Program-made: the position numbers and the translations under genes
Source of the DNA: Chara braunii
Lineage: Eukaryota > Plantae > Charophyceae
NCBI GenBank assembly: GCA_003427395.1
Contig: BFEA01000005.1
Coordinates: 231,149 to 295,148, forward strand
Direction: 5' to 3'
Length of the DNA: 64,000 bases
Notes under the pieces: generated by a model
Seen by the model: the letters and a program-made list of their open reading frames with translations, nothing else
Told to the model about the DNA's origin: nothing
Databases searched by the model: none
Part shown: piece after piece, positions 1-64,000 of the stretch
Numbering within the stretch: the first letter of the stretch is position 1
Layout of the letters: every line of letters starts with the position of its first letter

Positions 1-709
1 GCTGGCCCCTGAACGTTCGGGCGTTCGGGGTCCCGTTCGGGGGCCGAACACCTCCAAGTTCGGCCCCCGCCAAAAACATTTTCGGGGCCTAAACATACGT
101 TTTTTTTTCTGATTGTTTTTTTGTGACTTCTCTATGATGTAACCTACACGCCTATAAATTTTGAAGCCATTATGCTAAGCCAAACAAACATTAAAAATCG
201 TCAAAGATGGGGGTGTCAAAACGTGCTCGCCCACTTACTATTTTGTTTTTTTTCACTTTTAACTTTTTGTTTTCACTTTATTTCGGGGCCTAAAAAACTT
301 TATTATTTTTTGAAACTTTTTTAATGAGTTACTGATTATGTAAACTACATCTCTGTAACTTTTCGGGGCATTCATCAATACCAAAAAATAATTAAAAATC
401 GGCAAAGATGGCGGTGTCGAAAGGGTGTTGGCACACTCCCTCATTTTAATTCTCTTTTTATTTTTTTTATTTTTATCATAGTGTTTATTTTCTGTATTTG
501 ATTTTTAATTCAAATTTGGTAAAGAATTTGAATGTAGTGCCTAGGCAAATGTTGTTTAGTTTATTTTTCTCCATAACATATATTGTTTTGAGAAGTTTTT
601 GAAAACCTTGTTTTGTTTTTTGTCCGCGTTCGGCCCGAACGGCCAAACGCCTTCCGAAGGGGTCCCGTACGTTCGGGCGTTCGGCCCGTCCCGAACGCCG
701 ACAACCGTG
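1..709 (+). mobile_element. Non-autonomous hAT-type MITE, family 1, copy 1 (left end outside window)
   Basis: Colinear with 728-1325, 6839-7600 and 10867-11556. Ends GACAACCGTG (variant of the AACCCTG terminal inverted repeat). Many subterminal CGTTCGG/CCGAACG motifs. Confidence 0.85.
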
Positions 710-727
710 TATATATATATAGATATA

Positions 728-1325
728 CAGGGTTACCAGCCCGTACGTACGGAGGCCCCTGGGGAGACCTCCGTACGTACGGGCGTTCGGGGTCTCGTAC
801 GGGGTCCGAACCCGATGGCGTTCGGCCCCCGCCAAAAATAATTTCGGGGCATAAAAATAATTTTTTTTTTTTTTGAATTTTTTTTGTGCGTTCTCTATGA
901 CGTGAGGTACGCGCCAATAAATTCTCAAGTCATTTGGCTCTGCCAAATAAGAATTAAACATCGTCAAAGATGACGGTGTCAAAACGTGTTTGCCCACGTT
1001 TTTTTTCACTTTTTACTTTTTCTTTTCACTTTAGTTCGGGGTCTAAACAATTTTATTATTTTTTGAACCTTTTTTAGTGTGTTTTGCATTATGTGAAGTA
1101 CACATTTCTAAGCTTTCAGGGCATTTAGCTATTCCAAAAAAAAAAAAAAAATCGCCAAAGATGACGGTGTCGAAAACGTGCTCGCGAACTCACTAAATTT
1201 AATTCTTTTTTTATTTTTTGTTAATTTTATTATTAGTATTTTTTTTCGTAATTTATTTTTATTTCAAATTTGGCAAGGAATTTGAATGTAATTCTCAGGC
1301 AAATCTTGTTTAGTTTATTTTTCTT
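728..1325 (+). mobile_element. hAT-type MITE, family 1, copy 2 (runs into N gap)
   Basis: Starts CAGGGTTACC after an 18-bp TA-rich tract. Colinear with copy 1, including the internal duplicated CAAAGATGRCGGTGTC motif. Confidence 0.85.
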
Positions 1326-1917
1326 NNNNNNNNNNNNNNNNNNNNNNNNNNNNNNNNNNNNNNNNNNNNNNNNNNNNNNNNNNNNNNNNNNNNNNNNNNN
1401 NNNNNNNNNNNNNNNNNNNNNNNNNNNNNNNNNNNNNNNNNNNNNNNNNNNNNNNNNNNNNNNNNNNNNNNNNNNNNNNNNNNNNNNNNNNNNNNNNNNN
1501 NNNNNNNNNNNNNNNNNNNNNNNNNNNNNNNNNNNNNNNNNNNNNNNNNNNNNNNNNNNNNNNNNNNNNNNNNNNNNNNNNNNNNNNNNNNNNNNNNNNN
1601 NNNNNNNNNNNNNNNNNNNNNNNNNNNNNNNNNNNNNNNNNNNNNNNNNNNNNNNNNNNNNNNNNNNNNNNNNNNNNNNNNNNNNNNNNNNNNNNNNNNN
1701 NNNNNNNNNNNNNNNNNNNNNNNNNNNNNNNNNNNNNNNNNNNNNNNNNNNNNNNNNNNNNNNNNNNNNNNNNNNNNNNNNNNNNNNNNNNNNNNNNNNN
1801 NNNNNNNNNNNNNNNNNNNNNNNNNNNNNNNNNNNNNNNNNNNNNNNNNNNNNNNNNNNNNNNNNNNNNNNNNNNNNNNNNNNNNNNNNNNNNNNNNNNN
1901 NNNNNNNNNNNNNNNNN
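1326..1917. other. Assembly gap (N run)
   Basis: Run of n. Confidence 1.
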
Positions 1918-3433
1918 TCGGTGGGTACCCCGCTAGACGCGGACCGTTAACGGCCGCTTCGGCTTTTTCAAGCTGGATGAGGTACTGGTGGTTTAAGTAT
2001 GCGCGCGTGTTATTGTGACGCGTGCTCTGATGGTTAGAATCGGTAGTAATACCCTTTGACCGAAGAGGTTGAGGGGTCGATTGTATTAGTGTTGTGTCGT
2101 ATAGACCTACGACACACATTGAGACTTAATCGTCAGTACGTTTGTCGGGATAAATTAATATACGCCCCGACCATACGGCCGGAGCAAATTAAAAGTGTGT
2201 GATCATCGGGTCTGCAATGGCACCTGGATTGGTAAGCACTTGTTTGAGCAGTACCTCTGTCCTACTCATATACAACAAATGAGGTTCACGTTACCGTTCG
2301 ACTTCCCATATGTAGAGAGGGATTTGTCTCTTGGGCGGTGACTTCTTGACCTTGTGGCCACCCAAACAACTAGTATTTCCTTCCTTCCAGAACGAAACAT
2401 CATTGCGGACCCTTATATCGTCAGCATATGCTCCAGACTCAGGCTACTTGAACTGGTACCCGCCTACTTACTGGTACTGGGTCTCTAAAAATGTCAACTT
2501 TTGTCTTCTTCTGCTCGGCCTCGAGTACCCGACACATCCACCTCTACTCGATGTGGTATCGGTCTACCTGCTACTTGAGTGTTTTTCCCTGCTCTTAAGT
2601 TTCGCGAGCCTCTTTTCTCGTCGTTTGAGTGTTTTCCCCGCCACAACCCTCAATGTCCCGACCACAGTTAAATATCATCCCTTCGGGTTTTCCGATCAAC
2701 CAAGTGCCCTTGCGGGTCACACACACACTCAAGCGGACAAGCACTCAGACAGCCACACAAACTAGCAAGCGTACACACATACAGACTTAGGAATGTGTGT
2801 ACGGCTAGCCCCACTACTGTATTTATACCGGGGCAACTCCCCTTCTTTCTGAAGTGAGAGCTAGCTCAATAGGTTTCGGGGTAGAGATCAAACAGGAGAT
2901 ATAACGATTGAATTTGCCCCGGCCCATGAGCTAACTTTTTGTTATAAAGGAAGCGATACTTTAACCCCGACTTCAGGCGACAGGGGCTTGAACCCGCAAC
3001 CTTAGCAGTAGAATTACGTGAAGTAAGTTAGTTAGTTGGAACCGACTCTAGCAGGAGCCCGACACTTGATATGTATGGGTAGTTAGCTATTAGATTATTT
3101 AGTTTTTTTTAATTTTATTCATTTCAGTTAAATTTGTGTTACTTTTTATTTCTTTATTCATCTATTTTTTTCCTTTTTCCAATCCCATAATTACTTTCAC
3201 AAGATTCGAATTAACGAATCTACCTCTGAAATCAGGGCAGATTCAGGAAGAGGGAATAAATGTCTCCAGTAGCGGCGACCTCGACAACACTGAGTCGACC
3301 TAGTCCGAGGAGGAGACCGTTGTTGTCGACGAGTGGAATAACGCGCGCGGGAGGCAACCAACGAACGAGCAGTGAGCATCGGAGAGACCTCGCAGTGAAA
3401 GCAACGAGGTAGCGGCAATGGGAGTTGGTGTGA

Positions 3434-3486
3434 GAAGAAGAAGAAGAAAAAGAAGAAAAAAAAGAAGAAGAAGAAGAAGAAGAAGA
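3434..3486 (+). repeat. (GAA)n microsatellite
   Basis: Seen directly. Confidence 0.95.
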
Positions 3487-4249
3487 GAGAAGGGGTGAAG
3501 GCAACTCACCTGGTGGTAATGACGGCAGCGTCCCGGGATTGCAAGTGATAGAGTGCTGGTGCAGCGGCCTCGGCCCTATGTCCGCCGCTTACCAATGCAA
3601 GGGTGGAGACTTACGGGATGTATGATGCATCCGCCGATGACGTCGGGAGGCCAGGGTATCATCCACCCGACTTGATGGAGTGCGTGCTTATGCCTATTGT
3701 GTCCTCCATGTTGTGGTCTCGGTATGCTGCATATCGTGACGGATTGTATTGCGGGTCCGGGAGCTTTGAGCTGTCGACGATGACGACAACGACGATTGCA
3801 ACAAGGACAAGGAGAATGAGAGCAGGTAAGTCTAATCGTGCGGCTCACTCCCCGAAATTTTCATCGACAGGATAAGTAAAATCGAATGAACCTAGCCCTA
3901 AAACGTGAAAATATACACTACTATTAGTGTGTACGTGAGTGTGTGTGTCAATCTAGCAGCGAATCTCATGGTACTTTTATCAACATGACGAGTGAATCTA
4001 TCGCGAAAACGAGGAAACATACATTACTACGCTTGGTTGTGAGTATGTATACACGTGTACATGCGTGCATGCGTTAGTATGTGTGTATGTGTGTATGTGT
4101 ATATGTGTGTGTGTGTGAGAGAGAGGAGGGAGCTAATGGGAAGGAGGAAAGGAACGCCACACGAGGAAGTCCACAGCGCAAGGGGAAGAGTGACCGCTCA
4201 GTGATGTGAAAGCAGAATGCGCGCGGTGCAGGAGGACATAGACAGATGA

Positions 4250-4336
4250 TAGAAGAAGAAGGAGAAGAAGAAGAAGAAGAAGAAGAAGAAGAAGAAGAAG
4301 AAAAAGAAAAAGAAAAATAAGAAAAAGAAGAAGAAA

Positions 4337-4371
<35 letters not shown>

Positions 4372-4380
4372 AAGGGAAGA
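4250..4380 (+). repeat. (GAA)n / purine-rich microsatellite
   Basis: Seen directly; source of the spurious poly-L and poly-F ORFs. Confidence 0.95.
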
Positions 4381-4472
4381 GGAAGACTCGCCTTGCCACA
4401 CCGACGATAACAGTGATATTCCGGGCGTGGACTTTAGGATCTGGTACATGAATTACGAGGGATGCTTTATAC

Positions 4473-5479
4473 CAGGGTTGTCAAGCCCCGGCCCCGGGGC
4501 CCTGGCGGGGGTCCAGGGGTCCGGGGGTGGGCACCCCCAACCCCGGCTCCAGACCCTCCCCCCCCAAAAAAAAGAAATAAAAAATAAAAAAAATAGTGGG
4601 GGGTGCGCAGCGAGAGCGCGCACCACATGGGCTAAACCCCAAAAATGGGGTTTTATGCCCCACCCCGGACCCCCCTCGGGGCCACACCCACCACTCGTGG
4701 GACCAGGGTAGCTGCTGGTGCGGGGNNNNNNNNNNNNNNNNNNNNNNNNNNNNNNNNNNNNNNNNNNNNNNNNNNNNNNNNNNNNNNNNNNNNNNNNNNN
4801 NNNNNNNNNNNNNNNNNNNNNNNNNNNNNNNNNNNNNNNNNNNNNNNNNNNNNNNNNNNNNNNNNNNNNNNNNNNNNNNNNNNNNNNNNNNNNNNNNNNN
4901 NNNNNNNNNNNNNNNNNNNNNNNNNNNNNNNNNNNNNNNNNNNNNNNNNNNNNNNNNNNNNNNNNNNNNNNNNNNNNNNNNNNNNNNNNNNNNNNNNNNN
5001 NNNNNNNNNNNNNNNNNNNNNNNNNNNNNNNNNNNNNNNNNNNNNNNNNNNNNNNNNNNNNNNNNNNNNNNNNNNNNNNNNNNNNNNNNNNNNNNNNNNN
5101 NNNNNNNNNNNNNNNNNNNNNNNNNNNNNNNNNNNNNNNNNNNNNNNNNNNNNNNNNNNNNNNNNNNNNNNNNNNNNNNNNNNNNNNNNNNNNNNNNNNN
5201 NNNNNNNNNNNNNNNNNNNNNNNNNNNNNNNNNNNNNNNNNNNNNNNNNNNNNNNNNNNNNNNNNNNNNNNNNNNNNNNNNNNNNNNNNNNNNNNNNNNN
5301 NNNNNNNNNNNNNNNNNNNNNNNNNNNNNNNNNNNNNNNNNNNNNNNNNNNNNNNNNNNNNNNNNNNNNNNNNNNNNNNNNNNNNNNNNNNNNNNNNNNN
5401 NNNNNNNNNNNNNNNNNNNNNNNNNNNNNNNNNNNNNNNNNNNNGCTTAGGCCCCGGGGATCCCCGCGTGACAACCCTA
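4473..5479. mobile_element. hAT-type MITE, family 2 (GC-rich, spans N gap)
   Basis: TIRs CAGGGTTGTCA ... TGACAACCCTA. 8-bp target duplication CTTTATAC (4465-4472) / CTTTGTAC (5480-5487), 7/8 match. Confidence 0.8.
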
Positions 5480-6803
5480 CTTTGTACATGCCTTGGGTGG
5501 TTTCCAGTTTGCGAGGGACGGGTGAGTCGTTTCCAGGTGGTCGAACAAACATTTCTGCAGCGCCGTTCGGGCCTCTAGTCGTCCATCTTGGAGGACTTTC
5601 ACGTCAGCTTGCTCGTCGTTTGCGGTGGTCGCGGTTGTCGAGGTTTTCCAATGCCGTGATGTTGGCTTGTGGATCGTGGCGTTCACCGTCACTCATCCTC
5701 TCACGATGGTTGGCACTTGATCGCTAGGTGGCGATGATCTGCAGGCAACCTCAACCCTGCATCCGCTACTTTCCATATGCGAGGTAAGTCTTCAACCCCA
5801 CGCCTTGCCTAAAGCTACTTCCATCAATAGGATGAGTTAAATCGAATAAATCTGCCGCTGGATCATGAAAATATACACTATCACACTTGCTTGTTTGTGC
5901 TCGTGAGTGTATGTGTGTGTGTGTTACTGCTTGATGAGTGTAACGATGCCTCCATGACTTGCGGATGAAGCATATGGCACACAACAAAACTTGACTCAAA
6001 ATGTCATCATGGAAATGGAGAGGAACCTTCCGGGCCAGATAGCAGTGATGATAGCCAACAACTTCTTAAGGAGGGCACAACTGCTATCAGAGATCAACGC
6101 TTGGTATGTGTTTGTCAGTCTCTTCAGTCGTTCACACTTCACTAGATGTATGGGAGACTGCATGTGCATGTGTGGGTGTGGGTGTGTTTGAGAAAGAGAG
6201 AGAGGAGACTGTGAAGGAAAGCAGTGGCGTGAATGTGGATACTGAATGTCGAAAATAGAAAATCTCAATGGCATGGACGAGGTTCGTATTAACAGGTTTA
6301 AGTTGATTACAAAAACAAACATTGTGATTTGTGTGTGTGTACGTGTGTGTGAAAGCAAAAGAGATTGACTATCAGCTCGAGTCCTGAAGAACACACCGCA
6401 CTCTACGTTTTTTTCCCCTTCCCCTTTTGTTTCATTCCAGTGACCTTCTCTTTCACTGAGCATGACGTGTGGCCATGATCGCTGTATTTGGGGCTACTTT
6501 GGGCCTGATACAGATGCAGTTACACTGCCCCTGCTCTGTTTCCTAGCCAGGGGAGACAGATGACAAACGGAGAAAGAGGGGGAGAGAGAGAAGGAGAGGT
6601 AAGTGAGAGAGGGAATGAAGAAGATGAGGTGGAAGAAAACAAAAGAAAAAGGAAAAAATATGCAGTGCGAGAGGGGATCGTACATGAAGGAGGGAGATGA
6701 ATGATAGGGTGAAAAGGATGCAGTTACGGGCACGAAGGTAACAGACGGGAAGCAAAGGTAAGAGCATGGACACACGAAATACAGAGAAAATAAAGACAAT
6801 AAG

Positions 6804-6838
<35 letters not shown>

Positions 6839-7600
6839 CAGGGTTGCTAGGCCGAACGTACGGAGGCCCCTAAGTAGACCCCCGAACGTTCGGGCGTTCG
6901 GGGCCTCGTACCTGAAGGGGTTCGGACCCCGCAAAAAAATATTTTGACACCTAAATATTATTAGTTTTTTTTCTAAAAACGTTTCTGTGAGTTCCTTGTG
7001 ATGTAAGGTATCTCCCTCTTAATTTTGAAGTCATTCTGTTTAGCCAAAACAAAATGAAAAATCAGCAAAGATGGTGGTGTCAAAACTTGCTTACCCACTC
7101 ACTAATTTGTTTTTTTCTCTTTTTTCACTTTTTGTTTTCCTTTATTTCGGCGCATGAAACAAAATATATTTTTTTAAAAATTTATTTGTATATTCTCTAT
7201 TATGTAAGATACACATATACAAAGTTTCATGCCAGTTGTTACGACCAAAAAAAAAAAAGAAATCACCAAAGATGGCGGTGTCAAAAACGTGCTCGCCCAC
7301 TCAATAATTTCATTCTCGGTTTATTTTTTTTAATTTTCATTATTATTATTTATTTTTAGTATTTGATTTTTATTTTAAATTTGATAAAGAATTTGGATGT
7401 AACGTTGAGGCAAATGTTGTTTAGTTTATTCTTCTGTATAACGTATATTATTTTCATATTTTTAAAATTTTGTTATTATTTTTATTCTTTATTTTTGGGG
7501 TTCGCGTTCGGCCGAACGACCGAACTCGTAAAGAGGGGGTGCTGAACGTTCGGGCATCTAGGTTCGGGCGTTCGGCCCGTTTTGAACGCCGACAACCCTG
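6839..7600 (+). mobile_element. hAT-type MITE, family 1, complete copy (762 bp)
   Basis: TIRs CAGGGTTG ... CAACCCTG. Flanked by ATTATTAT on both sides; inserted in an (ATT)n tract. Confidence 0.92.
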
Positions 7601-7834
7601 ATTATTATTATTATTATTCTTATTGCAATCAAACTTGTCTTCTTCAACATCCAGCAGACATGCAGACAAATGACGAACAAACTGGCAACTTGTGCCCACA
7701 CATAACTCTGAAATAACGAAGCCACGAACACAGTCCATATTCATACTTGTCTCGAACAACTGTATTCCCGACAACTTGTTCACACGCACGCAACTGTGGA
7801 TCTCCCTGGATGTTCCGCAGACACGCACAAACGC

Positions 7835-8120
7835 GGTGACACACACACACAGTGACACAGACACAGTGAAACACACATAAACACAGTGACACATACGTAG
7901 TCACACAAATACACAGTGAAACATACACATTCATAGTGACACAGACATAGTGAAACACACAGACACAATGACACATACGCAATTATACAGTGACACAAAT
8001 ACACAAATGACATAGACACACGGTGACATAAATACACAAATGACACAGATACAAAATGACACATACATAGTGACACACAGAGAGAGACACGTACAGAGAG
8101 AGAGAGAGAGAGAGAGAGAG
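7835..8120 (+). repeat. Degenerate (CA)/GTGACACA minisatellite followed by (GA)n
   Basis: Seen directly. Confidence 0.9.
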
Positions 8121-9547
8121 CGAGGCATAGAAAAGGAGATAGAGAGAAAGAGGAAAGAGATACGTATCTGGTGTATGTAAGAGGTCGCCTATGGAAGCGA
8201 CGTCATGTATATTGGTCTTCAAAGTCGAAGTGAGTCTGTTGCGTGAATGCGATTGTAGAAGGATAGACACGTAGTGTAGGCCGGCCGCGGGGCACCAGAT
8301 AGAGAGGAGCTACGTTGGATACTGTGTTAGTGTGACCTGAGAGTTTGAACATTGGCTCAAGAGCTCATTCTATTGCTCTTATTTGGATGGAATCTCGGTG
8401 CATTTGTGCTCTCCGCTTGTACGTGACTACTTGGACATCTGTGTGATTTCACAACTTGGTTGTCAGTATATCGTTCTCACTCATACTCCTTTTATATCCG
8501 TCTTTCATATTTTTATTTATTTGTTTTATTTTATTTTGTTTTCTTTATTACCGATTATAGCCGTGAGTTGGCTGAAATCCGATGTGTCACGGGTGAACGG
8601 GCGTTGTCCGCAGCCGGTCGAGAAAGTGGATGCTGTTCGTAACCAATCGAGTGAGTGGGTGCAATACACTATGTTGTATTATGTGGTTTGCTCGCGCTTT
8701 GACAATAGCCTTGGCCACAGGAGAGGGAAGAAAGTGAGATAAATAAAGTATCTGGGCGGGAGTTCTGCCCAAGTGCAAACCGGACCGACTAGTGTTAGGA
8801 TAAGCGAGGTTATCCCCATCACCTCATATACACACTGTATCAGGCTCTATTAGTACTACCCCATATTAGTATGCATACATTTGTGTCTGACTATATGAAT
8901 CAACAATTTTTTTTTGATTAAATTTGAGCTAGGAAAATGCTATGAACTTATGGACAATGGTTGAAATGATTTTGTATTTCTTTTAATGCAAATGCATGAT
9001 GCAATGCAGGCCCCATGCGTGCTTATCTTGTTGTCTGATTATTGATATGAGTTGTGTATGGCTAACTATTTCTGAAAGCACATGGTGAGAACGCTAAAAT
9101 CTCATATGGGTTGTCTCATTGTGTGTGTGTTTATTTTTGGGTAGATGAGGCAGCGGGGATGTGGACTCCGTGAAGTCTTGCCCTGCTCGATAGGATTCTT
9201 AACATTGACATGAGTTGGGATCACACTGATAAAACATTGTAAAAAACACTGAATTTTGTATGACTACTCATACCTGAGAGTCTTGTTTGGACTAACGTAG
9301 AATGTCATGAATATATCATTGTTAGAGCATCGTCACTAACACTCATCTTTTTAAACTAATGCAAGTCAAAAGTCAGTTGCACGTCTTATGAGAAGGACGT
9401 AATGGGGTGAGAGTTATCATGTGAACTTCCTCATTAGGTGTTTCATTGAGTCATTAGGATGCGGCTCCGTGTGACATGCTCGTCTGACTCCAAGATTTTT
9501 GATTGATCTAAGACACAAAGACTCTTCTAAAGGTGTAAACTAGCAGG

Positions 9548-9915
9548 GGTAACAAGAGGAGTGAGGTCTCGAGAGACCCGCCTTATTACATGAATCTGCT
9601 TTAAGTAAGAAAATGTGGTAATAAGAGGATCGTAACCCCGTGAGGTCTACCCTATTACCAACCAACACAAAAGGGTGGTGATAGGAGGAGCAAGGTCCCG
9701 TGAGGCCTGCCGTATCGCTGACAAATCCCACCAAAAGGAGATGGTAGTAGGAGGAGTAGATATCGTGAGACTTGCCCTATTACCAAATGACGTTGCTCAA
9801 ATAAAGGGTGGTGATAAGAGGCGCGGAACCTCATTGTAATCTGCCTTATCAGTTACCTACCACTGGAAGAAGAAAATATGGTAGGGGTGAGGATCCCGTG
9901 TGATTTACCCTTCTC
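9548..9915 (+). repeat. Hairpin array in LTR A: 6 units, ~66-nt period, YCGTGA loop with AGGA bulge
   Basis: Units such as TGGTAATAAG-AGGA-..-CCGTGA-..-CCTATTACCA at 9548, 9616, 9674, 9742, 9807 and 9879. Confidence 0.8.
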
Positions 9916-10866
9916 TGGCAACCCTTATGAAGACTCCGCAAAGAATAACTCACTGATATGGTTCATTATCTGATTCTGTTGAGGTGGAGGTAAAAAAAAT
10001 GTGACCCTGTGTTACCTGTCCTGCTATCTTAACCTTTTGATTCATATCCATCTTCTGATTATATTCCAGATGAGATTGATGATGTTTTGCATGTGCATGT
10101 CTTAAATAGAGAATCATATGATAAAGGGGAAAATATTGACGATGTTAGCTCTGTACTTTTTTTTCCTTTAGATGATTATCTCTAGAGATTGGTGTGATAA
10201 GAAGTTAGAGAGACTACCTAGAGGGAGTTATATCGATGTAGTATTATTCCCAACTAAAATGAAGTTCACAATATTGAACTTCATATAGGGTCATCTCGAT
10301 AGCAAAGGAGTGTTGCGACTGTGTTCACCTGTGTGTGATTGCAGATCACATTTTCTTTCAAGAGGATTCATTATGATTCTATACAAAACTACATGTTGTT
10401 GCCTTACGATAACAGGTTGGTTCGCCAACTCAACCCTCATTCACCCTCAACACCCACACTTGAATCGACCTTTGCACAAAAATATACTTATGATTTTTTT
10501 CATTGTCTAAATGGTTTGTGTTTGGTCAAAAAAATGTCATTGAAAATACCGAAGTCAAATATGGATGAATTACTAAGTCGAAAGAGGGATGTCTGACTTA
10601 GAAGTTGGAGAGTGTAAGGGTAGTATGGGTGAAAGTGAATGAATGGTTGACTGTGTTAGGGTTGTGTAATGTGATTGACTTCTGTTTGCAGGTCAGTAAA
10701 ACGACCAGCCACGCTATTCACTTCAACCCGTTGTGAAACTTACGCTATCTTCGAACTTGATCCAGATGTTTCATCAGTGTGCAATTTTATACATCTGGTT
10801 TGAGTACCCAACCTTGCGCCTTTTCCCTAATTTTTTTCTTAGGAAGATTACGATTATTGTTAAGGC

Positions 10867-11556
10867 CAGGGTAACCGACGTTTGGGATGGGCCGAACGCC
10901 CGAACCCGAACACCCGAATGTACAGCCGAACGTGAAAAAAAAATAAAAAAACAAAAAAATATCAAAAAAATCTTAAAAAAAAATATGTTATGAAAAAAAT
11001 AAATTAAACAAGATTTGTCTGAGTATTGCATCCGAATTCCTTACCAAATTTGAAATAAAAATAAAATACGAAAAACAAATGCTTATAGTAAAAATAAAAA
11101 TACAAAAATTAAATTAAATTTAGTGAGTGTGTGAGCACGTTTTCGACAGCACTATCTTTGGTGATTTTTCATTTCTTTTTGGAAAAGTTAAATGCCCTGA
11201 AAATTTGCAGATGTGTACTTCACATAATGCAAAACCCACTAAAAAAGTTTCAAAAAATAATAAAATTGTTTAGACCCGGAACTAAAATGAAAACAAAAAG
11301 TAAAAAGTGAAAAAAAAAGTGGGCCGACACGTTTTGACACCGCCATCTTTGGCGATTTTTAACTTGAAAATTTATAGGCATATACCTCACGTCATAGAGA
11401 ACTAAAAAAAAAAAAAAAAAAAAAAAAATTTAGGCCTCGAAATAATTTTTGGTGAGGGTCGAATGCCGTAGGGTTCAGACCTCGTACTGGACCCTGAACG
11501 CCCGTACGTACGAAGTTCTGCCCGGGGACCTCCGTACGTACGGGCTGGTGACCCTG
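10867..11556 (-). mobile_element. hAT-type MITE, family 1, complete inverted copy (690 bp)
   Basis: TIRs CAGGGTAACC ... GGTGACCCTG. 8-bp TSD GTTAAGGC (10859-10866) / GCTAAGGC (11557-11564). Confidence 0.92.
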
Positions 11557-12311
11557 GCTAAGGCAAAAAATATGTCTATTTCATATATATATGTTTAAAA
11601 GATCAATGACCCATGTTTTCCCTGATGAATTCGGACTGTTTATGTGAATGTGTTAAGTGTACGTGACGTCTCCTTGCCTAATTACTCAGGCTTATTTTAT
11701 TTCATATGTAGGTGATATGGCAAAGGCTTTCATAAGGAGATATGTTGAATGGATTTAATCACTAGGTGGGATGGGTAAGTGTCTTACCCGCGACTCCCTG
11801 ATGATTCCAGTATTGAGGGAATTGTGCTCCAGAAAAGGGATAGGTTGTGAGTCATGCTTATTGAAACTATTTTTAGTCTAAGCATAGTATGCGGGAACGT
11901 TCATCGGTCGAGTCAACCTGAATTGTAAGTTGGTTCGGGATATCTGAGTCCCGATGCCCGACACGTGTACGGGCCAGTCTTAGGTGTTCAAACGCTTGTA
12001 TGTCAATGCTAAGGCGATCAAGCAAACACCCTCGACCGACTTACCTCTGCGATTGCAAGTAAAAACCTTCGCACGGGAGTCGGTAGCTCAGTAGGGATAC
12101 GCTTGCCTAAGGATGACGACATTCTTAGGTAGAGGTGAGTTGTACCTCGGGGGGTGTCTGTCCTATCGCACGGAACCGCCTGAGGTATAGTTGGCGCGCA
12201 CGGTCGGAGTGATATTTTGCTGAAGCGATTTAAGACTCCTGTGTGATGCGACTGTGAGGTCCGACACTAAAATACTTTACGTTTGGGTGAGGGACCGCCG
12301 CGCCCTACAGG

Positions 12312-12331
12312 TGACGCCGTTGTCGGGGATC
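12312..12331 (+). promoter_or_regulatory. Primer binding site, tRNA-Asp(GUC) type, element A
   Basis: TGACGCCGTTGTCGGGGATC versus TGGCGCCGTTGCCGGGGATC, the complement of the plant tRNA-Asp 3' end, lying 2 nt after the LTR-terminal CA. Confidence 0.85.
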
Positions 12332-15300
12332 TTGCTTTCCAGCCGAGGTCCTTCGTGAACGGACTCGGGTATGGTGAAACGGTGATCATGACAAAATGAC
12401 AACCTTTAGACAAAGTAATGTAGCTCATGACGTATGAGTTGGATTATTGTTGGCAAAGCACTATAAATGTTGCACGTGTGCAGAGGTGTTGCTTCAGACG
12501 TCCTCACAGAGTGACAAGGGTTAGGGTGAGTATGAATCCCTAACACTTGTGAAATTCATAACGTAAATGTGTCAGATATCTTATAAATACTCATGTCATA
12601 GATTCTAAGAATAACTAGTGTTACTGGCAACAAGGTTAAACTATGATAGTCATCTGAGGTAGTGTCTTTAAACAGTCATAATATAATCTGTGAGAGTAAT
12701 CACCGTTACATGTTGATACTAGGGAGACCTTGATACTTGCTTTGTCTTCATGCATGCTACACACCCTCTTATGCCTTAAAACCCAATGTGATCTGCTAAT
12801 GGCAAGCAAGTTGGTCGAAAGAAGTGGAGTTAGGGATGCAAGGATGAAAGGAGGGACCTTAGAAGATGATGGCATCAGATATGTTATGACTATGAGATAC
12901 TCGTGTTCCATTATGCCTATCAAGTCACATTTTTCAACACATCGTGTAATTTATATATCCACATCTGCATCCATCTCCGTCTAAATCATTACTCGAACTT
13001 TCATATTGACTTGCACCCACGTTAGATTATTGGCAGCAGTCTCTGTCCAAGCTCTTTGAGGTATATAGAGAGTGAATCTTATATTATTAAATTTAAGTAC
13101 TTTCAAGACACCCATATACATACTTTACATATCATCCTTGACAATTATCTCTTGTTGGTCTTTATTACCTGCCTAAATCATTAACCTAAAACGTGTCCTA
13201 TCTATTGTTTAATCCGCTTAACAATGTCTGTTTAAATTATTAGCAAAATAATGTTATATCTCTTGCTCACTATCTTTGTCTATCCTCAACGTGCTTTCAC
13301 CTGTTTTGATAGTTCTAGGATCACAATCGTTTCCAGTAAGTCGTTACTATTATAGTAAACTGGGATACCAATTGCTAAATGAGTACGTCTTGTCTCCTCC
13401 AACTTTGCTTTGACACGAACCAATGAACCAAGATACTTCAACTGAAGTTGATGCGATGTGTCAGTCATAATGACCAAACTCATTTGCTTCACTAGCAATC
13501 CCATGAAGGATCTTTAAACTATAAAAGATAGAAGGAGGAAGCAATTAACTTACTTATACTCGGCCATTTGGCCACTCCCGTTACTATATCATGTCTGTGT
13601 AGTTCCTACCTATTGTTACTCGTACCGACATACCATGTTTACTTACACATTATACCTCATTAGCTTGGGCACATTAGCTTCCGCTAAGAGAACGCTTGCA
13701 AGTATTATTTCACTCGCGTATTAAAAACTTTTCATTATACCACCTAAAGACACAAAGATCAGACGTTGGAAGAGCAAAAGGAGAGCAACAAGGGAAGTCC
13801 TAATAGGCCTATTGCCTTGATAAAGGGTGAGAACCAGCAAGGTTGCACAATTGCTAGAATCATTGACACGAACATACGATGTCCCTTTTGCAGGATGACT
13901 TATTAATCTTATCGACAACACCACAACACCTCCCTAACATGTTTTGATTCCCTTCCTGTGCTTATCCGATGATAGGTTCCCCTCCTTCTATTTTCATCCT
14001 ACCTCATCCTTAATAGTTAGCTATCTTTCCTCAACTGCCTTACCCTATGCTTCCACTGTCATCGTGCATACATGATTTTCTCCTCGTTTCTCAAGTCACA
14101 CCAGGGGATTATTGCTTATGTATCATGCTTGCACTTTTTTTTTACATGTCACGACAATCTATGCAGGGTTTATCTCCTACCCCACCATATAAGGGAATCG
14201 TCTAAGTAGCAGCCATAGTAGGATCTAGGTGTTTCTTGTCCTGAACTAATAAGACTTGGGTGCTTATTCTATTGAGACTTCAATCTCTGACCCAGACTAT
14301 TGTCAAAAATCTAAGAAAATTGAAACCAGATTGACTTAGTGATATTTCTTCTCCTCTATATCTCATCATTGCAGTATTTACCCTGGGCGAAGAGAAAGAA
14401 TATCACTGAGGTAAGGGAAGAAAAATGATGTGTACTGTTAGTTCCTTTTCTAAAGTGAATGATGTGCGTGAATGTCGAATAGGCATTCTAAGCCCATGAA
14501 AAGGTGCATAGTTATTAAGCTACCTGCTTGAAGGTTATGTGTGTTTGCGAAATCATTTGTCGTATACTAAAAATTATAAATTTAAACTAACCCTATTATT
14601 TATTGCTTACATAGTCTAACTAGATCATCGAATTTTTGAAACTATATGATATAGATCCTAATGATAGACTCGGTGTCGCGACAGTTGTTTAACTTTTGAG
14701 GTTGTATCATGTAACATATGAATCCATCATTATCTGTTTGAGATAATTGTCCTCTCAAAGACTCTACTAATATGTTTTGATGGTGAGGATATATATTTAA
14801 AGTCAGGTAATTCGTGAAGTTGTAATGATAAAAAGTCATGTGCTTCTATATGATAGGTGCATTTATGTGATAATGAACGATTTTTTACTAGAGTCTATCC
14901 AAATACCAAGGGGTTCTGATATTGAACATGTAGTTTCGATAATCAAGCTTAAGATATACATGACATTGTAACCTTAAAAAACCCGGTTATAGCCGTATTA
15001 TGAGATGACATGAATAAATAAATGAAATATAGTTAGTAATACTGTGTTTAGTTGTCTCGATAGTTAAAACCCGACTATTTAGTAAACATCCGATTATAAT
15101 ATTATGCTAATGTGATAAAGAGTCTGATTGATAAGGTTGTCTTTTAGAAATATAATTTGACATGTAAAATATACTGAGATATAAATTAATTATTTCATCA
15201 CCCACTTAGTGACTTACTAATCCTTAGGGACAAATAGTATAGTGAGCGTAATATTAGGTCATCTACTTGAAAAATAAGTATCCATTTGAGGTGGTATGAT

Positions 15301-16460
15301 AGAGTATGATAATGAATTAACTTTTTGAGTCATTGCATAAAGAGTCTGATTATAGTTATATGATTTTGAAAACTATATGACTCAAATCGGACCTTGACGA
15401 TCGTTTAATCCTTGAAATGATATCGTGTCAAACATGAATATAAAACTATTTAAAATAACTATTTCTTTTAAGATTATACTCAATATATATTAGAGTATGA
15501 GAGTGTTCACTTGAGGGTTATCCAACTCCTCGAATTGCAATATTCTATAAAGAGTGATACAATTACTTATTACCACTATGGTAAAAGTGTATGACTGAAC
15601 ATGAATGAATGCATATGGGAATGAATGATATATGTTTCAAGTGACATATTATTGTATGTCTTGCTCTTTGTTGAGTGAAGTTAGAACTTGTTATGTATAT
15701 ATTTATTAATTGCTTGATGATTGTTTGTGTCTGTCTGTATATGTTCATGAATTGTTTTCTTCGATAAGGATAGAAAAACTGCATGAAGTCCGCGTGCGGC
15801 ATGAGACCGAAGGTGAATGGAGTGACCAACCTTTGAAGGGGAGGAATTCTTTCAAGGAAAATTTATATGCAGAACCTGTCATTCGAGGGAATTGCAAGGT
15901 GGATTGATACTTTTACCTGAGAGGCTTGAAGAGGGTATAATTAAGTCTTATAGACGGTAGTGAGACTCACGCCGAAACAATGTTCCTGGTTCACAATGAG
16001 GTATTGTTACTTTTTATTGTACAGGGAAGATTATTACAATATCGTCAAAAGGGAGGAAGGTGTTCAAGACCTTGTTTGAACTCTGGCGATGAGTGAGACG
16101 ACTACTGCTTAGTATGAGCACTCTTGAAGTGGTAGCCCGAACGGGGCTCATGCTAGGTGGGTTCACCACACCCTAAAAAAATATGGTCTTACCAATAAAC
16201 CTTTAGAAGGGTGTGAGTGGGGTGGTCTGACTCTGCTCGATGAGGTCAGCCATGTACAACTACTAAAAACGGAGGGAGATGTGGTGAAACTTGGTCCTAA
16301 AAGCGGGGCTCCAGATCTGAGATATTATCCTTTTCATTGAATTACATCACCCCTCAACACGATATACCTCTGTTAAGCCGGAAGGAGTAGTATATGTTGT
16401 GTCGTCGTTAGTGTTGTCTTTGTAACTTCTCTGTGATTGTTCCAGTAAAGTCTTAATTGT

Positions 16461-16634
16461 AGCAATTGATCTCATTCTTAATAAGGTTACCAGTTGATGT
16501 TTGTTTGAATAAGTATGATTGAATGTTCTGATATTGTATGAATTATTAGCAATTGATCTCATTCTTAATAAGGTTACCAGTTGATGCTTGTTTGAATAAG
16601 TATGATTGAATGTTCTGATATCGTATGAATTATT
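16461..16634 (+). repeat. 87-bp tandem duplication
   Basis: AGCAATTGATCTCATTC...GAATTATT present twice, near-identical. Confidence 0.95.
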
Positions 16635-17978
16635 ATTTACTTTCCTTATAGTCTTGAACATTTCTTCTACTATCTTGAGTTATAGTCCTTGTTTATGACA
16701 AAAGAATGTCATTTACACTTTTATTGTAAAATTTCGTAAAAACAGGAGGAAAACCCTGCGTAAAGTCACGAGTTACTTATGATATGTTTCTTCGTTAATG
16801 ATATCGATTTGGATGACAGAATGTGGTCTCATTTTGATAATTGTCGTCGAAAGAGTTTAATCATTTTAAGCAACTTCAACTTAGATCTGACTATTATGCG
16901 TACATTCATGCAATGTATGATTGAAAGCGAAACCTCAGGGATTTGTATAACGGTGACCTAAATTAAGTTTAATGTAAATCTTGAAATTATTTTGAGCCCC
17001 AGACTATTAAATATTGGGCGAGCACGAGAATGTGTCATTCTTGGAAAAATATCACAGATATGTATTGAAAAAATACCGCTCATTCATCGGTGGGATTAGT
17101 CTTAGATAAACCAGTGAGATCGAAAAGATGAACTCATTTGGAAATGTTGATGTTTTGAAAAATATTTTTGCATTGATGGTCACGAAGAAGCCAATATTTT
17201 CATTTGGGATATTAAAGATTTTGAACATTTTGAAAGATCCCCGAGACGTATATCTGACTGAACTGTGATTGAGACTTGGAGGACACGACCCCTAAGTCGC
17301 AATCTGACGATAGTCCTTGTTCATTTATTAAGTGGCAACGTGACAAAGAAAAGTTTATTTTTATGGTTTGGAATGAACATCGTTCATCCACAAAGTGACA
17401 ATCTGACAAGGATGAAAATATTTTGATGATTTTCTTTTTGTATATATCGAGTTGAACATCGTTCATCTACTTCAGGAGGTCAGTTTGAGGGACAAAAATT
17501 ACCAAACCTATGGTGAAAAATTGGCATCGTTGGGACGTAACTCCCAGCGTGAGCTGCTGACCAAGTATAACCAGACAACGAACTTTCCGGTTTGGCCTCG
17601 AGTTGAGATCTGAGGGGTGACCACCCTGATGAAGGAATCAACTCAATTAGTTACTGGAGGGGTCAAATGTAATCTTTGCAATATATAATTTTTTTGATAA
17701 TAGGGTTTACCCGTTATAGTGCAACCAAGACGGGGACCATCATGAATATAACAACATGATGAATAGCTGATCTGGCCTGATCGACCGGACTGTGGCGGGT
17801 TAAGACCAAGACCGCCGATCCCCTCATATTAGACTTCCGGTGAGACAGTAATACAGTTTTGGTTGAAACCTGCATCCGAAGGGTTAAATTCTCTGCTTCT
17901 ACAGACAACCAACGAAGGTCTGGGAAAAAAGTCTAAATATGAAAAAAAAGGTGATCATTGTCCCTCTTGGTAATTTTT

Positions 17979-18080
17979 ACTGTTGTAGTACAAATCCAGT
18001 ATTCCCACCCATTGGTTCATTGAGTTTGGTTTGGGAGTTTTAGTATGTGGGAGACCAGGGTTACAATCCCGACAATGGTT
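17979..18080 (+). ncRNA. tRNA-Asp-like cloverleaf in 3' UTR of element A (not a functional tRNA gene)
   Basis: Acceptor ACTGTTG/CAATGGT, TA-GTAC..GTAT D arm, TCCCAC/GTGGGA arm with enlarged loop, GAC, CAGGG-TTACAAT-CCCGA T arm. Confidence 0.7.
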
Positions 18081-18221
18081 GAAAATATGTGATGTTATCA
18101 ATCATGTCGTATTTTTATCAGTTGATTTGATAATGGGAAACGATCTAAGGGAAAATTGTATGAACGATCGTGATAAACGTTCCTAGCGACGGGGACGTTG
18201 CTTAATTGGGTATGAGAACAC

Positions 18222-18943
18222 TGTCAGACTAAATACCCTTACAAGAGTATTCGACCATGCTTTTGCAGTCTACACAGCGACGACATCGGCTACCAAGACG
18301 GGGCCAATTCAAAGTTCAAGGCGCGTGCGTTTTTCGCACAACACTTTGGAACGATTTCCTCGACCTTTGATGTCGGGGCAAATTGGTGAGAAGCTTTTGT
18401 TAAGTATGCGCGCGCGTTATTGTGGCGAGTGCTCTGATGGTTAAAATCGGTAATAATACCCTTCGACTAAAAGGGTTGAGGGGTCGATTGGGTTATTGTT
18501 GTGTTGGGTAGACCTACGACATACATTGAGACTTAATCGTCAGTACGTAAGTCGGAATAAATTAATATACGCCATGACCATACAGCGACCATACGGCCGG
18601 AGCAAACTAAAAGTGTGTGATCATCGGGTCTGCAGTAGCGCCCGGATTGGTAAGCACTTGGTCAAGCAGTACCTCTGTCCTACTTATATACAACAAGTGA
18701 GGTTGAGGCTACCGCTCGACTTCCCATATGTAGAGAGGGATTTGCGTCTTGGGCGGTGACTTCCTGACCGCGTGGCCACCCAAGCAACCGGTATTTCCTC
18801 CCTTTCGGAATGAAACATCATTGCAGACTCTTATATCGTCCGTATATGCCATAAACGCAGACTACTTGAATTGGTATCCACCTACCTACCGGTACTGGGC
18901 CTCTAAAAATGACAACTTTTGTCTTTTTCTGCTCGGCCTCGAG
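18222..18943 (+). repeat. Truncated 3' LTR of element A
   Basis: TG start plus conserved AATACCCTTAC hairpin; 18401-18943 matches 1994-2525. Confidence 0.75.
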
Positions 18944-19389
18944 CAACAAGCAGTGGTCCGATAATGGGATATCGACTAGCGTCTTCCTTACTTTAAGGGA
19001 AGCATTAGGAATATCACTAGTAGGGGCCCCCATTCGATGGCAAGGAGGGGGTTTATAACCCTCCATGGGAAGGGTTATAAGCTTCGTACTGATGTGGCCG
19101 CAGATATCCTCATTTAGAGGGTTCGGTCCACAATGTCTGGCAGGTCGCTTTTACTAAGCAAAAAATGTTCATGAGGGGTCGACCAGTTTAAGCCGTCCAC
19201 TTCAGAATTTTGAAGCGAATGAATCGTTCGTTCCCCCACAAAGTTACAAATCGGAACAAAATTAAAAAAAAAGGAAAAAAAAATTGAGCTTTCACTCATT
19301 AAATCTTTCCAATTGATCAAAACTAAAATAGTGGTTCTAATCAAGGCGCACTTCTTAAATGCGACACTCCGCTTTCTTTCCTCACGGTT

Positions 19390-22350
19390 TTTTTTTTTCT
19401 TTCTTCCTTTGTGATTGTCACTGCGTTTCTCGTACTTGTCCCATAACTCGACACTTGGAGACTCGACATGTAGTAGAAACGCCCGCGGCGAACCTTGTAT
19501 CTTCGTGTCCCTGGGCGAGCCCAACGACTACCACGAGCATGGACGGGTTGTGCTCTGCTGTACAGCATGGCACCGAGTCCACGCCAGTCGTGCACCCGCA
19601 CCCTTTTGCTGAGGTAAGTGTCAACTGGAACTGGTCCAGAGACAAACCATAAAGTTGGTGTGAGGTGATCCATTCGACAGGGGCGGGCTGTCGAGCGGGG
19701 GTGTGGAAGACGAGGTCGGAGGGGATCCCGGAGGAGAGGGGGACACTTGCATTGACGGGCCCGACCACATGTGTGAAGGGGGGGAAGCCTGTATTCCAGA
19801 GTCCGAGGGTTCATGTCCTAAGACCACTGCTGTGACGGGGTGCTCGGGCAGCGGTGTGAAGCGTCCTGCCGGCCTGAGGTTACATTGGGATTCATGTGTT
19901 AGCCATGTCTTCCAACACACTCTCCCATCTGCCCGGACCTCACACATTTTGCCATGCGGGTTAATGCATTTGTTATGAAAGTCTTGATCGTTCGATCTTG
20001 CTCTGGCTGCGACGGGGCCTTTTCGAGGACCGCTTGTAGCTTCTGCCCGACCATGGTGATGTTGGTTCTCGTGGTTGCTGCTATCTCGGGGGCCAAGCCT
20101 GTATTCCAGAATCAGAGGGTTCATGTCCTAAGATCACTGCTGCAACGGGGTGCCCGGGCAACGGTGTGAAGCATCCTGCCGGCCTAAGGTTACATTGGAA
20201 ATCATGTGTTTGCCACGTCTTCCAACACACTCTCCCATCTGCCCGGACCTCACACATTTTGCCATGCGGGTTAATCCATTTGTTATGAAAGTCTTGATCA
20301 TCCGATCTTTCTCAGACTGCGATGGGGCCTTTTTGAGGACCGCTTGTAGCTTATGCCCGACCATGGTGATGTTGGTTCTCATGGTTGTTGCTATCTCCTC
20401 TTTGGCTTGTGGCAGTCCAAAAGTCAGTTCTTGCCTTTCCATGAAGCAGCGCATCGGCCAGATGGCCATAATGAATGCGAGCCCAGCTGTTGTGAAAAGG
20501 TTATGTTGGAAGGTTGTCCATTGAGGAAGAGGATCCGTTCGTATGTCAAGAAGGATTAGTTGGATGTCCCACGGGAAAGGGGCATCTGTCAAATGGCACC
20601 AGAGGGTGTCCCACCACTCCCACAGCTGGATTGCCATTGAGCACCTGAGCAGACAGTGCTCCAAATTTGCTCTCTGCGGCTGTGAGGACCTGCCACAGCA
20701 AGGACAAATAAGAGAAAGTAGGCCTTTTGCCTTTAATTTGGTACGGGATGTTAACCAGTCTAGTGTAGGCAGGCATTGTGTAATATCTGCGATTGGAGGG
20801 CCCTATGTGTGGTGGGCATGATATAGGCACACCTTTGCCATGGAATGTTGGTCACGGTGGTCTCCGCTAGGGGTAAGTCCATAGTCCGACGCCGTTCCAC
20901 TATCGGGGTGGAGTGATGGGCTCGCCTGGTGTGTTTATGGCCAGCCTTGGCAGGGAACGGACTGATGTCATTCTTCTCGATCAAACGAGAGGGCGCACAC
21001 CGCTATTGCCGCCTCGTAGGCGTGCCACCCGTCCTCCTCGACTCCCACAATCCTGACCCGGAGAGGTGCACTTTTGGTACCTTGCAGTCCATGTCTTTGT
21101 TTCATTCCAACTTAGACCACCTTGCCCCTTGCAGAAGGAGATCGTATGCTTGCAGGCCGGTATCCTCTCTAGTCCTTTTAGTCACCTTATGTAAAGATTT
21201 GGTTATCTTCAACCTTGGCCACCCGATCCTTTTTTTGATACTGGGGCCCCTTGGCGGTGCTGCCAGCCAGATCAGGGGTATTGCTTCGAGGAGAAGGTCA
21301 AGTTTCTCTTGCAGGTTTTTTATATGCTTCAGCACCAACTTAAGCCGAGGCTCGGACTTCCATATTGCTGTAGAGATGTCCCACAAATCCCCGCGGTGTA
21401 AATTCCTCTTGCCACCCAGGCAAGCCAAGACAACCGTGTGTGAAGGGCGAAGGGGGATCCGTTAGCATCCAAGAGATGCGGGCTTCCGAAGAATGGTTGG
21501 CGCCACATTTCATGCCACCTAGACGGTGGCGGTTTCTTTGCAGGGCCCATTTCCCTCCAAAGGCGGATGATGTCCGTCCACAACGGGTCATGCTTGAGGT
21601 CTCATTTTGTGTTGTTTTGGGTTGAGCCAACCGTCTTTTTCGCGGAGGCCGCAACAAAGTCCATGCGGGGTTTGTGAGCCACTGAAGTGGGTGAATGGGA
21701 TATGGGTCCTAGGGAACTGGCACTAGGTTTGTGATTTGAGTATAGGCCAACAGGATCTAAGGGGCATCATTTGCCATAGGGTGTCGTTAGACACTCCTCG
21801 GGGACGTGAAATCCACAACGACGCGCTTGTTCCACCTATCCTTGGGGACGAAATTGAAAAAGAAATGTGAAAACGCCACAAGGAAAGTTCCTTGTGGCGT
21901 CCTTGTGGCTTCAGCCAAAATTTCCTTATCCCCAAAGGACCTCGTGAGGTCCCTTGGAGCTCAAGGAACCGTGATTCACGGAGTGGCGAAGACATGCTTC
22001 GACGAAGAGTTTCGGTTCTTGGGTGATCTAGATGTGGTCCAATGGGGTTAGCATGGACATCCCCACCCTCCAACGTCTGCGTAGTCCCCCAACGGCCCCC
22101 AACGACTACTGTTGGTGGTGGGCCTCCATCGGGTGGCGTTGTTGTTTTCAGCTAGCATCATGTAGTCTCTCACGCTCGAGCAACGACCGCAACGGTCGGG
22201 AAAATACTTTTTTCCCGGCGGCGCCTTCAGTCCGTCAACGGAAGAGGTTTTTGCACGAGCGTCGTATTCCCGTGCATGTCGTCACGTGCTGCACGTCCGA
22301 CAAAACTCTTGCCTTCTCTGTCATTGTGTGCTAGATGCCCGACAACAGAC
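19390..22350 (-). pseudogene. Decayed LINE (L1/Tx1-like) ORF2 C-terminal region with zf-RVT zinc finger
   Basis: Frameshifted ORFs. ICPCCGR...EHCLLRC...LWEWW (20600-20710) followed by AIWPMRC, typical of non-LTR ORF2 C-termini. Boundaries approximate. Confidence 0.75.
19787..20397. repeat. ~310-bp tandem duplication within the LINE
   Basis: GCCTGTATTCCAGA...GCTATCTC at 19787-20087 and 20097-20397. Confidence 0.95.
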
Positions 22351-22353
22351 ATG

Positions 22354-23613
22354 TGTTATGAACCTGATTGCTTGTTGTCAAATGACCAACACTCACTCAT
22401 ATAGACTTCTATGTATGCCCGTATACAGAGAAGGAAGGGGAGAGGATGAGAGTGTCACACCACACAGGGAGAGTTGAACACAATGGAAGACTTAACCATG
22501 CGATATGACAGAGAACACTGAAAGTGCACTTCGCTCCACAAAATCCTCACAACCAGTCACAAAGGAAAGCCGAGTATATCACATCAAAGAAACAATGAAC
22601 CACAGATAGTCTGCACACAATTTACATATTGTTTATTAAACTCGGAGTCTCGAATTGCCAGGGAAACCCCAAAACTATGGTGCACTTCTCAGAATTGAGC
22701 AGCACTTCACTCCCCAACCCTGAGTAACCGCTATCTTTACCCCTAAGTCCCTGAAACATCAAGCGCTACCCAGATACAGCCTCCAAAAGGCAGTGCCATC
22801 CTGAACCAGGCCTCCGAGGCTAAACGCCTCTCAGAGGATGAAGAAGAAGACCAGCGCCACAGTATCTAATGATGATGAAGTGCCGAACGACTTCCCGGGT
22901 GGAAGTCTGCAGTAGCACCACCTCTCCTGACAAGATGATCTCTGAGGAAGTAGCTGCAGCTATGGCTGTAGCGCTACACACCCGGTAACCCTACTCCGGA
23001 GGAGGGTCCAGCAGGGCACCAATTTCTCTCACCTCCAACAGACTTCAGATAGCCCGAACCTCTAAACAGCCCCGCATGCTGTTAGAGTACAGCGCAGGTC
23101 CCAGCTTTGGCTTGCGCTCCGGAGATCCGGCTATGTCTGTCTCCTCCAACGCTGAAACTGTCAATACGTCAGTTCACGCGTTGCACAACAGCGATGCACA
23201 CAGTACCAACTGCCCAAAACCCTGAACTGATGTGCCCATCCTATCTATAATCTACACTAGCCTAGACACGACCTAGACCAGACTGACTGGACCGACCGGT
23301 ACCGTTTCAGTTTCGGCCTCTCGGCCTCTACCTACCCGGTTAGGCTATAAGACCGTCTATCAGCATAGGCCCTTAGGGACTGTCTGTCCTAGGGGTAGTC
23401 CGGGCCTGCTATTCACAGTTAAGGTAGTTGTAGGTATTATTAGTTAGTACGGGCCTATATTTTCCTGAACTTGCAGATATGTCCCTCTCGGATCTTCCCT
23501 ACAGGCAGGTCTCTTGGTTAACCCTCAGCCAAACAAAATTACGAATCTATCCTACCTATAGTACAACCTCGACGAGAGAGGCTATAGGCAACCAAAACCA
23601 GCAAGTTGTTGCA
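22354..23613 (-). repeat. Probable 3' LTR of the chromovirus (~1.26 kb)
   Basis: On the minus strand begins TGCAAC right after a PPT (AGGGGAGGACGAGTC, 23614-23628) and ends ...TAACA. Left boundary is less certain because the partner LTR is not visible. Confidence 0.6.
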
Positions 23614-23646
23614 GACTCGTCCTCCCCTGGAGCGAGGACCTTCGAG

Positions 23647-24301
23647 CTAGGGGCGTAGGTGTGCAAAACGCCGAAGGGGTTCCCCTTTCTGCAGTGCCTC
23701 ATACTTGAGGACAACATACTTTGCAATTTTAAGGAGTTCCTTGCGAGTAAACCAATGATCTTCAGTATGCGGCTTGTAGGAAAAATTCACAAGGTACTCT
23801 TTGTTTGGGCCTGTACCTGACTCATCCTCAATTGACTCCACCTCATATCCCTTACCAGGGATTGGGGGACCAAACTGAGGGGGCCTGTCTGGGAATGCAT
23901 CAACCGAGGTGAATGGTAACAACTTGGATGCATGGAAGACAGGGTAGGTTTGCAGATGCATAGGGACATCCACAGCTTAGGATGGTCCAAAGGGATCAGC
24001 TCCCACTGTATCTAAAACCTGCCATGGACCCATATATCGTGGCAACAGCTTCAGCGAAATGTTCTCCTTTCGCGACAGCTCAGAACTGAGTACCCACACC
24101 CAGTCACCTGTGTAAATACTAGAGGGACATTTGTGCCTATTAGCCTGCCGTATCATAGCCTTTTGGGCTTTGAGCAGGTTGGCACGGACGCGCTCAATGT
24201 CCACACGGTAACGTTTGGTGAACTCTGCAGTTTCAGGCGTCAATGTGGGGGTAACCTTGTTGATGATATCATCGAGAGGCTGTTGTGGCTCACGACCCCA
24301 G
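23647..24301 (-). pseudogene. Chromovirus integrase C-terminus (GPY/F-like region) plus chromodomain
   Basis: KLLPRYMGPW, YPVFHASKL, YEVESIED...EYLVNFSYKPHTEDHWF. Confidence 0.9.
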
Positions 24302-25073
24302 TGTCGGCCAGAATACCCTTACAAGGGTATTTGTGCACATTTTTGCATATCGCAGAAGATGCATTTTTGATGATGTGTGAGAGAGTGTCTCATTTATGCC
24401 TGGCCATAACCAACTCTTAGGCGTTGGGAATGACAGGCGCATTTGATCTGATTAGAGAGTGTGTGGGCGTGCATTTTGAGGGCACGCATAGGTTTTAATC
24501 GAACGTCTAGTTATATAAAGAGAGCTAGACATATAAGCGATACCCCCGCCTGGTATCGCAAGTGAGAAAAGGAGTATGATGTTGAATGATATTGCGCACA
24601 CACTGAGTACGTTCGCGTTCGAAACCGGCATTTGATAATCGGGGTTAGAATTTAGTTATTGAATCCGCTTGACTTACTTGCTACGACACTAGGATCAGTG
24701 AGGTGTAAAGTGTCTGGCTTCTTAGGGCGACCATGATATTGGTCGACGGTAGAAGCCGTGGGCGGCACTATAAAAGTCGGGGTTTTTCCAATGCGTAGGT
24801 AGTAAGAGTGCGGTTCTTCGGGGGAGTTAGCTTAGTGAGAAAGTTTAAGTTTTTATGAAACGGCGTGGTTGTGTCGCATGCACGACAACGGTAAGTAAAA
24901 CTGACCCCTTCATGCAGTGGGGGCGGGTATGTAGGAGCCGTAGACATGGCCAGTGGGCCAAAGAACGACTTTTAATGCTATTCGGCAGGCCTTGGAGAAA
25001 CACGGATACCCTTTATAAGGAAGTCCGTGAGAGTAGGTTAATAACAGTCGTATTTTTCATCACCACTTTAGGA

Positions 25074-25254
25074 CACCCTTCACTACTTGAGGATGCAACC
25101 TGCCTAAACAGGTGGTTTTCAGGGTCTTCAAACCTTTTACCACTTTAGGACCATTCAGATCTAAAAATCCTGAATGGTCCTGAAGTGGTGAAAGCTACGA
25201 AGACCCTGAAAACCACCTGTTTAGGCAGGCTTCATCCTCAAGTGGTGAAGGGTG
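25074..25254. repeat. Long imperfect inverted repeat (~85-bp arms) with adjacent direct copies to ~25450
   Basis: CACCCTTCACTACTTGAGGATG...ACCATTCAG / CTGAATGGT...CATCCTCAAGTGGTGAAGGGTG. Confidence 0.9.
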
Positions 25255-27184
25255 GTTTTCATGGTCTTCGGACCTTTCACCACTTCAGGACCATTTAGGA
25301 TTTTCAGACTGCCAAAAACTCTCACTTGACCACTTCAGCCTTCACCACTTCAGGATGCAGCCTGCCTAAACAGGTGGTTCTTAGGGTCTTCGAACCTTTC
25401 ACCACTTCATGACGATTCATGATTTTCAGACTGCCAAAAACTCTCACTTCAAAATTTTCATTCCTGAATTTTGAGCTACCTGATAACCGCTTGTGAAGTC
25501 CGCGCCTGTTACACCCAAGCTTGGGCCTAGCCCTATAGGTTACGACTTTGAACTGATAGGACAACGATCCGTGGGTCGAAGCCAGCAACCCACAGTGGAA
25601 GAACGAAGGAGCATCTTACAAGGAAACTGAGGGGTTGAGGGTCCCGTGGTACTATCCCCCTTAGTTTTGTCGCAAAGTCCGATCGCGGGTCCGAAGGGCA
25701 GGACCGATGGTAGGGTTCCGACGGTCCTTTCCCTCTCGTCCCTTCTTAGTTTTTTTTCGATTACTATTATTATTATTATTATTATTATATATTTTTTTCT
25801 CACTACATCCCATTTTGGGACACGGTCCGATACCAGTCTCGGAACCGGCCATGGACCCAAGAGCCTAACTCAGTGGGTACGCCCATGAACTGTTGAAATA
25901 CAAAACCCGTGTTCGAACCCAAATGACGGAACTTGATGAAAAAAAAAAAAAAAAACCCCAGATACTTATGACCCACCGGGGCCCAGTCAGTTCGGTGATG
26001 ATATCTTAAGGCTGTGGCCCGGGCGTGGTCCTTCAGGACATCAATTAAAATTGGAACGATATAGAGAAGGCTCGCATGACCCGACACTATATGAAACAAC
26101 GAAATGGTGGGATCAGGTCGACGCTTGTTGACTTTTGACTGGCAGTGTTCGGGCTCCTCTGCTATGTTATCGTGCGATACAGTAAGGAAAATGACGATGA
26201 AGGTAAAGGAGGGCGGATCACAGCGATACTGATGAGCAAACCGTTTGTTGGATCGAGGTATAGGGACGAAAAACTGTAGAGCCGACGAGTAGCTGGTTCC
26301 CTCGAGAGCTTTCCCTCTGATTACCTAGAGCTGTCGACCGGTCGGCTGCGTGCACTAGTAGAAGAGGAAGGGCCGAATTTGGACGCAAAGTCAAGATAGA
26401 TGCGCGCAAAGTTAGGGAGAAGGCAGCAACGGAGAGAAACAACTATGACAAGGAGGAAGTTAGTGTTTTAGCCCGATTTTTGGAGGAATTAGGCGAGAAA
26501 AGAAGTGAAGTGGAGGTTTTCGGGGTGGGCGGCCCCGAATATGTAGTTAGATTATGAGGAACGTTAGTAGATTGGGAGATAAAAGAGAAAAAGTGGTGCG
26601 AGGGAAGGTTGAGAAAAATAGAAGAAGAAAAAACGAAAGTTGAAATATTCGGTCATTTCTCCACCGATTTGGGCGAACAGAAGAGTTGAGCTGGGGTCTC
26701 GGCATGTTACGAAGCAGATGGCAGACTTAGTTTTCACGTTAGATTAATGAACTTAGAGGCTATGGGATATAGGAGCCGTGCCTAGAGGTGGGAATCAACA
26801 AAGTGCTAACGCATTTAGCCATGTTTTAACATAAGATTTATTGCGACTTTTCCCATCATATCGATGAAAGCGATTACTCTCTATGCCACTGTGCGTACGA
26901 CTCAAGCACTACAAATACTTTCGGATTCTGGTTGAAGACTCGTCCTCACGCAGTCGGTGAATGGCAAAGTAGAGCGTACAGTCGTCGTCGGAAACACCTC
27001 CTTGTTCAACCGCCTCGTGTCCATGGCCACCGTTTATCTGCCTGGAGATCATGACTACCTTGTTCCTTGTAATCGTACTTTTCATTACGCCGCCTACGGT
27101 CTACCTCTCATCGATCGTGTTCCGTTAGATAGTGGAGTTTAAAATGAATCTGGTTGAACTAACCCTTAGATACGTTCATATACA

Positions 27185-27188
<4 letters not shown>

Positions 27189-27272
<84 letters not shown>
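27189..27272 (+). repeat. (GA)n microsatellite
   Basis: Seen directly. Confidence 0.98.
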
Positions 27273-27273
<1 letters not shown>

Positions 27274-29129
27274 AAGCACATACCTTGGAGTTGTGACGAT
27301 GCGGGATGAACCGGACGCCAGGCTATGGTGCCAAACTGCGTGTTAACCAAGTCAAAAACGATGAATGTAGCTCTTCCTGATTTAGTGGAAGACTCATCCT
27401 CATTTTGCAGAATCGCTGACCATCTTGCCCGACATTTAGCAGAGCTCACAGTAATCGATATGGTCACCTTGCCTATCACCATTCTCTTCGTCACAACCAT
27501 CGTAGCCGGGATCGCGCTGGTGAATGTGCGGGCCATAGTAAGGCTTCTCGAGGTTGTCGAGGGCACCTTTTGTTCAAAGCGCCGAACTCTCTTCCTTGCA
27601 ACACGTACTGCTGAGCCTCAGATTGTTCAACTTCTACCGTCCCTGCTTCGGGCTTCAGAATAGAGTAGTTGCTGTTGAAGCCTGATGTATGGCTCATAGG
27701 TCTGCTGCAACGGAACACCATTCCTATGTTGATCGCAAGTGAAACGGGTCTGCTGTTGCCAAAACTGTGTTATGGTGAGGTGTTGCGATAACAAGTACTC
27801 GCCTGAACAAGGCTGTTAGGGCTCCATTCGAAGTGCAGCTTCTGGAGCCACGACTACATATCTTGTGCTCATGGATTTGAGGGTGAGTGGACCTGGCTGT
27901 AAGTATGGTCAGGTACGTTAGTAGGTGTGGAGCAACGAATCAGAAGGAAAGGGTAAAAGTGGAAACAACAAGGAGATAGTAGAACGGAGAAAGAGGGGAG
28001 AGTGAGAGTGAGAATAAAAACCGTTTCCTCACAGACTACTGCTAGATACGACATGCCTTGTTGAGCATTCATTGTGCAGCACCGTACGCATTGTTGCTTG
28101 AACTTAGCATTGTTGGACTGTGCTTTACAGTAGGGCTCGGACTGTGTTGTTTTTTTGTTCCCTACTGCATCCCAGACCCTATTGCTATCAACACTGTGTT
28201 TGCTGAGCAAGCTAAGGTTGCACGGCTGCTGTGCAATGCTGCCTCGCAACAATGTGCATTGCTGAGTTAGTTGTGTATTGCTGTGATTCAGTTGACCCTG
28301 CTGTTTGCGTGGTGCTGTGCTTCGCTGCATATAGCTGCAAATAGTTGTGACACATTGCATTTATATGAACTGATGTTGGGTATTGCCATTTTGATGGGTT
28401 AATGCGTGCGACAACTGTGCGCACAACCGATTGGATCAGTTCTGCCGAATTTTGCTCGAGCAAAGAATAAAGCACGAAAGTATGCTCTGATCAAACACGG
28501 TCCTCCTAGGCTGTGTAACTACGGACTGGTCAAAAGGGGGTCACTTTTGCGACATGGAGGATTGTTAGGGGAATGTTATTCTGCATTCTAGCTGAGGTCT
28601 GACTAATTTTGTTGTGCGCTTTGGCCACCATTGCGGACCCCTCAGGCGATTTAAGATGTCAAGGCCCTCTCCAACGAGTTGAGTCTGTCTCTCTCCTGTA
28701 TCTCGAGCGTCTGAAACCCCTCCTTCTATCTTTCTTACTCTAAGTCTAGTATAAGGTTACGAGAGGAAGGCGGCAAACAGGATTGCAACCCGTAGGACCG
28801 CAGCAAGACGTTGTGGGAGGTTCACCCACCGATTGCGGGAGCTTTGCTGGAGCCTAGGCGGGGTTTTGGAGACAGGGAACACTCAGGTATAAACTTGTTT
28901 TACATGTGTGATCCAATCCCCTAAAACTATATTATCCTTTGTTGTTGTGTGCCTGCAAGTATGACTGAGAAAGCTAGCTATTTTTTATTTGTTTTGAATT
29001 CAGGACATGATCTGAAAGGTAAAATTGACAAGTATATACGATAACTAAGATAATTTGTGCGAATTTAGACAGAATGAATGGGGGAAGGCGGGATGAAGGT
29101 GTTTTGCATGTGTCTGACCGGGTCAACCC

Positions 29130-30435
29130 AAGACTGAATCCCTCTAAGTTGAGTGGGTTCAATGCTATGTTTTATTCTTGCATGTTGGGCTGCATGTGTG
29201 ACCTTTGAGGGCTGGGCCTATCCTAAGTTGGACGGTCCAACCGCTTGTTTTCTTTTGGGGTTTCTAAATAGGAGGACGAGCGCCCTAAGTTGGGAAGACT
29301 CAGATTCCTGATGTTTTTCCTTTGGGTTGCTGAAAATAAGACTGGGGATATTCTAAGTTGCGTAGACCCAGTTCTGCGTGTGTTTTCTTCTGAGGGGGAT
29401 AACTACATGAAACTAGGCGTACCCCTAAGTTGGGGCGGCCTAGCCATAAGCCATGAACTTAAAAGGTAATCCAAAGCATAAAAACTGATATATATATATG
29501 TATATATTATACACATCTGACGTACTGGCAGCCTAAGTTGGGAGGTCCAATCAATAAGTCAGGTATGACAAAAAAAAAAGGAAAGCAAATGAAGAATATA
29601 ATGTGAAAGTAACCTGGGCAGGCTGAACGTACCCCTAAGTTGGGGCGGTTCAGTCCTATGTCCATAATAACATAAATGGGGCACAAAGTTAGTATAAAAC
29701 TTCTTTATTTTTCGTTTTAAACACAATGCAGGGTTGGATGTCTCCCTAAATTGGGTAGGTTTTACTACCTGCCTAAGAAGAAGGAAAATTATAAAGTTTG
29801 TGCGAAATATTTATGGTTGTTTGAACTGTTGTTACGGAGGCTAAGCGTACCCCTAAGTTGGGGCGGCTTAGTCATACGTCGGCTGTAACTTGTTTAGGCA
29901 GATCAGGCGTACCCTTAAGTTAGGGCAGTTTGGTTATATTGCCTTATGTATCTTAAACTGTTTAGGCTAATTAGGCATACCCCTAAGTTAGGGCGGTCTA
30001 GCGATATGCCCTTTGTCGTTAATGTTATGTAGGTTGGACGTACCCTTAAGTTAGGGCGGTTTGACCATTCATCGTTTGTGTTCGTTGAGGCAGGTTAGAC
30101 ATACCCCTAAGTTGGGGCAGTCTAATCCTATGGCCTACGTAAACTTCGTTTAAGGCTGACTAGGCATACCCCTAAGTTGGGGCAGTCTAGTCTTATGCTT
30201 CATGTCGTCAGTTAAGCAGAAGTCAGGTGTACTCCTAAGTTGGGGCGGTCTGGTCATATGCTTTATGTTCACAGTTTATGTTGAGCTGGCCATACCCCTA
30301 AGTTGGGGCAGTCTGGACATACGTTTTAGTCATGTAAGCTGGACATACCCCTAAGTTGGGGCAGTCTAGTTGTGCGTATCCTAGTCACTTGCTTAGGCAG
30401 ATAAGGCGTACCCCTAAGTTGAGGCGGTATGATCC
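29130..30435 (+). repeat. Hairpin array in LTR B: 18 units, core CRTACCCC-TAAGTT-GGGGCRG
   Basis: Loops at 29145, 29224, 29286, 29354, 29426, 29534, 29636, 29747 (TAAATT), 29854, 29916, 29984, 30047, 30108, 30173, 30236, 30299, 30352 and 30415. Outer stems vary in sequence but stay complementary. Confidence 0.92.
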
Positions 30436-30978
30436 TATGCTATAGGAAAGGGGGTCATAAAGGGTTAAAAGAATTGAGAGATTAACGAACTACTTGGATC
30501 AAACTGATGTGAGATTGAGAGGGATGTTTATTTATGCATATTTACGGACTCTCGTTTGGGGGTATCTCTTGGTAGCTTTAGTTGCTTAGATGCTCGCCGA
30601 GTGCTAGAACCATAGATAGACTAGAATGGATGATGGGAAGGGAAGTGTGGGATACGATAGGACTGACCTTACTAGAAGTTAGGATTAGTGGTAGCTCACA
30701 ATGCCATCTTCAAAAGAGGATTGTGTAAACTATCACCAACTCTAACTATCAAGTGAGTGTAAGAAGTTAGTCTCGTGTGTAGTTGTACTTTGTTTTTGCA
30801 TTTTCAGTTTTGTATAAATTTTGGCAGTCTCCTGTTTCTACAGGAAGTGCCGCCGAAAGTTTTACAAATATGAAAGAGTTAGTCATTTTTTGACATCTGA
30901 AAATTCCGAAAAGACACTTTTCATACAGGAAGCGCTAGTAAAATTTTGTGAAATTTATAAAGTTAAATTATTTTCTGG

Positions 30979-31302
30979 TAGGGAAAATTTTGGCAAGATG
31001 ATATCAAAGTTCTCGAAGACTTTTGAGGAAAGTAAGGTAAACGCTAGTAAAGGAGATAGGCTATGAAGTGATGTTGACCCTCCATTGATCTTGAAGGAAG
31101 TACTTGGTCCGCTTTGGCCTGAACTGTGGTACAAGTCAACAATAGGGAAAACTTTGGCAAGATGATGTCAAAGTTCTCGAAGACTTTTGAGGAAAGTAAG
31201 GTAAACGTTACTAAAGGAGATAGGCTATGAAGTAATGTTGACCCTCCATTTATCTTGAACGAAGTACTTGTTCCGCTTTGGCCTGAACTGTGGTACAAGT
31301 CA
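30979..31302 (+). repeat. ~165-bp tandem duplication in LTR B
   Basis: TAGGGAAAA..GGCAAGATGAT...GGTACAAGTCAA present twice. Confidence 0.93.
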
Positions 31303-34300
31303 ATAAATTAGATTGAAGGTTTGATTCGTTCAGCCTGGTCATACGAAAGATCACTCTTCTGTTATCCCTTGCTAACAGGTCGGTTTACGACACAACTTTC
31401 CTGCTTCTGCACCTCAACCTAAGGCCTTGAGTCTTGTGGGTTTTTATGTTTTTTGGGTTTTTCACCCAGATTTTTTTCTGAGTGACAATTTTTAAAGACT
31501 GTGTACCTTTATTGAGGGTTGGTGGAAATTGGTTGGGGCTTGCATGCATAAGGCAGAGTGTGAGTCGCAAAAACGCAGTAAAGTTGACTTCCTTAGTGTG
31601 TGTGTGATGTTATTGTTTGAACTTTGTATGATCGCAGATATGCGTATAAGATCTTTGGATTGAGTTTGATGATAGTTTGAGTATTGTTCGAATGTTAATA
31701 GACAAGCCACACTACTATTGTAAGAGTGATCGTCTGAAACTACACAAATTTTTGCTTGAACTACCTTTGCCTAGCATAATTATAAAGGGAACCCTACAGT
31801 AGTTGTGAGAAGTGATAGTCCCATATTTCATAACCCCTCATATATGTATATGTACACATTGCCACTTACATATACGCATACTTTCAGTATTTGTACGGTC
31901 TGCTATAACCTCGTGCGAGAGTTAAACAAATTATGTCTTGAGAGAAAAATGGGATTCTCTTTTACCCTTTTGCTCTTTAGAGAATTATTATGGTTGAACG
32001 TTGTTGTCCGTGACAACTGTCAAAATCAAACCCTCTGATTTATCTCCAGGACCTGAACGATGAAGCTTGTCTCCAAGGCCACGAGAGCTGACTGCCACAA
32101 TGGACCGCAACCTATGTACCACCCACTCTCCGCAGGGTGTAGAAGACGGTGTGGTGATCAACCGCCTTGGTGGTTGTCTAGTGTCGAGAGATTAACCCCT
32201 CAAGGCGCATGTCAGCCGACACTTGAGTGTTGAAACGGGACCCCAGAGACTATCGAGGGTCGTGTAATTATAGGTACTACATAGTAGTCCGTTGTTGCGA
32301 CTGCGTACGGATGCTTGTATTGCTAGTCGATATGAGAAAGGCCTAGCGTTTCCATAATTTTATCTTGAGTTTTGTGCATGACGCCTAACCGATATTCATG
32401 TTAAGAGGTTATGGGTCGGATACTGAAGGGACTAGGAGAGTTTCGTTTTTGTGTGTATTTCAATTTTGTGTGGTGTAACGCGTGGTGAGTGGAATGCGTT
32501 ATCGGTGCGAATACCCTTACAAGGATATCCACCCTAGTTTTTGCAAGCAACATAAAGTAAGTTTGAATTAAAAATTAAGTACACCACATGAGGCGCAGGT
32601 GAGGCTGTGATTTACGTTGACTAGGTGGCCGACTAGAGCAGAGAGTGTGTGGGCGCGCGCGATTTTATCTCTTGATGATTGAAGAACCGGCGTGATCACT
32701 GACCAAATTTTTTTTTGTTCTGATTAAACTAGGACTAAAGAAATTTTTGTCTTTTGATTGATGCGCTTATCGGTGACTCGTGCGTATGTGCGGAGGACGA
32801 CATTGACAACAATGTGACGTTGGAGGCGTTTTGGTAAATCTACACGTCGCGCAGTATCTATTTTTGTAGGGGTCAATCGATGCTAGACTCAGCCTTGGGC
32901 CCAGTAGTATCGGTTATAGCATCGGACTTTCATCAGAGAGATTCAGGGATCGAGATCGAACGACGATGACGTGGGAATATCAGAGTAGAGAGAAGGGATC
33001 GAGGGGTTGAGGGCCCGGCGACGCTATCCCCCTTGATATTGTCGTCGGCGACATCGGGACAGTACTAGCGGTTCCTTTTTCTTATCCGTCGTCCGACGCT
33101 TAATTTTTCCTGAATAATTTCTCTTTCGGTTTTCAAGATAGGCGCGGTATCGGTTTTAGGGGTCATCGTGGCAGTCGAGGACCTTGCGCGCACCCCTCTT
33201 TTTGGTTGACTTACTAATTCCTATGTATTCGGGGTGCCAGTAAAATCCCTATGTCTTATTTGACTTGAAACGCGGGCTGACGAGTGCAATGAGCATGTGA
33301 GTCGGTGGGCGATTAGCCCACAAGGTGGGGGAAACCCAGACGGTCCGGGCTCTATGAGGGCGTGCCGCCCACCAGCCTCGGATTGCTACGGGAGGTTAAG
33401 AGTGTGAGCATGTCCGTTGGGATCAGAAAGGAGAGGTCACCATGGGTGAGTCTGCAGCGGTATTGTTTGCGTGGGAGGTGTACGTGGGACCCTCCACCAC
33501 GACGGTCCACAAGGTTCTCATTGAATATCTATTGCTGCCACCAAGATCTGTGTCGGGGGCCCGCCCCCGGCACTGTGACCTCTGTCCGTGTCTAGGCCAT
33601 GGGGCTTGAGGAGGAAGTGGGCTCTGCCTAAGAGGGATGAGCCAGGAGAAACCCGACAGAGGGCTGACAACGAGGGGCGACATGCGAATCGCTCGTCAGG
33701 CCTGGGCTGTAGAGGCAGGGGACGAACCGTAGAGTAGCCGGCCACAATAGAGAACCCCTTGCATAGCGTTTAGGGCGGACTGCGCTAGGCACTGTGGGAC
33801 TATTGTGGGCGGAAAGCTGCGTTAGTAGCTGAGGTAGAGCGGGGCGGACTGAGGGTCGGACGCAACGGCGAAGGGCAAGTTAGGGAGGAATAGACCCAGG
33901 CGCGAATTCGCGCTGGGTGCATTCAACACAAGGAGAAACAGAGATGGTCAGATGGTGAGTCGGGGCGCAACAGGGGAGAGTGGCCTCACGCGGTACTTCA
34001 TAGTTTTAAGCGAGAAGAGTATAGTTTTGGAGGTTTTGAGGGAGGGCGATTTCAGGTATGAAGTTAGTTTTTTACTTAGATTAGTAGATATAGAGGTAGG
34101 AAGAAAAAGGGTCACACGGAGCTATGGCGGAGGGAGAAGACGATGAGAGCGATAAGTTTGAATCTAGCTCGATCCTCGATGGATTCGAGCGGGATAAGAA
34201 GCAAAGTGGGGGTTTTAAGGTCGGGCGAGCGTAGTGGTAATGTTAGTTTTGATGCTAGGTTAGTAGAATTAGAGTTAGTAGAGAAAAGGCTTCTGCGAAG

Positions 34301-34727
34301 AGATGGCGGACGCAAAGAAGATAATAAAGGTTGAAGAGTGTGTACCCCGCTCGTTTCTGAACGAAAGCGGGCAAGGAAAGATCCAGATCAGGGGTTTTTG
34401 ACGAGGGCGACCTCGATTCCGCCATTAGTTTGAGTAGGAAGTCCGTAGAATCGAAGTTAATAGAGAAAAACGGTGTGTGGAGGAGACGAAGAGGAGGAAT
34501 GGAAAAAGAAAGAAAGAAGGTAGTTCGCCTGTCTATCTATGAAATCAAGTGAATAGAGGCTCTAGGTAGGAGTTTTTGGCCATCGCGAGCTCGATGGCGG
34601 GGTTACTTTTTATGATGGTGTAGCATTTAGTTCGACATGAGCGCTGGGAGCTACATGGCCTACTATGGCGGAATATCGAAAGAGAGTGATGAGAAAGACA
34701 GTATCGGCTTGTGGAAGAATCAAAACG

Positions 34728-35242
34728 GGAGATAAGGAGGAAGTGTTGGAGAAGGAGGTTAGAAAGGGAGGGGAGAGATGCTAGTTGGAGGTTTTTGGGG
34801 TAGGCAACCCCAGATCTGTGGTTAGATTAGGCGGAGAATTAATAGAAGGGAAGTTAGTATTAAAAAGGGGGCAATTGAGTGTCAGGAGAAAGCGATAAGG
34901 AGATAAGGAGGAAGTGTTGGAGAAGGAGGTTAGAAAGGGACGGGAGAGATGCTAGTTGGAGGTTTTTGGGGTAGGCAACCCCAGATCTGTGGTTAGATTA
35001 GGCGGAGAATTAATAGAAGGGAAGTTAGTATTAAAAAGGGGGGCAATTGAGTGTCAGGAGAAAGCGATAAGGAGATAAGGAGGAAGTGTTGGAGAAGGAG
35101 GTTAGAAAGGGACGGGAGAGATGCTAGTTGGAGGTTTTTGGGGTAGGCAACCCCAGATCTGTGGTTAGATTAGGCGGAGAATTAATAGAAGGGAAGTTAG
35201 TATTAAAAAGGGGGGCACTTGAGTGTCAGGAGAAAGCGATAA
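34728..35242 (+). repeat. 3 x ~171-bp tandem amplification (single copy in the 3' LTR, ~49781-49952)
   Basis: GGAGATAAGGAGGAAGTG unit starts at 34728, 34899 and 35071. Confidence 0.95.
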
Positions 35243-37139
35243 GATGGAGGCGATGACTCATATCTCGCCCGTTTTCTGAGTAGAAGCGGGCGAACGAAGA
35301 CTCTTGTTTGGGATTTGCGGGCGTGGCGAATCTGATGGTAGCATCAGTTTTTGTGTTGAAGTAGTGGGCCAGCCTACATCAGTAGTGGGGGCTGCGTGCT
35401 CGTTAACCCCGCTCGGTTGGTCGGGCCGCCTGTGGCTCCGCAACTGTTCATCGCTTGACGAGATCGAAGAACCGTCGTTACTTTACTCATCCTCGTACCT
35501 GCTACCGGGGTCGACATCGGGACCCTGCTGCTCGTTAAACTGGTGTACCTAGTTTCGATCCAGCGGAAGGGGGGCATCCGACTTTGTTTATGTTTATCCC
35601 AGGAAGTAGCTTGAGGATAGACGTGGGATTAGAGGCCTAGCTATTGGCCGATGCACTGCCCGTCTTGACGATGGGGGTGACCTCCTGCTAGCTCCCTGTG
35701 TGCATGGTTGAAAAGCAGCGAGTATTTCTATGATCTAGCAGATGATTCATTATGATCATGCTATTCTGGCAATGGAGGTGGTGTGGGGCCAGCCGCAGGG
35801 GAGAGAGTGAACCGACGTACTGTTTGCAACCTATCGAGTACACAGATACGGCGGGCTAAGTTGGATCGTGTGGTATACTCACTACATTCCATTGGGACAA
35901 GTCTCGGAGGGGGAGGAAAGGAGTATATGCCCACCTGCTGTTGCACCATTCAGCTGTGGCTGTTAGCTGATTAGGTCCTTCCTGTCCGTAGGCATTGCAG
36001 TGCTGCCCATAACTACCACGGTCAGTTGAGTTCTCATATGTGTGGGGTTTTTGTGTATACGGTGAAGTGGTGTCTGTGGTGCATGATCGTTTGTGGTCGG
36101 TGGAGTGGCGTTACCGGCTTAAATTTTGCTAACATGATAGAGTCTAACTTGTTGTACGACTACTGCAGTTGCTGAGGATCTGGTACGGTTGCTGCCGTAG
36201 GGTCTCCTCCATGAGTGTTGCGGTTCATCTCACACTAAAGTGTAAACAAACTATAGACTAGGATAACCTGCGTTATACAACAATGAAGTCGCTTGACTTT
36301 GATTGTTGTTACTGCAGTAGTATTGTCAGTACTACGGCATCGCGACATGCCAGTTGTGGGGGAGGGAGGAAGCAGGTCAGACTGTTGACCAGTGCGCTAC
36401 TTATCCTACTGATCAAAGTAGCAGAAACCCAGCCGAAAGCTGAGAACTCAATAAAGGCTGCACAACCGGTATCTGTATACAATCTGCCTACTGCATGGCC
36501 AACAAGGCCGCATTGCCATTCTATTGTTGCGAGAGAAAAGGGGCTACTATTACAAGCTGAAGGATCATTAGGGGACCGACAGTGGGACGGTTAACTTCGG
36601 TTTGACCAGACTACTGCATGTTCTGGCTACCATTGTGGGACCCTCAGGCGATAGAAGGTAACGAGGCCCTCTCATAGGAGTTGAGTCAGTCCCTCTCTCG
36701 TATCTCAAACGCCTGAAACCCCTCCATTTATCCTTCTAACTATAAGTCTAATCTTGTTCTGAGAGGAAGGCGGCAGGCGGGATTGCAACCAGTAGGACCG
36801 CAACAAGACTCTGTGGGGAGTCAACCCACGGATTGCGTGAGCTCTGACGGAACTCAGGAAAAGTTCTGGAGGCAAGGAATTGGAAGGTAACCATTGCTCT
36901 CCCTTTATAGACCCTATTATAACCCCTATTTGTATTCCTTGCTATGTTTTGGCTGAGTATATTGAGTGCGCCTTTGCTTTGACTTTTTAGTTCGACTTTC
37001 AGGACACAAACCAGGCTAAGTAAAGGAATGTATGTACAATGTCAGTTCCAGTTTTATTTTTTGATTGAAAGCATATTGTGGGATTGCATCTGGGGGAAAG
37101 GTGGGAGAAAGTCAGTATTGCATGTTTGACTGGGTCAAC

Positions 37140-37865
37140 CAGAGGCTCGGAGAGTCTCCATAAGATTCGAGGGCCCAGTGCTATGTTTATTTTCGATTGT
37201 CTGGAAGACCAGACTGGTTCCCATAAGATTGGGTGGTCTGGTTGCTTTGACTTGTGAGGGCTGCATGCGTTTGATATTTTTAGGGACCAAGCATTTTTTC
37301 ATAAGATTGGATGATTTGGTTACGTTGCTTTCATTGGGTTTTTGATGTTTTGTTAGTTTCTGAAAGAGAGTTGGACATCTTCCATAAGATTGGATGACCT
37401 TGACTCTCTCTTGTTTTATTCTGAAAGGGAATTCATGCAAAGGATTGGACATGTTCCCATAAGATTGGGTGGTCTAGTCTGGAGCCACGCACATGCTGAA
37501 ACAAAAAGGTTAAATTTGTTTATATCTTATACTACATATTTATGAACAGACCAGTCATACATTTTTCCATAAGATTTGATAATCTGACTATAACTTATCA
37601 CCAACTAAAGAGAGTATGAATTAAGAATAAAACTGTGGTAAAAAGGGACAGGCTGAATCTTGATCTAAGATGACCGGTTCAGTCATATGTTGCCTTAAAA
37701 GACAAAGTGCAGAAAAATATATATAACTTGGATACTTAAATGGTTCATGACGATTAGGGTGACCTAGTCACATGCCCAAAGAAGAGAAAAGTTGTAGTGT
37801 ACTGTGTTTATGTATATTCAATGACTAAGTTAGACAAATTTCCATAAGATTGGGTGGTCTAGCTT
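37140..37865 (+). repeat. Hairpin array in 5' LTR of C: ~8 units, core YCCA-TAAGAT-TGGR
   Basis: Loops at 37161, 37224, 37302, 37385, 37460, 37570, 37666 and 37845; complementary outer stems such as GACCAGAC/GTCTGGTT. Confidence 0.88.
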
Positions 37866-38154
37866 TATGTCCTATGTAAGCTGGGTATAAAGGGATAAAT
37901 CATTGAAAGATTATAAACTATTGTTTGTTAAGAGGACTTTGGGGATGGTAAGAGTACTTACCTTTGTGGTTTTGTCTGCATGTGACTAAGTGAAGCTACT
38001 ACTTAGTTTGAGTTTTTGGTTGATAGGTAGTTGCTTTACTTGCTCGCCACGTGCTAGAGCCATAAAAGTTAGTTTCAATTGCTGCATTTTCTGAGTTAAG
38101 CTTATTTTACTTAGGTCAATTTCTGCATTTTCTGGGATCTTTTTGTGATGCTTG

Positions 38155-38730
38155 GTCTTGTATAAATCTTGGTAAGCCAATTTCTCTATGGGAATCGATG
38201 CCAAAATTTCTACAAAACCAATGAGTTAGTCAGATTTTATATGTTTCAGGGTCCAGTTTTTCTGACTTTTTAACTTAGTAAAAATTTGGGAAGCCTCCGT
38301 TTTTAAAGGGAGTGCTGCCCAAATTTTTGTTAATGCAGGGAGTTTGACAAAATTAGACTTTGAGAAGTCAAAATCATTTTTTGATTCTGAACTTAGCTTT
38401 GCATAAAACTTGAAATAACACTTTTTCTGCGGGAAGCGCTGCCAAAATTTTTACAAATTTAAGGAGTTAGTTAAATTTTGTCTTATTTGAACTCATGTCT
38501 TGTTTCTGAGTTCATATCTGACTTAGTATAAATTTGGGAAGTCTACCTTTCTAAAGAAAGTGCTGCCAAAATTTTTACTAATTTAGGGAGTTAGACAAAT
38601 TTTGACTTTCCAGAATTATAGTTTGAATTTTGTTTTCGTATTTGAGTTATTACAAATTCTGAGAAGACACTTTTCTTACGGGAAGCGCTGCCGAAATTTT
38701 TCTTAGATTAGAGGAGTTAGATTATATTTT
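38155..38730 (+). repeat. Second array: 5 x ~122-bp long-hairpin units with GGAAGYGCTGCCRAAATTT motif
   Basis: Motif near 38190, 38310, 38430, 38555 and 38680. The upstream arm (e.g. TAGTAAAAATTTGGG) pairs with CCCAAATTTTTGTTA. Confidence 0.8.
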
Positions 38731-40464
38731 GGGAGAGTGGCAATTCAAGCGATCCACTCTGCATAAAGGAGATTTTGCTAAAGATCTACCCTTTCTTTAG
38801 ACACTGACTTAGGGGTAGACGCAGTACGATGATTTTTGGTAGAATCATGATATGGAGATTACTCTCGATTTAGACTCATAGATTTAGCTTGGGGATTGGT
38901 CTGTCTTGTGTGACATGTCCTCTTGATGGATTGATTCAGGATTTGGGCTAGATTCAACTTGATCATACAAGAATCATCTTTTGTTATCACTGATAACAGG
39001 TCGGTTGTTGATTCGTTGGTTTACGATTCAACTTCAATCCACTCTTGTCACTCAACCTAAAGACTTTAGCCCTGTGGTTCGAAATGTTTCATTGTGTTTT
39101 TACCCGGACTTTATTAAATGGTCATTTAACAAAGGTACTGAATATTTTATTGCTGGAAGGGTGCGCTAAGGTTGAGGTTTATGTGGCTAAAGCAAGCGGT
39201 GTGAGCGCAGAGAATGCTTGAAGTTGAGCCCGTGTAGTGCATGAACTTTGGTTGAATCTTTGATGTGATTGCAAGTATGTTTGGTGTTTCAGATTGTGGA
39301 TTTGACTGACTGCAATCATACAGATATATATGGATGAGAGGAGTCTAACTGTGATTGTGAGAAGTGATCGTCACGTATTTCTAACCCTTTATATACATGT
39401 AAATACATATGTCTTAAGTGTTTCGCGCGACCTACTGCACGCAAGGGTTAAACAGATTATGTTTTTAACAGAAAAGGGAGATCCCTTGTTATCCTTTGTT
39501 TTTTAAAGGTTTTTATTGTTGAACGTTGTAGTCCGTGACAACCGTCAAAGTCAAACCCCTTGATTTCTCTTAGGCCCTGGATGATAGAACTGGTCTCCAG
39601 GGAAATAAGAGACGATTGTCACCACAGGTATGAACCTGTGTACCACCCTCTCTTCGTAGGGTGCAGAAGAGGGTGTGGGCGTCGAGAGATCAATCCCTCA
39701 AGGCGCGTGTCAGCCGACACTTGAGTGTCAAATGCGACCCTCGGGATTAACGAGGACCGCACGAGTATGGGTACTACATAGTACGCCATCATTGCGACTG
39801 CTTACGTATGCGTGCATGGCAAGTCGATATGAGTTAGCTCTGCGTTCGCGCGGTTTTATACTAAGTCTCGCGCGTGACGCCCATCCGATTTCCACATCGA
39901 AAAGTTATCGGATGGGTACTGAGGGACTAGGAGTGTTGCCACGTTGTTTGTCTTGTGTTGGTTTGTATATATGTGTGTATGTGTGTTTATTTATTTTTAT
40001 GTTCTTTAGAGTGGTATGCGTGTGGTGTGTGTGAGATGTGTCCTAGTCGACCGACGACGAGTCGCGCTTGGGACCTCAACCACCCAAGGCGTCGGTTCGC
40101 GTGAGGGTCTGATAGAGGCATAAAATCGCTCGTACCCCCTATGCTACAACGAACGAGAAACGTCATCGGTTGGTCCACCTCTGCGATTGCAGCTGATCAG
40201 CTTTCGTACTGTGGACTGGTAGCTCGGCGGGGATACGCCCACCGAAGGAAGGTGACAACTCCCGTAAGGTAGAGGTAAGTCGTGCCTCGCGTAGGCCCTA
40301 TCCTGTCGTAGGGGCTCGCGAGGCGTATGGATGGCGCACTCGACCGGAGCGGCTTGCGGAAGCTCCATGTGTATATCGAGACGCGGAATAAACCAACTCC
40401 TGCTTGACGCGGTCGGGAGGGTCCCGCCCCGTTTTCTGCGGTGCGGACCAATGCACTCGACAGG

Positions 40465-40483
40465 TGGCGCCGTTCCTGGGGAT
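40465..40483 (+). promoter_or_regulatory. Primer binding site, tRNA-Asp(GUC) type, element C
   Basis: TGGCGCCGTTCCTGGGGAT, 2 nt after the LTR-terminal CA. Confidence 0.88.
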
Positions 40484-42730
40484 AACGGTTGTCTGTCGTT
40501 GTCCCTGGTGGAACGACATCCGGGTATGAGAATGTGAGAAATAGGCAAAACGAGAAGTCTCTTTGGAGTTTTTATGGTTAATCAACTGATGGTATTGGAT
40601 AGAGAGTGATTAAGGGTTGACAGTGCGAGTTGGTTCTGTTTGATACAGTAAGGGTGGCACGAGAACAATAAACGCTTTAACTATGCGCTCACGTACTCTG
40701 ACTAGTATGTGGTAGTTGGAGTTGGTATGTCGTCTGATCCTGATAGCTGACGAGTTTGGACGATGGTTTGCATGCTTGATACAATTAAGATAGGATGAGG
40801 CGGTATCAACAGAGTTAAGTGTGATGGTTGTGGAAGTTGGTCCTATAAGGTACCTATTATGGTCGAAATGTTATCTGAGTGATTATGAGAGCAACTTGGT
40901 ACTTTTGTATTAGAGTGAGACCGAGGATGAGTAAGGGAGCCTATCACGTTAGAAGTCATTGAGGGACTTCGAGGAGAGTTAGGATAAGGGCGCTGAAAGT
41001 CTTTATAAACATAGATATGAGATCCTTGAGTCTGGGTTTTAAGCAGGTTGTTCGAATTATATAGTTGTGGAGGTGTGAAGTCTGCCCCGCGTGAGATGTT
41101 GTGAATTAGGCATATAAGGCGATAGGCAAATGCGATGAACAACGAGTTATGACTTTAACAGAAAAGACTACGGGAAGTAGTAGATCTGTATAACACCTTT
41201 TCGGCAAAAGGGGATATTTGATCCTAGAGGCAGTTGGGATAACAGTAAAAGAACCAGTGCTTAGACTATTTTGCTCACCCTTGATAGGGCGATGAGTTGT
41301 AGTTGATGTTAGACCTTTGCTTGAACCTTTCCAGGCTTGGACCATCCACTTGAATCTATGAGGCTGGAGCTAAGGACTTGAGGCTATTATCTTCTAAAGG
41401 CATTTTGTCTGAGTTATATATTGAACTCATTCATATATATCAGAGTTAATGTAAGTGAGTTTGTCAAGTGTCTAAATTATGTGAGGCTATGTGCTTGATG
41501 ATTACAAGAAATATTTACATAGGCTATGTATCTGAAGTATATATTTGGACTTATCAGTCTGCCAAAACTTATATGAGCGTCTCAAGTCCAATTATTAACT
41601 TATGGTTGTTTGTTAAGTTTATATGTTTGGATTGCCCTTCAAAGAGGGGTAAAGGCATTGCGCAGAATCCACGTGTGAGGCGGATTCAGAGGTGAATGGA
41701 GTGACCACTTCCCTGATATAAGTTTCTTCTCATAGAATGGTCAATGTGTAAGGTCTACCGCAAGGAAGATTGCAATCCTACATTATTTTTTTCCCCTGAG
41801 AGATGACTTTGAAGAAGTTATAATTTTGTCTTGTAGGTAGTCGTGAGACCCACGCCGGAACTCTGTTCCTGGTCCATAGTGGGGTGTTGTTGTTGTATCC
41901 TCTGTGATAAGAGGACCACACTACTACTGAATATGAGGAAAGTATTTGAGCCTTGTCTGACCATGGCCTACGAGGGAAACAACTACTATATGTTGCAGAG
42001 AGGTAGGGGGTGAATCCCAACTATTTTTGCGTCAAGTAGGTTCACCGGTACAGGACGGGATGGTGTATCCCGAAGAACGTATGGTGGGGTTGTTTACTTT
42101 GTCGGCAAGGGTCTGCAAGGAGCGAGTGCTGGAATCGGAGGGAGAAGCAGTGAGGCTTGATCCTTGAGTGGAGCTCGGGGGTTTGAGATGCTATTCATTC
42201 TAAAAAGGATTACACTGCCCCTCGTCATAGTATACTTTTGTCAAAGCCGGGGAATAAAGGGTAGTACTCTCACAAGAATTATGATTGAGAGTGCTATTTG
42301 TTAGCGACCTTGTTTTGATTATAATGTGCCTATTATATGATATGAATGTTGGGATAAACCTATTATTATGAGGTATACGATTTGGATAACTGAGTGGTTC
42401 GAGTATAAGGCAGTTGATATTTGTAAGTATTGTTGATGTCAGTTACTAAGGTAATATATTATTTCCATGAGTTAGAGTGATTATGGACATTTGATATTTG
42501 TAAATGTACTACTACCATGATATATTATCATTACTATTCCCTCTAAGCTGGGTGGTCGTAAACACTGAAAATGATAAAATTTTGTGAAAGGCGATTTGAA
42601 GTTAAGGCTTAAGTAGCAAGAAATTGTAGAATGCGATTGTTAGCATAATAACGGAAGACATATGCGGGATGTTTTTATGTGATGGACATAACCTAAACTA
42701 GAGTGAAGGCAACTCAGGATACCTTATGCT

Positions 42731-43393
42731 ATGGAAGATCCCAATATGACATTGCCTGTTAAAAGAGAAGATGACCTTAAAATTTCTTTGCGAAGGCGAG
42801 TCAAGGAAGGAGAATATATCTCTTCCTGGTGGGGCGCATCTATAGATAAGAGTATTTTCACATGGATCGAGTCCGGTTTTGATAATGGTAAGGACTGTGG
42901 GATCGTGAGGGTGACCTTGTATGCATCTTCCTCATTTTGGGTCAAGCATGGGATCGAGTTGACACTCGGGCATGGTAACCTACTTATAAGGCCTCTAAGG
43001 GAAGCCGAGGGAGCTGCAACGAAATGGGCAAGAGGAAAAATTTATGAGGGAGAGGAGCAGGTAGAGACTCGTATAGAGGTCAAGTCTGCCAAAAAGTTTG
43101 CACTTCCTTCAACCCCATTACGAGTTATCCTGCCTGAGTTTCTGGTAGAAAAGTGTTTCGGGGGACAGACAAGTGTAGAAGCCGCAACAAAAGCCACTTT
43201 GAAAACACGGGAATGGGGATATGCGCGGTATATGTGCGAGATTATATATGGTCCCTACCTGGACCAAAGGTCTATACCCCATAATCAAGGACTCATGAAT
43301 ATGATCAATATTGTTGATGCCTATGCAGACTCTTACGATCCAGATGAAAGGGTTGTAGACTGGGACGAGATTCGGACGATAGCGGGTAGATAG
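42731..43393 (+). CDS. Hypothetical 220-aa protein in the internal region of element C
   Basis: Intact ATG-initiated ORF with globular-looking composition; no motif recognised. Confidence 0.5.
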   Translation: MEDPNMTLPVKREDDLKISLRRRVKEGEYISSWWGASIDKSIFTWIESGFDNGKDCGIVRVTLYASSSFWVKHGIELTLGHGNLLIRPLREAEGAATKWARGKIYEGEEQVETRIEVKSAKKFALPSTPLRVILPEFLVEKCFGGQTSVEAATKATLKTREWGYARYMCEIIYGPYLDQRSIPHNQGLMNMINIVDAYADSYDPDERVVDWDEIRTIAGR

Positions 43394-43732
43394 GAAGTAC
43401 CCTCACACTCTGCCAACTGCATCTCTTGCAGACTTGTCCACGATCACCTCGTTATGCAATACGATTGCGAGGGTCAGTAACATTTGTAGCCGCGATTACA
43501 ACCGGCTTATGTCTGGCTTGAAAATCCTGCCTATATAGGTTGTATATTGTTCATAGTACCGTTAAAGTTAAAGCAAGGCTGACTAAAGTTTAGACCTTGT
43601 GGTGTGAGCGGGAAAGTAGTTAGTGTGAATTGAGTATTAGCAGTTTTTACTAGCCTCATTTGTTTTAAGTCTTTTTGCACCACGGTCTGATGATCGATTG
43701 CTTGTCATGCGTGTCAGACCAGTATAAACATC

Positions 43733-44854
43733 ATGGTTGAAGGAAGTGGCTTCGCTAAAATCTTGCACTGGAGGAGCTCGTGCCTCAACAAAGTGTCGCT
43801 GTGCGAGTCGGTACACGACTCGATGCCCCATGACCTTCGTGCCTTGCTGTTTCAGGGAAGGAGTTTGTCTGCCTTCCTATGCAACTATCACAACTTCAGT
43901 CTCATGAAGATGATGAATGAAAAATCGATGTGGAGCATGTTGCCATTGTTCGTTTGTGAAGAGTTGAGTGAGGAAGTGTATACTCTTATGTTAAAGTCGC
44001 AGACCTGGGGCGAGTTGGAGATTTCCTTGAGGTTAAGGTTTCCAGAAGGTGGAATAGAGAGTCCACATCGCGGGAAACACGTGCAGCCAGCTGAAGTTGC
44101 GTCAACACCAGGAGAGTTGAGTGGTATACAGAGGCAAGTTGGAATACTGAAAGAAAGGTTGACGCGACTGGAAGAGGCCAGGAAGGGCAAACGGAAGGTT
44201 TTAGAGGATGCCTCAAGTGAGCCGGCTGGTCAGGATGAAAGAGGAGCAGAGAGTGGTGACAGAGGGCCACCCCTCCTCAGGGGAACCACGAGAAAGCGGA
44301 CTAGTGCTCAAGGGAGACACGAGGGTAAAAAGGTGATTGAAGTAAAGGAGGAGCGTGATCATCCCAAGTCGACGAAGGCTCGGCAGAAGGTGAGGAACCT
44401 AGCGCTGGGAGGTCAAGGAACCGGAAAGGGGCAATGTTCGCGGCAAGTAGTGGCCACCCCGCAAGAATTGGGAGATAAAGCAACGTGGAAGAGACCTCTG
44501 TCAACCGAGGAGGCATTATATGGGCAGTGGATGCCATGCCATCAAATGAGTCTGTGGCCGATGTATAGTCCATATGTGTCATGGGCACAAGACAATTATT
44601 TGGATCCACAGGTAAGCATGATGCCGCCTAGGCCACCAACAGCCCAAACTCGACCAACTCAGTTTATGAGACCGTTGCAGCCGCCGACACAACAAGTGTC
44701 CCAAGGCAGCGTGGCTGATGGAGGAAGCCAAAGGCAGGAGGCTGGAAGGGGCCGCGGAAATGGCGGACGCGATAATAGAGGACGCGGTTACAGCAAGGGA
44801 GACACTGAAGGACGTGAGGGGCGCCAGCGAAACCATAATTGGAACGCAACGTGA
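43733..44854 (+). CDS. Gag-like protein (373 aa; helical N-part, coiled coil, basic and RG-rich tail)
   Basis: LFQGRSLSAFLCNY...MWSMLPLFV...TWGELEISLRLRF resembles a retrotransposon capsid N-terminal region; GRGRGNGGR tail; lies downstream of the PBS. Confidence 0.6.
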   Translation: MVEGSGFAKILHWRSSCLNKVSLCESVHDSMPHDLRALLFQGRSLSAFLCNYHNFSLMKMMNEKSMWSMLPLFVCEELSEEVYTLMLKSQTWGELEISLRLRFPEGGIESPHRGKHVQPAEVASTPGELSGIQRQVGILKERLTRLEEARKGKRKVLEDASSEPAGQDERGAESGDRGPPLLRGTTRKRTSAQGRHEGKKVIEVKEERDHPKSTKARQKVRNLALGGQGTGKGQCSRQVVATPQELGDKATWKRPLSTEEALYGQWMPCHQMSLWPMYSPYVSWAQDNYLDPQVSMMPPRPPTAQTRPTQFMRPLQPPTQQVSQGSVADGGSQRQEAGRGRGNGGRDNRGRGYSKGDTEGREGRQRNHNWNAT

Positions 44855-47313
44855 AAGGGGGCATGATGGTGGCAATTGCTATAGGGTAGAAAGATAGGGT
44901 TAGAGAGAATATAGTAGTGTGAGGAGGCGATTAACCCCCACCCTCTAGGCTATGAGGTTTTCAGCAAGAGGTCGGCCCTAGATCACTTGGGCTGTGTATG
45001 TACGTGGACATGAGATTTAAGATAGCGGGCTAACTGATCGTGTGAACCTAATTCCATGTCTTAGTCGGCGGGGTCCTGATTGTATAATGTATGAAGCTAC
45101 GAGATATATGTGCATGCTTTTAGCGCACCATGTGTATATGTTGAATCATAAGAGACTTTAGTTTAGATTAGATGAACATTTTTTAGGCTTTTGTGGCTGC
45201 TCAAGGATAGAATGGCTAGAACACGATCAAAGTATGAGAATGAGTCTTGTACGTGTATGGGTTGTTGAGGGCAAAAAATGGATGAGGGTATGGCTTAGAA
45301 CATATACTTGAGTGCAGTGAGTGATCATATGAGGATGCGATATTACTAAGAGCATTTGACTTTGATTGTGATGCTTGATTCTTTTAGACAAATACTTTGG
45401 GGGTATCACCTTGAGAGTCGAAGTAAGGTGATTGTGTTTTGGAAGCTAAGTTTCCTGTTAGCCATACTGCCTTGAGTTATAAGGGTGTACGCACCCATGC
45501 GTTTGTACATAGGATATGCATGAAATTTTGGTGAGTTTGAATCTGGGTTTTGAGAATCTATAGCCTATGAGAGATAAATATGTACAGCGTTCTTACTTGA
45601 GGTCATTATAAACTTTTTTTACTGACCAAGGCTTAGCGGACCTTGTGTCACTTTTGAATATTTTGGATATGTCTTGGATTACTTAGAGTCCTCTGACTTA
45701 AGGAGTGTGATTACGCCCTGACCAAGACAGTTTTTGTTTTAACTCTGGTCAGGGCGACCACAATTTTTGTGTGATAGCGGTGCCAGTTTGAGTTGAGATT
45801 GTTCAACTCTAACTATATATATGTAATTCAAGACCATATTTGGTTTGTTTTTTGAGTTGCGATATTACACCCCTAAGTGTATATTGAGTTGAGATTTTAT
45901 CTAAGACTATTCCCCTGTATATGACGATCACAATCATGTGTGGTTTAATCATGATGTATGATGGCTATGTGTGAGAGATGTATGAGAAACATCTCATATG
46001 CCGTGTATTTTGTGAATGTGAATGAATATGAACTGTCTACTCTTCGGTATACTCGTGCGATCTACCTTTGAGCGAATGATAGGGCCAGGTATAAGGAGAG
46101 AGAGTGCAGTCTGTCTCTGTAAAAAATGTGAAAATCCCAAGGGATTTATGAGTCTTTGAAACTCGAATGCTTACCATGCCAAATGTTTATGGATGAGTTG
46201 TGGTGAGGATCCATAAGTTGGTCTCTCAGTTCGAGTTGTTTTATGGTTAAAACATCCTCGAGAGAGGAAGATAGTCGTCTGTTTGTTGGGAGGTTTATCT
46301 AAGGAAGGTGTTTCAAGAGAAAGGTCGTGTGAGAGTTCATCCTGGAAACATAAGGGATGACTTGGAGACCTATTGAGTGAGACCTCCTTTATATGAAAGG
46401 TGGTTAATAGATTTAATGGCATGGAAAACCGGTTTTGAATGATGAAGACTGATGAGGAGGACCAAGTTTTTATTTGGCTATTGGTGAAATTTTGAAGGTC
46501 GTAAAAGTGATTTATTTGGGAGATGTCACTGAGAGGTAATTTTCTTACTCTGATCAAGTAGGGAGGTCACGACCTTGTGAATCTGGCGGTGATTTTGTTT
46601 TGTGAAAATGGAGAGGTTGCCGTGATTCTCTGTGTTGTCCCGCAGAGGACTGGTAAATACCTTTTATGTGTGAAAGACCTTTGCATAGTCCCGCAGTAGG
46701 CCTGTATTGTTGCGACAACCGTCCAACCACTTGTGCTAATCTTAGGGTATTTATGAGAATACCAAGTTAACGATAAAGTTTAGCATCACTAGGGCGCAAC
46801 CCCTAGTGTTGGCTGCTGATCGGCGTAACCTGAACAACGGGTCTACGTTTTGCCAAGGGGGTAAAGACTTAAAGGGGTGTGGCCACCTAGGAAGGTTTTA
46901 CTCCTGCGGAACGGTGTGGGATAGAAGTCGACTCGAGTCTTTTTGAGTTTCTGATTGAATGCTTATCAGGAGAAAGCCTATCGTGGCGCAACTTGCGATG
47001 GCACTACCACTAAAATAACAACACGGTGGGCCGTAGATCTGGCACGATCACCCAGACTATGGTGAACCAGGATGGAGACCCGACCTTCATGTACTAGACT
47101 GCAGAAAGAGTCTATGATGAAATTTGTATGTATATATATGTTTGATAGCGAAATTTGTTGGACGGAGGCAAAAATATCTCCAAAGGTCTCGGTTAGGGCC
47201 CGCGTTTCTGGTTATGGCCCTGCTTGCAGGATAGAGAGTAGGGACACCTAACAAGGAACCGGCGTTTGTCTATGACAAAGGGGAGAGGACAGTTGAGGAA
47301 TCCATCTAGGACT

Positions 47314-47394
47314 TATGTTGTAGTATAGTGATGAGTATCCCACTGTTCTAGTGTCAAAATGATGGAGACCCAGGTTGGAATCCTGACAGCATAA
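47314..47394 (+). ncRNA. tRNA-Asp-like cloverleaf in 3' UTR of element C (not a functional tRNA gene)
   Basis: TATGTTG-TAGTATAGTGATGAGTAT-CCCACTG...GG-AGAC-CCAGG-TTGGAAT-CCTGA-CAGCATA; D and T regions follow plant tRNA-Asp, acceptor stem changed on both strands. Confidence 0.78.
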
Positions 47395-50300
47395 AGTTGT
47401 GTTTGGAAAAATTGATGGAGGCCTCGAACCCGAGTTTGTCGGCTGATCGGATTGGTTTCTTTCTCATCAACATTTTTGGAGTTGGATGAATTTATAGCTT
47501 TCTGAATTTGCGAAGCAACGGGGACGTCGCTTAATATGATCCGGTAAGCTGTCGGTGCGAATACCCTTACATGGGTATCCGCCCTAGTTTTCGCAAGCAA
47601 CAAAAAGTAAGTTTAAATTAAAAATTAAGTACACCGTGTGAGGCGTGCCTGAGGCTATGGTTTACGTTGACTAGGTGGCAGACTAGAGCAGAGGGTGTGT
47701 GGGCGCGCAGGCTTGAGGCGTGCGTGGTTTTATTTGTTGATGATTGAAGAACCGGCATGATCGCCAACCAAATTTTTTATTTTTTTTTTATTAAACTTGG
47801 ATTAAAGAGATTTTTGTCTTTTGATTGATGTGTTTACCGATGACTCGTGCGTACGTGCGGAGGACGACATCGACAACAATGTGACGTTGAAGGCATTTTG
47901 GTAAATCTACACGTCGTGCAATATCTATTTTCGTAGGGATCAGTCGATGCTAGACTCAGCCTTGGGCCCAGTAGTGTCGGTTACAGCATCGAACTTTCAT
48001 CAGAGAGATTTAAGGATCGAGATCGAGCGACGACAGAGCGGGAATATCAGAGTAGAGAGAAGGGATCGAGGGGTTGAGGGCCCGGCGGGTCTATCCCCCT
48101 TGATATTGTCGTCGACAACGTCGGGACGGTATTAGCGGTTCCTTTTTCTTATCTGCCGCCTGACGCTTAATTTTTCCTGAATAATTTATCTTTCGGTTTT
48201 TGAGATAGGCGCGGAATCAGTTTTAGGGGCCATCGCGGCAGTCGACGACCTTGCCCACACCTCTCTTTTTGGTTGACTTACTAATTCCTATATATTCTGG
48301 GTGCCATAAAATCCCTTTGTCTTATTTGACTTGAAACGAGGACCGACGAGTTCAATGTGCATGCGAGCTGGTGGGCGATTAACCCACAAGGTGGGAGAAA
48401 CCCGGCCGGTGCGGGCTCTATCAGGGAGTACCGCCCACCAGCCCCGGATTGCTGCAGGAGGTTTAGGGTGTGAACATGCCCGCTGAGAGGTCACCATGGG
48501 TGAGTCCGCAGCGGTATTGGCTGCGCGGGAGGTGTACGTGGGACCCTCCACCACGACGGTCCACAAGGTTCTCATTGAATATCTATTGCTGCCACCAAGA
48601 TCCGTGTCGGGGGCCCGCCCCCGACACTGTGACCTCTGTCTGTGTCTAGGCCATGCGGCTTGAGGAGGAAGTGGGCTCTGCCTAAGAGGGATGAGCCAGG
48701 AGAAACCCGACAGAGGGCTGACAGCGAGGGGCGGCATGCGAATCGCTCGTCGGGCCTGGGCTATAGAGGCGGGGGACGAACCGTATAGTAGCCGGTCACA
48801 GTACAGAACCTCTTGCATAGCGTTTAGGGCGGACTGCGCTAGGCACTGGGGGACTATTGTGGGCGGAAAGCTGCGTTAGTAACTCAGGCAGAGCGGGACA
48901 GAATGAGGGCCGGACGCAACAACGAAGGCAAAGAAAGGGAGGAATGCACCCAGATGCGAATTCACGCCGGGTGCATTCAACACAAGGAGAAACAGAGATG
49001 GCCAGATGGTGAGTCGGGGCGCCGCAGGAGAGAGTGGACTCGCACGGTACTTCATAGTTTTAAGCGAGAAGAGTATAGTTTTGGAGGTTTTGAGGGAGGG
49101 CGATTTCAGGTACAAAGTTAGTTTTTAGTTAGATTAGTAGATATGGAGGTAGGAAGAAAAATGGTCGCCCGGAGCTATGGCGGAGGGAGAAGACTATGAG
49201 AGCGATAAGTTTGAATCTAGCTCAATCCTCGATGGATTCGAGCGGGATAAGAAGCGAAGTGGGGGCTTTAAGGTCGGGCGAGCTTAGTGGTAATGTTAGT
49301 TTTGATGCTAGGTTAGTAGAATTAGAGTTAGTAAAGTAAAGTTTTGTGCGAAGAGATGGCGGAAGCAAAGAAGATAGAAAAGGTTGAAGAGTGTGTAGCC
49401 CGCTTGTTTCTGAACGAAAGCGGGCGGGGAAAGATCCAGATCGAGTTTTTTTTACCAGGGCGACCTCGATTCCGCCGTTAGTTTGAGTAGGAAGTTAGTA
49501 GAATCGAAGTTAATAAAGAAAAACGGTGCACGGAGGAGACGAAGAGGGGGAACGGAAAAAGAGAGAGAGAAGGTAGTTCGTTTGTCCCTTTATGAAATCA
49601 AGTGAATGTAGGCTCTAGGTAGGAGTTTTTTGCCATCACGAGCTCGATGGCGGGGTTAGTTTTTACGATGGTGTAGCAGTTAGTTCGACATGAGCACTGG
49701 GAGCTACACGGCCTACTATGGCGGAATATCGAAAGAGAGTGATGAGAAAGAAAGTGTCGGTCTGTGGAAGAATCGGAACGGGAGATAAGGAGGAAGTGAT
49801 GGAGAAGGAGGTTAGAAAGGGAGGGGAGAGATGCTAGCTAGAGGTTTTCGGGGTAGGTGACCCCAGATCTGTGGTTAGATTAGGCGGAGAATTAATAGAA
49901 GGGAAGTTACTATAAAAAAGGGGGGCACTGGAGTGTCGGGAGAGCGAGATAAGATGGAGGCGATTACTCATATCTCGCTCGTTTTCTGAGTAGAAGCGGG
50001 CGAACAAAGACCCTAGTTTGGGATTTGCAGGCGTGGCGAATCTGATGGTAGCATCAAATTTTGTGTTTAAGTAGTGGGCAAGCCTACATTAGTACTGGGG
50101 GCTGCGTGCTCGTTAACCCCGCTCGGTTGGTCGGGCCGCCTGTGGCTCCACTGCTGTTCATCGATTGACGAGATCGAAGAACCGTCGTTACTTTACTCAT
50201 CCTCGTACCTGCTTCCGGGATTGACATCGGGACCCTGCTGCTCGTTAAACTGGTGTACCTAGTTTCGATCCAGCGGAAGGGGGGCATCCGACTTTGTTTA

Positions 50301-51859
50301 AGTTTATCCCAGGAAGTAGCTTGAGGATAGACGCGGGATTAGAGGCCTACCTATTGGCCGATGCATTGTCCGTCTTGACGATGGGGGTGACCTCCTGCTA
50401 GCTCCCTGTGTGCATGGCTGAAAAGCAGCAAGTATTTCTATGATCTAGCGGATGATTCATTATGATCATGCTATTCTGGCAACGGAGGTGGTGTGGGGCC
50501 AGGCGCAGGGGAGAGAGTGAACCGGCGTACTGTTTGCAGCCTACTGAGTACGCAGATACGGCGGGCTAAGTTGGATCGTGTGGTATACTCACTACATGCC
50601 ATTGGGACTAGTCTCGGAGGGGGAGGAAAGGAGTATATGCCCACCTGCTGTTGCAGCATTCGGCTGCGGCTGTTATCCGAATTGGTCCTTCCTGTCCGTA
50701 GGCATTGCAGTGCTGCTCATAGCTACCAAGGTTTGTTGAGTTCAAATTTGTGTGGGGTCTTTGTGTATACGGTGAAGTGGTGTCAGTGGTGCATGATTGT
50801 TTATAATCGGTGGAGTGGCGTGACCAGTTTAAACTTTGCTAACAGGATAGAGTCCAACTTGTTGTACGACTACTGCAGTTGTTGAGGATCTGGTATGGCT
50901 GCTGCCATAGGGTCTCCTCCATGAGTGTTGTGGTTCATCTCAGATTAAAGCGTGAACAAACTATAGACTAGGATAACCTGCGTTATGCAACAGTGAAACC
51001 GCTTGACATTGATTGTTGTTACTGCAGTACTTTTGTCAGTACTACGGCATCGCGGCATGCCAGTTGTGGGGGAGGAAGGAAGCAGGTCAGACTGTTGACC
51101 AGTGCGCTACTTATCCTACTGATCAAAGTAGTAGGAACCTAACCGAAAGCTGAGAAGTAGTAGAGGCTCAATAAGGGCTGCACAACCGGTATCTGTATAC
51201 AGTCTGTCTGTTGCATGGCCAGCAAGACCGCATTGCCATTCTATCGTTGCGAGAGAAAAGGGGCTACTATTGCGAGCTGAAGGATCATCAGGGGACCGAC
51301 AGTGGGAGGGTTAACTTCGGTTTGACCAGACTACTGCATATTCCGACTACCATTGCGGGGCCCTCAGGTGATAGAAGGTAACGAGGCTGTCTCATGGGAG
51401 TTGCGTCAGTCCCTCTCTCGTATCTCGAGCGTCTGAAACCCCTCCTGCTATCCTTCTAACTCTAAGTCTAATCTTGTTTTGAGAGGAAGGCGGCAGGCGG
51501 GATTGCAACCCGTAGGACCGCAGCAAGGCTCTGTGGGAAGTCAACCCACCGATTGCGGGATTTCTGTCGGAATTGTGGAAGAGTTCTGGAGGTAGGGAAT
51601 TGGAAGGTAAGCATTGCTTTCCCTTTATAAACCCTGTTATAACCCCTATTTGTATTCCTTGCTATGTTTTGACTGAGTATATTGAGTGCGCCTTTACTTT
51701 GACTTTTCAGTTTGACTTTTAGAACACAAACCAGACTAAGTAAAGGAATGTATGTACAATGTCAGTTTCAGTTTTATTTTTTGATTGAAAGCATATTGTG
51801 GGATTGCATCTGGGGGAGAGGTGGGAGGAAGTCAGTATTGCATGTTTGACTGAGTGAAC

Positions 51860-52580
51860 CAGAGGCTGGGAGAGTCTCCATAAGATTGGAGGGCCCAGTG
51901 CTATGTTTATTTTCGATTGCCTGGAGGACCAGAAAGGTTCCCATAAGATTGGGTGGTCTGGTTGCTTTAACTTGTGAGGGCTGCATGCGTTTGACTTTTT
52001 CAGGGACCAATTCCATAAGATTGGATGGCTTGGTTGCCTTGCTTTCATTGAGTTTTCTTATATTTTGTTAGTTCATGAAAGAGAGTTAGGCATGTTCCAT
52101 ACGATTGGATGACTTTGACTCTCTCTTGTTTTATTCTGAAAGGGAATTCATGCAAAGGACTAGACAGGTTCCCATAAGATTGGGTGGTCTGGTTTGGAGC
52201 CACGCACATGCTGGAACAAAAAAACTAATTTTGTTTATATCTTGTACTACATATTTATGAACTTGCTAGTCAGACATTTTTTCATAAGATTGGATGGTCT
52301 GACTATAGCTTATCACCAATTAAAGAGAGTATGGATTAAGAATAAAATTGTGGTAAAAAAGGACATGTTGAATCTTGATCTAAGATGACCTATTCATTCC
52401 TATGTTGCTTTAAAAGACAAAGTGCAGACAAATATATATAACTTGGATACGTAAATGGTTCAGGGCGACTAGGGTGGCCTAGTCACATGCCCAAAAAAGA
52501 AAAAAGTTGTCGTGTTAAGTGTTTGTGTACATTCTATGGTTGAGCTAGACATGTTTCCATAAGAGTGGGTGGTCTAGCTT
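51860..52580 (+). repeat. TAAGAT hairpin array, 3' LTR copy
   Basis: Orthologous to 37140-37865. Confidence 0.88.
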
Positions 52581-53205
52581 TATGCCCTATGTAAGCTGGG
52601 TATAAAGGGATAAATCATTGAAAGATTATGAACTATTGTTTGTTAAGAGGACTTTTGGGATGGTAAGAGTACTTACCTTTATGGTTTGGCTTGCATGTGA
52701 CTGAGTGAAGCTACTACTTAGTTTGAGTTTTTGGTTGATAGGTAGTTGCTTTAGTTGCTCGCCACGTGCTAGAGTCATATGAGTTAGTATAATTGCTGCA
52801 TTTTCTGAGATAAGTTTATTTTACTTAGGTCGATTTCTGCATTTTCTGGGATCTTTTTGTTATACTTGGTCTTGTATAAATCTTGATAAGCCACTTTCTC
52901 TACGGGAAGTGCCGCCGAAATTTCTAAAAAACCAATGAGTTAGTTAGATTTTGTCTGTTTCAGGGTCCAATTTTTTCTGACTTTTTGACTTAGTAAAAAT
53001 CTTGTAAGCCTCCGTTTTTAAAGGGAGTGCTACCCAAATTTTTATTAATTCAGGGAGTTAGACAAAATTAAACCTTGAAAAGTCAAAGTTATTTTTTGAT
53101 TGTGAACTTAGTTTTGTATAAATATTGAAATAACACTTTCTCTACGAGAAGCGGCGCCGAAATTTTTACAAATCTAAGGAGTTAGTTAAATTTTGTCTTA
53201 GTTGA

Positions 53206-53466
53206 ACTCATGTCTTGTTTCTGAGTTCATATCTGACTTAGTATAAATGTGGGAAGTCTACCTTTCTAAAGGAAGTGCTGCCCTAATTTTTACTCATGTC
53301 TTGTTTCTGAGTTCATATCTGACTTAGTATAAATGTGGGAAGTCTACCTTTCTAAAGGAAGTGCTGCCCTAATTTTTACTCATGTCTTGTTTCTGAGTTC
53401 ATATCTGACTTAGTATAAATGTGGGAAGTCTACCTTTCTAAAGGAAGTGCTGCCCTAATTTTTACT
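53206..53466 (+). repeat. 3 x 86-bp identical tandem repeat (single copy in the 5' LTR)
   Basis: ACTCATGTCTTGTTTCTGAG unit starts at 53206, 53292 and 53378. Confidence 0.97.
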
Positions 53467-54995
53467 AATTCAGGGAGTTAGACAAATTGTGACTTTCCAG
53501 AATTAGAGTTTGGATTTTGTTTTCGTATTTGATTTATTATAAATTTTGAGAAGACATTTTTCCTACGGGAAACGCTGCCGAAATTTTTCTTAGTTTAGAG
53601 GAGGTAGATTATATTTTGACATGTGACAATTTTGACAATTCACTTTATATAGAGGAGATTCTGTCAAAGATCTACCCTTTCTTTAGGCACTGACTTAGGG
53701 GTAGACTCAGTAAGATGATTTTTTGTGGAATCATGATACGGAGATTACTCTCGATTTGGACTCATAAATTTAGCTTGGGAATTGGTCTGTCTTGTGTTAC
53801 AGGTCCTCTTGATTGATTGATTCATAATTTGAGCTAGAATCAGTTTGATCCTATAAGGATCTTGTTCTGTTATCACTGATAACAGGTCGGTTGCCAATTC
53901 GTCAGTTTACGATTCAACTCCAATCCACTCTTGTCACTCTACCTAAAGGTTTTAGCCCTGTGGTTTGAAATGTTTCATTGTGTTTTTACCTGAAATTTAT
54001 TGAATGGTCATTTAACAAAGGTACTGAATATTTTATTGTTGGAAAGGTGTGCTAAGATTGAGGTTTGTGTGGCTAAAGCAAGGGGTGTGAGCGCAAAGAA
54101 TGGTTGAAGTTAACCCCGTGTAGTGCATGGACTTTGGTTGAATCTTTAATGTGATTGCAGGCATGGTTGGTGTTTCGGACTTTGGATTTGACTGTCTGCG
54201 ATCATACAGATATATATGGCTGAGAGGAGTCCCACTGTGATTGTGAGAAGTGATCGTCACATATTTATAACCCTTTATATACATGTAAATACATCTGAAT
54301 TAAGTGTTTCGCGCGGCCTACTATGACCGCGCGCAAGGGTTAAACAAATTATGTTTTTAACAGAAAAGGGAGATCCCTTGTTATCCTTTGCTTTTTAAAA
54401 GTTTTTAAAGGGTCCCGCCCCGGGTGCCGGACCGATGCGCTCGACAACGTTTTAGTCGACCGACAGCGAGTCCTGCTTGGGACCTCAGCCCCCCAATGCG
54501 TCGATTCGCGTGCGGGTCCGATTGAGGGGCGTTTGACTTCGTGTACCCCCTATGTTTTTTTTTTTTGCTTGTTTTTTTTTCTGATGTTTACATTTTATGA
54601 CTCTGCATAGTTTGTTCGCAAATATTTCGACAACATTGCTTGTAGCGATGCGGCGAAAAACCTCGAATTTTTGACCTTTCGTTAACCACTTCTGTACAGC
54701 GAACGAGAAAACGCCCTCGGTCGGGCTACCTCTGCGATTGCATATAAAAAGCCTTTGCACGTGGTTCGGTAGCTCGGCGGGGATACACCCACCCAAGGGA
54801 TGGTGACAAGTTGATAACTCCCGCGGGTGGAGGTAAGTTGTACCTCACGTAACCCTATCCTGTCATAGCGGTTGGCGAGAGGTATGGCTGACGCACTCGG
54901 CCGGAGTGACAAAACGCTCTACTACGAAGTCCTGCAAAATCATGCGTGACGCGGCCGAGAGGGTCCCCCTGCGGGACCAATGCGCTCGACATCAG

Positions 54996-57760
54996 TGCAA
55001 CCTATAAAGTATAAAGTCGGTAGAGGAGTGTACAAACGTGTTATACACAAGGTGCGCACGACCCAAATGGAGATCTCAGTCCTGCTGATCTGGACTGATC
55101 ACAGGACGCAACAACTGAAACAAAATCTGGTTCATCACTTCAAATTGACCATTGGCCTCAGGATGACGACCAATTGTCATGTCCAGTCGAGAATGAAGGT
55201 AATCCTTAAAGTTGGATTGTCGTTCATAGCTGCAAAATCTCGGATCTCGATCGGTGATAATGGAGGTGGGCGGTCCATGATGTGTAACCTACCTGTCAGC
55301 AAATGTCGCCTGGACGGCTGAAACTCGAGCCTCAACTGGCAAGGGGATGAACTCTGCATATTTGGAGAACCGATCCATGCATACCATGACCTGACGCATG
55401 CCACGAAGTGTGGTCCTACCCAGGTCAGTAAAATCAATAGACACTGACTGTACATGTGCTTCATGGATGGGTAGTGGTTTGAGTAGGCCAAGGGGAGGTC
55501 GTCGTACTACCTTATTCCTTTGGCATAACTCACACGTTTCCACATAATGCAGCATGTCACTCCTCGTCTCCTTCCAGAAGAAGCGTTGCGATAGGGCTGC
55601 ATATGATTTGAGGGCACGAAAGTGACCACGAGCATCAGGACACTCTGACATTAGAAGTGTTCTCAGCTTTCGGTCCTAGGGAATGCATAGACGTTCCTCA
55701 ACCCTGTTGCAAGTGTACAGCAGATCTGAAACCAGAGTGTATCCTGATCAGAGGTAGGATCATCGTGAAGATTCCTCACTATAGACCCAAAAATGGTATT
55801 CTGGGGGAGAAGACAAGAAATGCTCTGATGAGTCTTCTCTCCAAATGAGTGAGTAAAGGAGATCAGAAAGAGAGCGTCAGGCGTACGAGAAAGGGCATCT
55901 GCTATACGATTGTAGCAGCCCTTGTTGTGCTTCAGTTCAAAATCAAACATGTCAATGAACTGAATATAGCGAGTAAGTTTGTCATTCAATTCTCTCTGGG
56001 ACTTCATCCCCTGGAGGGTGGAGTGATCTGAAAAGATCTTGAAGTGTCTGCCAAGAGGAAGTGTTTCCAATGCTTGAGCGCTGACACAAGAGCATAGAGT
56101 TTTTTCTCATAGGTAAAGTCCTGCAACTTCTTTATTTTGATCTTCTTGCTCATGTATTTGACAGGCTGTAGACCATTCCCATCATTCTGCTGAAGTACCG
56201 CCCCTGCACCATACTGACTAGCATCAGTAGTAAGCACAAAAGACAAAGTAGAGACACGAATAAAGGCCTCCTTGAAACATGTAAAAACCTCCTCACACTC
56301 TAATGTCCAAAGAAGGAAGTGTTTTTTCTTTGTGAGGTCAGTTAGGGGTGCTGCAATGGAGGAGATATTCTTAATGAACTTCCTGTAGTAAGATGCAAGA
56401 TCTAAGAAAGACTGGACATCACGAATGTTAACAGGCTTCGGCCAGTCCTATACAGCAACAACTTTCGTTGCCTCATGAGTCAACCCCTTTCCAGAAATGA
56501 CATGACCCAGATAAACCACAGAGGGAACTCCAAAAGAAGACTTCTCCTTGTTGATCTTATACTGGTTATTATGTAAGGCATGGAGGACCAGAGCCAGATG
56601 TTGCGCATGCTCCTGAACAGAACGACTGAATACTAGGATATCATCCAAGTAGACAACTACGAACTTGTCCAGGTAAGACCTGAGTATGCGATGCATCTCT
56701 GTTTGGAATGTGTTTGGGGCATTGCAAAGACCGAATGGCATGACCAAGTACCATACCTGGTCTTGAAGGCTGTCTTCTGGACATCGCTTTCAACCATCTC
56801 AATCTGGTGATAACCAGATTTGAGGTCGATCTTGCTAAAAATATTACAGCCCTGCACCATATCCAACAGGTCATCAATACGAGGAAGAGGCTCTGTAGAC
56901 TTCCTCGTGATCTTATTGAGACCTCTATAGTCCACGCACATTCTGAATTCACCATTCCCTTTGGAACAAAGAGGACTGGTGCCCCAAACTCCGATGTGTT
57001 GGGCCTGATCCAACCCTTGCTAGTCAGGGTCTCTAACTGTCTCCTGAGCTCGTTAAGTTCAGTAGGGGACATCCTATAGACTCGACCCTTGGGATGGACC
57101 GAACCAGGCAGGAGCTCAATCTTATGTTTGGTCTGCCTATGAACAAGTTTAGTAGGCTCCTCCATAAGATATGAGAACCAGTAAACAACGTGCTGAATCT
57201 GAGAGGGACAGAGAACAATTTTCACATCAAGCTGTTTGACATAGGCCACGAATAGACGGGTGTGGTCAGACTGGCGAGAAAACCGCATAAAGCTGCGAGT
57301 GGCATGCAAAAAAAACTACTGGCTGGATGATACTCATCAGCAAGCAAACAAGGGCGATAGATACCATGCCGGTCAGGTAACTCAACCCTAGGAATCCGCT
57401 AGTCGATCCTAGGATTGGTGGCACTAAGCCGCTGCATGAAGAACACAAGGTCAAAGGGAACATCAGGGAACACATAGAAATTCAGGTGGTGCCACCGCCT
57501 GAATTTCTCCCTGCATGTCAAAAGTCACAGCTAGACCCTTGACAACAGTTATGATCCCGACTGTGAATGAGTCACCAATACGAACCTCAATAGGCTGTCG
57601 CAATTTTCTCAGTCTCTGATCCAAGTGCAACCTGCTGACTGTATTGGGAGACATAAAAATAAAATTGCGTATAGCCCCACAGTCTAAGAGCCCTTGAACT
57701 TGGCTCCAAGGATAGAGGGTCGAAGCATGATGAGTTCTGACCTATGCTTCTTCCTTTCTT
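54996..57760 (-). pseudogene. pol: Chromovirus pol: protease, reverse transcriptase, RNase H, integrase (frameshifted)
   Basis: LLDCGA; CVDYRGLN, KIDLKSGYHQI, MPFGLCNAP, YLDDIL; TDASQYGAGAVL; GH..CELCQ, VSIDF, DRFSK, DRDPRF. Confidence 0.95.
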
Positions 57761-58009
57761 GCAAAGATATGAAAAGATCAGCAAGGCACTGAGAATCATC
57801 CTCCTCCCACTTTTCATCCAACTCAGAGTCCTTAAAAGTGAATGACCCTGAAGCTGCAACTCTAAAGATAGAACCAGTGAGAGAATGTGAGGATTCATCT
57901 TCATAAGAAGGTGAATCAGCATTGGTGGAAGGAGCTGCTACTTCCACCTCTCTCTGCTCTAGTTTTTAAACTAGAGGCGGCTGTAGACCTGCGAGGCATG
58001 CCGGGACAG

Positions 58010-59961
58010 TCCTTTAGGAAGTGGTCCCCCTCGCATCTCAGGCCGATACCTCGACCTTTCTCTTCTTCCAAACCCCCTCCTAGATCGTGAGTGCATGCCA
58101 ATGGAAGGTGGAAGGATCAAGAGGGTCAGCTGGCCAACGGACGTCACGTGGTAGAGACACTCTCTGGGCATCAGGGAAAGAGACACGTCCCTTACCTTTG
58201 CCCAACCAGCCGCTGGTTGAAGCTTTCTGAGCTGAGGATTTGCCCTTGGCCAGGCCCATCAAAGCATCAGCCAGGGCAAGAACAGAAGGATCTGCAACAG
58301 ATGAAGAAGCAGTTCCATATGGGGGGTTCCCACCCTGGGATGCTACATCATCACCAGAATTGAAAGGACAGGGGTGTCTGCCTGAGATACGAGGGGGACC
58401 ACTTCCTAAAGGACTCCTTTAGGAAGTGGTCCCCCTCGCATCTCAGGCAGACACCCCTATCCTTTCTCTTCCTCCAAACCCCCTCCTTGATCCTGAGTGC
58501 ATGCTAGGGGAAGGTGGAAGGATCAAGGGGGTAAGCTGGCCAGCGGACGTCAGGTGATAGAGACACTCTCTGGGCACCAGGGAAAGAGGCACGTGTCTTA
58601 CCTTTCCCCTTGCTGCTAGATGATGCTTTCTGAGTTGGGGATTTGCCCTTGGTCAGGCCCATCAAAGCATCAACCAGGGCAAGAACAGCAGGATCTGCAG
58701 CGGATGAATAAGCAGTTCCATATGGGGGGTTCCCACCCTGGGATGCTACAACATCATCAGAACTGGAAGCTGCAAAAGCAAACAGGGCACCCTTCCTCCT
58801 TTTACGCCCCTTTGAGGAGGGTCCCTTCCTTCCTTCAGAAGGTGCTTCCTGAACATGGAGTTTGGACTCCAAGTCTAGGGCTGCTATGCCAAAGGACCGC
58901 CAGTCCTTATGGCCTTGAGAGAAGAGTGCAATGTGGTAAGGATCAGGCGCTGCCCTTAGGAAATGAATGAGCAAATCCTGCTTACTCATCTCCTACTCAG
59001 GAGTCAATGTAAGACTCTCAAAGGTGAAGTAGAGTTTGGACAAGGAGCCATCAAATTTCCTTTGGCCCAGGCGCAAAATTTTATCTGCCGCTTTCTCGGC
59101 ATGCTCCTTGTCTGCAAACCTATCCTGCAGAGCCTACAGAAAACCAACCATCCTCAGCCTCTGCGCCCAATCAGCCATCTCCATCCCTTGCTTGCTGGAG
59201 GTGGAGGTGCACCATTTCAGTGCAGTCCTCTCCAGATGAGCTAGGATGACACTCACCTTTACATCCTCATCACATTTGAACCCACTCAGGTAGGTTCGTT
59301 ATGCAATGACCCAATCTGCAACATCCACCTTTGGGTCCTCGCCAGAGAACATAGGTGGAGAGGTCAGCTTGGGCCGCTGAAAATCAAATGGAGTTGAGGG
59401 CTGTGAAGTTGTTGCTGACTTGGGTGTAGACGAAGGAGATGTAATTCTGGATTGTGGGGATGATGGGGGTTTCACTTGAGAAGGTCCAGGAGATGGAGAA
59501 ACTGTCTGAGTAGGTGGAATCTGCAGATGAACAAAGAGACGATCAAGCTTGGAGGAGATGTCTTTCAACTCTTTTGTATATTCTGCCATACTCTCCTCTA
59601 GGATGGTGATCCTGACATCCCAGTTAGTAAAATAAGAGTGGTGAATTTCATCCTGCAAGAGGACAAATTCAGCTATGTCCTTATTGTATTGGCTGAAACT
59701 GCCACTCGTCCTGACCTTCTCCACATCAGTTGTCAGTTCCCGCCTTCTCGTCTTTTTCCTGACAGTTTCCTCTTTCCTTTTTAACTCAGCCTTTAAAGCC
59801 TCAACTGCCAGTGCCTGTTGGTGAAGTTTTTCCTCCTTAGCACGCAGTTCAGTCCCTAAAGGGTCAAGAGGAATGTGAGGCTTTACCTCAGAAGCTTCAC
59901 CCTTCTCATAACCTGACATCCTGCTTTTCCCACAATTCAGATATAAAAAAAATAAAACCAT
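58010..59961 (-). pseudogene. gag: Chromovirus gag (coiled coil, capsid, duplicated zinc-knuckle region)
   Basis: PPMFSGEDPKVDVADWV; RCEGDHFLKDCP knuckle remnant; upstream of pol; stops and frameshifts present. Confidence 0.88.
58362..58466. repeat. Foldback palindrome (52-bp arms, 1-nt spacer) between two ~350-bp direct duplicates
   Basis: GAAAGGACAGGGG...CCTAAAGGA C TCCTTTAGG...CCCCTATCCTTTC, two mismatches. Confidence 0.95.
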
Positions 59962-61085
59962 TAATCAGAAGACAAAATTGGAAGTAATAGTAACTGAGGT
60001 TTCTTTGCAGTACTCACTCAATTGCTGTCACCTGACTGGAGAGAGAAAGTGGGTTAATTTAAGCAAGTGAGTGCTCAGTCTCTGCAGACCGCTTGAGGGT
60101 CACGGTCAACTTAGAGTACACTCATCAAAAATTCATTTCACGATTTTTTAATCCCTATCCTGACACAACAATTGCATGCAATTACTGCAAATCCTGTATC
60201 AATTACTTGCAGGATGCAGTCTTGGACTGATTAGTAGTGATTAGAAGTTAGACAGAGTGACTAATTAGTGACAAACAGGTTTCCATTGATGACCAAGGTG
60301 CAACGATTTACAGGGTATCCTATTTTTAGACCTACCCTACATACTTCACCACTGTTGTAGCGGACCTCGGGTTGGCCTGTGAGACCAGCCCCTTGGCCTG
60401 TTCTCACAGGCCTGTGTTGTATTCGGGGTAGGCCAGTCCAGGCCGGTACCTCTGTCGGTACCAGCCCGTCCAGTCCAGTCCCGTCAGTCCGCTGGGGTAT
60501 ACCCCAGCCATTGTCTGTTTTCAGTCTCATTCTTCACTTGCACATTTTGGAGTACGTGCGTTGGAGTCTTGCGTGGGGAGCTGCGCTGTGCACCTTGCTC
60601 CCTTCTTCTTCCTCCATCTCCATCTCTGTCACTAGCGGAGCACCACACCTGGTGGGTCCGCTTCATTGGTATTGGAGCGGGAACGGTCCCCGCCCCCACC
60701 CACCACACCACACAGCAGGGAAATGCGGCAAAACCCGACAGTCGGGTTTTCGACTGTTTTCGGGGCGTTTTTGGGCGAAAAAGCGGGAAAAACAACGAAG
60801 AAAGGTGCTGCAGCAGGAAAGCTCCACGTGGCGAAAAAGAAAGCCGCATCACGGCGCTTGCCAGGCCGCCGCACGCGCGCGCATGCCACGCGCCCACGCT
60901 GCCCCGCTCCCGGATTTATATTATTAAGATCCGGAATGCAACTGCTGCTGCTGGGGTTTAAACCCAGGTGGCTGCTGGGCCATGCGCATGTGTATGCACC
61001 TTGCTAACACACTCGCCACAGAGTGTACATGGTGCTGTAGTGCGGCACACTCGTGTTGAAGTGGTGCCGTGCTGGCTATTTACCC

Positions 61086-61920
61086 NNNNNNNNNNNNNNN
61101 NNNNNNNNNNNNNNNNNNNNNNNNNNNNNNNNNNNNNNNNNNNNNNNNNNNNNNNNNNNNNNNNNNNNNNNNNNNNNNNNNNNNNNNNNNNNNNNNNNNN
61201 NNNNNNNNNNNNNNNNNNNNNNNNNNNNNNNNNNNNNNNNNNNNNNNNNNNNNNNNNNNNNNNNNNNNNNNNNNNNNNNNNNNNNNNNNNNNNNNNNNNN
61301 NNNNNNNNNNNNNNNNNNNNNNNNNNNNNNNNNNNNNNNNNNNNNNNNNNNNNNNNNNNNNNNNNNNNNNNNNNNNNNNNNNNNNNNNNNNNNNNNNNNN
61401 NNNNNNNNNNNNNNNNNNNNNNNNNNNNNNNNNNNNNNNNNNNNNNNNNNNNNNNNNNNNNNNNNNNNNNNNNNNNNNNNNNNNNNNNNNNNNNNNNNNN
61501 NNNNNNNNNNNNNNNNNNNNNNNNNNNNNNNNNNNNNNNNNNNNNNNNNNNNNNNNNNNNNNNNNNNNNNNNNNNNNNNNNNNNNNNNNNNNNNNNNNNN
61601 NNNNNNNNNNNNNNNNNNNNNNNNNNNNNNNNNNNNNNNNNNNNNNNNNNNNNNNNNNNNNNNNNNNNNNNNNNNNNNNNNNNNNNNNNNNNNNNNNNNN
61701 NNNNNNNNNNNNNNNNNNNNNNNNNNNNNNNNNNNNNNNNNNNNNNNNNNNNNNNNNNNNNNNNNNNNNNNNNNNNNNNNNNNNNNNNNNNNNNNNNNNN
61801 NNNNNNNNNNNNNNNNNNNNNNNNNNNNNNNNNNNNNNNNNNNNNNNNNNNNNNNNNNNNNNNNNNNNNNNNNNNNNNNNNNNNNNNNNNNNNNNNNNNN
61901 NNNNNNNNNNNNNNNNNNNN
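61086..61920. other. Assembly gap (N run)
   Basis: Run of n. Confidence 1.
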
Positions 61921-62146
61921 TCTTCTTTCCCACCCTCTTTTCTGATTTTCTGATTTATTTCATTTATTTTTCTATTTATTCTGGAAATTCGACTTTTTCT
62001 ACGACAACCCTAAATCTGATTAGTTGTTAGTTTTCTCATCTTCTTCCCCACCCTCTTTTCTTATTTTCTGATTTATTTTATTTATTTTTATTTATTCTGA
62101 AAATTCGAATTTCTTGGCGGCAACCCTAAATCTGATTAGGTGTTAG
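61921..62146 (+). repeat. ~118-bp tandem duplication in a T-rich leader
   Basis: CCCACCCTCTTTTCT...CAACCCTAAATCTGATTAG present twice. Confidence 0.88.
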
Positions 62147-62908
62147 CCTTTCTTGCTTTCGGCACACGTTTTGACCTCGTGCGGGTAACGAAGTGCTGCC
62201 AAAATTTTCTGATTTTCTCTTACTTAGTCTTTTCGGCACACTTTGACCCCATGGGGGTAACGAAATGCTGCAAAAATTTTTGAAAAATCAGATAACCCAT
62301 TTCTCCCCACCTCCTCACACATTTATTTATTTATTTATTTATTTATTATTTCTTTATTTATTTTTTGAAATTTTTTTTTATTATTTGTGGCATCTCTAGT
62401 GTGCTCACCTTGGTCTCTCCTTTTCCCTTGGCACATTCTTGACCCCGTGGGGGGTAGGGAAATGCTGCCGAAAATTTCAAAAAAATAAATATTGTTTTCC
62501 TTTTCCATCCTTTTACTTATTTTTTAAATTATTTTTATTATTTATTTATTTCCTTATTTATTTTTATTTTCTCTCGAAATCTCGCTGTTTATTTATTTTT
62601 CTCCCGCCTTCCCCCCCCTTATGCTTGCTCTTTTACTTTCTTGATTGGGTCATCGGTACCCTACCCTAACCACTTAAACCTCGGTTAGGGTTTTCCTTAG
62701 GGTTTTTGTAGGGTTTAGGGTTCCTCAAAACCCTCCTACTTCCCCGTCCTCTTTGGGCACCCTGGACCCGAACCACCCCTCCCCCTTTGACGGCGCCCGC
62801 GCTAGCCTTGCTAGCGTCGTTCGCCGCTTTCTACCGCGGACTTCCCCCTACGCCCTCCGCTCATGCGGACCTCTTCTGGCCCCCTCCAGTCCGGTCCGTC
62901 ATCTCCCC

Positions 62909-64000
62909 ATGGCTGACGGTGTGTCACACGCCGCCGACACGGCGATGACCACGACATCGGGCTCCACACCCGTGCCGGCGGACCAGGGCCATCAGCCCCA
63001 GGGGGATCTGCACACCCTCCTCACCTCCTTCCTGACGCCCATCCAGGCGCAACTCGCGACCCTCGCGCCCTTACAGGCGCAGGTGGCGACCCTTGCCACC
63101 GGCGTGCGGCAACTCCAAGACGCTGGTCGTCCTTCCTCTCCTCACCCTATCTCTTCTCCTGGCTCCCAGTCCGGGTCCCCCGCCTTCCGACAGGGTGGCC
63201 ACGGTGGAGCTTCCTCCTCAGCTGCCCCCGACCCGGCCATCTTGGTGACCGTCCACGCACCTAGCACGACGACCGCCACGAGTCAGACCCTTCCTCAGTC
63301 CACGGGCGCACCCGCCCAGATTCCGGTCACGACGGCCATGGGACCACAACCCGCTACCAGGGTCTCAGCTTTTCCGGGTGCCCCACTTCTCCCCCCTCTT
63401 CGCACGACCGCAGCGCCATCTGGCTCTCCCCCTTGTGGGATGCCTCGCGCCGCTCGTACGTCTCCCCCTGCCACACCTTGCTCGACCTACGTTCGAAGTC
63501 TCAAGGACGAGATCGCCCGACTCCGGACCGACTTCGCCCTCTCACGCCTTCAGCCACCCCCACCCTCACAGGTGGCCGCGCCTTCCGGTGCACCCCCTTC
63601 TTCCTTTATTCTTCCTTCCCTGCAGGCTCGCTTCCCTCGCCCTGCACCCTACCAATCTCCATCCTACCTCCTCCCCATCCCCTCGGTCGCCGCGACCTCT
63701 TCTACCGCAGCTCCCGTGCAGCCTGCCGCTGCTTCCCCCGCCGCTCCACCATGCGGCCCGGGCGTACAGTCAGCTGCGCCTCCTCCTCCTCCTGGACCTG
63801 CGCCGACTTATTCCGCCGTAGTGCAGTCCCCTGCTTCCCGTTCCTCTCGCCGCCAAAACGGTGGCACACCACTCATCCGCTTGTTGGACATTCCCTTGTA
63901 TGACGGTACAGGCATACGCGTGTCTAGGTGGCTGCAGGCTGCCACCCGCACGCTCCAGCTCATAGGCGCCACACTCGACACATGGGTGGGTCACCTCTCC
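62909..64000 (+). CDS. Partial gag-like ORF of another retroelement (364 codons, open to window end; absent from the supplied ORF track)
   Basis: MADGVSHAAD..., short coiled coils, long P/A/S/T-rich linker, then LDIPLYDGTGIRVSRWL, matching the P-x-F/Y-x-G...WL capsid start of Ty3/gypsy Gag. Confidence 0.7.
   Translation, partial: MADGVSHAADTAMTTTSGSTPVPADQGHQPQGDLHTLLTSFLTPIQAQLATLAPLQAQVATLATGVRQLQDAGRPSSPHPISSPGSQSGSPAFRQGGHGGASSSAAPDPAILVTVHAPSTTTATSQTLPQSTGAPAQIPVTTAMGPQPATRVSAFPGAPLLPPLRTTAAPSGSPPCGMPRAARTSPPATPCSTYVRSLKDEIARLRTDFALSRLQPPPPSQVAAPSGAPPSSFILPSLQARFPRPAPYQSPSYLLPIPSVAATSSTAAPVQPAAASPAAPPCGPGVQSAAPPPPPGPAPTYSAVVQSPASRSSRRQNGGTPLIRLLDIPLYDGTGIRVSRWLQAATRTLQLIGATLDTWVGHLS

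Follow-up and report, generated by a model that had tools for sequence, protein, structure and literature searches.

Insertions at the locus

The window, a stretch of 64,000 nucleotides from Chara braunii, contains three related Chara Ty3/Gypsy insertions with long terminal repeats (LTRs) of 8-9 kb, and each of the "families" A, B, and C of the preliminary description is a single insertion. B is a solo LTR, C is a pol-less element nested inside B, and A is a truncated sister.

8600..12309, + strand: A, 3' part of the 5' LTR (start approximate; terminates in CA)
10867-11556: MITE interrupting the 5' LTR of A
12310..18221, + strand: A internal region, with patches of 57-60% identity to the C internal region
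12312..12329, + strand: A primer binding site, read from the sequence and homologous to the C site
18222..18943, + strand: A 3' LTR, truncated; first 30 bases similar to the B and C starts
24302..32499, + strand: solo LTR B, first part (B totals 8743 bp together with 54447-54991)
32500..40462, + strand: C 5' LTR (C1), 7963 bp, inside B
40465..40482, + strand: C primer binding site
42707..43393, + strand: ORF 5' of the Gag-like ORF, no function assigned
43694..44854, + strand: short Gag-like ORF with one predicted capsid lobe, a coiled coil, and a basic RG-rich tail
47550..54446, + strand: C 3' LTR (C2), 6897 bp, with 90.8% identity to the 5' LTR and lacking about 0.9 kb close to its end
54447..54991, + strand: solo LTR B, last part (terminates in CTCGACA)

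B interrupts a host integrase at residue 1010 of P0025 and has a 4-bp target duplication (CCAG/TCAG); that of C is also 4 bp, with one mismatch (GCGT/ACGT). The 5' LTR of C begins with TA and the 3' LTR with TG, and CA terminates both. Positions 11990-12402 of A align with 40124-40556 of C at 60% identity. No purine run adjoins the 3' LTR as a polypurine tract in A or C, and both have GGGGAC as a conserved motif about 30 bases upstream of this LTR. The sequence at 8170-8500 is part of a different, high-copy repeat and does not belong to the A LTR. The primer site of C, which presumably resembles the tRNA-Asp site of Athila elements, has the same reading as the site that begins the Gag-Pol relatives P0036 and P0028.

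All 24 matches of the Gag-like ORF are C. braunii proteins. Its residues 35-107 match the capsid lobes of Arc, copia, and retroviruses, and the best 26 rows are all of capsid type. The best fold match is the dArc1 capsid (Z 9.1, rmsd 2.5, 72 aligned), and Foldseek alone gave an E value of 0.16. The predicted model thus has a Gag capsid fold; no CCHC knuckle was found in the C ORF. The ORF upstream of it has many C. braunii homologues and is fused to the Gag-like ORF in several C. braunii gene models. It matched no Pfam family and nothing in the Atlas, and its model was poor (pLDDT 45), with generic helical fold matches only.

No pol match was detected inside A, B, or C, and a tblastn and profile search of the A internal region (12310..18221) found neither a Gag-like nor a pol ORF. 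Protease, RT, RNase H, and integrase families are borne by relatives, which are tied to C by a shared LTR end (2 of 147 proteins) and by Gag profile matches (15 of 123), although their gene models may be chimeric. All 120 protease/integrase relatives among the matches listed are Chara proteins. C is therefore a non-autonomous Ty3/Gypsy LTR element, with direct LTRs, a target duplication, a primer site, a capsid fold, and pol only in its relatives. In keeping with the earlier idea of non-autonomous elements that use a helper, pol is absent from C, whose LTR end and primer site recur in Gag-Pol relatives.

Hairpin arrays of B, C, and D

A fourth LTR, D (L001), was found outside the window; the scan with the conserved block described below returned one locus in metagenome contigs and none in genome contigs. 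In viral contigs, a two-hairpin pattern scan gave no match and a P0036 scan no confirmed locus. B, both C LTRs, and D each carry 8-18 bulged hairpins downstream of the conserved block.

29127..30438, + strand: B hairpin array, 18 units (17 TAAGTT, 1 TAAATT)
30781..30974, + strand: second repeat array in B, common to C
37143..37868, + strand: C1 hairpin array, 8 units with loop TAAGAT
38158..38731, + strand: second array in C1, period about 120 bp, common to B and C; predicted to form tetraloop hairpins that vary in stability
51863..52583, + strand: C2 hairpin array, 8 units

Over all 44 units of B, C1, C2, and D, 91% of the 176 pairs in the 4-bp upper stem are paired (149 Watson-Crick and 12 G-U), as against 41% at random nearby positions. 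All four stem pairs vary on both sides with compensation, giving 33 such cells (35 of 44 units), a number reached by none of 500 shuffles; slid partners scored much lower. The loop, which is not palindromic, reads UAAG(U/A)U in 41 of 44 units, an invariance that is partly circular because units were chosen by their loop. In the B array, TAAG[AT]T was seen 17 times versus 1.2 expected from base composition. Windows centered on hairpins gave mean folding z-scores of -2.5 (B), -2.8 (C1), and -4.1 (D), compared with -0.3 for windows centered on spacers, and 28 of 36 hairpin windows of B, C1, and D had z < -2. Such centering was needed, as fixed-register sliding z-scores over 60 bases singled out the arrays poorly. 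The sense strand has 52 G-U versus 16 A-C pairs, an excess without significance (p = 0.23) once the strand skew of the surroundings is considered; the two strands of B fold equally well. Rfam 15 gave no match at the gathering score over the whole window.

The preliminary description had assigned CCCC-TAAGTT-GGGG (18 copies) to B and YCCA-TAAGAT-TGGR (about eight) to C. Both unit numbers stand, and the closing pair of C is A-T in seven of eight units of each LTR and C-G in the eighth, but the exact motifs are found in 7 of 18 units of B and in four of eight units per C LTR. The D array combines eight TAAGTT with two TAAGAT loops, and its closing pairs are A-T (6), G-C (3), and C-G (1). Distinct codes for B and C were rejected because D mixes both types, and judged from their sequences the B and C hairpins are variants of one motif. 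The near-invariant loop and compensatory stems support the earlier view that the B, C, and D units behave like a structured, putatively protein-recognized nucleic-acid motif. Kissing-loop dimerization was set aside, as neither loop is self-complementary.

Spacers cluster by array position and hairpin heads by LTR (permutation p = 0.0003); homogenization, which had been described for whole families, is therefore real but confined to the head within an LTR and does not extend to the spacers. With identity of about 75% or less, B, C, and D have seven units in the same order and at similar distances, and one unit is without its loop in C and D. The last ten B units are a tandem expansion with a period of 53-68 bp. 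Whatever its driver, concerted evolution takes an unusual form here: only the 14-base head is homogenized, next to spacers that still reveal their position.

The array of A

9148..9918, + strand: A hairpin array of about 9 units, 4 of them with the exact YCGTGA loop

The A unit consists of a lower stem, a 5' purine bulge (AGGA), and a 4-bp upper stem. This motif also covaries and its base pairing is above chance, while the array folds weakly (z < -2 in one of seven windows). Other copies of the A hairpin in the genome carry extra units, and the unit number varies. Six YCGTGA hairpins had been reported here; six units were indeed present in 9548-9918 with one more at 9168, but the exact loop occurs in three of the six (9638, 9698, and 9763), four of the six have AGGA on the 5' side of the upper stem, and two degenerate units at 9417 and 9467 had been overlooked. 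A common LTR position, also proposed, was borne out by alignment for B, C, and D but not for A: neither a B/C U5-region profile nor sensitive blastn detected homology of the A array region to B or C, and the distance from array end to LTR end is about 1.7 kb in A, with the MITE subtracted, versus 2.6 kb in B and C. Moreover, a covariance model of B, C, and D found no unit in 9100-9950 up to an E value of 5. As for one motif per family, the A hairpin does differ and is multi-copy in the genome, whereas B, C, and D share UAAG(U/A)U.

Conserved block and transcription

28622..28888, + strand: conserved block of B, ending in donor-like CAG/GTATAA
36624..36888, + strand: conserved block of C1 (putative R region or first exon), ending in donor-like AAG/GTAACC
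37886..37891, + strand: TATA-like TATAAA in C1, about 25 bases behind the last hairpin

(The slash marks the putative exon boundary.) The block is 73-76% identical among B, C1, and D versus 42-44% just upstream, and a donor-like GT occurs at the equivalent place in all four LTRs (B, C1, C2, and D). In two of three RNA runs, stranded poly(A) reads concentrated on the C1 block (13 versus 0.6 in X5; 32 versus 0.2 in X7), and the array itself had almost no stranded cover in these two runs (at most 1.2). In the third run, X6, the LTR was covered on both strands with the opposite orientation in excess. No splice junction from the donor-like site was found among the RNA rows listed. Summed DNA depth rose from 34-81 over the upstream U3 to 88,644 at the block and was 5,000-18,000 over the array. 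The RNA pile-up and the jump in depth at the block form the pattern expected where a conserved R-U5 follows a variable U3.

Possible function of the arrays

We tentatively propose, as a reading that is possible though somewhat short of probable, that the arrays act as a multivalent psi-like, putative Gag-binding signal in the U5 leader of the unspliced RNA. Rows of bulged hairpins with six-base loops would probably be part of the long leader that the unspliced genomic RNA carries, and many simultaneous Gag sites on one RNA would select that RNA for packaging. If the conserved block is the transcript start or the R region, the array would be U5 and present once per RNA, and splicing from the donor-like site would strip it from mRNAs. 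The Gag of autonomous relatives would read chiefly the UAAG(U/A)U loop, and pol-less elements such as C would use the same signal in trans. Conversion of short tracts in the course of reverse transcription may let heads drift together within a lineage, whether or not a slightly altered protein preference is also selected for, and A may represent an older replacement of the entire motif.

The pairing, covariation, loop, hairpin folding, G-U count, RNA and DNA signal at the block, donor-like GT, layout of P0036, and make-up of retroviral psi (described below) count for this Gag-signal reading. In P0036 the capsid domain starts about 45 codons behind the LTR end, so that little leader is left for a packaging signal outside the LTR. 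Counting against it are the sparse array RNA, the antisense excess in X6, the lack of a junction among the RNA rows listed, the TATA-like box, and the lack of a CCHC knuckle, together with the p value of the G-U excess, the strand-symmetric folding of B, the loop-based choice of units, and the placement of known psi elements.

The same pairing and covariation would be expected if the hairpins were a putative export or stabilization signal of unspliced RNA (Rev/RRE- or CERV-like) read by the 42707-43393 ORF product or a host protein instead of Gag. The array lies downstream of a conserved donor-like site, C retains an extra ORF with many C. braunii homologues, and Cer1 exports its unspliced RNA through an element-encoded protein, according to the available part of that report (PMC10309623). 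We nevertheless consider such a signal unlikely, because Pfam, Atlas, and fold comparison gave no RNA-binding fold or family for this ORF, no counterpart of it was detected in A, and the RNA rows listed contain no junction from the donor-like site.

Similarly improbable is that the array works at the DNA level, as a cluster of promoter or enhancer sites in U3 with transcripts that would begin behind the TATAAA at 37886. About 25 bases after the last hairpin comes a TATA-like box (TATAAAGGG in C1 and C2; the variant CATAAAGGG in B), which recalls the promoter layout of Sireviruses as far as described in the text available (PMC2829016), whose LTRs carry 8-32 family-differing palindromic boxes upstream of the TATA box (PMC2829016 and PMC4728375, in part), and stranded RNA barely covers the array. 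However, an asymmetric loop is conserved while the symmetric arms vary freely even within one LTR, which is the reverse of a dyad factor site; in X5 and X7 stranded RNA peaks upstream of the array rather than behind the box; and the A array has no similar TATA-like box behind it.

Most doubtful is a passive, functionless product of slippage or template switching at hairpins in reverse transcription, by which units were amplified, quasi-palindromes repaired, and heads homogenized: the recent expansion of ten B units, the variable unit number among A copies, other duplications, tandem as well as inverted, that these LTRs contain, and the loopless unit in C and D agree with it, but seven units stay ordered and similarly spaced in B, C, and D, loops are fixed and bulges persist, whereas repair of palindromes would be expected to remove bulges and take no account of loops, and DNA depth over the array far exceeds that over the upstream U3.

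A multivalent RNA address code would go beyond a Gag-binding signal. In such a code all heads of an array would change together, in the loop base, in the closing pair, or, as in A, in the complete motif, and so keep pace with a putative cognate protein (Gag or an accessory one); pol-less elements could thereby choose a helper, and helpers could escape parasites by a code switch. We regard this, too, as unlikely; the family specificity that it presupposes is only partly supported, as three of the four elements share one loop.

There is little direct evidence on RNA packaging choice in plant LTR retrotransposons or on the matching of non-autonomous elements with helpers. As a candidate signal the array is compact, covaries, and exists in many copies, and its natural variants, one unrelated motif besides three stem/loop versions, can be cross-tested against the several Gag types that coexist in the same genome.

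Comparison with known systems

Giant Gypsy elements of plants (Ogre/Tat/Athila) and LARD-type elements have multi-kb LTRs, an extra ORF upstream of gag, tandem arrays, and pol-less derivatives. The Chara elements, compared with these lineages by description only, resemble them in their multi-kb LTRs, ORF before gag, tandem arrays, and pol-less C. They differ in their 4-bp target duplications (two of two cases), in protease/integrase relatives that are all from Chara among the matches listed, and in the array lying in the LTR, whereas Ogre arrays are located in the 3' UTR. The C. braunii genome paper reportedly mentions large Chara-specific Gypsy elements; a literature search, with most subscription papers outside its coverage, found no description of these arrays or this Chara lineage.

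Rev/RRE-type systems combine an LTR element and an extra ORF with the need for a mark on unspliced RNA. Cer1/CERV of C. elegans, as the accessible portion of the source presents it (PMC10309623), shares with the Chara elements an extra ORF, splice sites (donor-like only in Chara), and this need.

The palindromic repeated motifs of Sireviruses (Ty1/copia) have a conserved CGG-CCG arm core and CpG islands in U3, according to the sections available of two papers (PMC2829016, PMC4728375). Like them, the Chara units are many short dyads at a fixed LTR position near a TATA-like box, differ between families, and are predicted to form hairpins. In Chara, by contrast, it is the asymmetric loop that is fixed while the arms undergo compensatory change, the hairpin has a bulge and a second stem, and the elements are Ty3/Gypsy; the CGG-CCG core is absent from all 44 units.

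The retroviral psi to which Gag binds is built of stem-loops, bulges, and unpaired purines, and known psi elements lie mostly behind the primer site, in the 5' UTR and the gag sequence next to it, in the passages of the review at hand (PMC12789967). While psi is a single folded domain at the 5' UTR and gag start, the Chara arrays consist of 8-18 near-identical units in the LTR upstream of the primer site. The two are alike in having bulged stem-loops and unpaired purines near a donor, which is the major splice donor in psi and a donor-like site in Chara, and the Chara arrays have a conserved secondary structure, as psi-type signals do.

Structure of elements A, B, and C

The three related giant-LTR Ty3/Gypsy insertions were delimited by self-comparison and terminus searches of the window, which gave the following features.

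24302-32499 and 54447-54991: B, a solo LTR of 8743 bp
23650-24301 and 54992-59964, minus strand: broken host Gypsy element of B, with Gag, RT, RNase H, integrase, and chromodomain pieces
40465: primer site of C
12309, 12312, and 18222: LTR end, primer site, and 3' LTR start of A

B was inserted into the integrase of a chromodomain Gypsy element on the minus strand, splitting it exactly at residue 1010 of the protein P0025. C is a single element nested inside B; its two LTRs (C1, 5', 7963 bp; C2, 3', 6897 bp) share 90.8% identity. A is a damaged sister whose LTR end and interior are 57-68% identical to those of C. Because self-comparison resolved three insertions, each "family" of the preliminary description is just one insertion in the window; as judged by read depth (summed contig depth, not copy number), the three represent many genomic copies.

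Target duplications (24298-24301/54992-54995 and 32496-32499/54447-54450) were 4 bp in both datable insertions, the first base being a transition in each; those of plant Gypsy elements are normally 5 bp. A small inverted repeat of the ATACCCT-TACA-AGGGTAT type lies about 10 bases inside every LTR start of A, B, and C (24302, 32500, 47550, and 18222). No purine tract adjoined the 3' LTR at 18188-18221 (A) or 47517-47549 (C), and in these intervals a ACGGGGACGT-GCTTAAT motif, about 30 bases upstream of the 3' LTR, is conserved in both elements. The U3 part of B contains three 84-bp copies of alternating orientation (25074-25430), whose long inverted repeats (arms of 85-95 bp, 88-91%) are a possible source of hairpin RNA. 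Near-perfect tandem duplications were located at 34728-35243 (172 bp), 30979-31303 (164 bp), 53206-53466 (86 bp), 19778-20397 (310 bp), and 16460-16635 (87 bp); those of C were found in one of its two LTRs only and thus arose during or after insertion. A MITE family of approximately 690 bp with CAGGG...CCCTG ends, which we take to be hAT-like, is present inside A (10867-11556, with an 8-bp target duplication) and at 6-709, 728-1324, and 6839-7600. Each of the three RNA runs had poly(A) reads on a high-copy repeat at 8170-8500 that is unrelated to A; a 33-base tandem duplication was present in some of these reads.

Hairpin arrays

Hairpin arrays were present as initially described, with 18 units in B, eight in each LTR of C, and six in the range first given for A, with three more upstream, but the exact motifs occurred in only part of them: CCCC-TAAGTT-GGGG in seven B units, the C motif in four units per LTR, and the A loop in three of the six. 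Using the block that precedes the array as the query, a metagenome-contig scan yielded one further LTR, D, with 10 units up to the end of its contig (L001). Across B, C1, C2, and D (44 units), the 4-bp upper stem comprised 149 Watson-Crick and 12 G-U pairs, besides 5 A-C and 10 others; pairing thus reached 91%, versus 41% at random positions of these regions. Of 8 pairs in the lower stem, 5.8 on average were Watson-Crick, versus 4.5 at random positions. An alignment of 35 units, omitting B8, three of C1, four of C2, and D10, some of which are degenerate, showed two-sided changes at all four upper-stem pairs; none of 500 shuffles scored as high (related sequences can outscore such shuffles), and slid partners scored much lower. 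The model built from these 35 units recovered eight of the nine held-out units and found no match in the A array. With a structure drawn by eye, the nine A units were 74% paired with 17 two-sided changes (0 of 500 shuffles); the A hairpins folded weakly.

On the sense strand, G-U pairs outnumbered A-C mismatches by 52 to 16 (p = 1e-5 against 1:1), an excess that was not significant against the baseline of the G- and T-rich LTR strand (p = 0.23). This strand folded better in C1 and D, and not in B or A. We favor an RNA over a DNA signal because a fixed asymmetric loop sits on freely changing arms, not because of the G-U test.

A second array with a period of about 120 bp (38158-38731, 52864-53618, and 30781-30974) is common to B and C and was not seen in A. 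Its predicted hairpins have tetraloops such as UACG, UACA, and UAAA, and their folding was mixed (-5 to -26 kcal/mol).

One motif at a common position in B, C, and D

The loop TAAG[AT]T was found in 41 of the 44 units of B, C, and D. Since D has eight TAAGTT and two TAAGAT loops with closing pairs of three kinds, and minority closing pairs are also present in B and in each C LTR, B and C carry versions of one motif, and the earlier separation into two had to be abandoned. Along D (L001:100-840, minus strand), the loop is B-type in hairpins 1-8 and C-type in hairpins 9 and 10, whereas every spacer resembles those of C.

A shared LTR position, claimed for all three elements, held for B and C, and also for D. 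A block of about 260 bp, closed by a donor-like GT in all four LTRs, precedes the array in B, C1, C2, and D, with 73-76% identity among them versus 42-44% in the 500 bp upstream, and units 1-7 of B, C, and D correspond by position in the alignment with similar spacing. In A, a search for homology to the B/C block or array found none, and the array stops about 1.7 kb short of the LTR end, versus 2.6 kb in B and C; an equivalent position is plausible. The A array, which had almost no RNA cover, also occurs in other genomic copies with extra units.

RNA coverage was obtained from 6-13% of each run. In two of three runs, poly(A) reads concentrated on one strand of the block (13 versus 0.6 in X5 and 32 versus 0.2 in X7), which is the sense strand if library preparation followed the usual stranded scheme, and dropped to 0-2.6 over the array and remaining LTR, even in bins of higher DNA depth. 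The third run covered both LTR strands, the opposite orientation more, and roughly tracked DNA depth. Most reads were <95% identical and hence derive from other copies, and the RNA matches listed showed neither a start site nor a splice junction. We read the block as R or a first exon and the array as a U5 leader.

The proposal that hairpins are homogenized was borne out within LTRs. For the 14-base heads (hairpin tips), similarity was 0.72 within an LTR, as against 0.61 for orthologues and 0.60 for non-orthologues (p = 0.0003, LTR labels shuffled per position), whereas for the 30-base spacers it was 0.62 between positional orthologues and 0.47 within an LTR. This comparison covers three lineages with orthology read from the alignment, leaving aside duplicated D units and the B tandem expansion. 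Because heads group by LTR and spacers by position, the heads evolved together while the units themselves were not amplified anew. Two processes could account for this, short-tract conversion in the course of reverse transcription and selection exerted by a binding protein that had changed, and the data fit both.

Proteins of C and its relatives

No pol was found in the 7087-bp interior of C. All 24 matches of its long ORF (43694-44854) were Chara braunii proteins of 41-65% identity. The structural model (mean pLDDT 51) has one predicted capsid lobe (pLDDT 61-90), best matched by the dArc1 capsid (Z 9.1, rmsd 2.5, 72 residues), and the protein has a basic RG-rich tail; a CCHC knuckle was absent, and present in one of the 24 homologues. 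Of 123 further proteins, 15 matched a profile of the ORF in the Gag of Gag-Pol gene models, and in two of 147 gene models the reading opens with the LTR end and primer site seen in C. Taken together, this means that there are autonomous relatives, with two or more Gag types. For the ORF upstream of the Gag-like one in C (42707-43393), neither Pfam nor the Atlas yielded an assignment, and fold comparison of its poorly predicted model matched generic helices only.

Candidate function

In its most likely candidate function, the array would act on unspliced genomic RNA as a multivalent protein-binding signal. Gag-mediated packaging of that RNA ranks first among the candidate roles, albeit tentatively, followed by an export signal read by an accessory or host protein, which we regard as unlikely. 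A Sirevirus-like DNA promoter cluster is similarly improbable; it is kept in play by a TATA-like box that follows the array at a distance of 25 bases, and the fixed loop on changing arms favors RNA. The family-specific address code suggested initially is equally doubtful. Passive amplification is slightly less probable still.

No description of these arrays was found in the literature searched, which excluded most subscription papers, and they are real structured arrays, apparently undescribed hitherto, that represent a new form of known LTR cis-signals. The nearest precedents are Sirevirus LTRs for dyad arrays that vary by family and occupy a fixed place in the LTR (PMC2829016, PMC4728375), retroviral psi for an RNA role (PMC12789967), and Cer1/CERV for an export role (PMC10309623, PMC12786077).

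What the first reader, a model, noticed from the sequence alone, without database searches (positions are those of the whole stretch)
47314..47394. tRNA-Asp-like cloverleaf conserved just upstream of the 3' LTR (also at 17979-18080)
Seen: both A and C carry a tRNA-shaped element ending ~140-155 nt before the 3' LTR. D and T regions resemble plant tRNA-Asp(GUC), the same tRNA used as primer. The 7-bp acceptor stems differ yet remain paired (TATGTTG/CAGCATA; ACTGTTG/CAATGGT). The anticodon loop is replaced by variable insertions and the T loop is no longer TTCGA. Established: tRNA mimics such as MALAT1 mascRNA and viral tRNA-like structures recruit RNase P/Z or other tRNA factors. Inference: an exapted tRNA mimic for RNA cleavage, RT binding or plus-strand priming. 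The 3' end of the C copy does not match the PBS well, so it is unlikely to be a self-encoded minus-strand primer.
Basis: partly seen in the sequence, partly recalled or inferred. Interest (0 to 1): 0.85.

Follow-up and report, generated by a model that had tools for sequence, protein, structure and literature searches.

The report
Retrotransposons keep a captured tRNA shape
Two distantly related retrotransposons, likely from a stonewort alga, each carry a worn-down copy of an aspartate tRNA just before their right-hand terminal repeat; its stems stay paired while the DNA on both sides has drifted apart, so it is likely a folded signal that helps the element's RNA dock on its copying machinery rather than a working tRNA.

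Summary
The feature is real. 47314-47394 matches a model built from real plant tRNA-Asp genes at 44.6 bits (E about 7e-11, partly circular). 17979-18080 is its positional homologue in a distant relative. Both lie in the internal 3' region of LTR elements with no pol, 155 and 141 nt before the 3' LTR. The elements are primed by tRNA-Asp, and the only named protein relatives are from Chara braunii.

The tRNA-like is an island of conservation between flanks that are no more alike than shuffles. It keeps 18 and 19 of 21 stem pairs (neutral P about 0.014 and 0.023; 0.15 each with strong CpG decay). It is not a working tRNA. Both copies lack C56, the base whose loss blocks plant RNase P in published assays, so cleavage of the mascRNA type is unlikely. 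There is no sign of a separate SINE insertion.

Best reading (inferred, 0.4): a primer-tRNA mimic kept as a folded cis signal for Gag/RT. Neither element has a polypurine tract at its 3' LTR; both have a conserved GNRA hairpin 18-19 nt upstream. Only two old copies could be read and nothing functional was tested.

The parts
47314..47394 (+). tRNA-Asp-derived element of element C: acceptor 47314-47320/47387-47393 (7/7 paired; U8 can also pair with A65), D stem 4/4, anticodon stem 3/5 around a 17-nt loop, T stem 4/5, T loop without C56
17979..18080 (+). Homologous tRNA-derived element of element A: acceptor 7/7, D stem 4/4 with a replaced loop, anticodon stem 5/5 around a 38-nt insert, T stem 3/5, T loop without C56 and G57
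47514..47531 (+). Conserved hairpin with a GGGA (GNRA) loop, 18 nt before the 3' LTR of C, near where a polypurine tract is expected; 6 of 7 pairs in this copy
   Evidence: (most laid contigs read G at 47517, which pairs)
18185..18202 (+). Same GNRA hairpin in element A (7 of 7 pairs), 19 nt before the 3' LTR
46775..47100 (+). Conserved non-coding block upstream of the tRNA-like (homologue 17516-17835, 57% identity), with an 8-bp hairpin at 46787-46808 showing changes on both sides
40465..40482 (+). Primer-binding site of C, complementary to the tRNA-Asp 3' end, 2 nt after the 5' LTR
12312..12329 (+). Primer-binding site of A, complementary to the tRNA-Asp 3' end, 2 nt after the 5' LTR end at 12309
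32500..40462 (+). 5' LTR of element C (about 8 kb)
47550..54446 (+). 3' LTR of element C (about 6.9 kb; lacks about 0.9 kb near its end relative to the 5' LTR); K about 0.09-0.10 to the 5' LTR
18222..18943 (+). Start of the 3' LTR of element A (matches 1993-2525 at 86%; its full extent was not traced)
43694..44854 (+). ORF2 of C, likely Gag-like (a lead only: Atlas look-alikes of a homologue are Retrotrans_gag/Ty3_capsid clusters; one homologue ends in a CCHC knuckle). No RT, RNase H or integrase was found in C or A
42707..43393 (+). ORF1 of C, no known domain; 3 relatives, all named Chara braunii hypothetical proteins

Best explanation
An ancestor of these retrotransposons captured a tRNA-Asp-type sequence, the tRNA type that their primer-binding sites match, and the family likely keeps it as a folded signal in the 3' part of its RNA that would help these elements, which carry no pol gene, dock on the Gag/reverse-transcriptase particle of a helper element. 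Shown: tRNA origin, one shared position in two elements whose neighbouring DNA no longer aligns, kept stems, lost anticodon, lost C56. Inferred: that selection rather than chance keeps the stems (about 0.7), and that the helix folds in the full RNA. Untested: that the partner is Gag or RT, and that the use is packaging or placing the 3' end for strand transfer. The kept parts are the acceptor plus T helix (12 bp in C, 11 in A when U8 pairs with A65) and the D stem. The parts read by Pol III factors, RNase P and ribosomes are the ones that have gone.
For: Island of conservation: A against C is 23/28 and 21/34 in the two halves, while the flanks on both sides score like shuffles (-7.4 vs -15.1 +/- 8.8; -0.1 vs 0.9 +/- 8.1). 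Stem pairs kept: 18/21 with 13 stem changes in C, and 19/21 with 10 in A; neutral P = 0.014 and 0.023 at a transition bias close to that of the LTR pair. Acceptor alone: 7/7 in both, P 0.003-0.012 and 0.007-0.05; pairs 1 and 2 are different base pairs in tRNA-Asp, C and A. The same elements keep other helices with changes on both sides: 3 of the 8 shared helices in four homologous blocks, against 0-0.1 per block in shuffles. Four of 16 listed contig pieces, 82-85% alike, bridge the whole tRNA-like with 1-2 gaps, so other copies carry the region in place. Both PBSs match tRNA-Asp. Precedent for primer-tRNA mimicry in a retroelement RNA: the HIV-1 tRNA-like element that binds lysyl-tRNA synthetase (PMC5689005, abstract).
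Against: Only two copies were read, both old, and the stems were aligned by hand after the fact. With an eightfold CpG effect the whole-stem P rises to 0.15 in each copy; the measured CpG excess in the LTR pair is only about 1.4-fold (18/103 vs 57/463). Folding z-scores are not significant. In 730-800 nt of context the acceptor helix is not predicted in A (probability 0), and in C it falls from 0.9 to 0.09 when longer pairings are allowed. The bin over the 5' half has the lowest laid depth of the 16 internal bins in both DNA runs (517 and 996), so that half is not especially constant among copies; the bin includes the variable insert. The HIV-type mimic works through a synthetase, and the anticodon here is lost. 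No binding was tested, and the helper element was not seen.
Confidence: 0.4

Rival explanations
1. Neutral passenger: a tRNA gene or tRNA-derived SINE head landed in the ancestral element and has simply been carried along. The pairing survives because C-to-T decay leaves G-U pairs and CpG decay hits both arms of a stem.
For: All five acceptor changes in A are transitions from tRNA-Asp. The G-C to A-T swaps at 30:40 (A), 51:63 and 3:70 (C) sit in CpG on both arms. P = 0.15 per copy under CpG x8. No significant folding energy. Low laid depth over the 5' half.
Against: The flanks have diverged to random while the tRNA-like has not. Pairs 1 and 2 of C changed by four transversions and still pair. 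The measured CpG excess is small. No target-site duplication or A-tail flanks either copy.
Confidence: 0.25
2. Plus-strand priming module: the tRNA-like and the GNRA hairpin together would set the plus-strand primer in elements that have no polypurine tract, for example by holding RT/RNase H so that an RNA piece ending 2 nt before the LTR is spared.
For: The 15 nt before the LTR hold only 8 (C) and 10 (A) purines, with no run longer than 5. The hairpin is 16/18 identical between A and C at a fixed 18-19 nt from the LTR. Laid depth rises from about 1,000 at 47470 to about 44,000 at 47517 in run X1.
Against: The tRNA-like ends 141-155 nt from the LTR, and the DNA between it and the hairpin is not conserved. 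A weak purine-rich tract may suffice. No intermediate was seen.
Confidence: 0.12
3. Pol III promoter or TFIIIC-binding element: the A and B boxes drive a short RNA or act as a chromatin barrier, as proposed for Helenus.
For: C has near-complete boxes (one change each at G19 and C56). A T5 run follows both copies, at 47473 and 18112.
Against: A has lost the A-box GG and has two changes in the B box. Loss of C56 in both copies after insertion has a chance of roughly 0.05 x 0.07 from the LTR divergences. Conservation covers stems, not only boxes, the reverse of Helenus (PMC10886601).
Confidence: 0.1
4. RNase P/Z cleavage site of the mascRNA type that cuts the element's RNA at 47314 or 47394.
For: The acceptor-T helix, which these enzymes measure, is the best-kept part. 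The anticodon arm is dispensable for PRORP (75% cleavage without it, PMC5039416 table).
Against: C56G (C) and C56A with G57C and no G18 (A) are the changes that reduce PRORP cleavage to 0-30%. Flanking bases can extend the acceptor stem in C. A cut here would sever the template from its 3' repeat (inference).
Confidence: 0.08
5. Self-encoded minus-strand primer: the tRNA-like is cut out, gains CCA and primes at the element's own PBS.
For: In A the 3' end pairs with the PBS at -22.8 kcal/mol, within the best 0.3% of internal windows.
Against: Real tRNA-Asp pairs at -37.4. In C the value is -16.0 (best 9%) against -35.2, with four mismatches next to the 3' end. The match in A follows from descent, since C-to-T changes still pair with G.
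Confidence: 0.03

Closest known systems
Helenus / TRIMp3 non-autonomous LTR retrotransposons (Kojima 2024, PMC10886601; part 1 of 6 and passages seen)
   Same: A non-autonomous LTR element carrying a tRNA-derived sequence that is not a working tRNA.
   Different: Helenus is under 1 kb, has the tRNA piece inside both LTRs and conserves Pol III boxes A and B rather than the fold. Here element C is about 22 kb, the piece is single, internal and near the 3' LTR, the boxes are damaged and the stems are kept.
HIV-1 tRNA-like element at the PBS (PMC5689005, abstract seen) and the tRNA-Lys3 gene-like sequence in HIV-1 U3-R (Piekna-Przybylska 2010; title seen in a reference list; content recalled)
   Same: A retroelement RNA carries a likeness of its own primer tRNA and uses it in replication.
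   Different: The HIV element is a structural mimic beside the PBS that binds a synthetase. The U3-R sequence is, as recalled, complementary to the primer. Here the piece is a captured tRNA in the sense orientation, upstream of the 3' LTR, without an anticodon.
Athila-type Ty3/Gypsy elements (Athila, Calypso, Diaspora; PMC1142308, PMC6317226 and 10.64898/2026.03.20.713144, passages seen)
   Same: tRNA-Asp-type PBS a few bases after the 5' LTR, long LTRs, long non-coding regions.
   Different: Those passages describe a polypurine tract at the 3' LTR and mention no tRNA-like. Here no tract abuts the LTR, the LTRs are 7-8 kb, and no RT is present to place the family.
mascRNA/menRNA and viral tRNA-like structures (recalled; TLS papers seen only in the listing)
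   Same: Acceptor plus T helix kept, anticodon arm altered.
   Different: Those are processed or lie at an RNA 3' end and keep the features read by RNase P/Z or synthetases. This one is internal and lacks C56.
tRNA dimer in mosquito cqgypsy_1 (PMC3286476, passages seen)
   Same: tRNA sequence captured inside a Gypsy element.
   Different: There it is a recent insertion of two intact tRNAs at the PBS with a 26-nt duplication, absent from relatives. Here it is old, remodelled and shared by distant relatives.

Membership tests
Functional tRNA gene | Recognised cloverleaf with a 7-nt anticodon loop | tested here: not met
   ARAGORN 0 genes; no Rfam tRNA hit at E<=10; loops of 17 and 38 nt
Functional tRNA gene | G18, G19 and C56 | tested here: not met
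   C: G19A and C56G; A: no GG, C56A, G57C
tRNA-Asp-derived sequence | Sequence and stem match to tRNA-Asp(GTC) above chance | tested here: met
   the 3' half of C is equally His-like, and only Asp and His were compared
Helenus/TRIMp3 | tRNA-derived sequence inside the LTRs of an element under 1 kb | tested here: not met
   internal, single copy per element; C spans 32500-54446
Helenus/TRIMp3 | Conserved boxes A and B | tested here: not met
   young copies were not seen
Independent SINE insertion | Own target-site duplication and tail | tested here: not met
   no flanking repeat of 6 nt or more in C; only a 7-nt T-rich match in A. An old duplication could have decayed
Independent SINE insertion | Dispersed copies outside the host element | not testable with these tools
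   no genome held; within the window no third significant copy
mascRNA-type RNase P/Z substrate | T-loop and D-loop bases needed for cleavage | tested here: not met
   (PRORP mutant table); whether this alga uses PRORP in the nucleus is assumed from recall
mascRNA-type RNase P/Z substrate | RNA ends at the tRNA-like borders, CCA-tailed small RNA | not testable with these tools
   only oligo-dT reads were laid, at depth 1-2 there
Athila lineage of Ty3/Gypsy | tRNA-Asp/Asn-type PBS shortly after the 5' LTR | tested here: met
   compared with passages
Athila lineage of Ty3/Gypsy | RT/RH/INT phylogeny | not testable with these tools
   A and C carry no pol; the nearest gene model P0005 has protease and H2C2 integrase but no RT
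Athila lineage of Ty3/Gypsy | Polypurine tract abutting the 3' LTR | tested here: not met
   8 and 10 purines in the last 15 nt

The most novel reading that the evidence does not exclude
A family of giant-LTR algal retrotransposons has turned a captured copy of its primer tRNA into a structured 3' replication module: tRNA mimic plus GNRA hairpin. The module binds reverse transcriptase and sets plus-strand priming without a polypurine tract.
Probability: 0.12. Interest if true: 0.85.

Novelty: new variant of a known kind. Interest (0 to 1): 0.5.

Why it matters
Captured small-RNA genes in LTR retrotransposons are known as Pol III promoters in the LTR (Cassandra, Helenus, Ajax). A captured primer-type tRNA kept for its fold in the internal 3' region, after losing its promoter and processing marks, would be another use. 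It would offer a concrete, mutable candidate for how elements without pol are recognised by a helper's Gag/RT. With the missing polypurine tract it also gives a direct test of whether LTR elements can prime the plus strand in another way. If it proves neutral, it is an ordinary fossil.

Tried and rejected
No whole genome is held. No relative of the hairpin-plus-LTR motif was found in metagenome or prokaryote-genome contigs, none for tRNA-like patterns in viral contigs, and none for ORF2 in viral contigs. So no covariation across many copies could be run, and the letters that most copies carry at G19, C56 and the acceptor ends are unknown.

No RNA holder was listed. Oligo-dT runs X5 (7 reads laid) and X6 (599 reads, both strands) show no pile-up of ends; this is no evidence either way.

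Rfam gave only weak hits of both copies to SpF41 (RF02435; E 3.1 and 0.7), not counted as evidence. The single-sequence fold of ORF2 was unusable (pLDDT 39). P0004 looked like an autonomous partner but is a mixed gene model: the ORF1 and ORF2 homologues follow the RT/integrase part, so it was rejected.

The structure given was off by one column; the +1 slide is the hairpin (14/14 cells paired, 2 changes on both sides, 7 pairs). The 46787 hairpin probabilities used the same wrong register and are void.

A tRNA-intron origin of the anticodon inserts was considered (PMC13578239, section 11: 5-34% of tRNA genes have introns in streptophyte algae) and left open; A keeps no anticodon. A third copy upstream of the LTR start at 24302 was sought, but that is a solo LTR with no internal region beside it. 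Earlier scan findings: none.

Full report
SETTING. The window is a nest of LTR elements. Self-comparison gives element C with a 5' LTR at 32500-40462 and a 3' LTR at 47550-54446. The LTR start is fixed by loose ends at 47550 in 85 and 90 contigs of two DNA runs. C sits inside a related solo LTR, B (24302-32499 plus 54447-54991). Element A has its 5' LTR end at 12309 and its 3' LTR start at 18222. Both A and C have a PBS 2 nt after the 5' LTR that pairs with tRNA-Asp (-37.4 and -35.2 kcal/mol). Neither shows pol: A has no stop-to-stop frame above 110 aa internally, and the two long ORFs of C have no Pfam hit (0 of 2). ORF1 has 3 relatives and ORF2 4 longer ones, all named Chara braunii proteins; a full HMMER scan finds only 14 clusters. 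A charophyte host is therefore inferred. ORF2 is likely Gag-like: Atlas look-alikes of a homologue are Retrotrans_gag/Ty3_capsid clusters at 0.87-0.90, a lead only. LTR divergence is K 0.09-0.10 in C and 0.136 in A, so each copy has decayed by about 5-7% since insertion.

THE OBSERVATION. To get real tRNAs I scanned metagenome contigs with a 14-nt piece of the C copy and a piece of the PBS complement (127 loci). ARAGORN names 134 of the 141 genes in them tRNA-Asp(GTC). A covariance model from 11 of these genes plus one tRNA-His scores 47314-47394 at 44.6 bits, E 7e-11, and the A copy at 11.8 bits, E 0.41. The first score is partly circular. The 3' 33 nt of tRNA-Asp, which were not selected on the tRNA-like, match best at A (23/33, top of 123,450 positions), and C (20/33) ties for second with two other sites. 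Arm by arm, C is 25/30 to Asp in the 5' half and 20/33 in the 3' half (His: 19/30 and 21/33). A is 17/22 and 23/33 (His: 12/22 and 19/33). Both copies share departures from Asp: T3, A30, A at the start of the variable loop, A59-T60 and A65. The A59-T60 pair differs from what the PBS needs, so this is an old, remodelled capture and not a fresh copy of the primer. ARAGORN and Rfam's tRNA family do not call either copy.

INHERITED, NOT A SEPARATE SINE. A and C align in four blocks at 57-70%: the LTR end with the PBS, an internal block, a block at 46775-47100, and the hairpin with the LTR start. The tRNA-like lies between the last two in both. Four of the 16 contig pieces listed (13,136 not shown; all from one study, possibly the source sample) are 82-85% alike and bridge the whole tRNA-like with 1-2 gaps. 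No flanking duplication of 6 nt or more is found in C, and only a 7-nt T-rich match in A.

IS THE FOLD SELECTED? For: the halves are 23/28 and 21/34 identical between A and C, while the DNA on each side scores like shuffles. C keeps 18 of 21 stem pairs despite 13 stem changes from Asp, and A keeps 19 of 21 despite 10. Neutral simulation gives P = 0.014 and 0.023 with transition bias 4, which is close to the LTR pair (145/62 and 165/87 transitions/transversions). The acceptor is 7/7 in both, and pairs 1 and 2 differ in all three molecules. In both local folds U8 pairs with the shared A65, lengthening the acceptor to 8 bp. The elements also keep other helices with changes on both sides (3 of 8 shared helices). 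Against: stems were aligned by hand on two copies chosen because they looked paired. Several swaps sit in CpG on both arms, and with CpG x8 P is 0.15 per copy, although the measured excess is about 1.4-fold. z-scores are -1.12 and +1.01. In long context the acceptor helix vanishes in A and depends on the allowed span in C. The 5' half has the lowest laid depth of 16 internal bins. I put selection on the fold at about 0.7.

WHAT FOR? What is lost narrows the field. The anticodon loop is replaced by 17 and 38 nt. C56 is G in C and A in A; A also has G57C and no G18/G19, and C has G19A. Two independent losses of C56 after insertion have a chance of about 0.0035, so the loss is probably older. In the PRORP table of PMC5039416, C56G and C56A give 0-30% cleavage, position-57-to-C 10-25% and G18A 15%. 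C-to-U at 56 is tolerated by PRORP3 but is not what is seen here. This counts against mascRNA-type cutting, and the same bases form the Pol III boxes (established knowledge). Self-priming fails in C and is explained by descent in A. What remains is a stem scaffold of the primer-type tRNA in the 3' part of an RNA that must be packaged and copied by proteins supplied from elsewhere. My best reading is a docking signal for Gag/RT (0.4; partner and use inferred). The nearest precedent is primer-tRNA mimicry in HIV-1 (PMC5689005, abstract).

A SECOND ODDITY. Neither element has a polypurine tract at the 3' LTR: the last 15 nt hold 8 and 10 purines, whereas the Athila-type passages read describe a tract there. 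Instead a 7-bp hairpin with a GGGA loop ends 18-19 nt upstream. It is 16/18 identical between A and C and is predicted to form in long context (0.6-0.98 for the pairs that can form), though its folding z-score is not significant. At 47517, where C breaks a pair, 43,567 of 44,442 depth units in run X1 read the pairing base. Whether the tRNA-like acts with this hairpin in plus-strand priming is the boldest open reading (0.12).

LITERATURE. Ten full-text searches listed no paper on a tRNA-like sequence in the internal 3' region of plant or algal LTR elements; I saw only their top listings. Seen: PMC10886601, part 1 of 6 and passages; PMC3286476, PMC1142308, PMC6317226, PMC11963269 ('tRNA' 0 times), PMC5039416, PMC11241228 and 10.64898/2026.03.20.713144, passages; PMC13578239, passages and section 11; PMC5689005, abstract. 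mascRNA, the content of Piekna-Przybylska 2010 and tRNA position numbering are recalled. The library lacks most subscription papers and repeat databases, and no supplements were read, so an existing annotation of this Chara family could have been missed.

VERDICT. The feature is real, inherited and probably under structural selection. It is not a tRNA, not Helenus and probably not a cleavage site. Its function is inferred from two old copies. New variant of a known kind; interest 0.5.

Noticed in passing
window 47514-47549 and 18185-18221: No polypurine tract at either 3' LTR; a conserved GNRA-loop hairpin sits 18-19 nt upstream instead, and laid contig depth there is far higher than just upstream.
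   Followed up: partly
window 41591-42250 and 15705-16381: A 60%-identical non-coding block of about 680 nt shared by A and C, with no Rfam hit; it holds a pyrimidine-rich stretch ending in TAG near 41838 that resembles a splice acceptor.
   Followed up: partly
window 40124-40556, 11990-12402, 54699-54991: The LTR end is conserved in A, B and C, with shared helices that change on both sides (40339/40417, and a 10-bp hairpin at 40478-40506 that overlaps the end of the PBS).
   Followed up: partly
window 29407-30442: Array of about 12 copies of a short hairpin-forming core at 61-68 nt spacing with variable spacers, inside solo LTR B.
   Followed up: no
window 26028-26082: Fragment like the 5' 60 nt of U6 snRNA (32.7 bits, E 0.00025, below Rfam's gathering score of 44) inside solo LTR B, a second captured small-RNA piece in this family.
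   Followed up: no
window 32496-32499/54447-54450 and 24298-24301/54992-54995: C and B both appear to have 4-bp target-site duplications with a mismatch at the first base; most plant LTR elements have 5 bp (PMC6317226).
   Followed up: partly
window 23700-24301 and 54992-58000: B appears to interrupt a decayed Ty3/Gypsy pol on the minus strand (read by eye; not confirmed by a domain hit).
   Followed up: no
window 728-1322, 6839-7600, 10925-11556: Repeats of about 600-700 nt in direct and inverted orientation, possibly terminal inverted repeats of a DNA transposon inside A's 5' LTR region.
   Followed up: no
window 25074-25430 and 58008-58769: Long near-perfect inverted repeats that give weak miRNA-precursor hits in Rfam, all far below gathering scores.
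   Followed up: no
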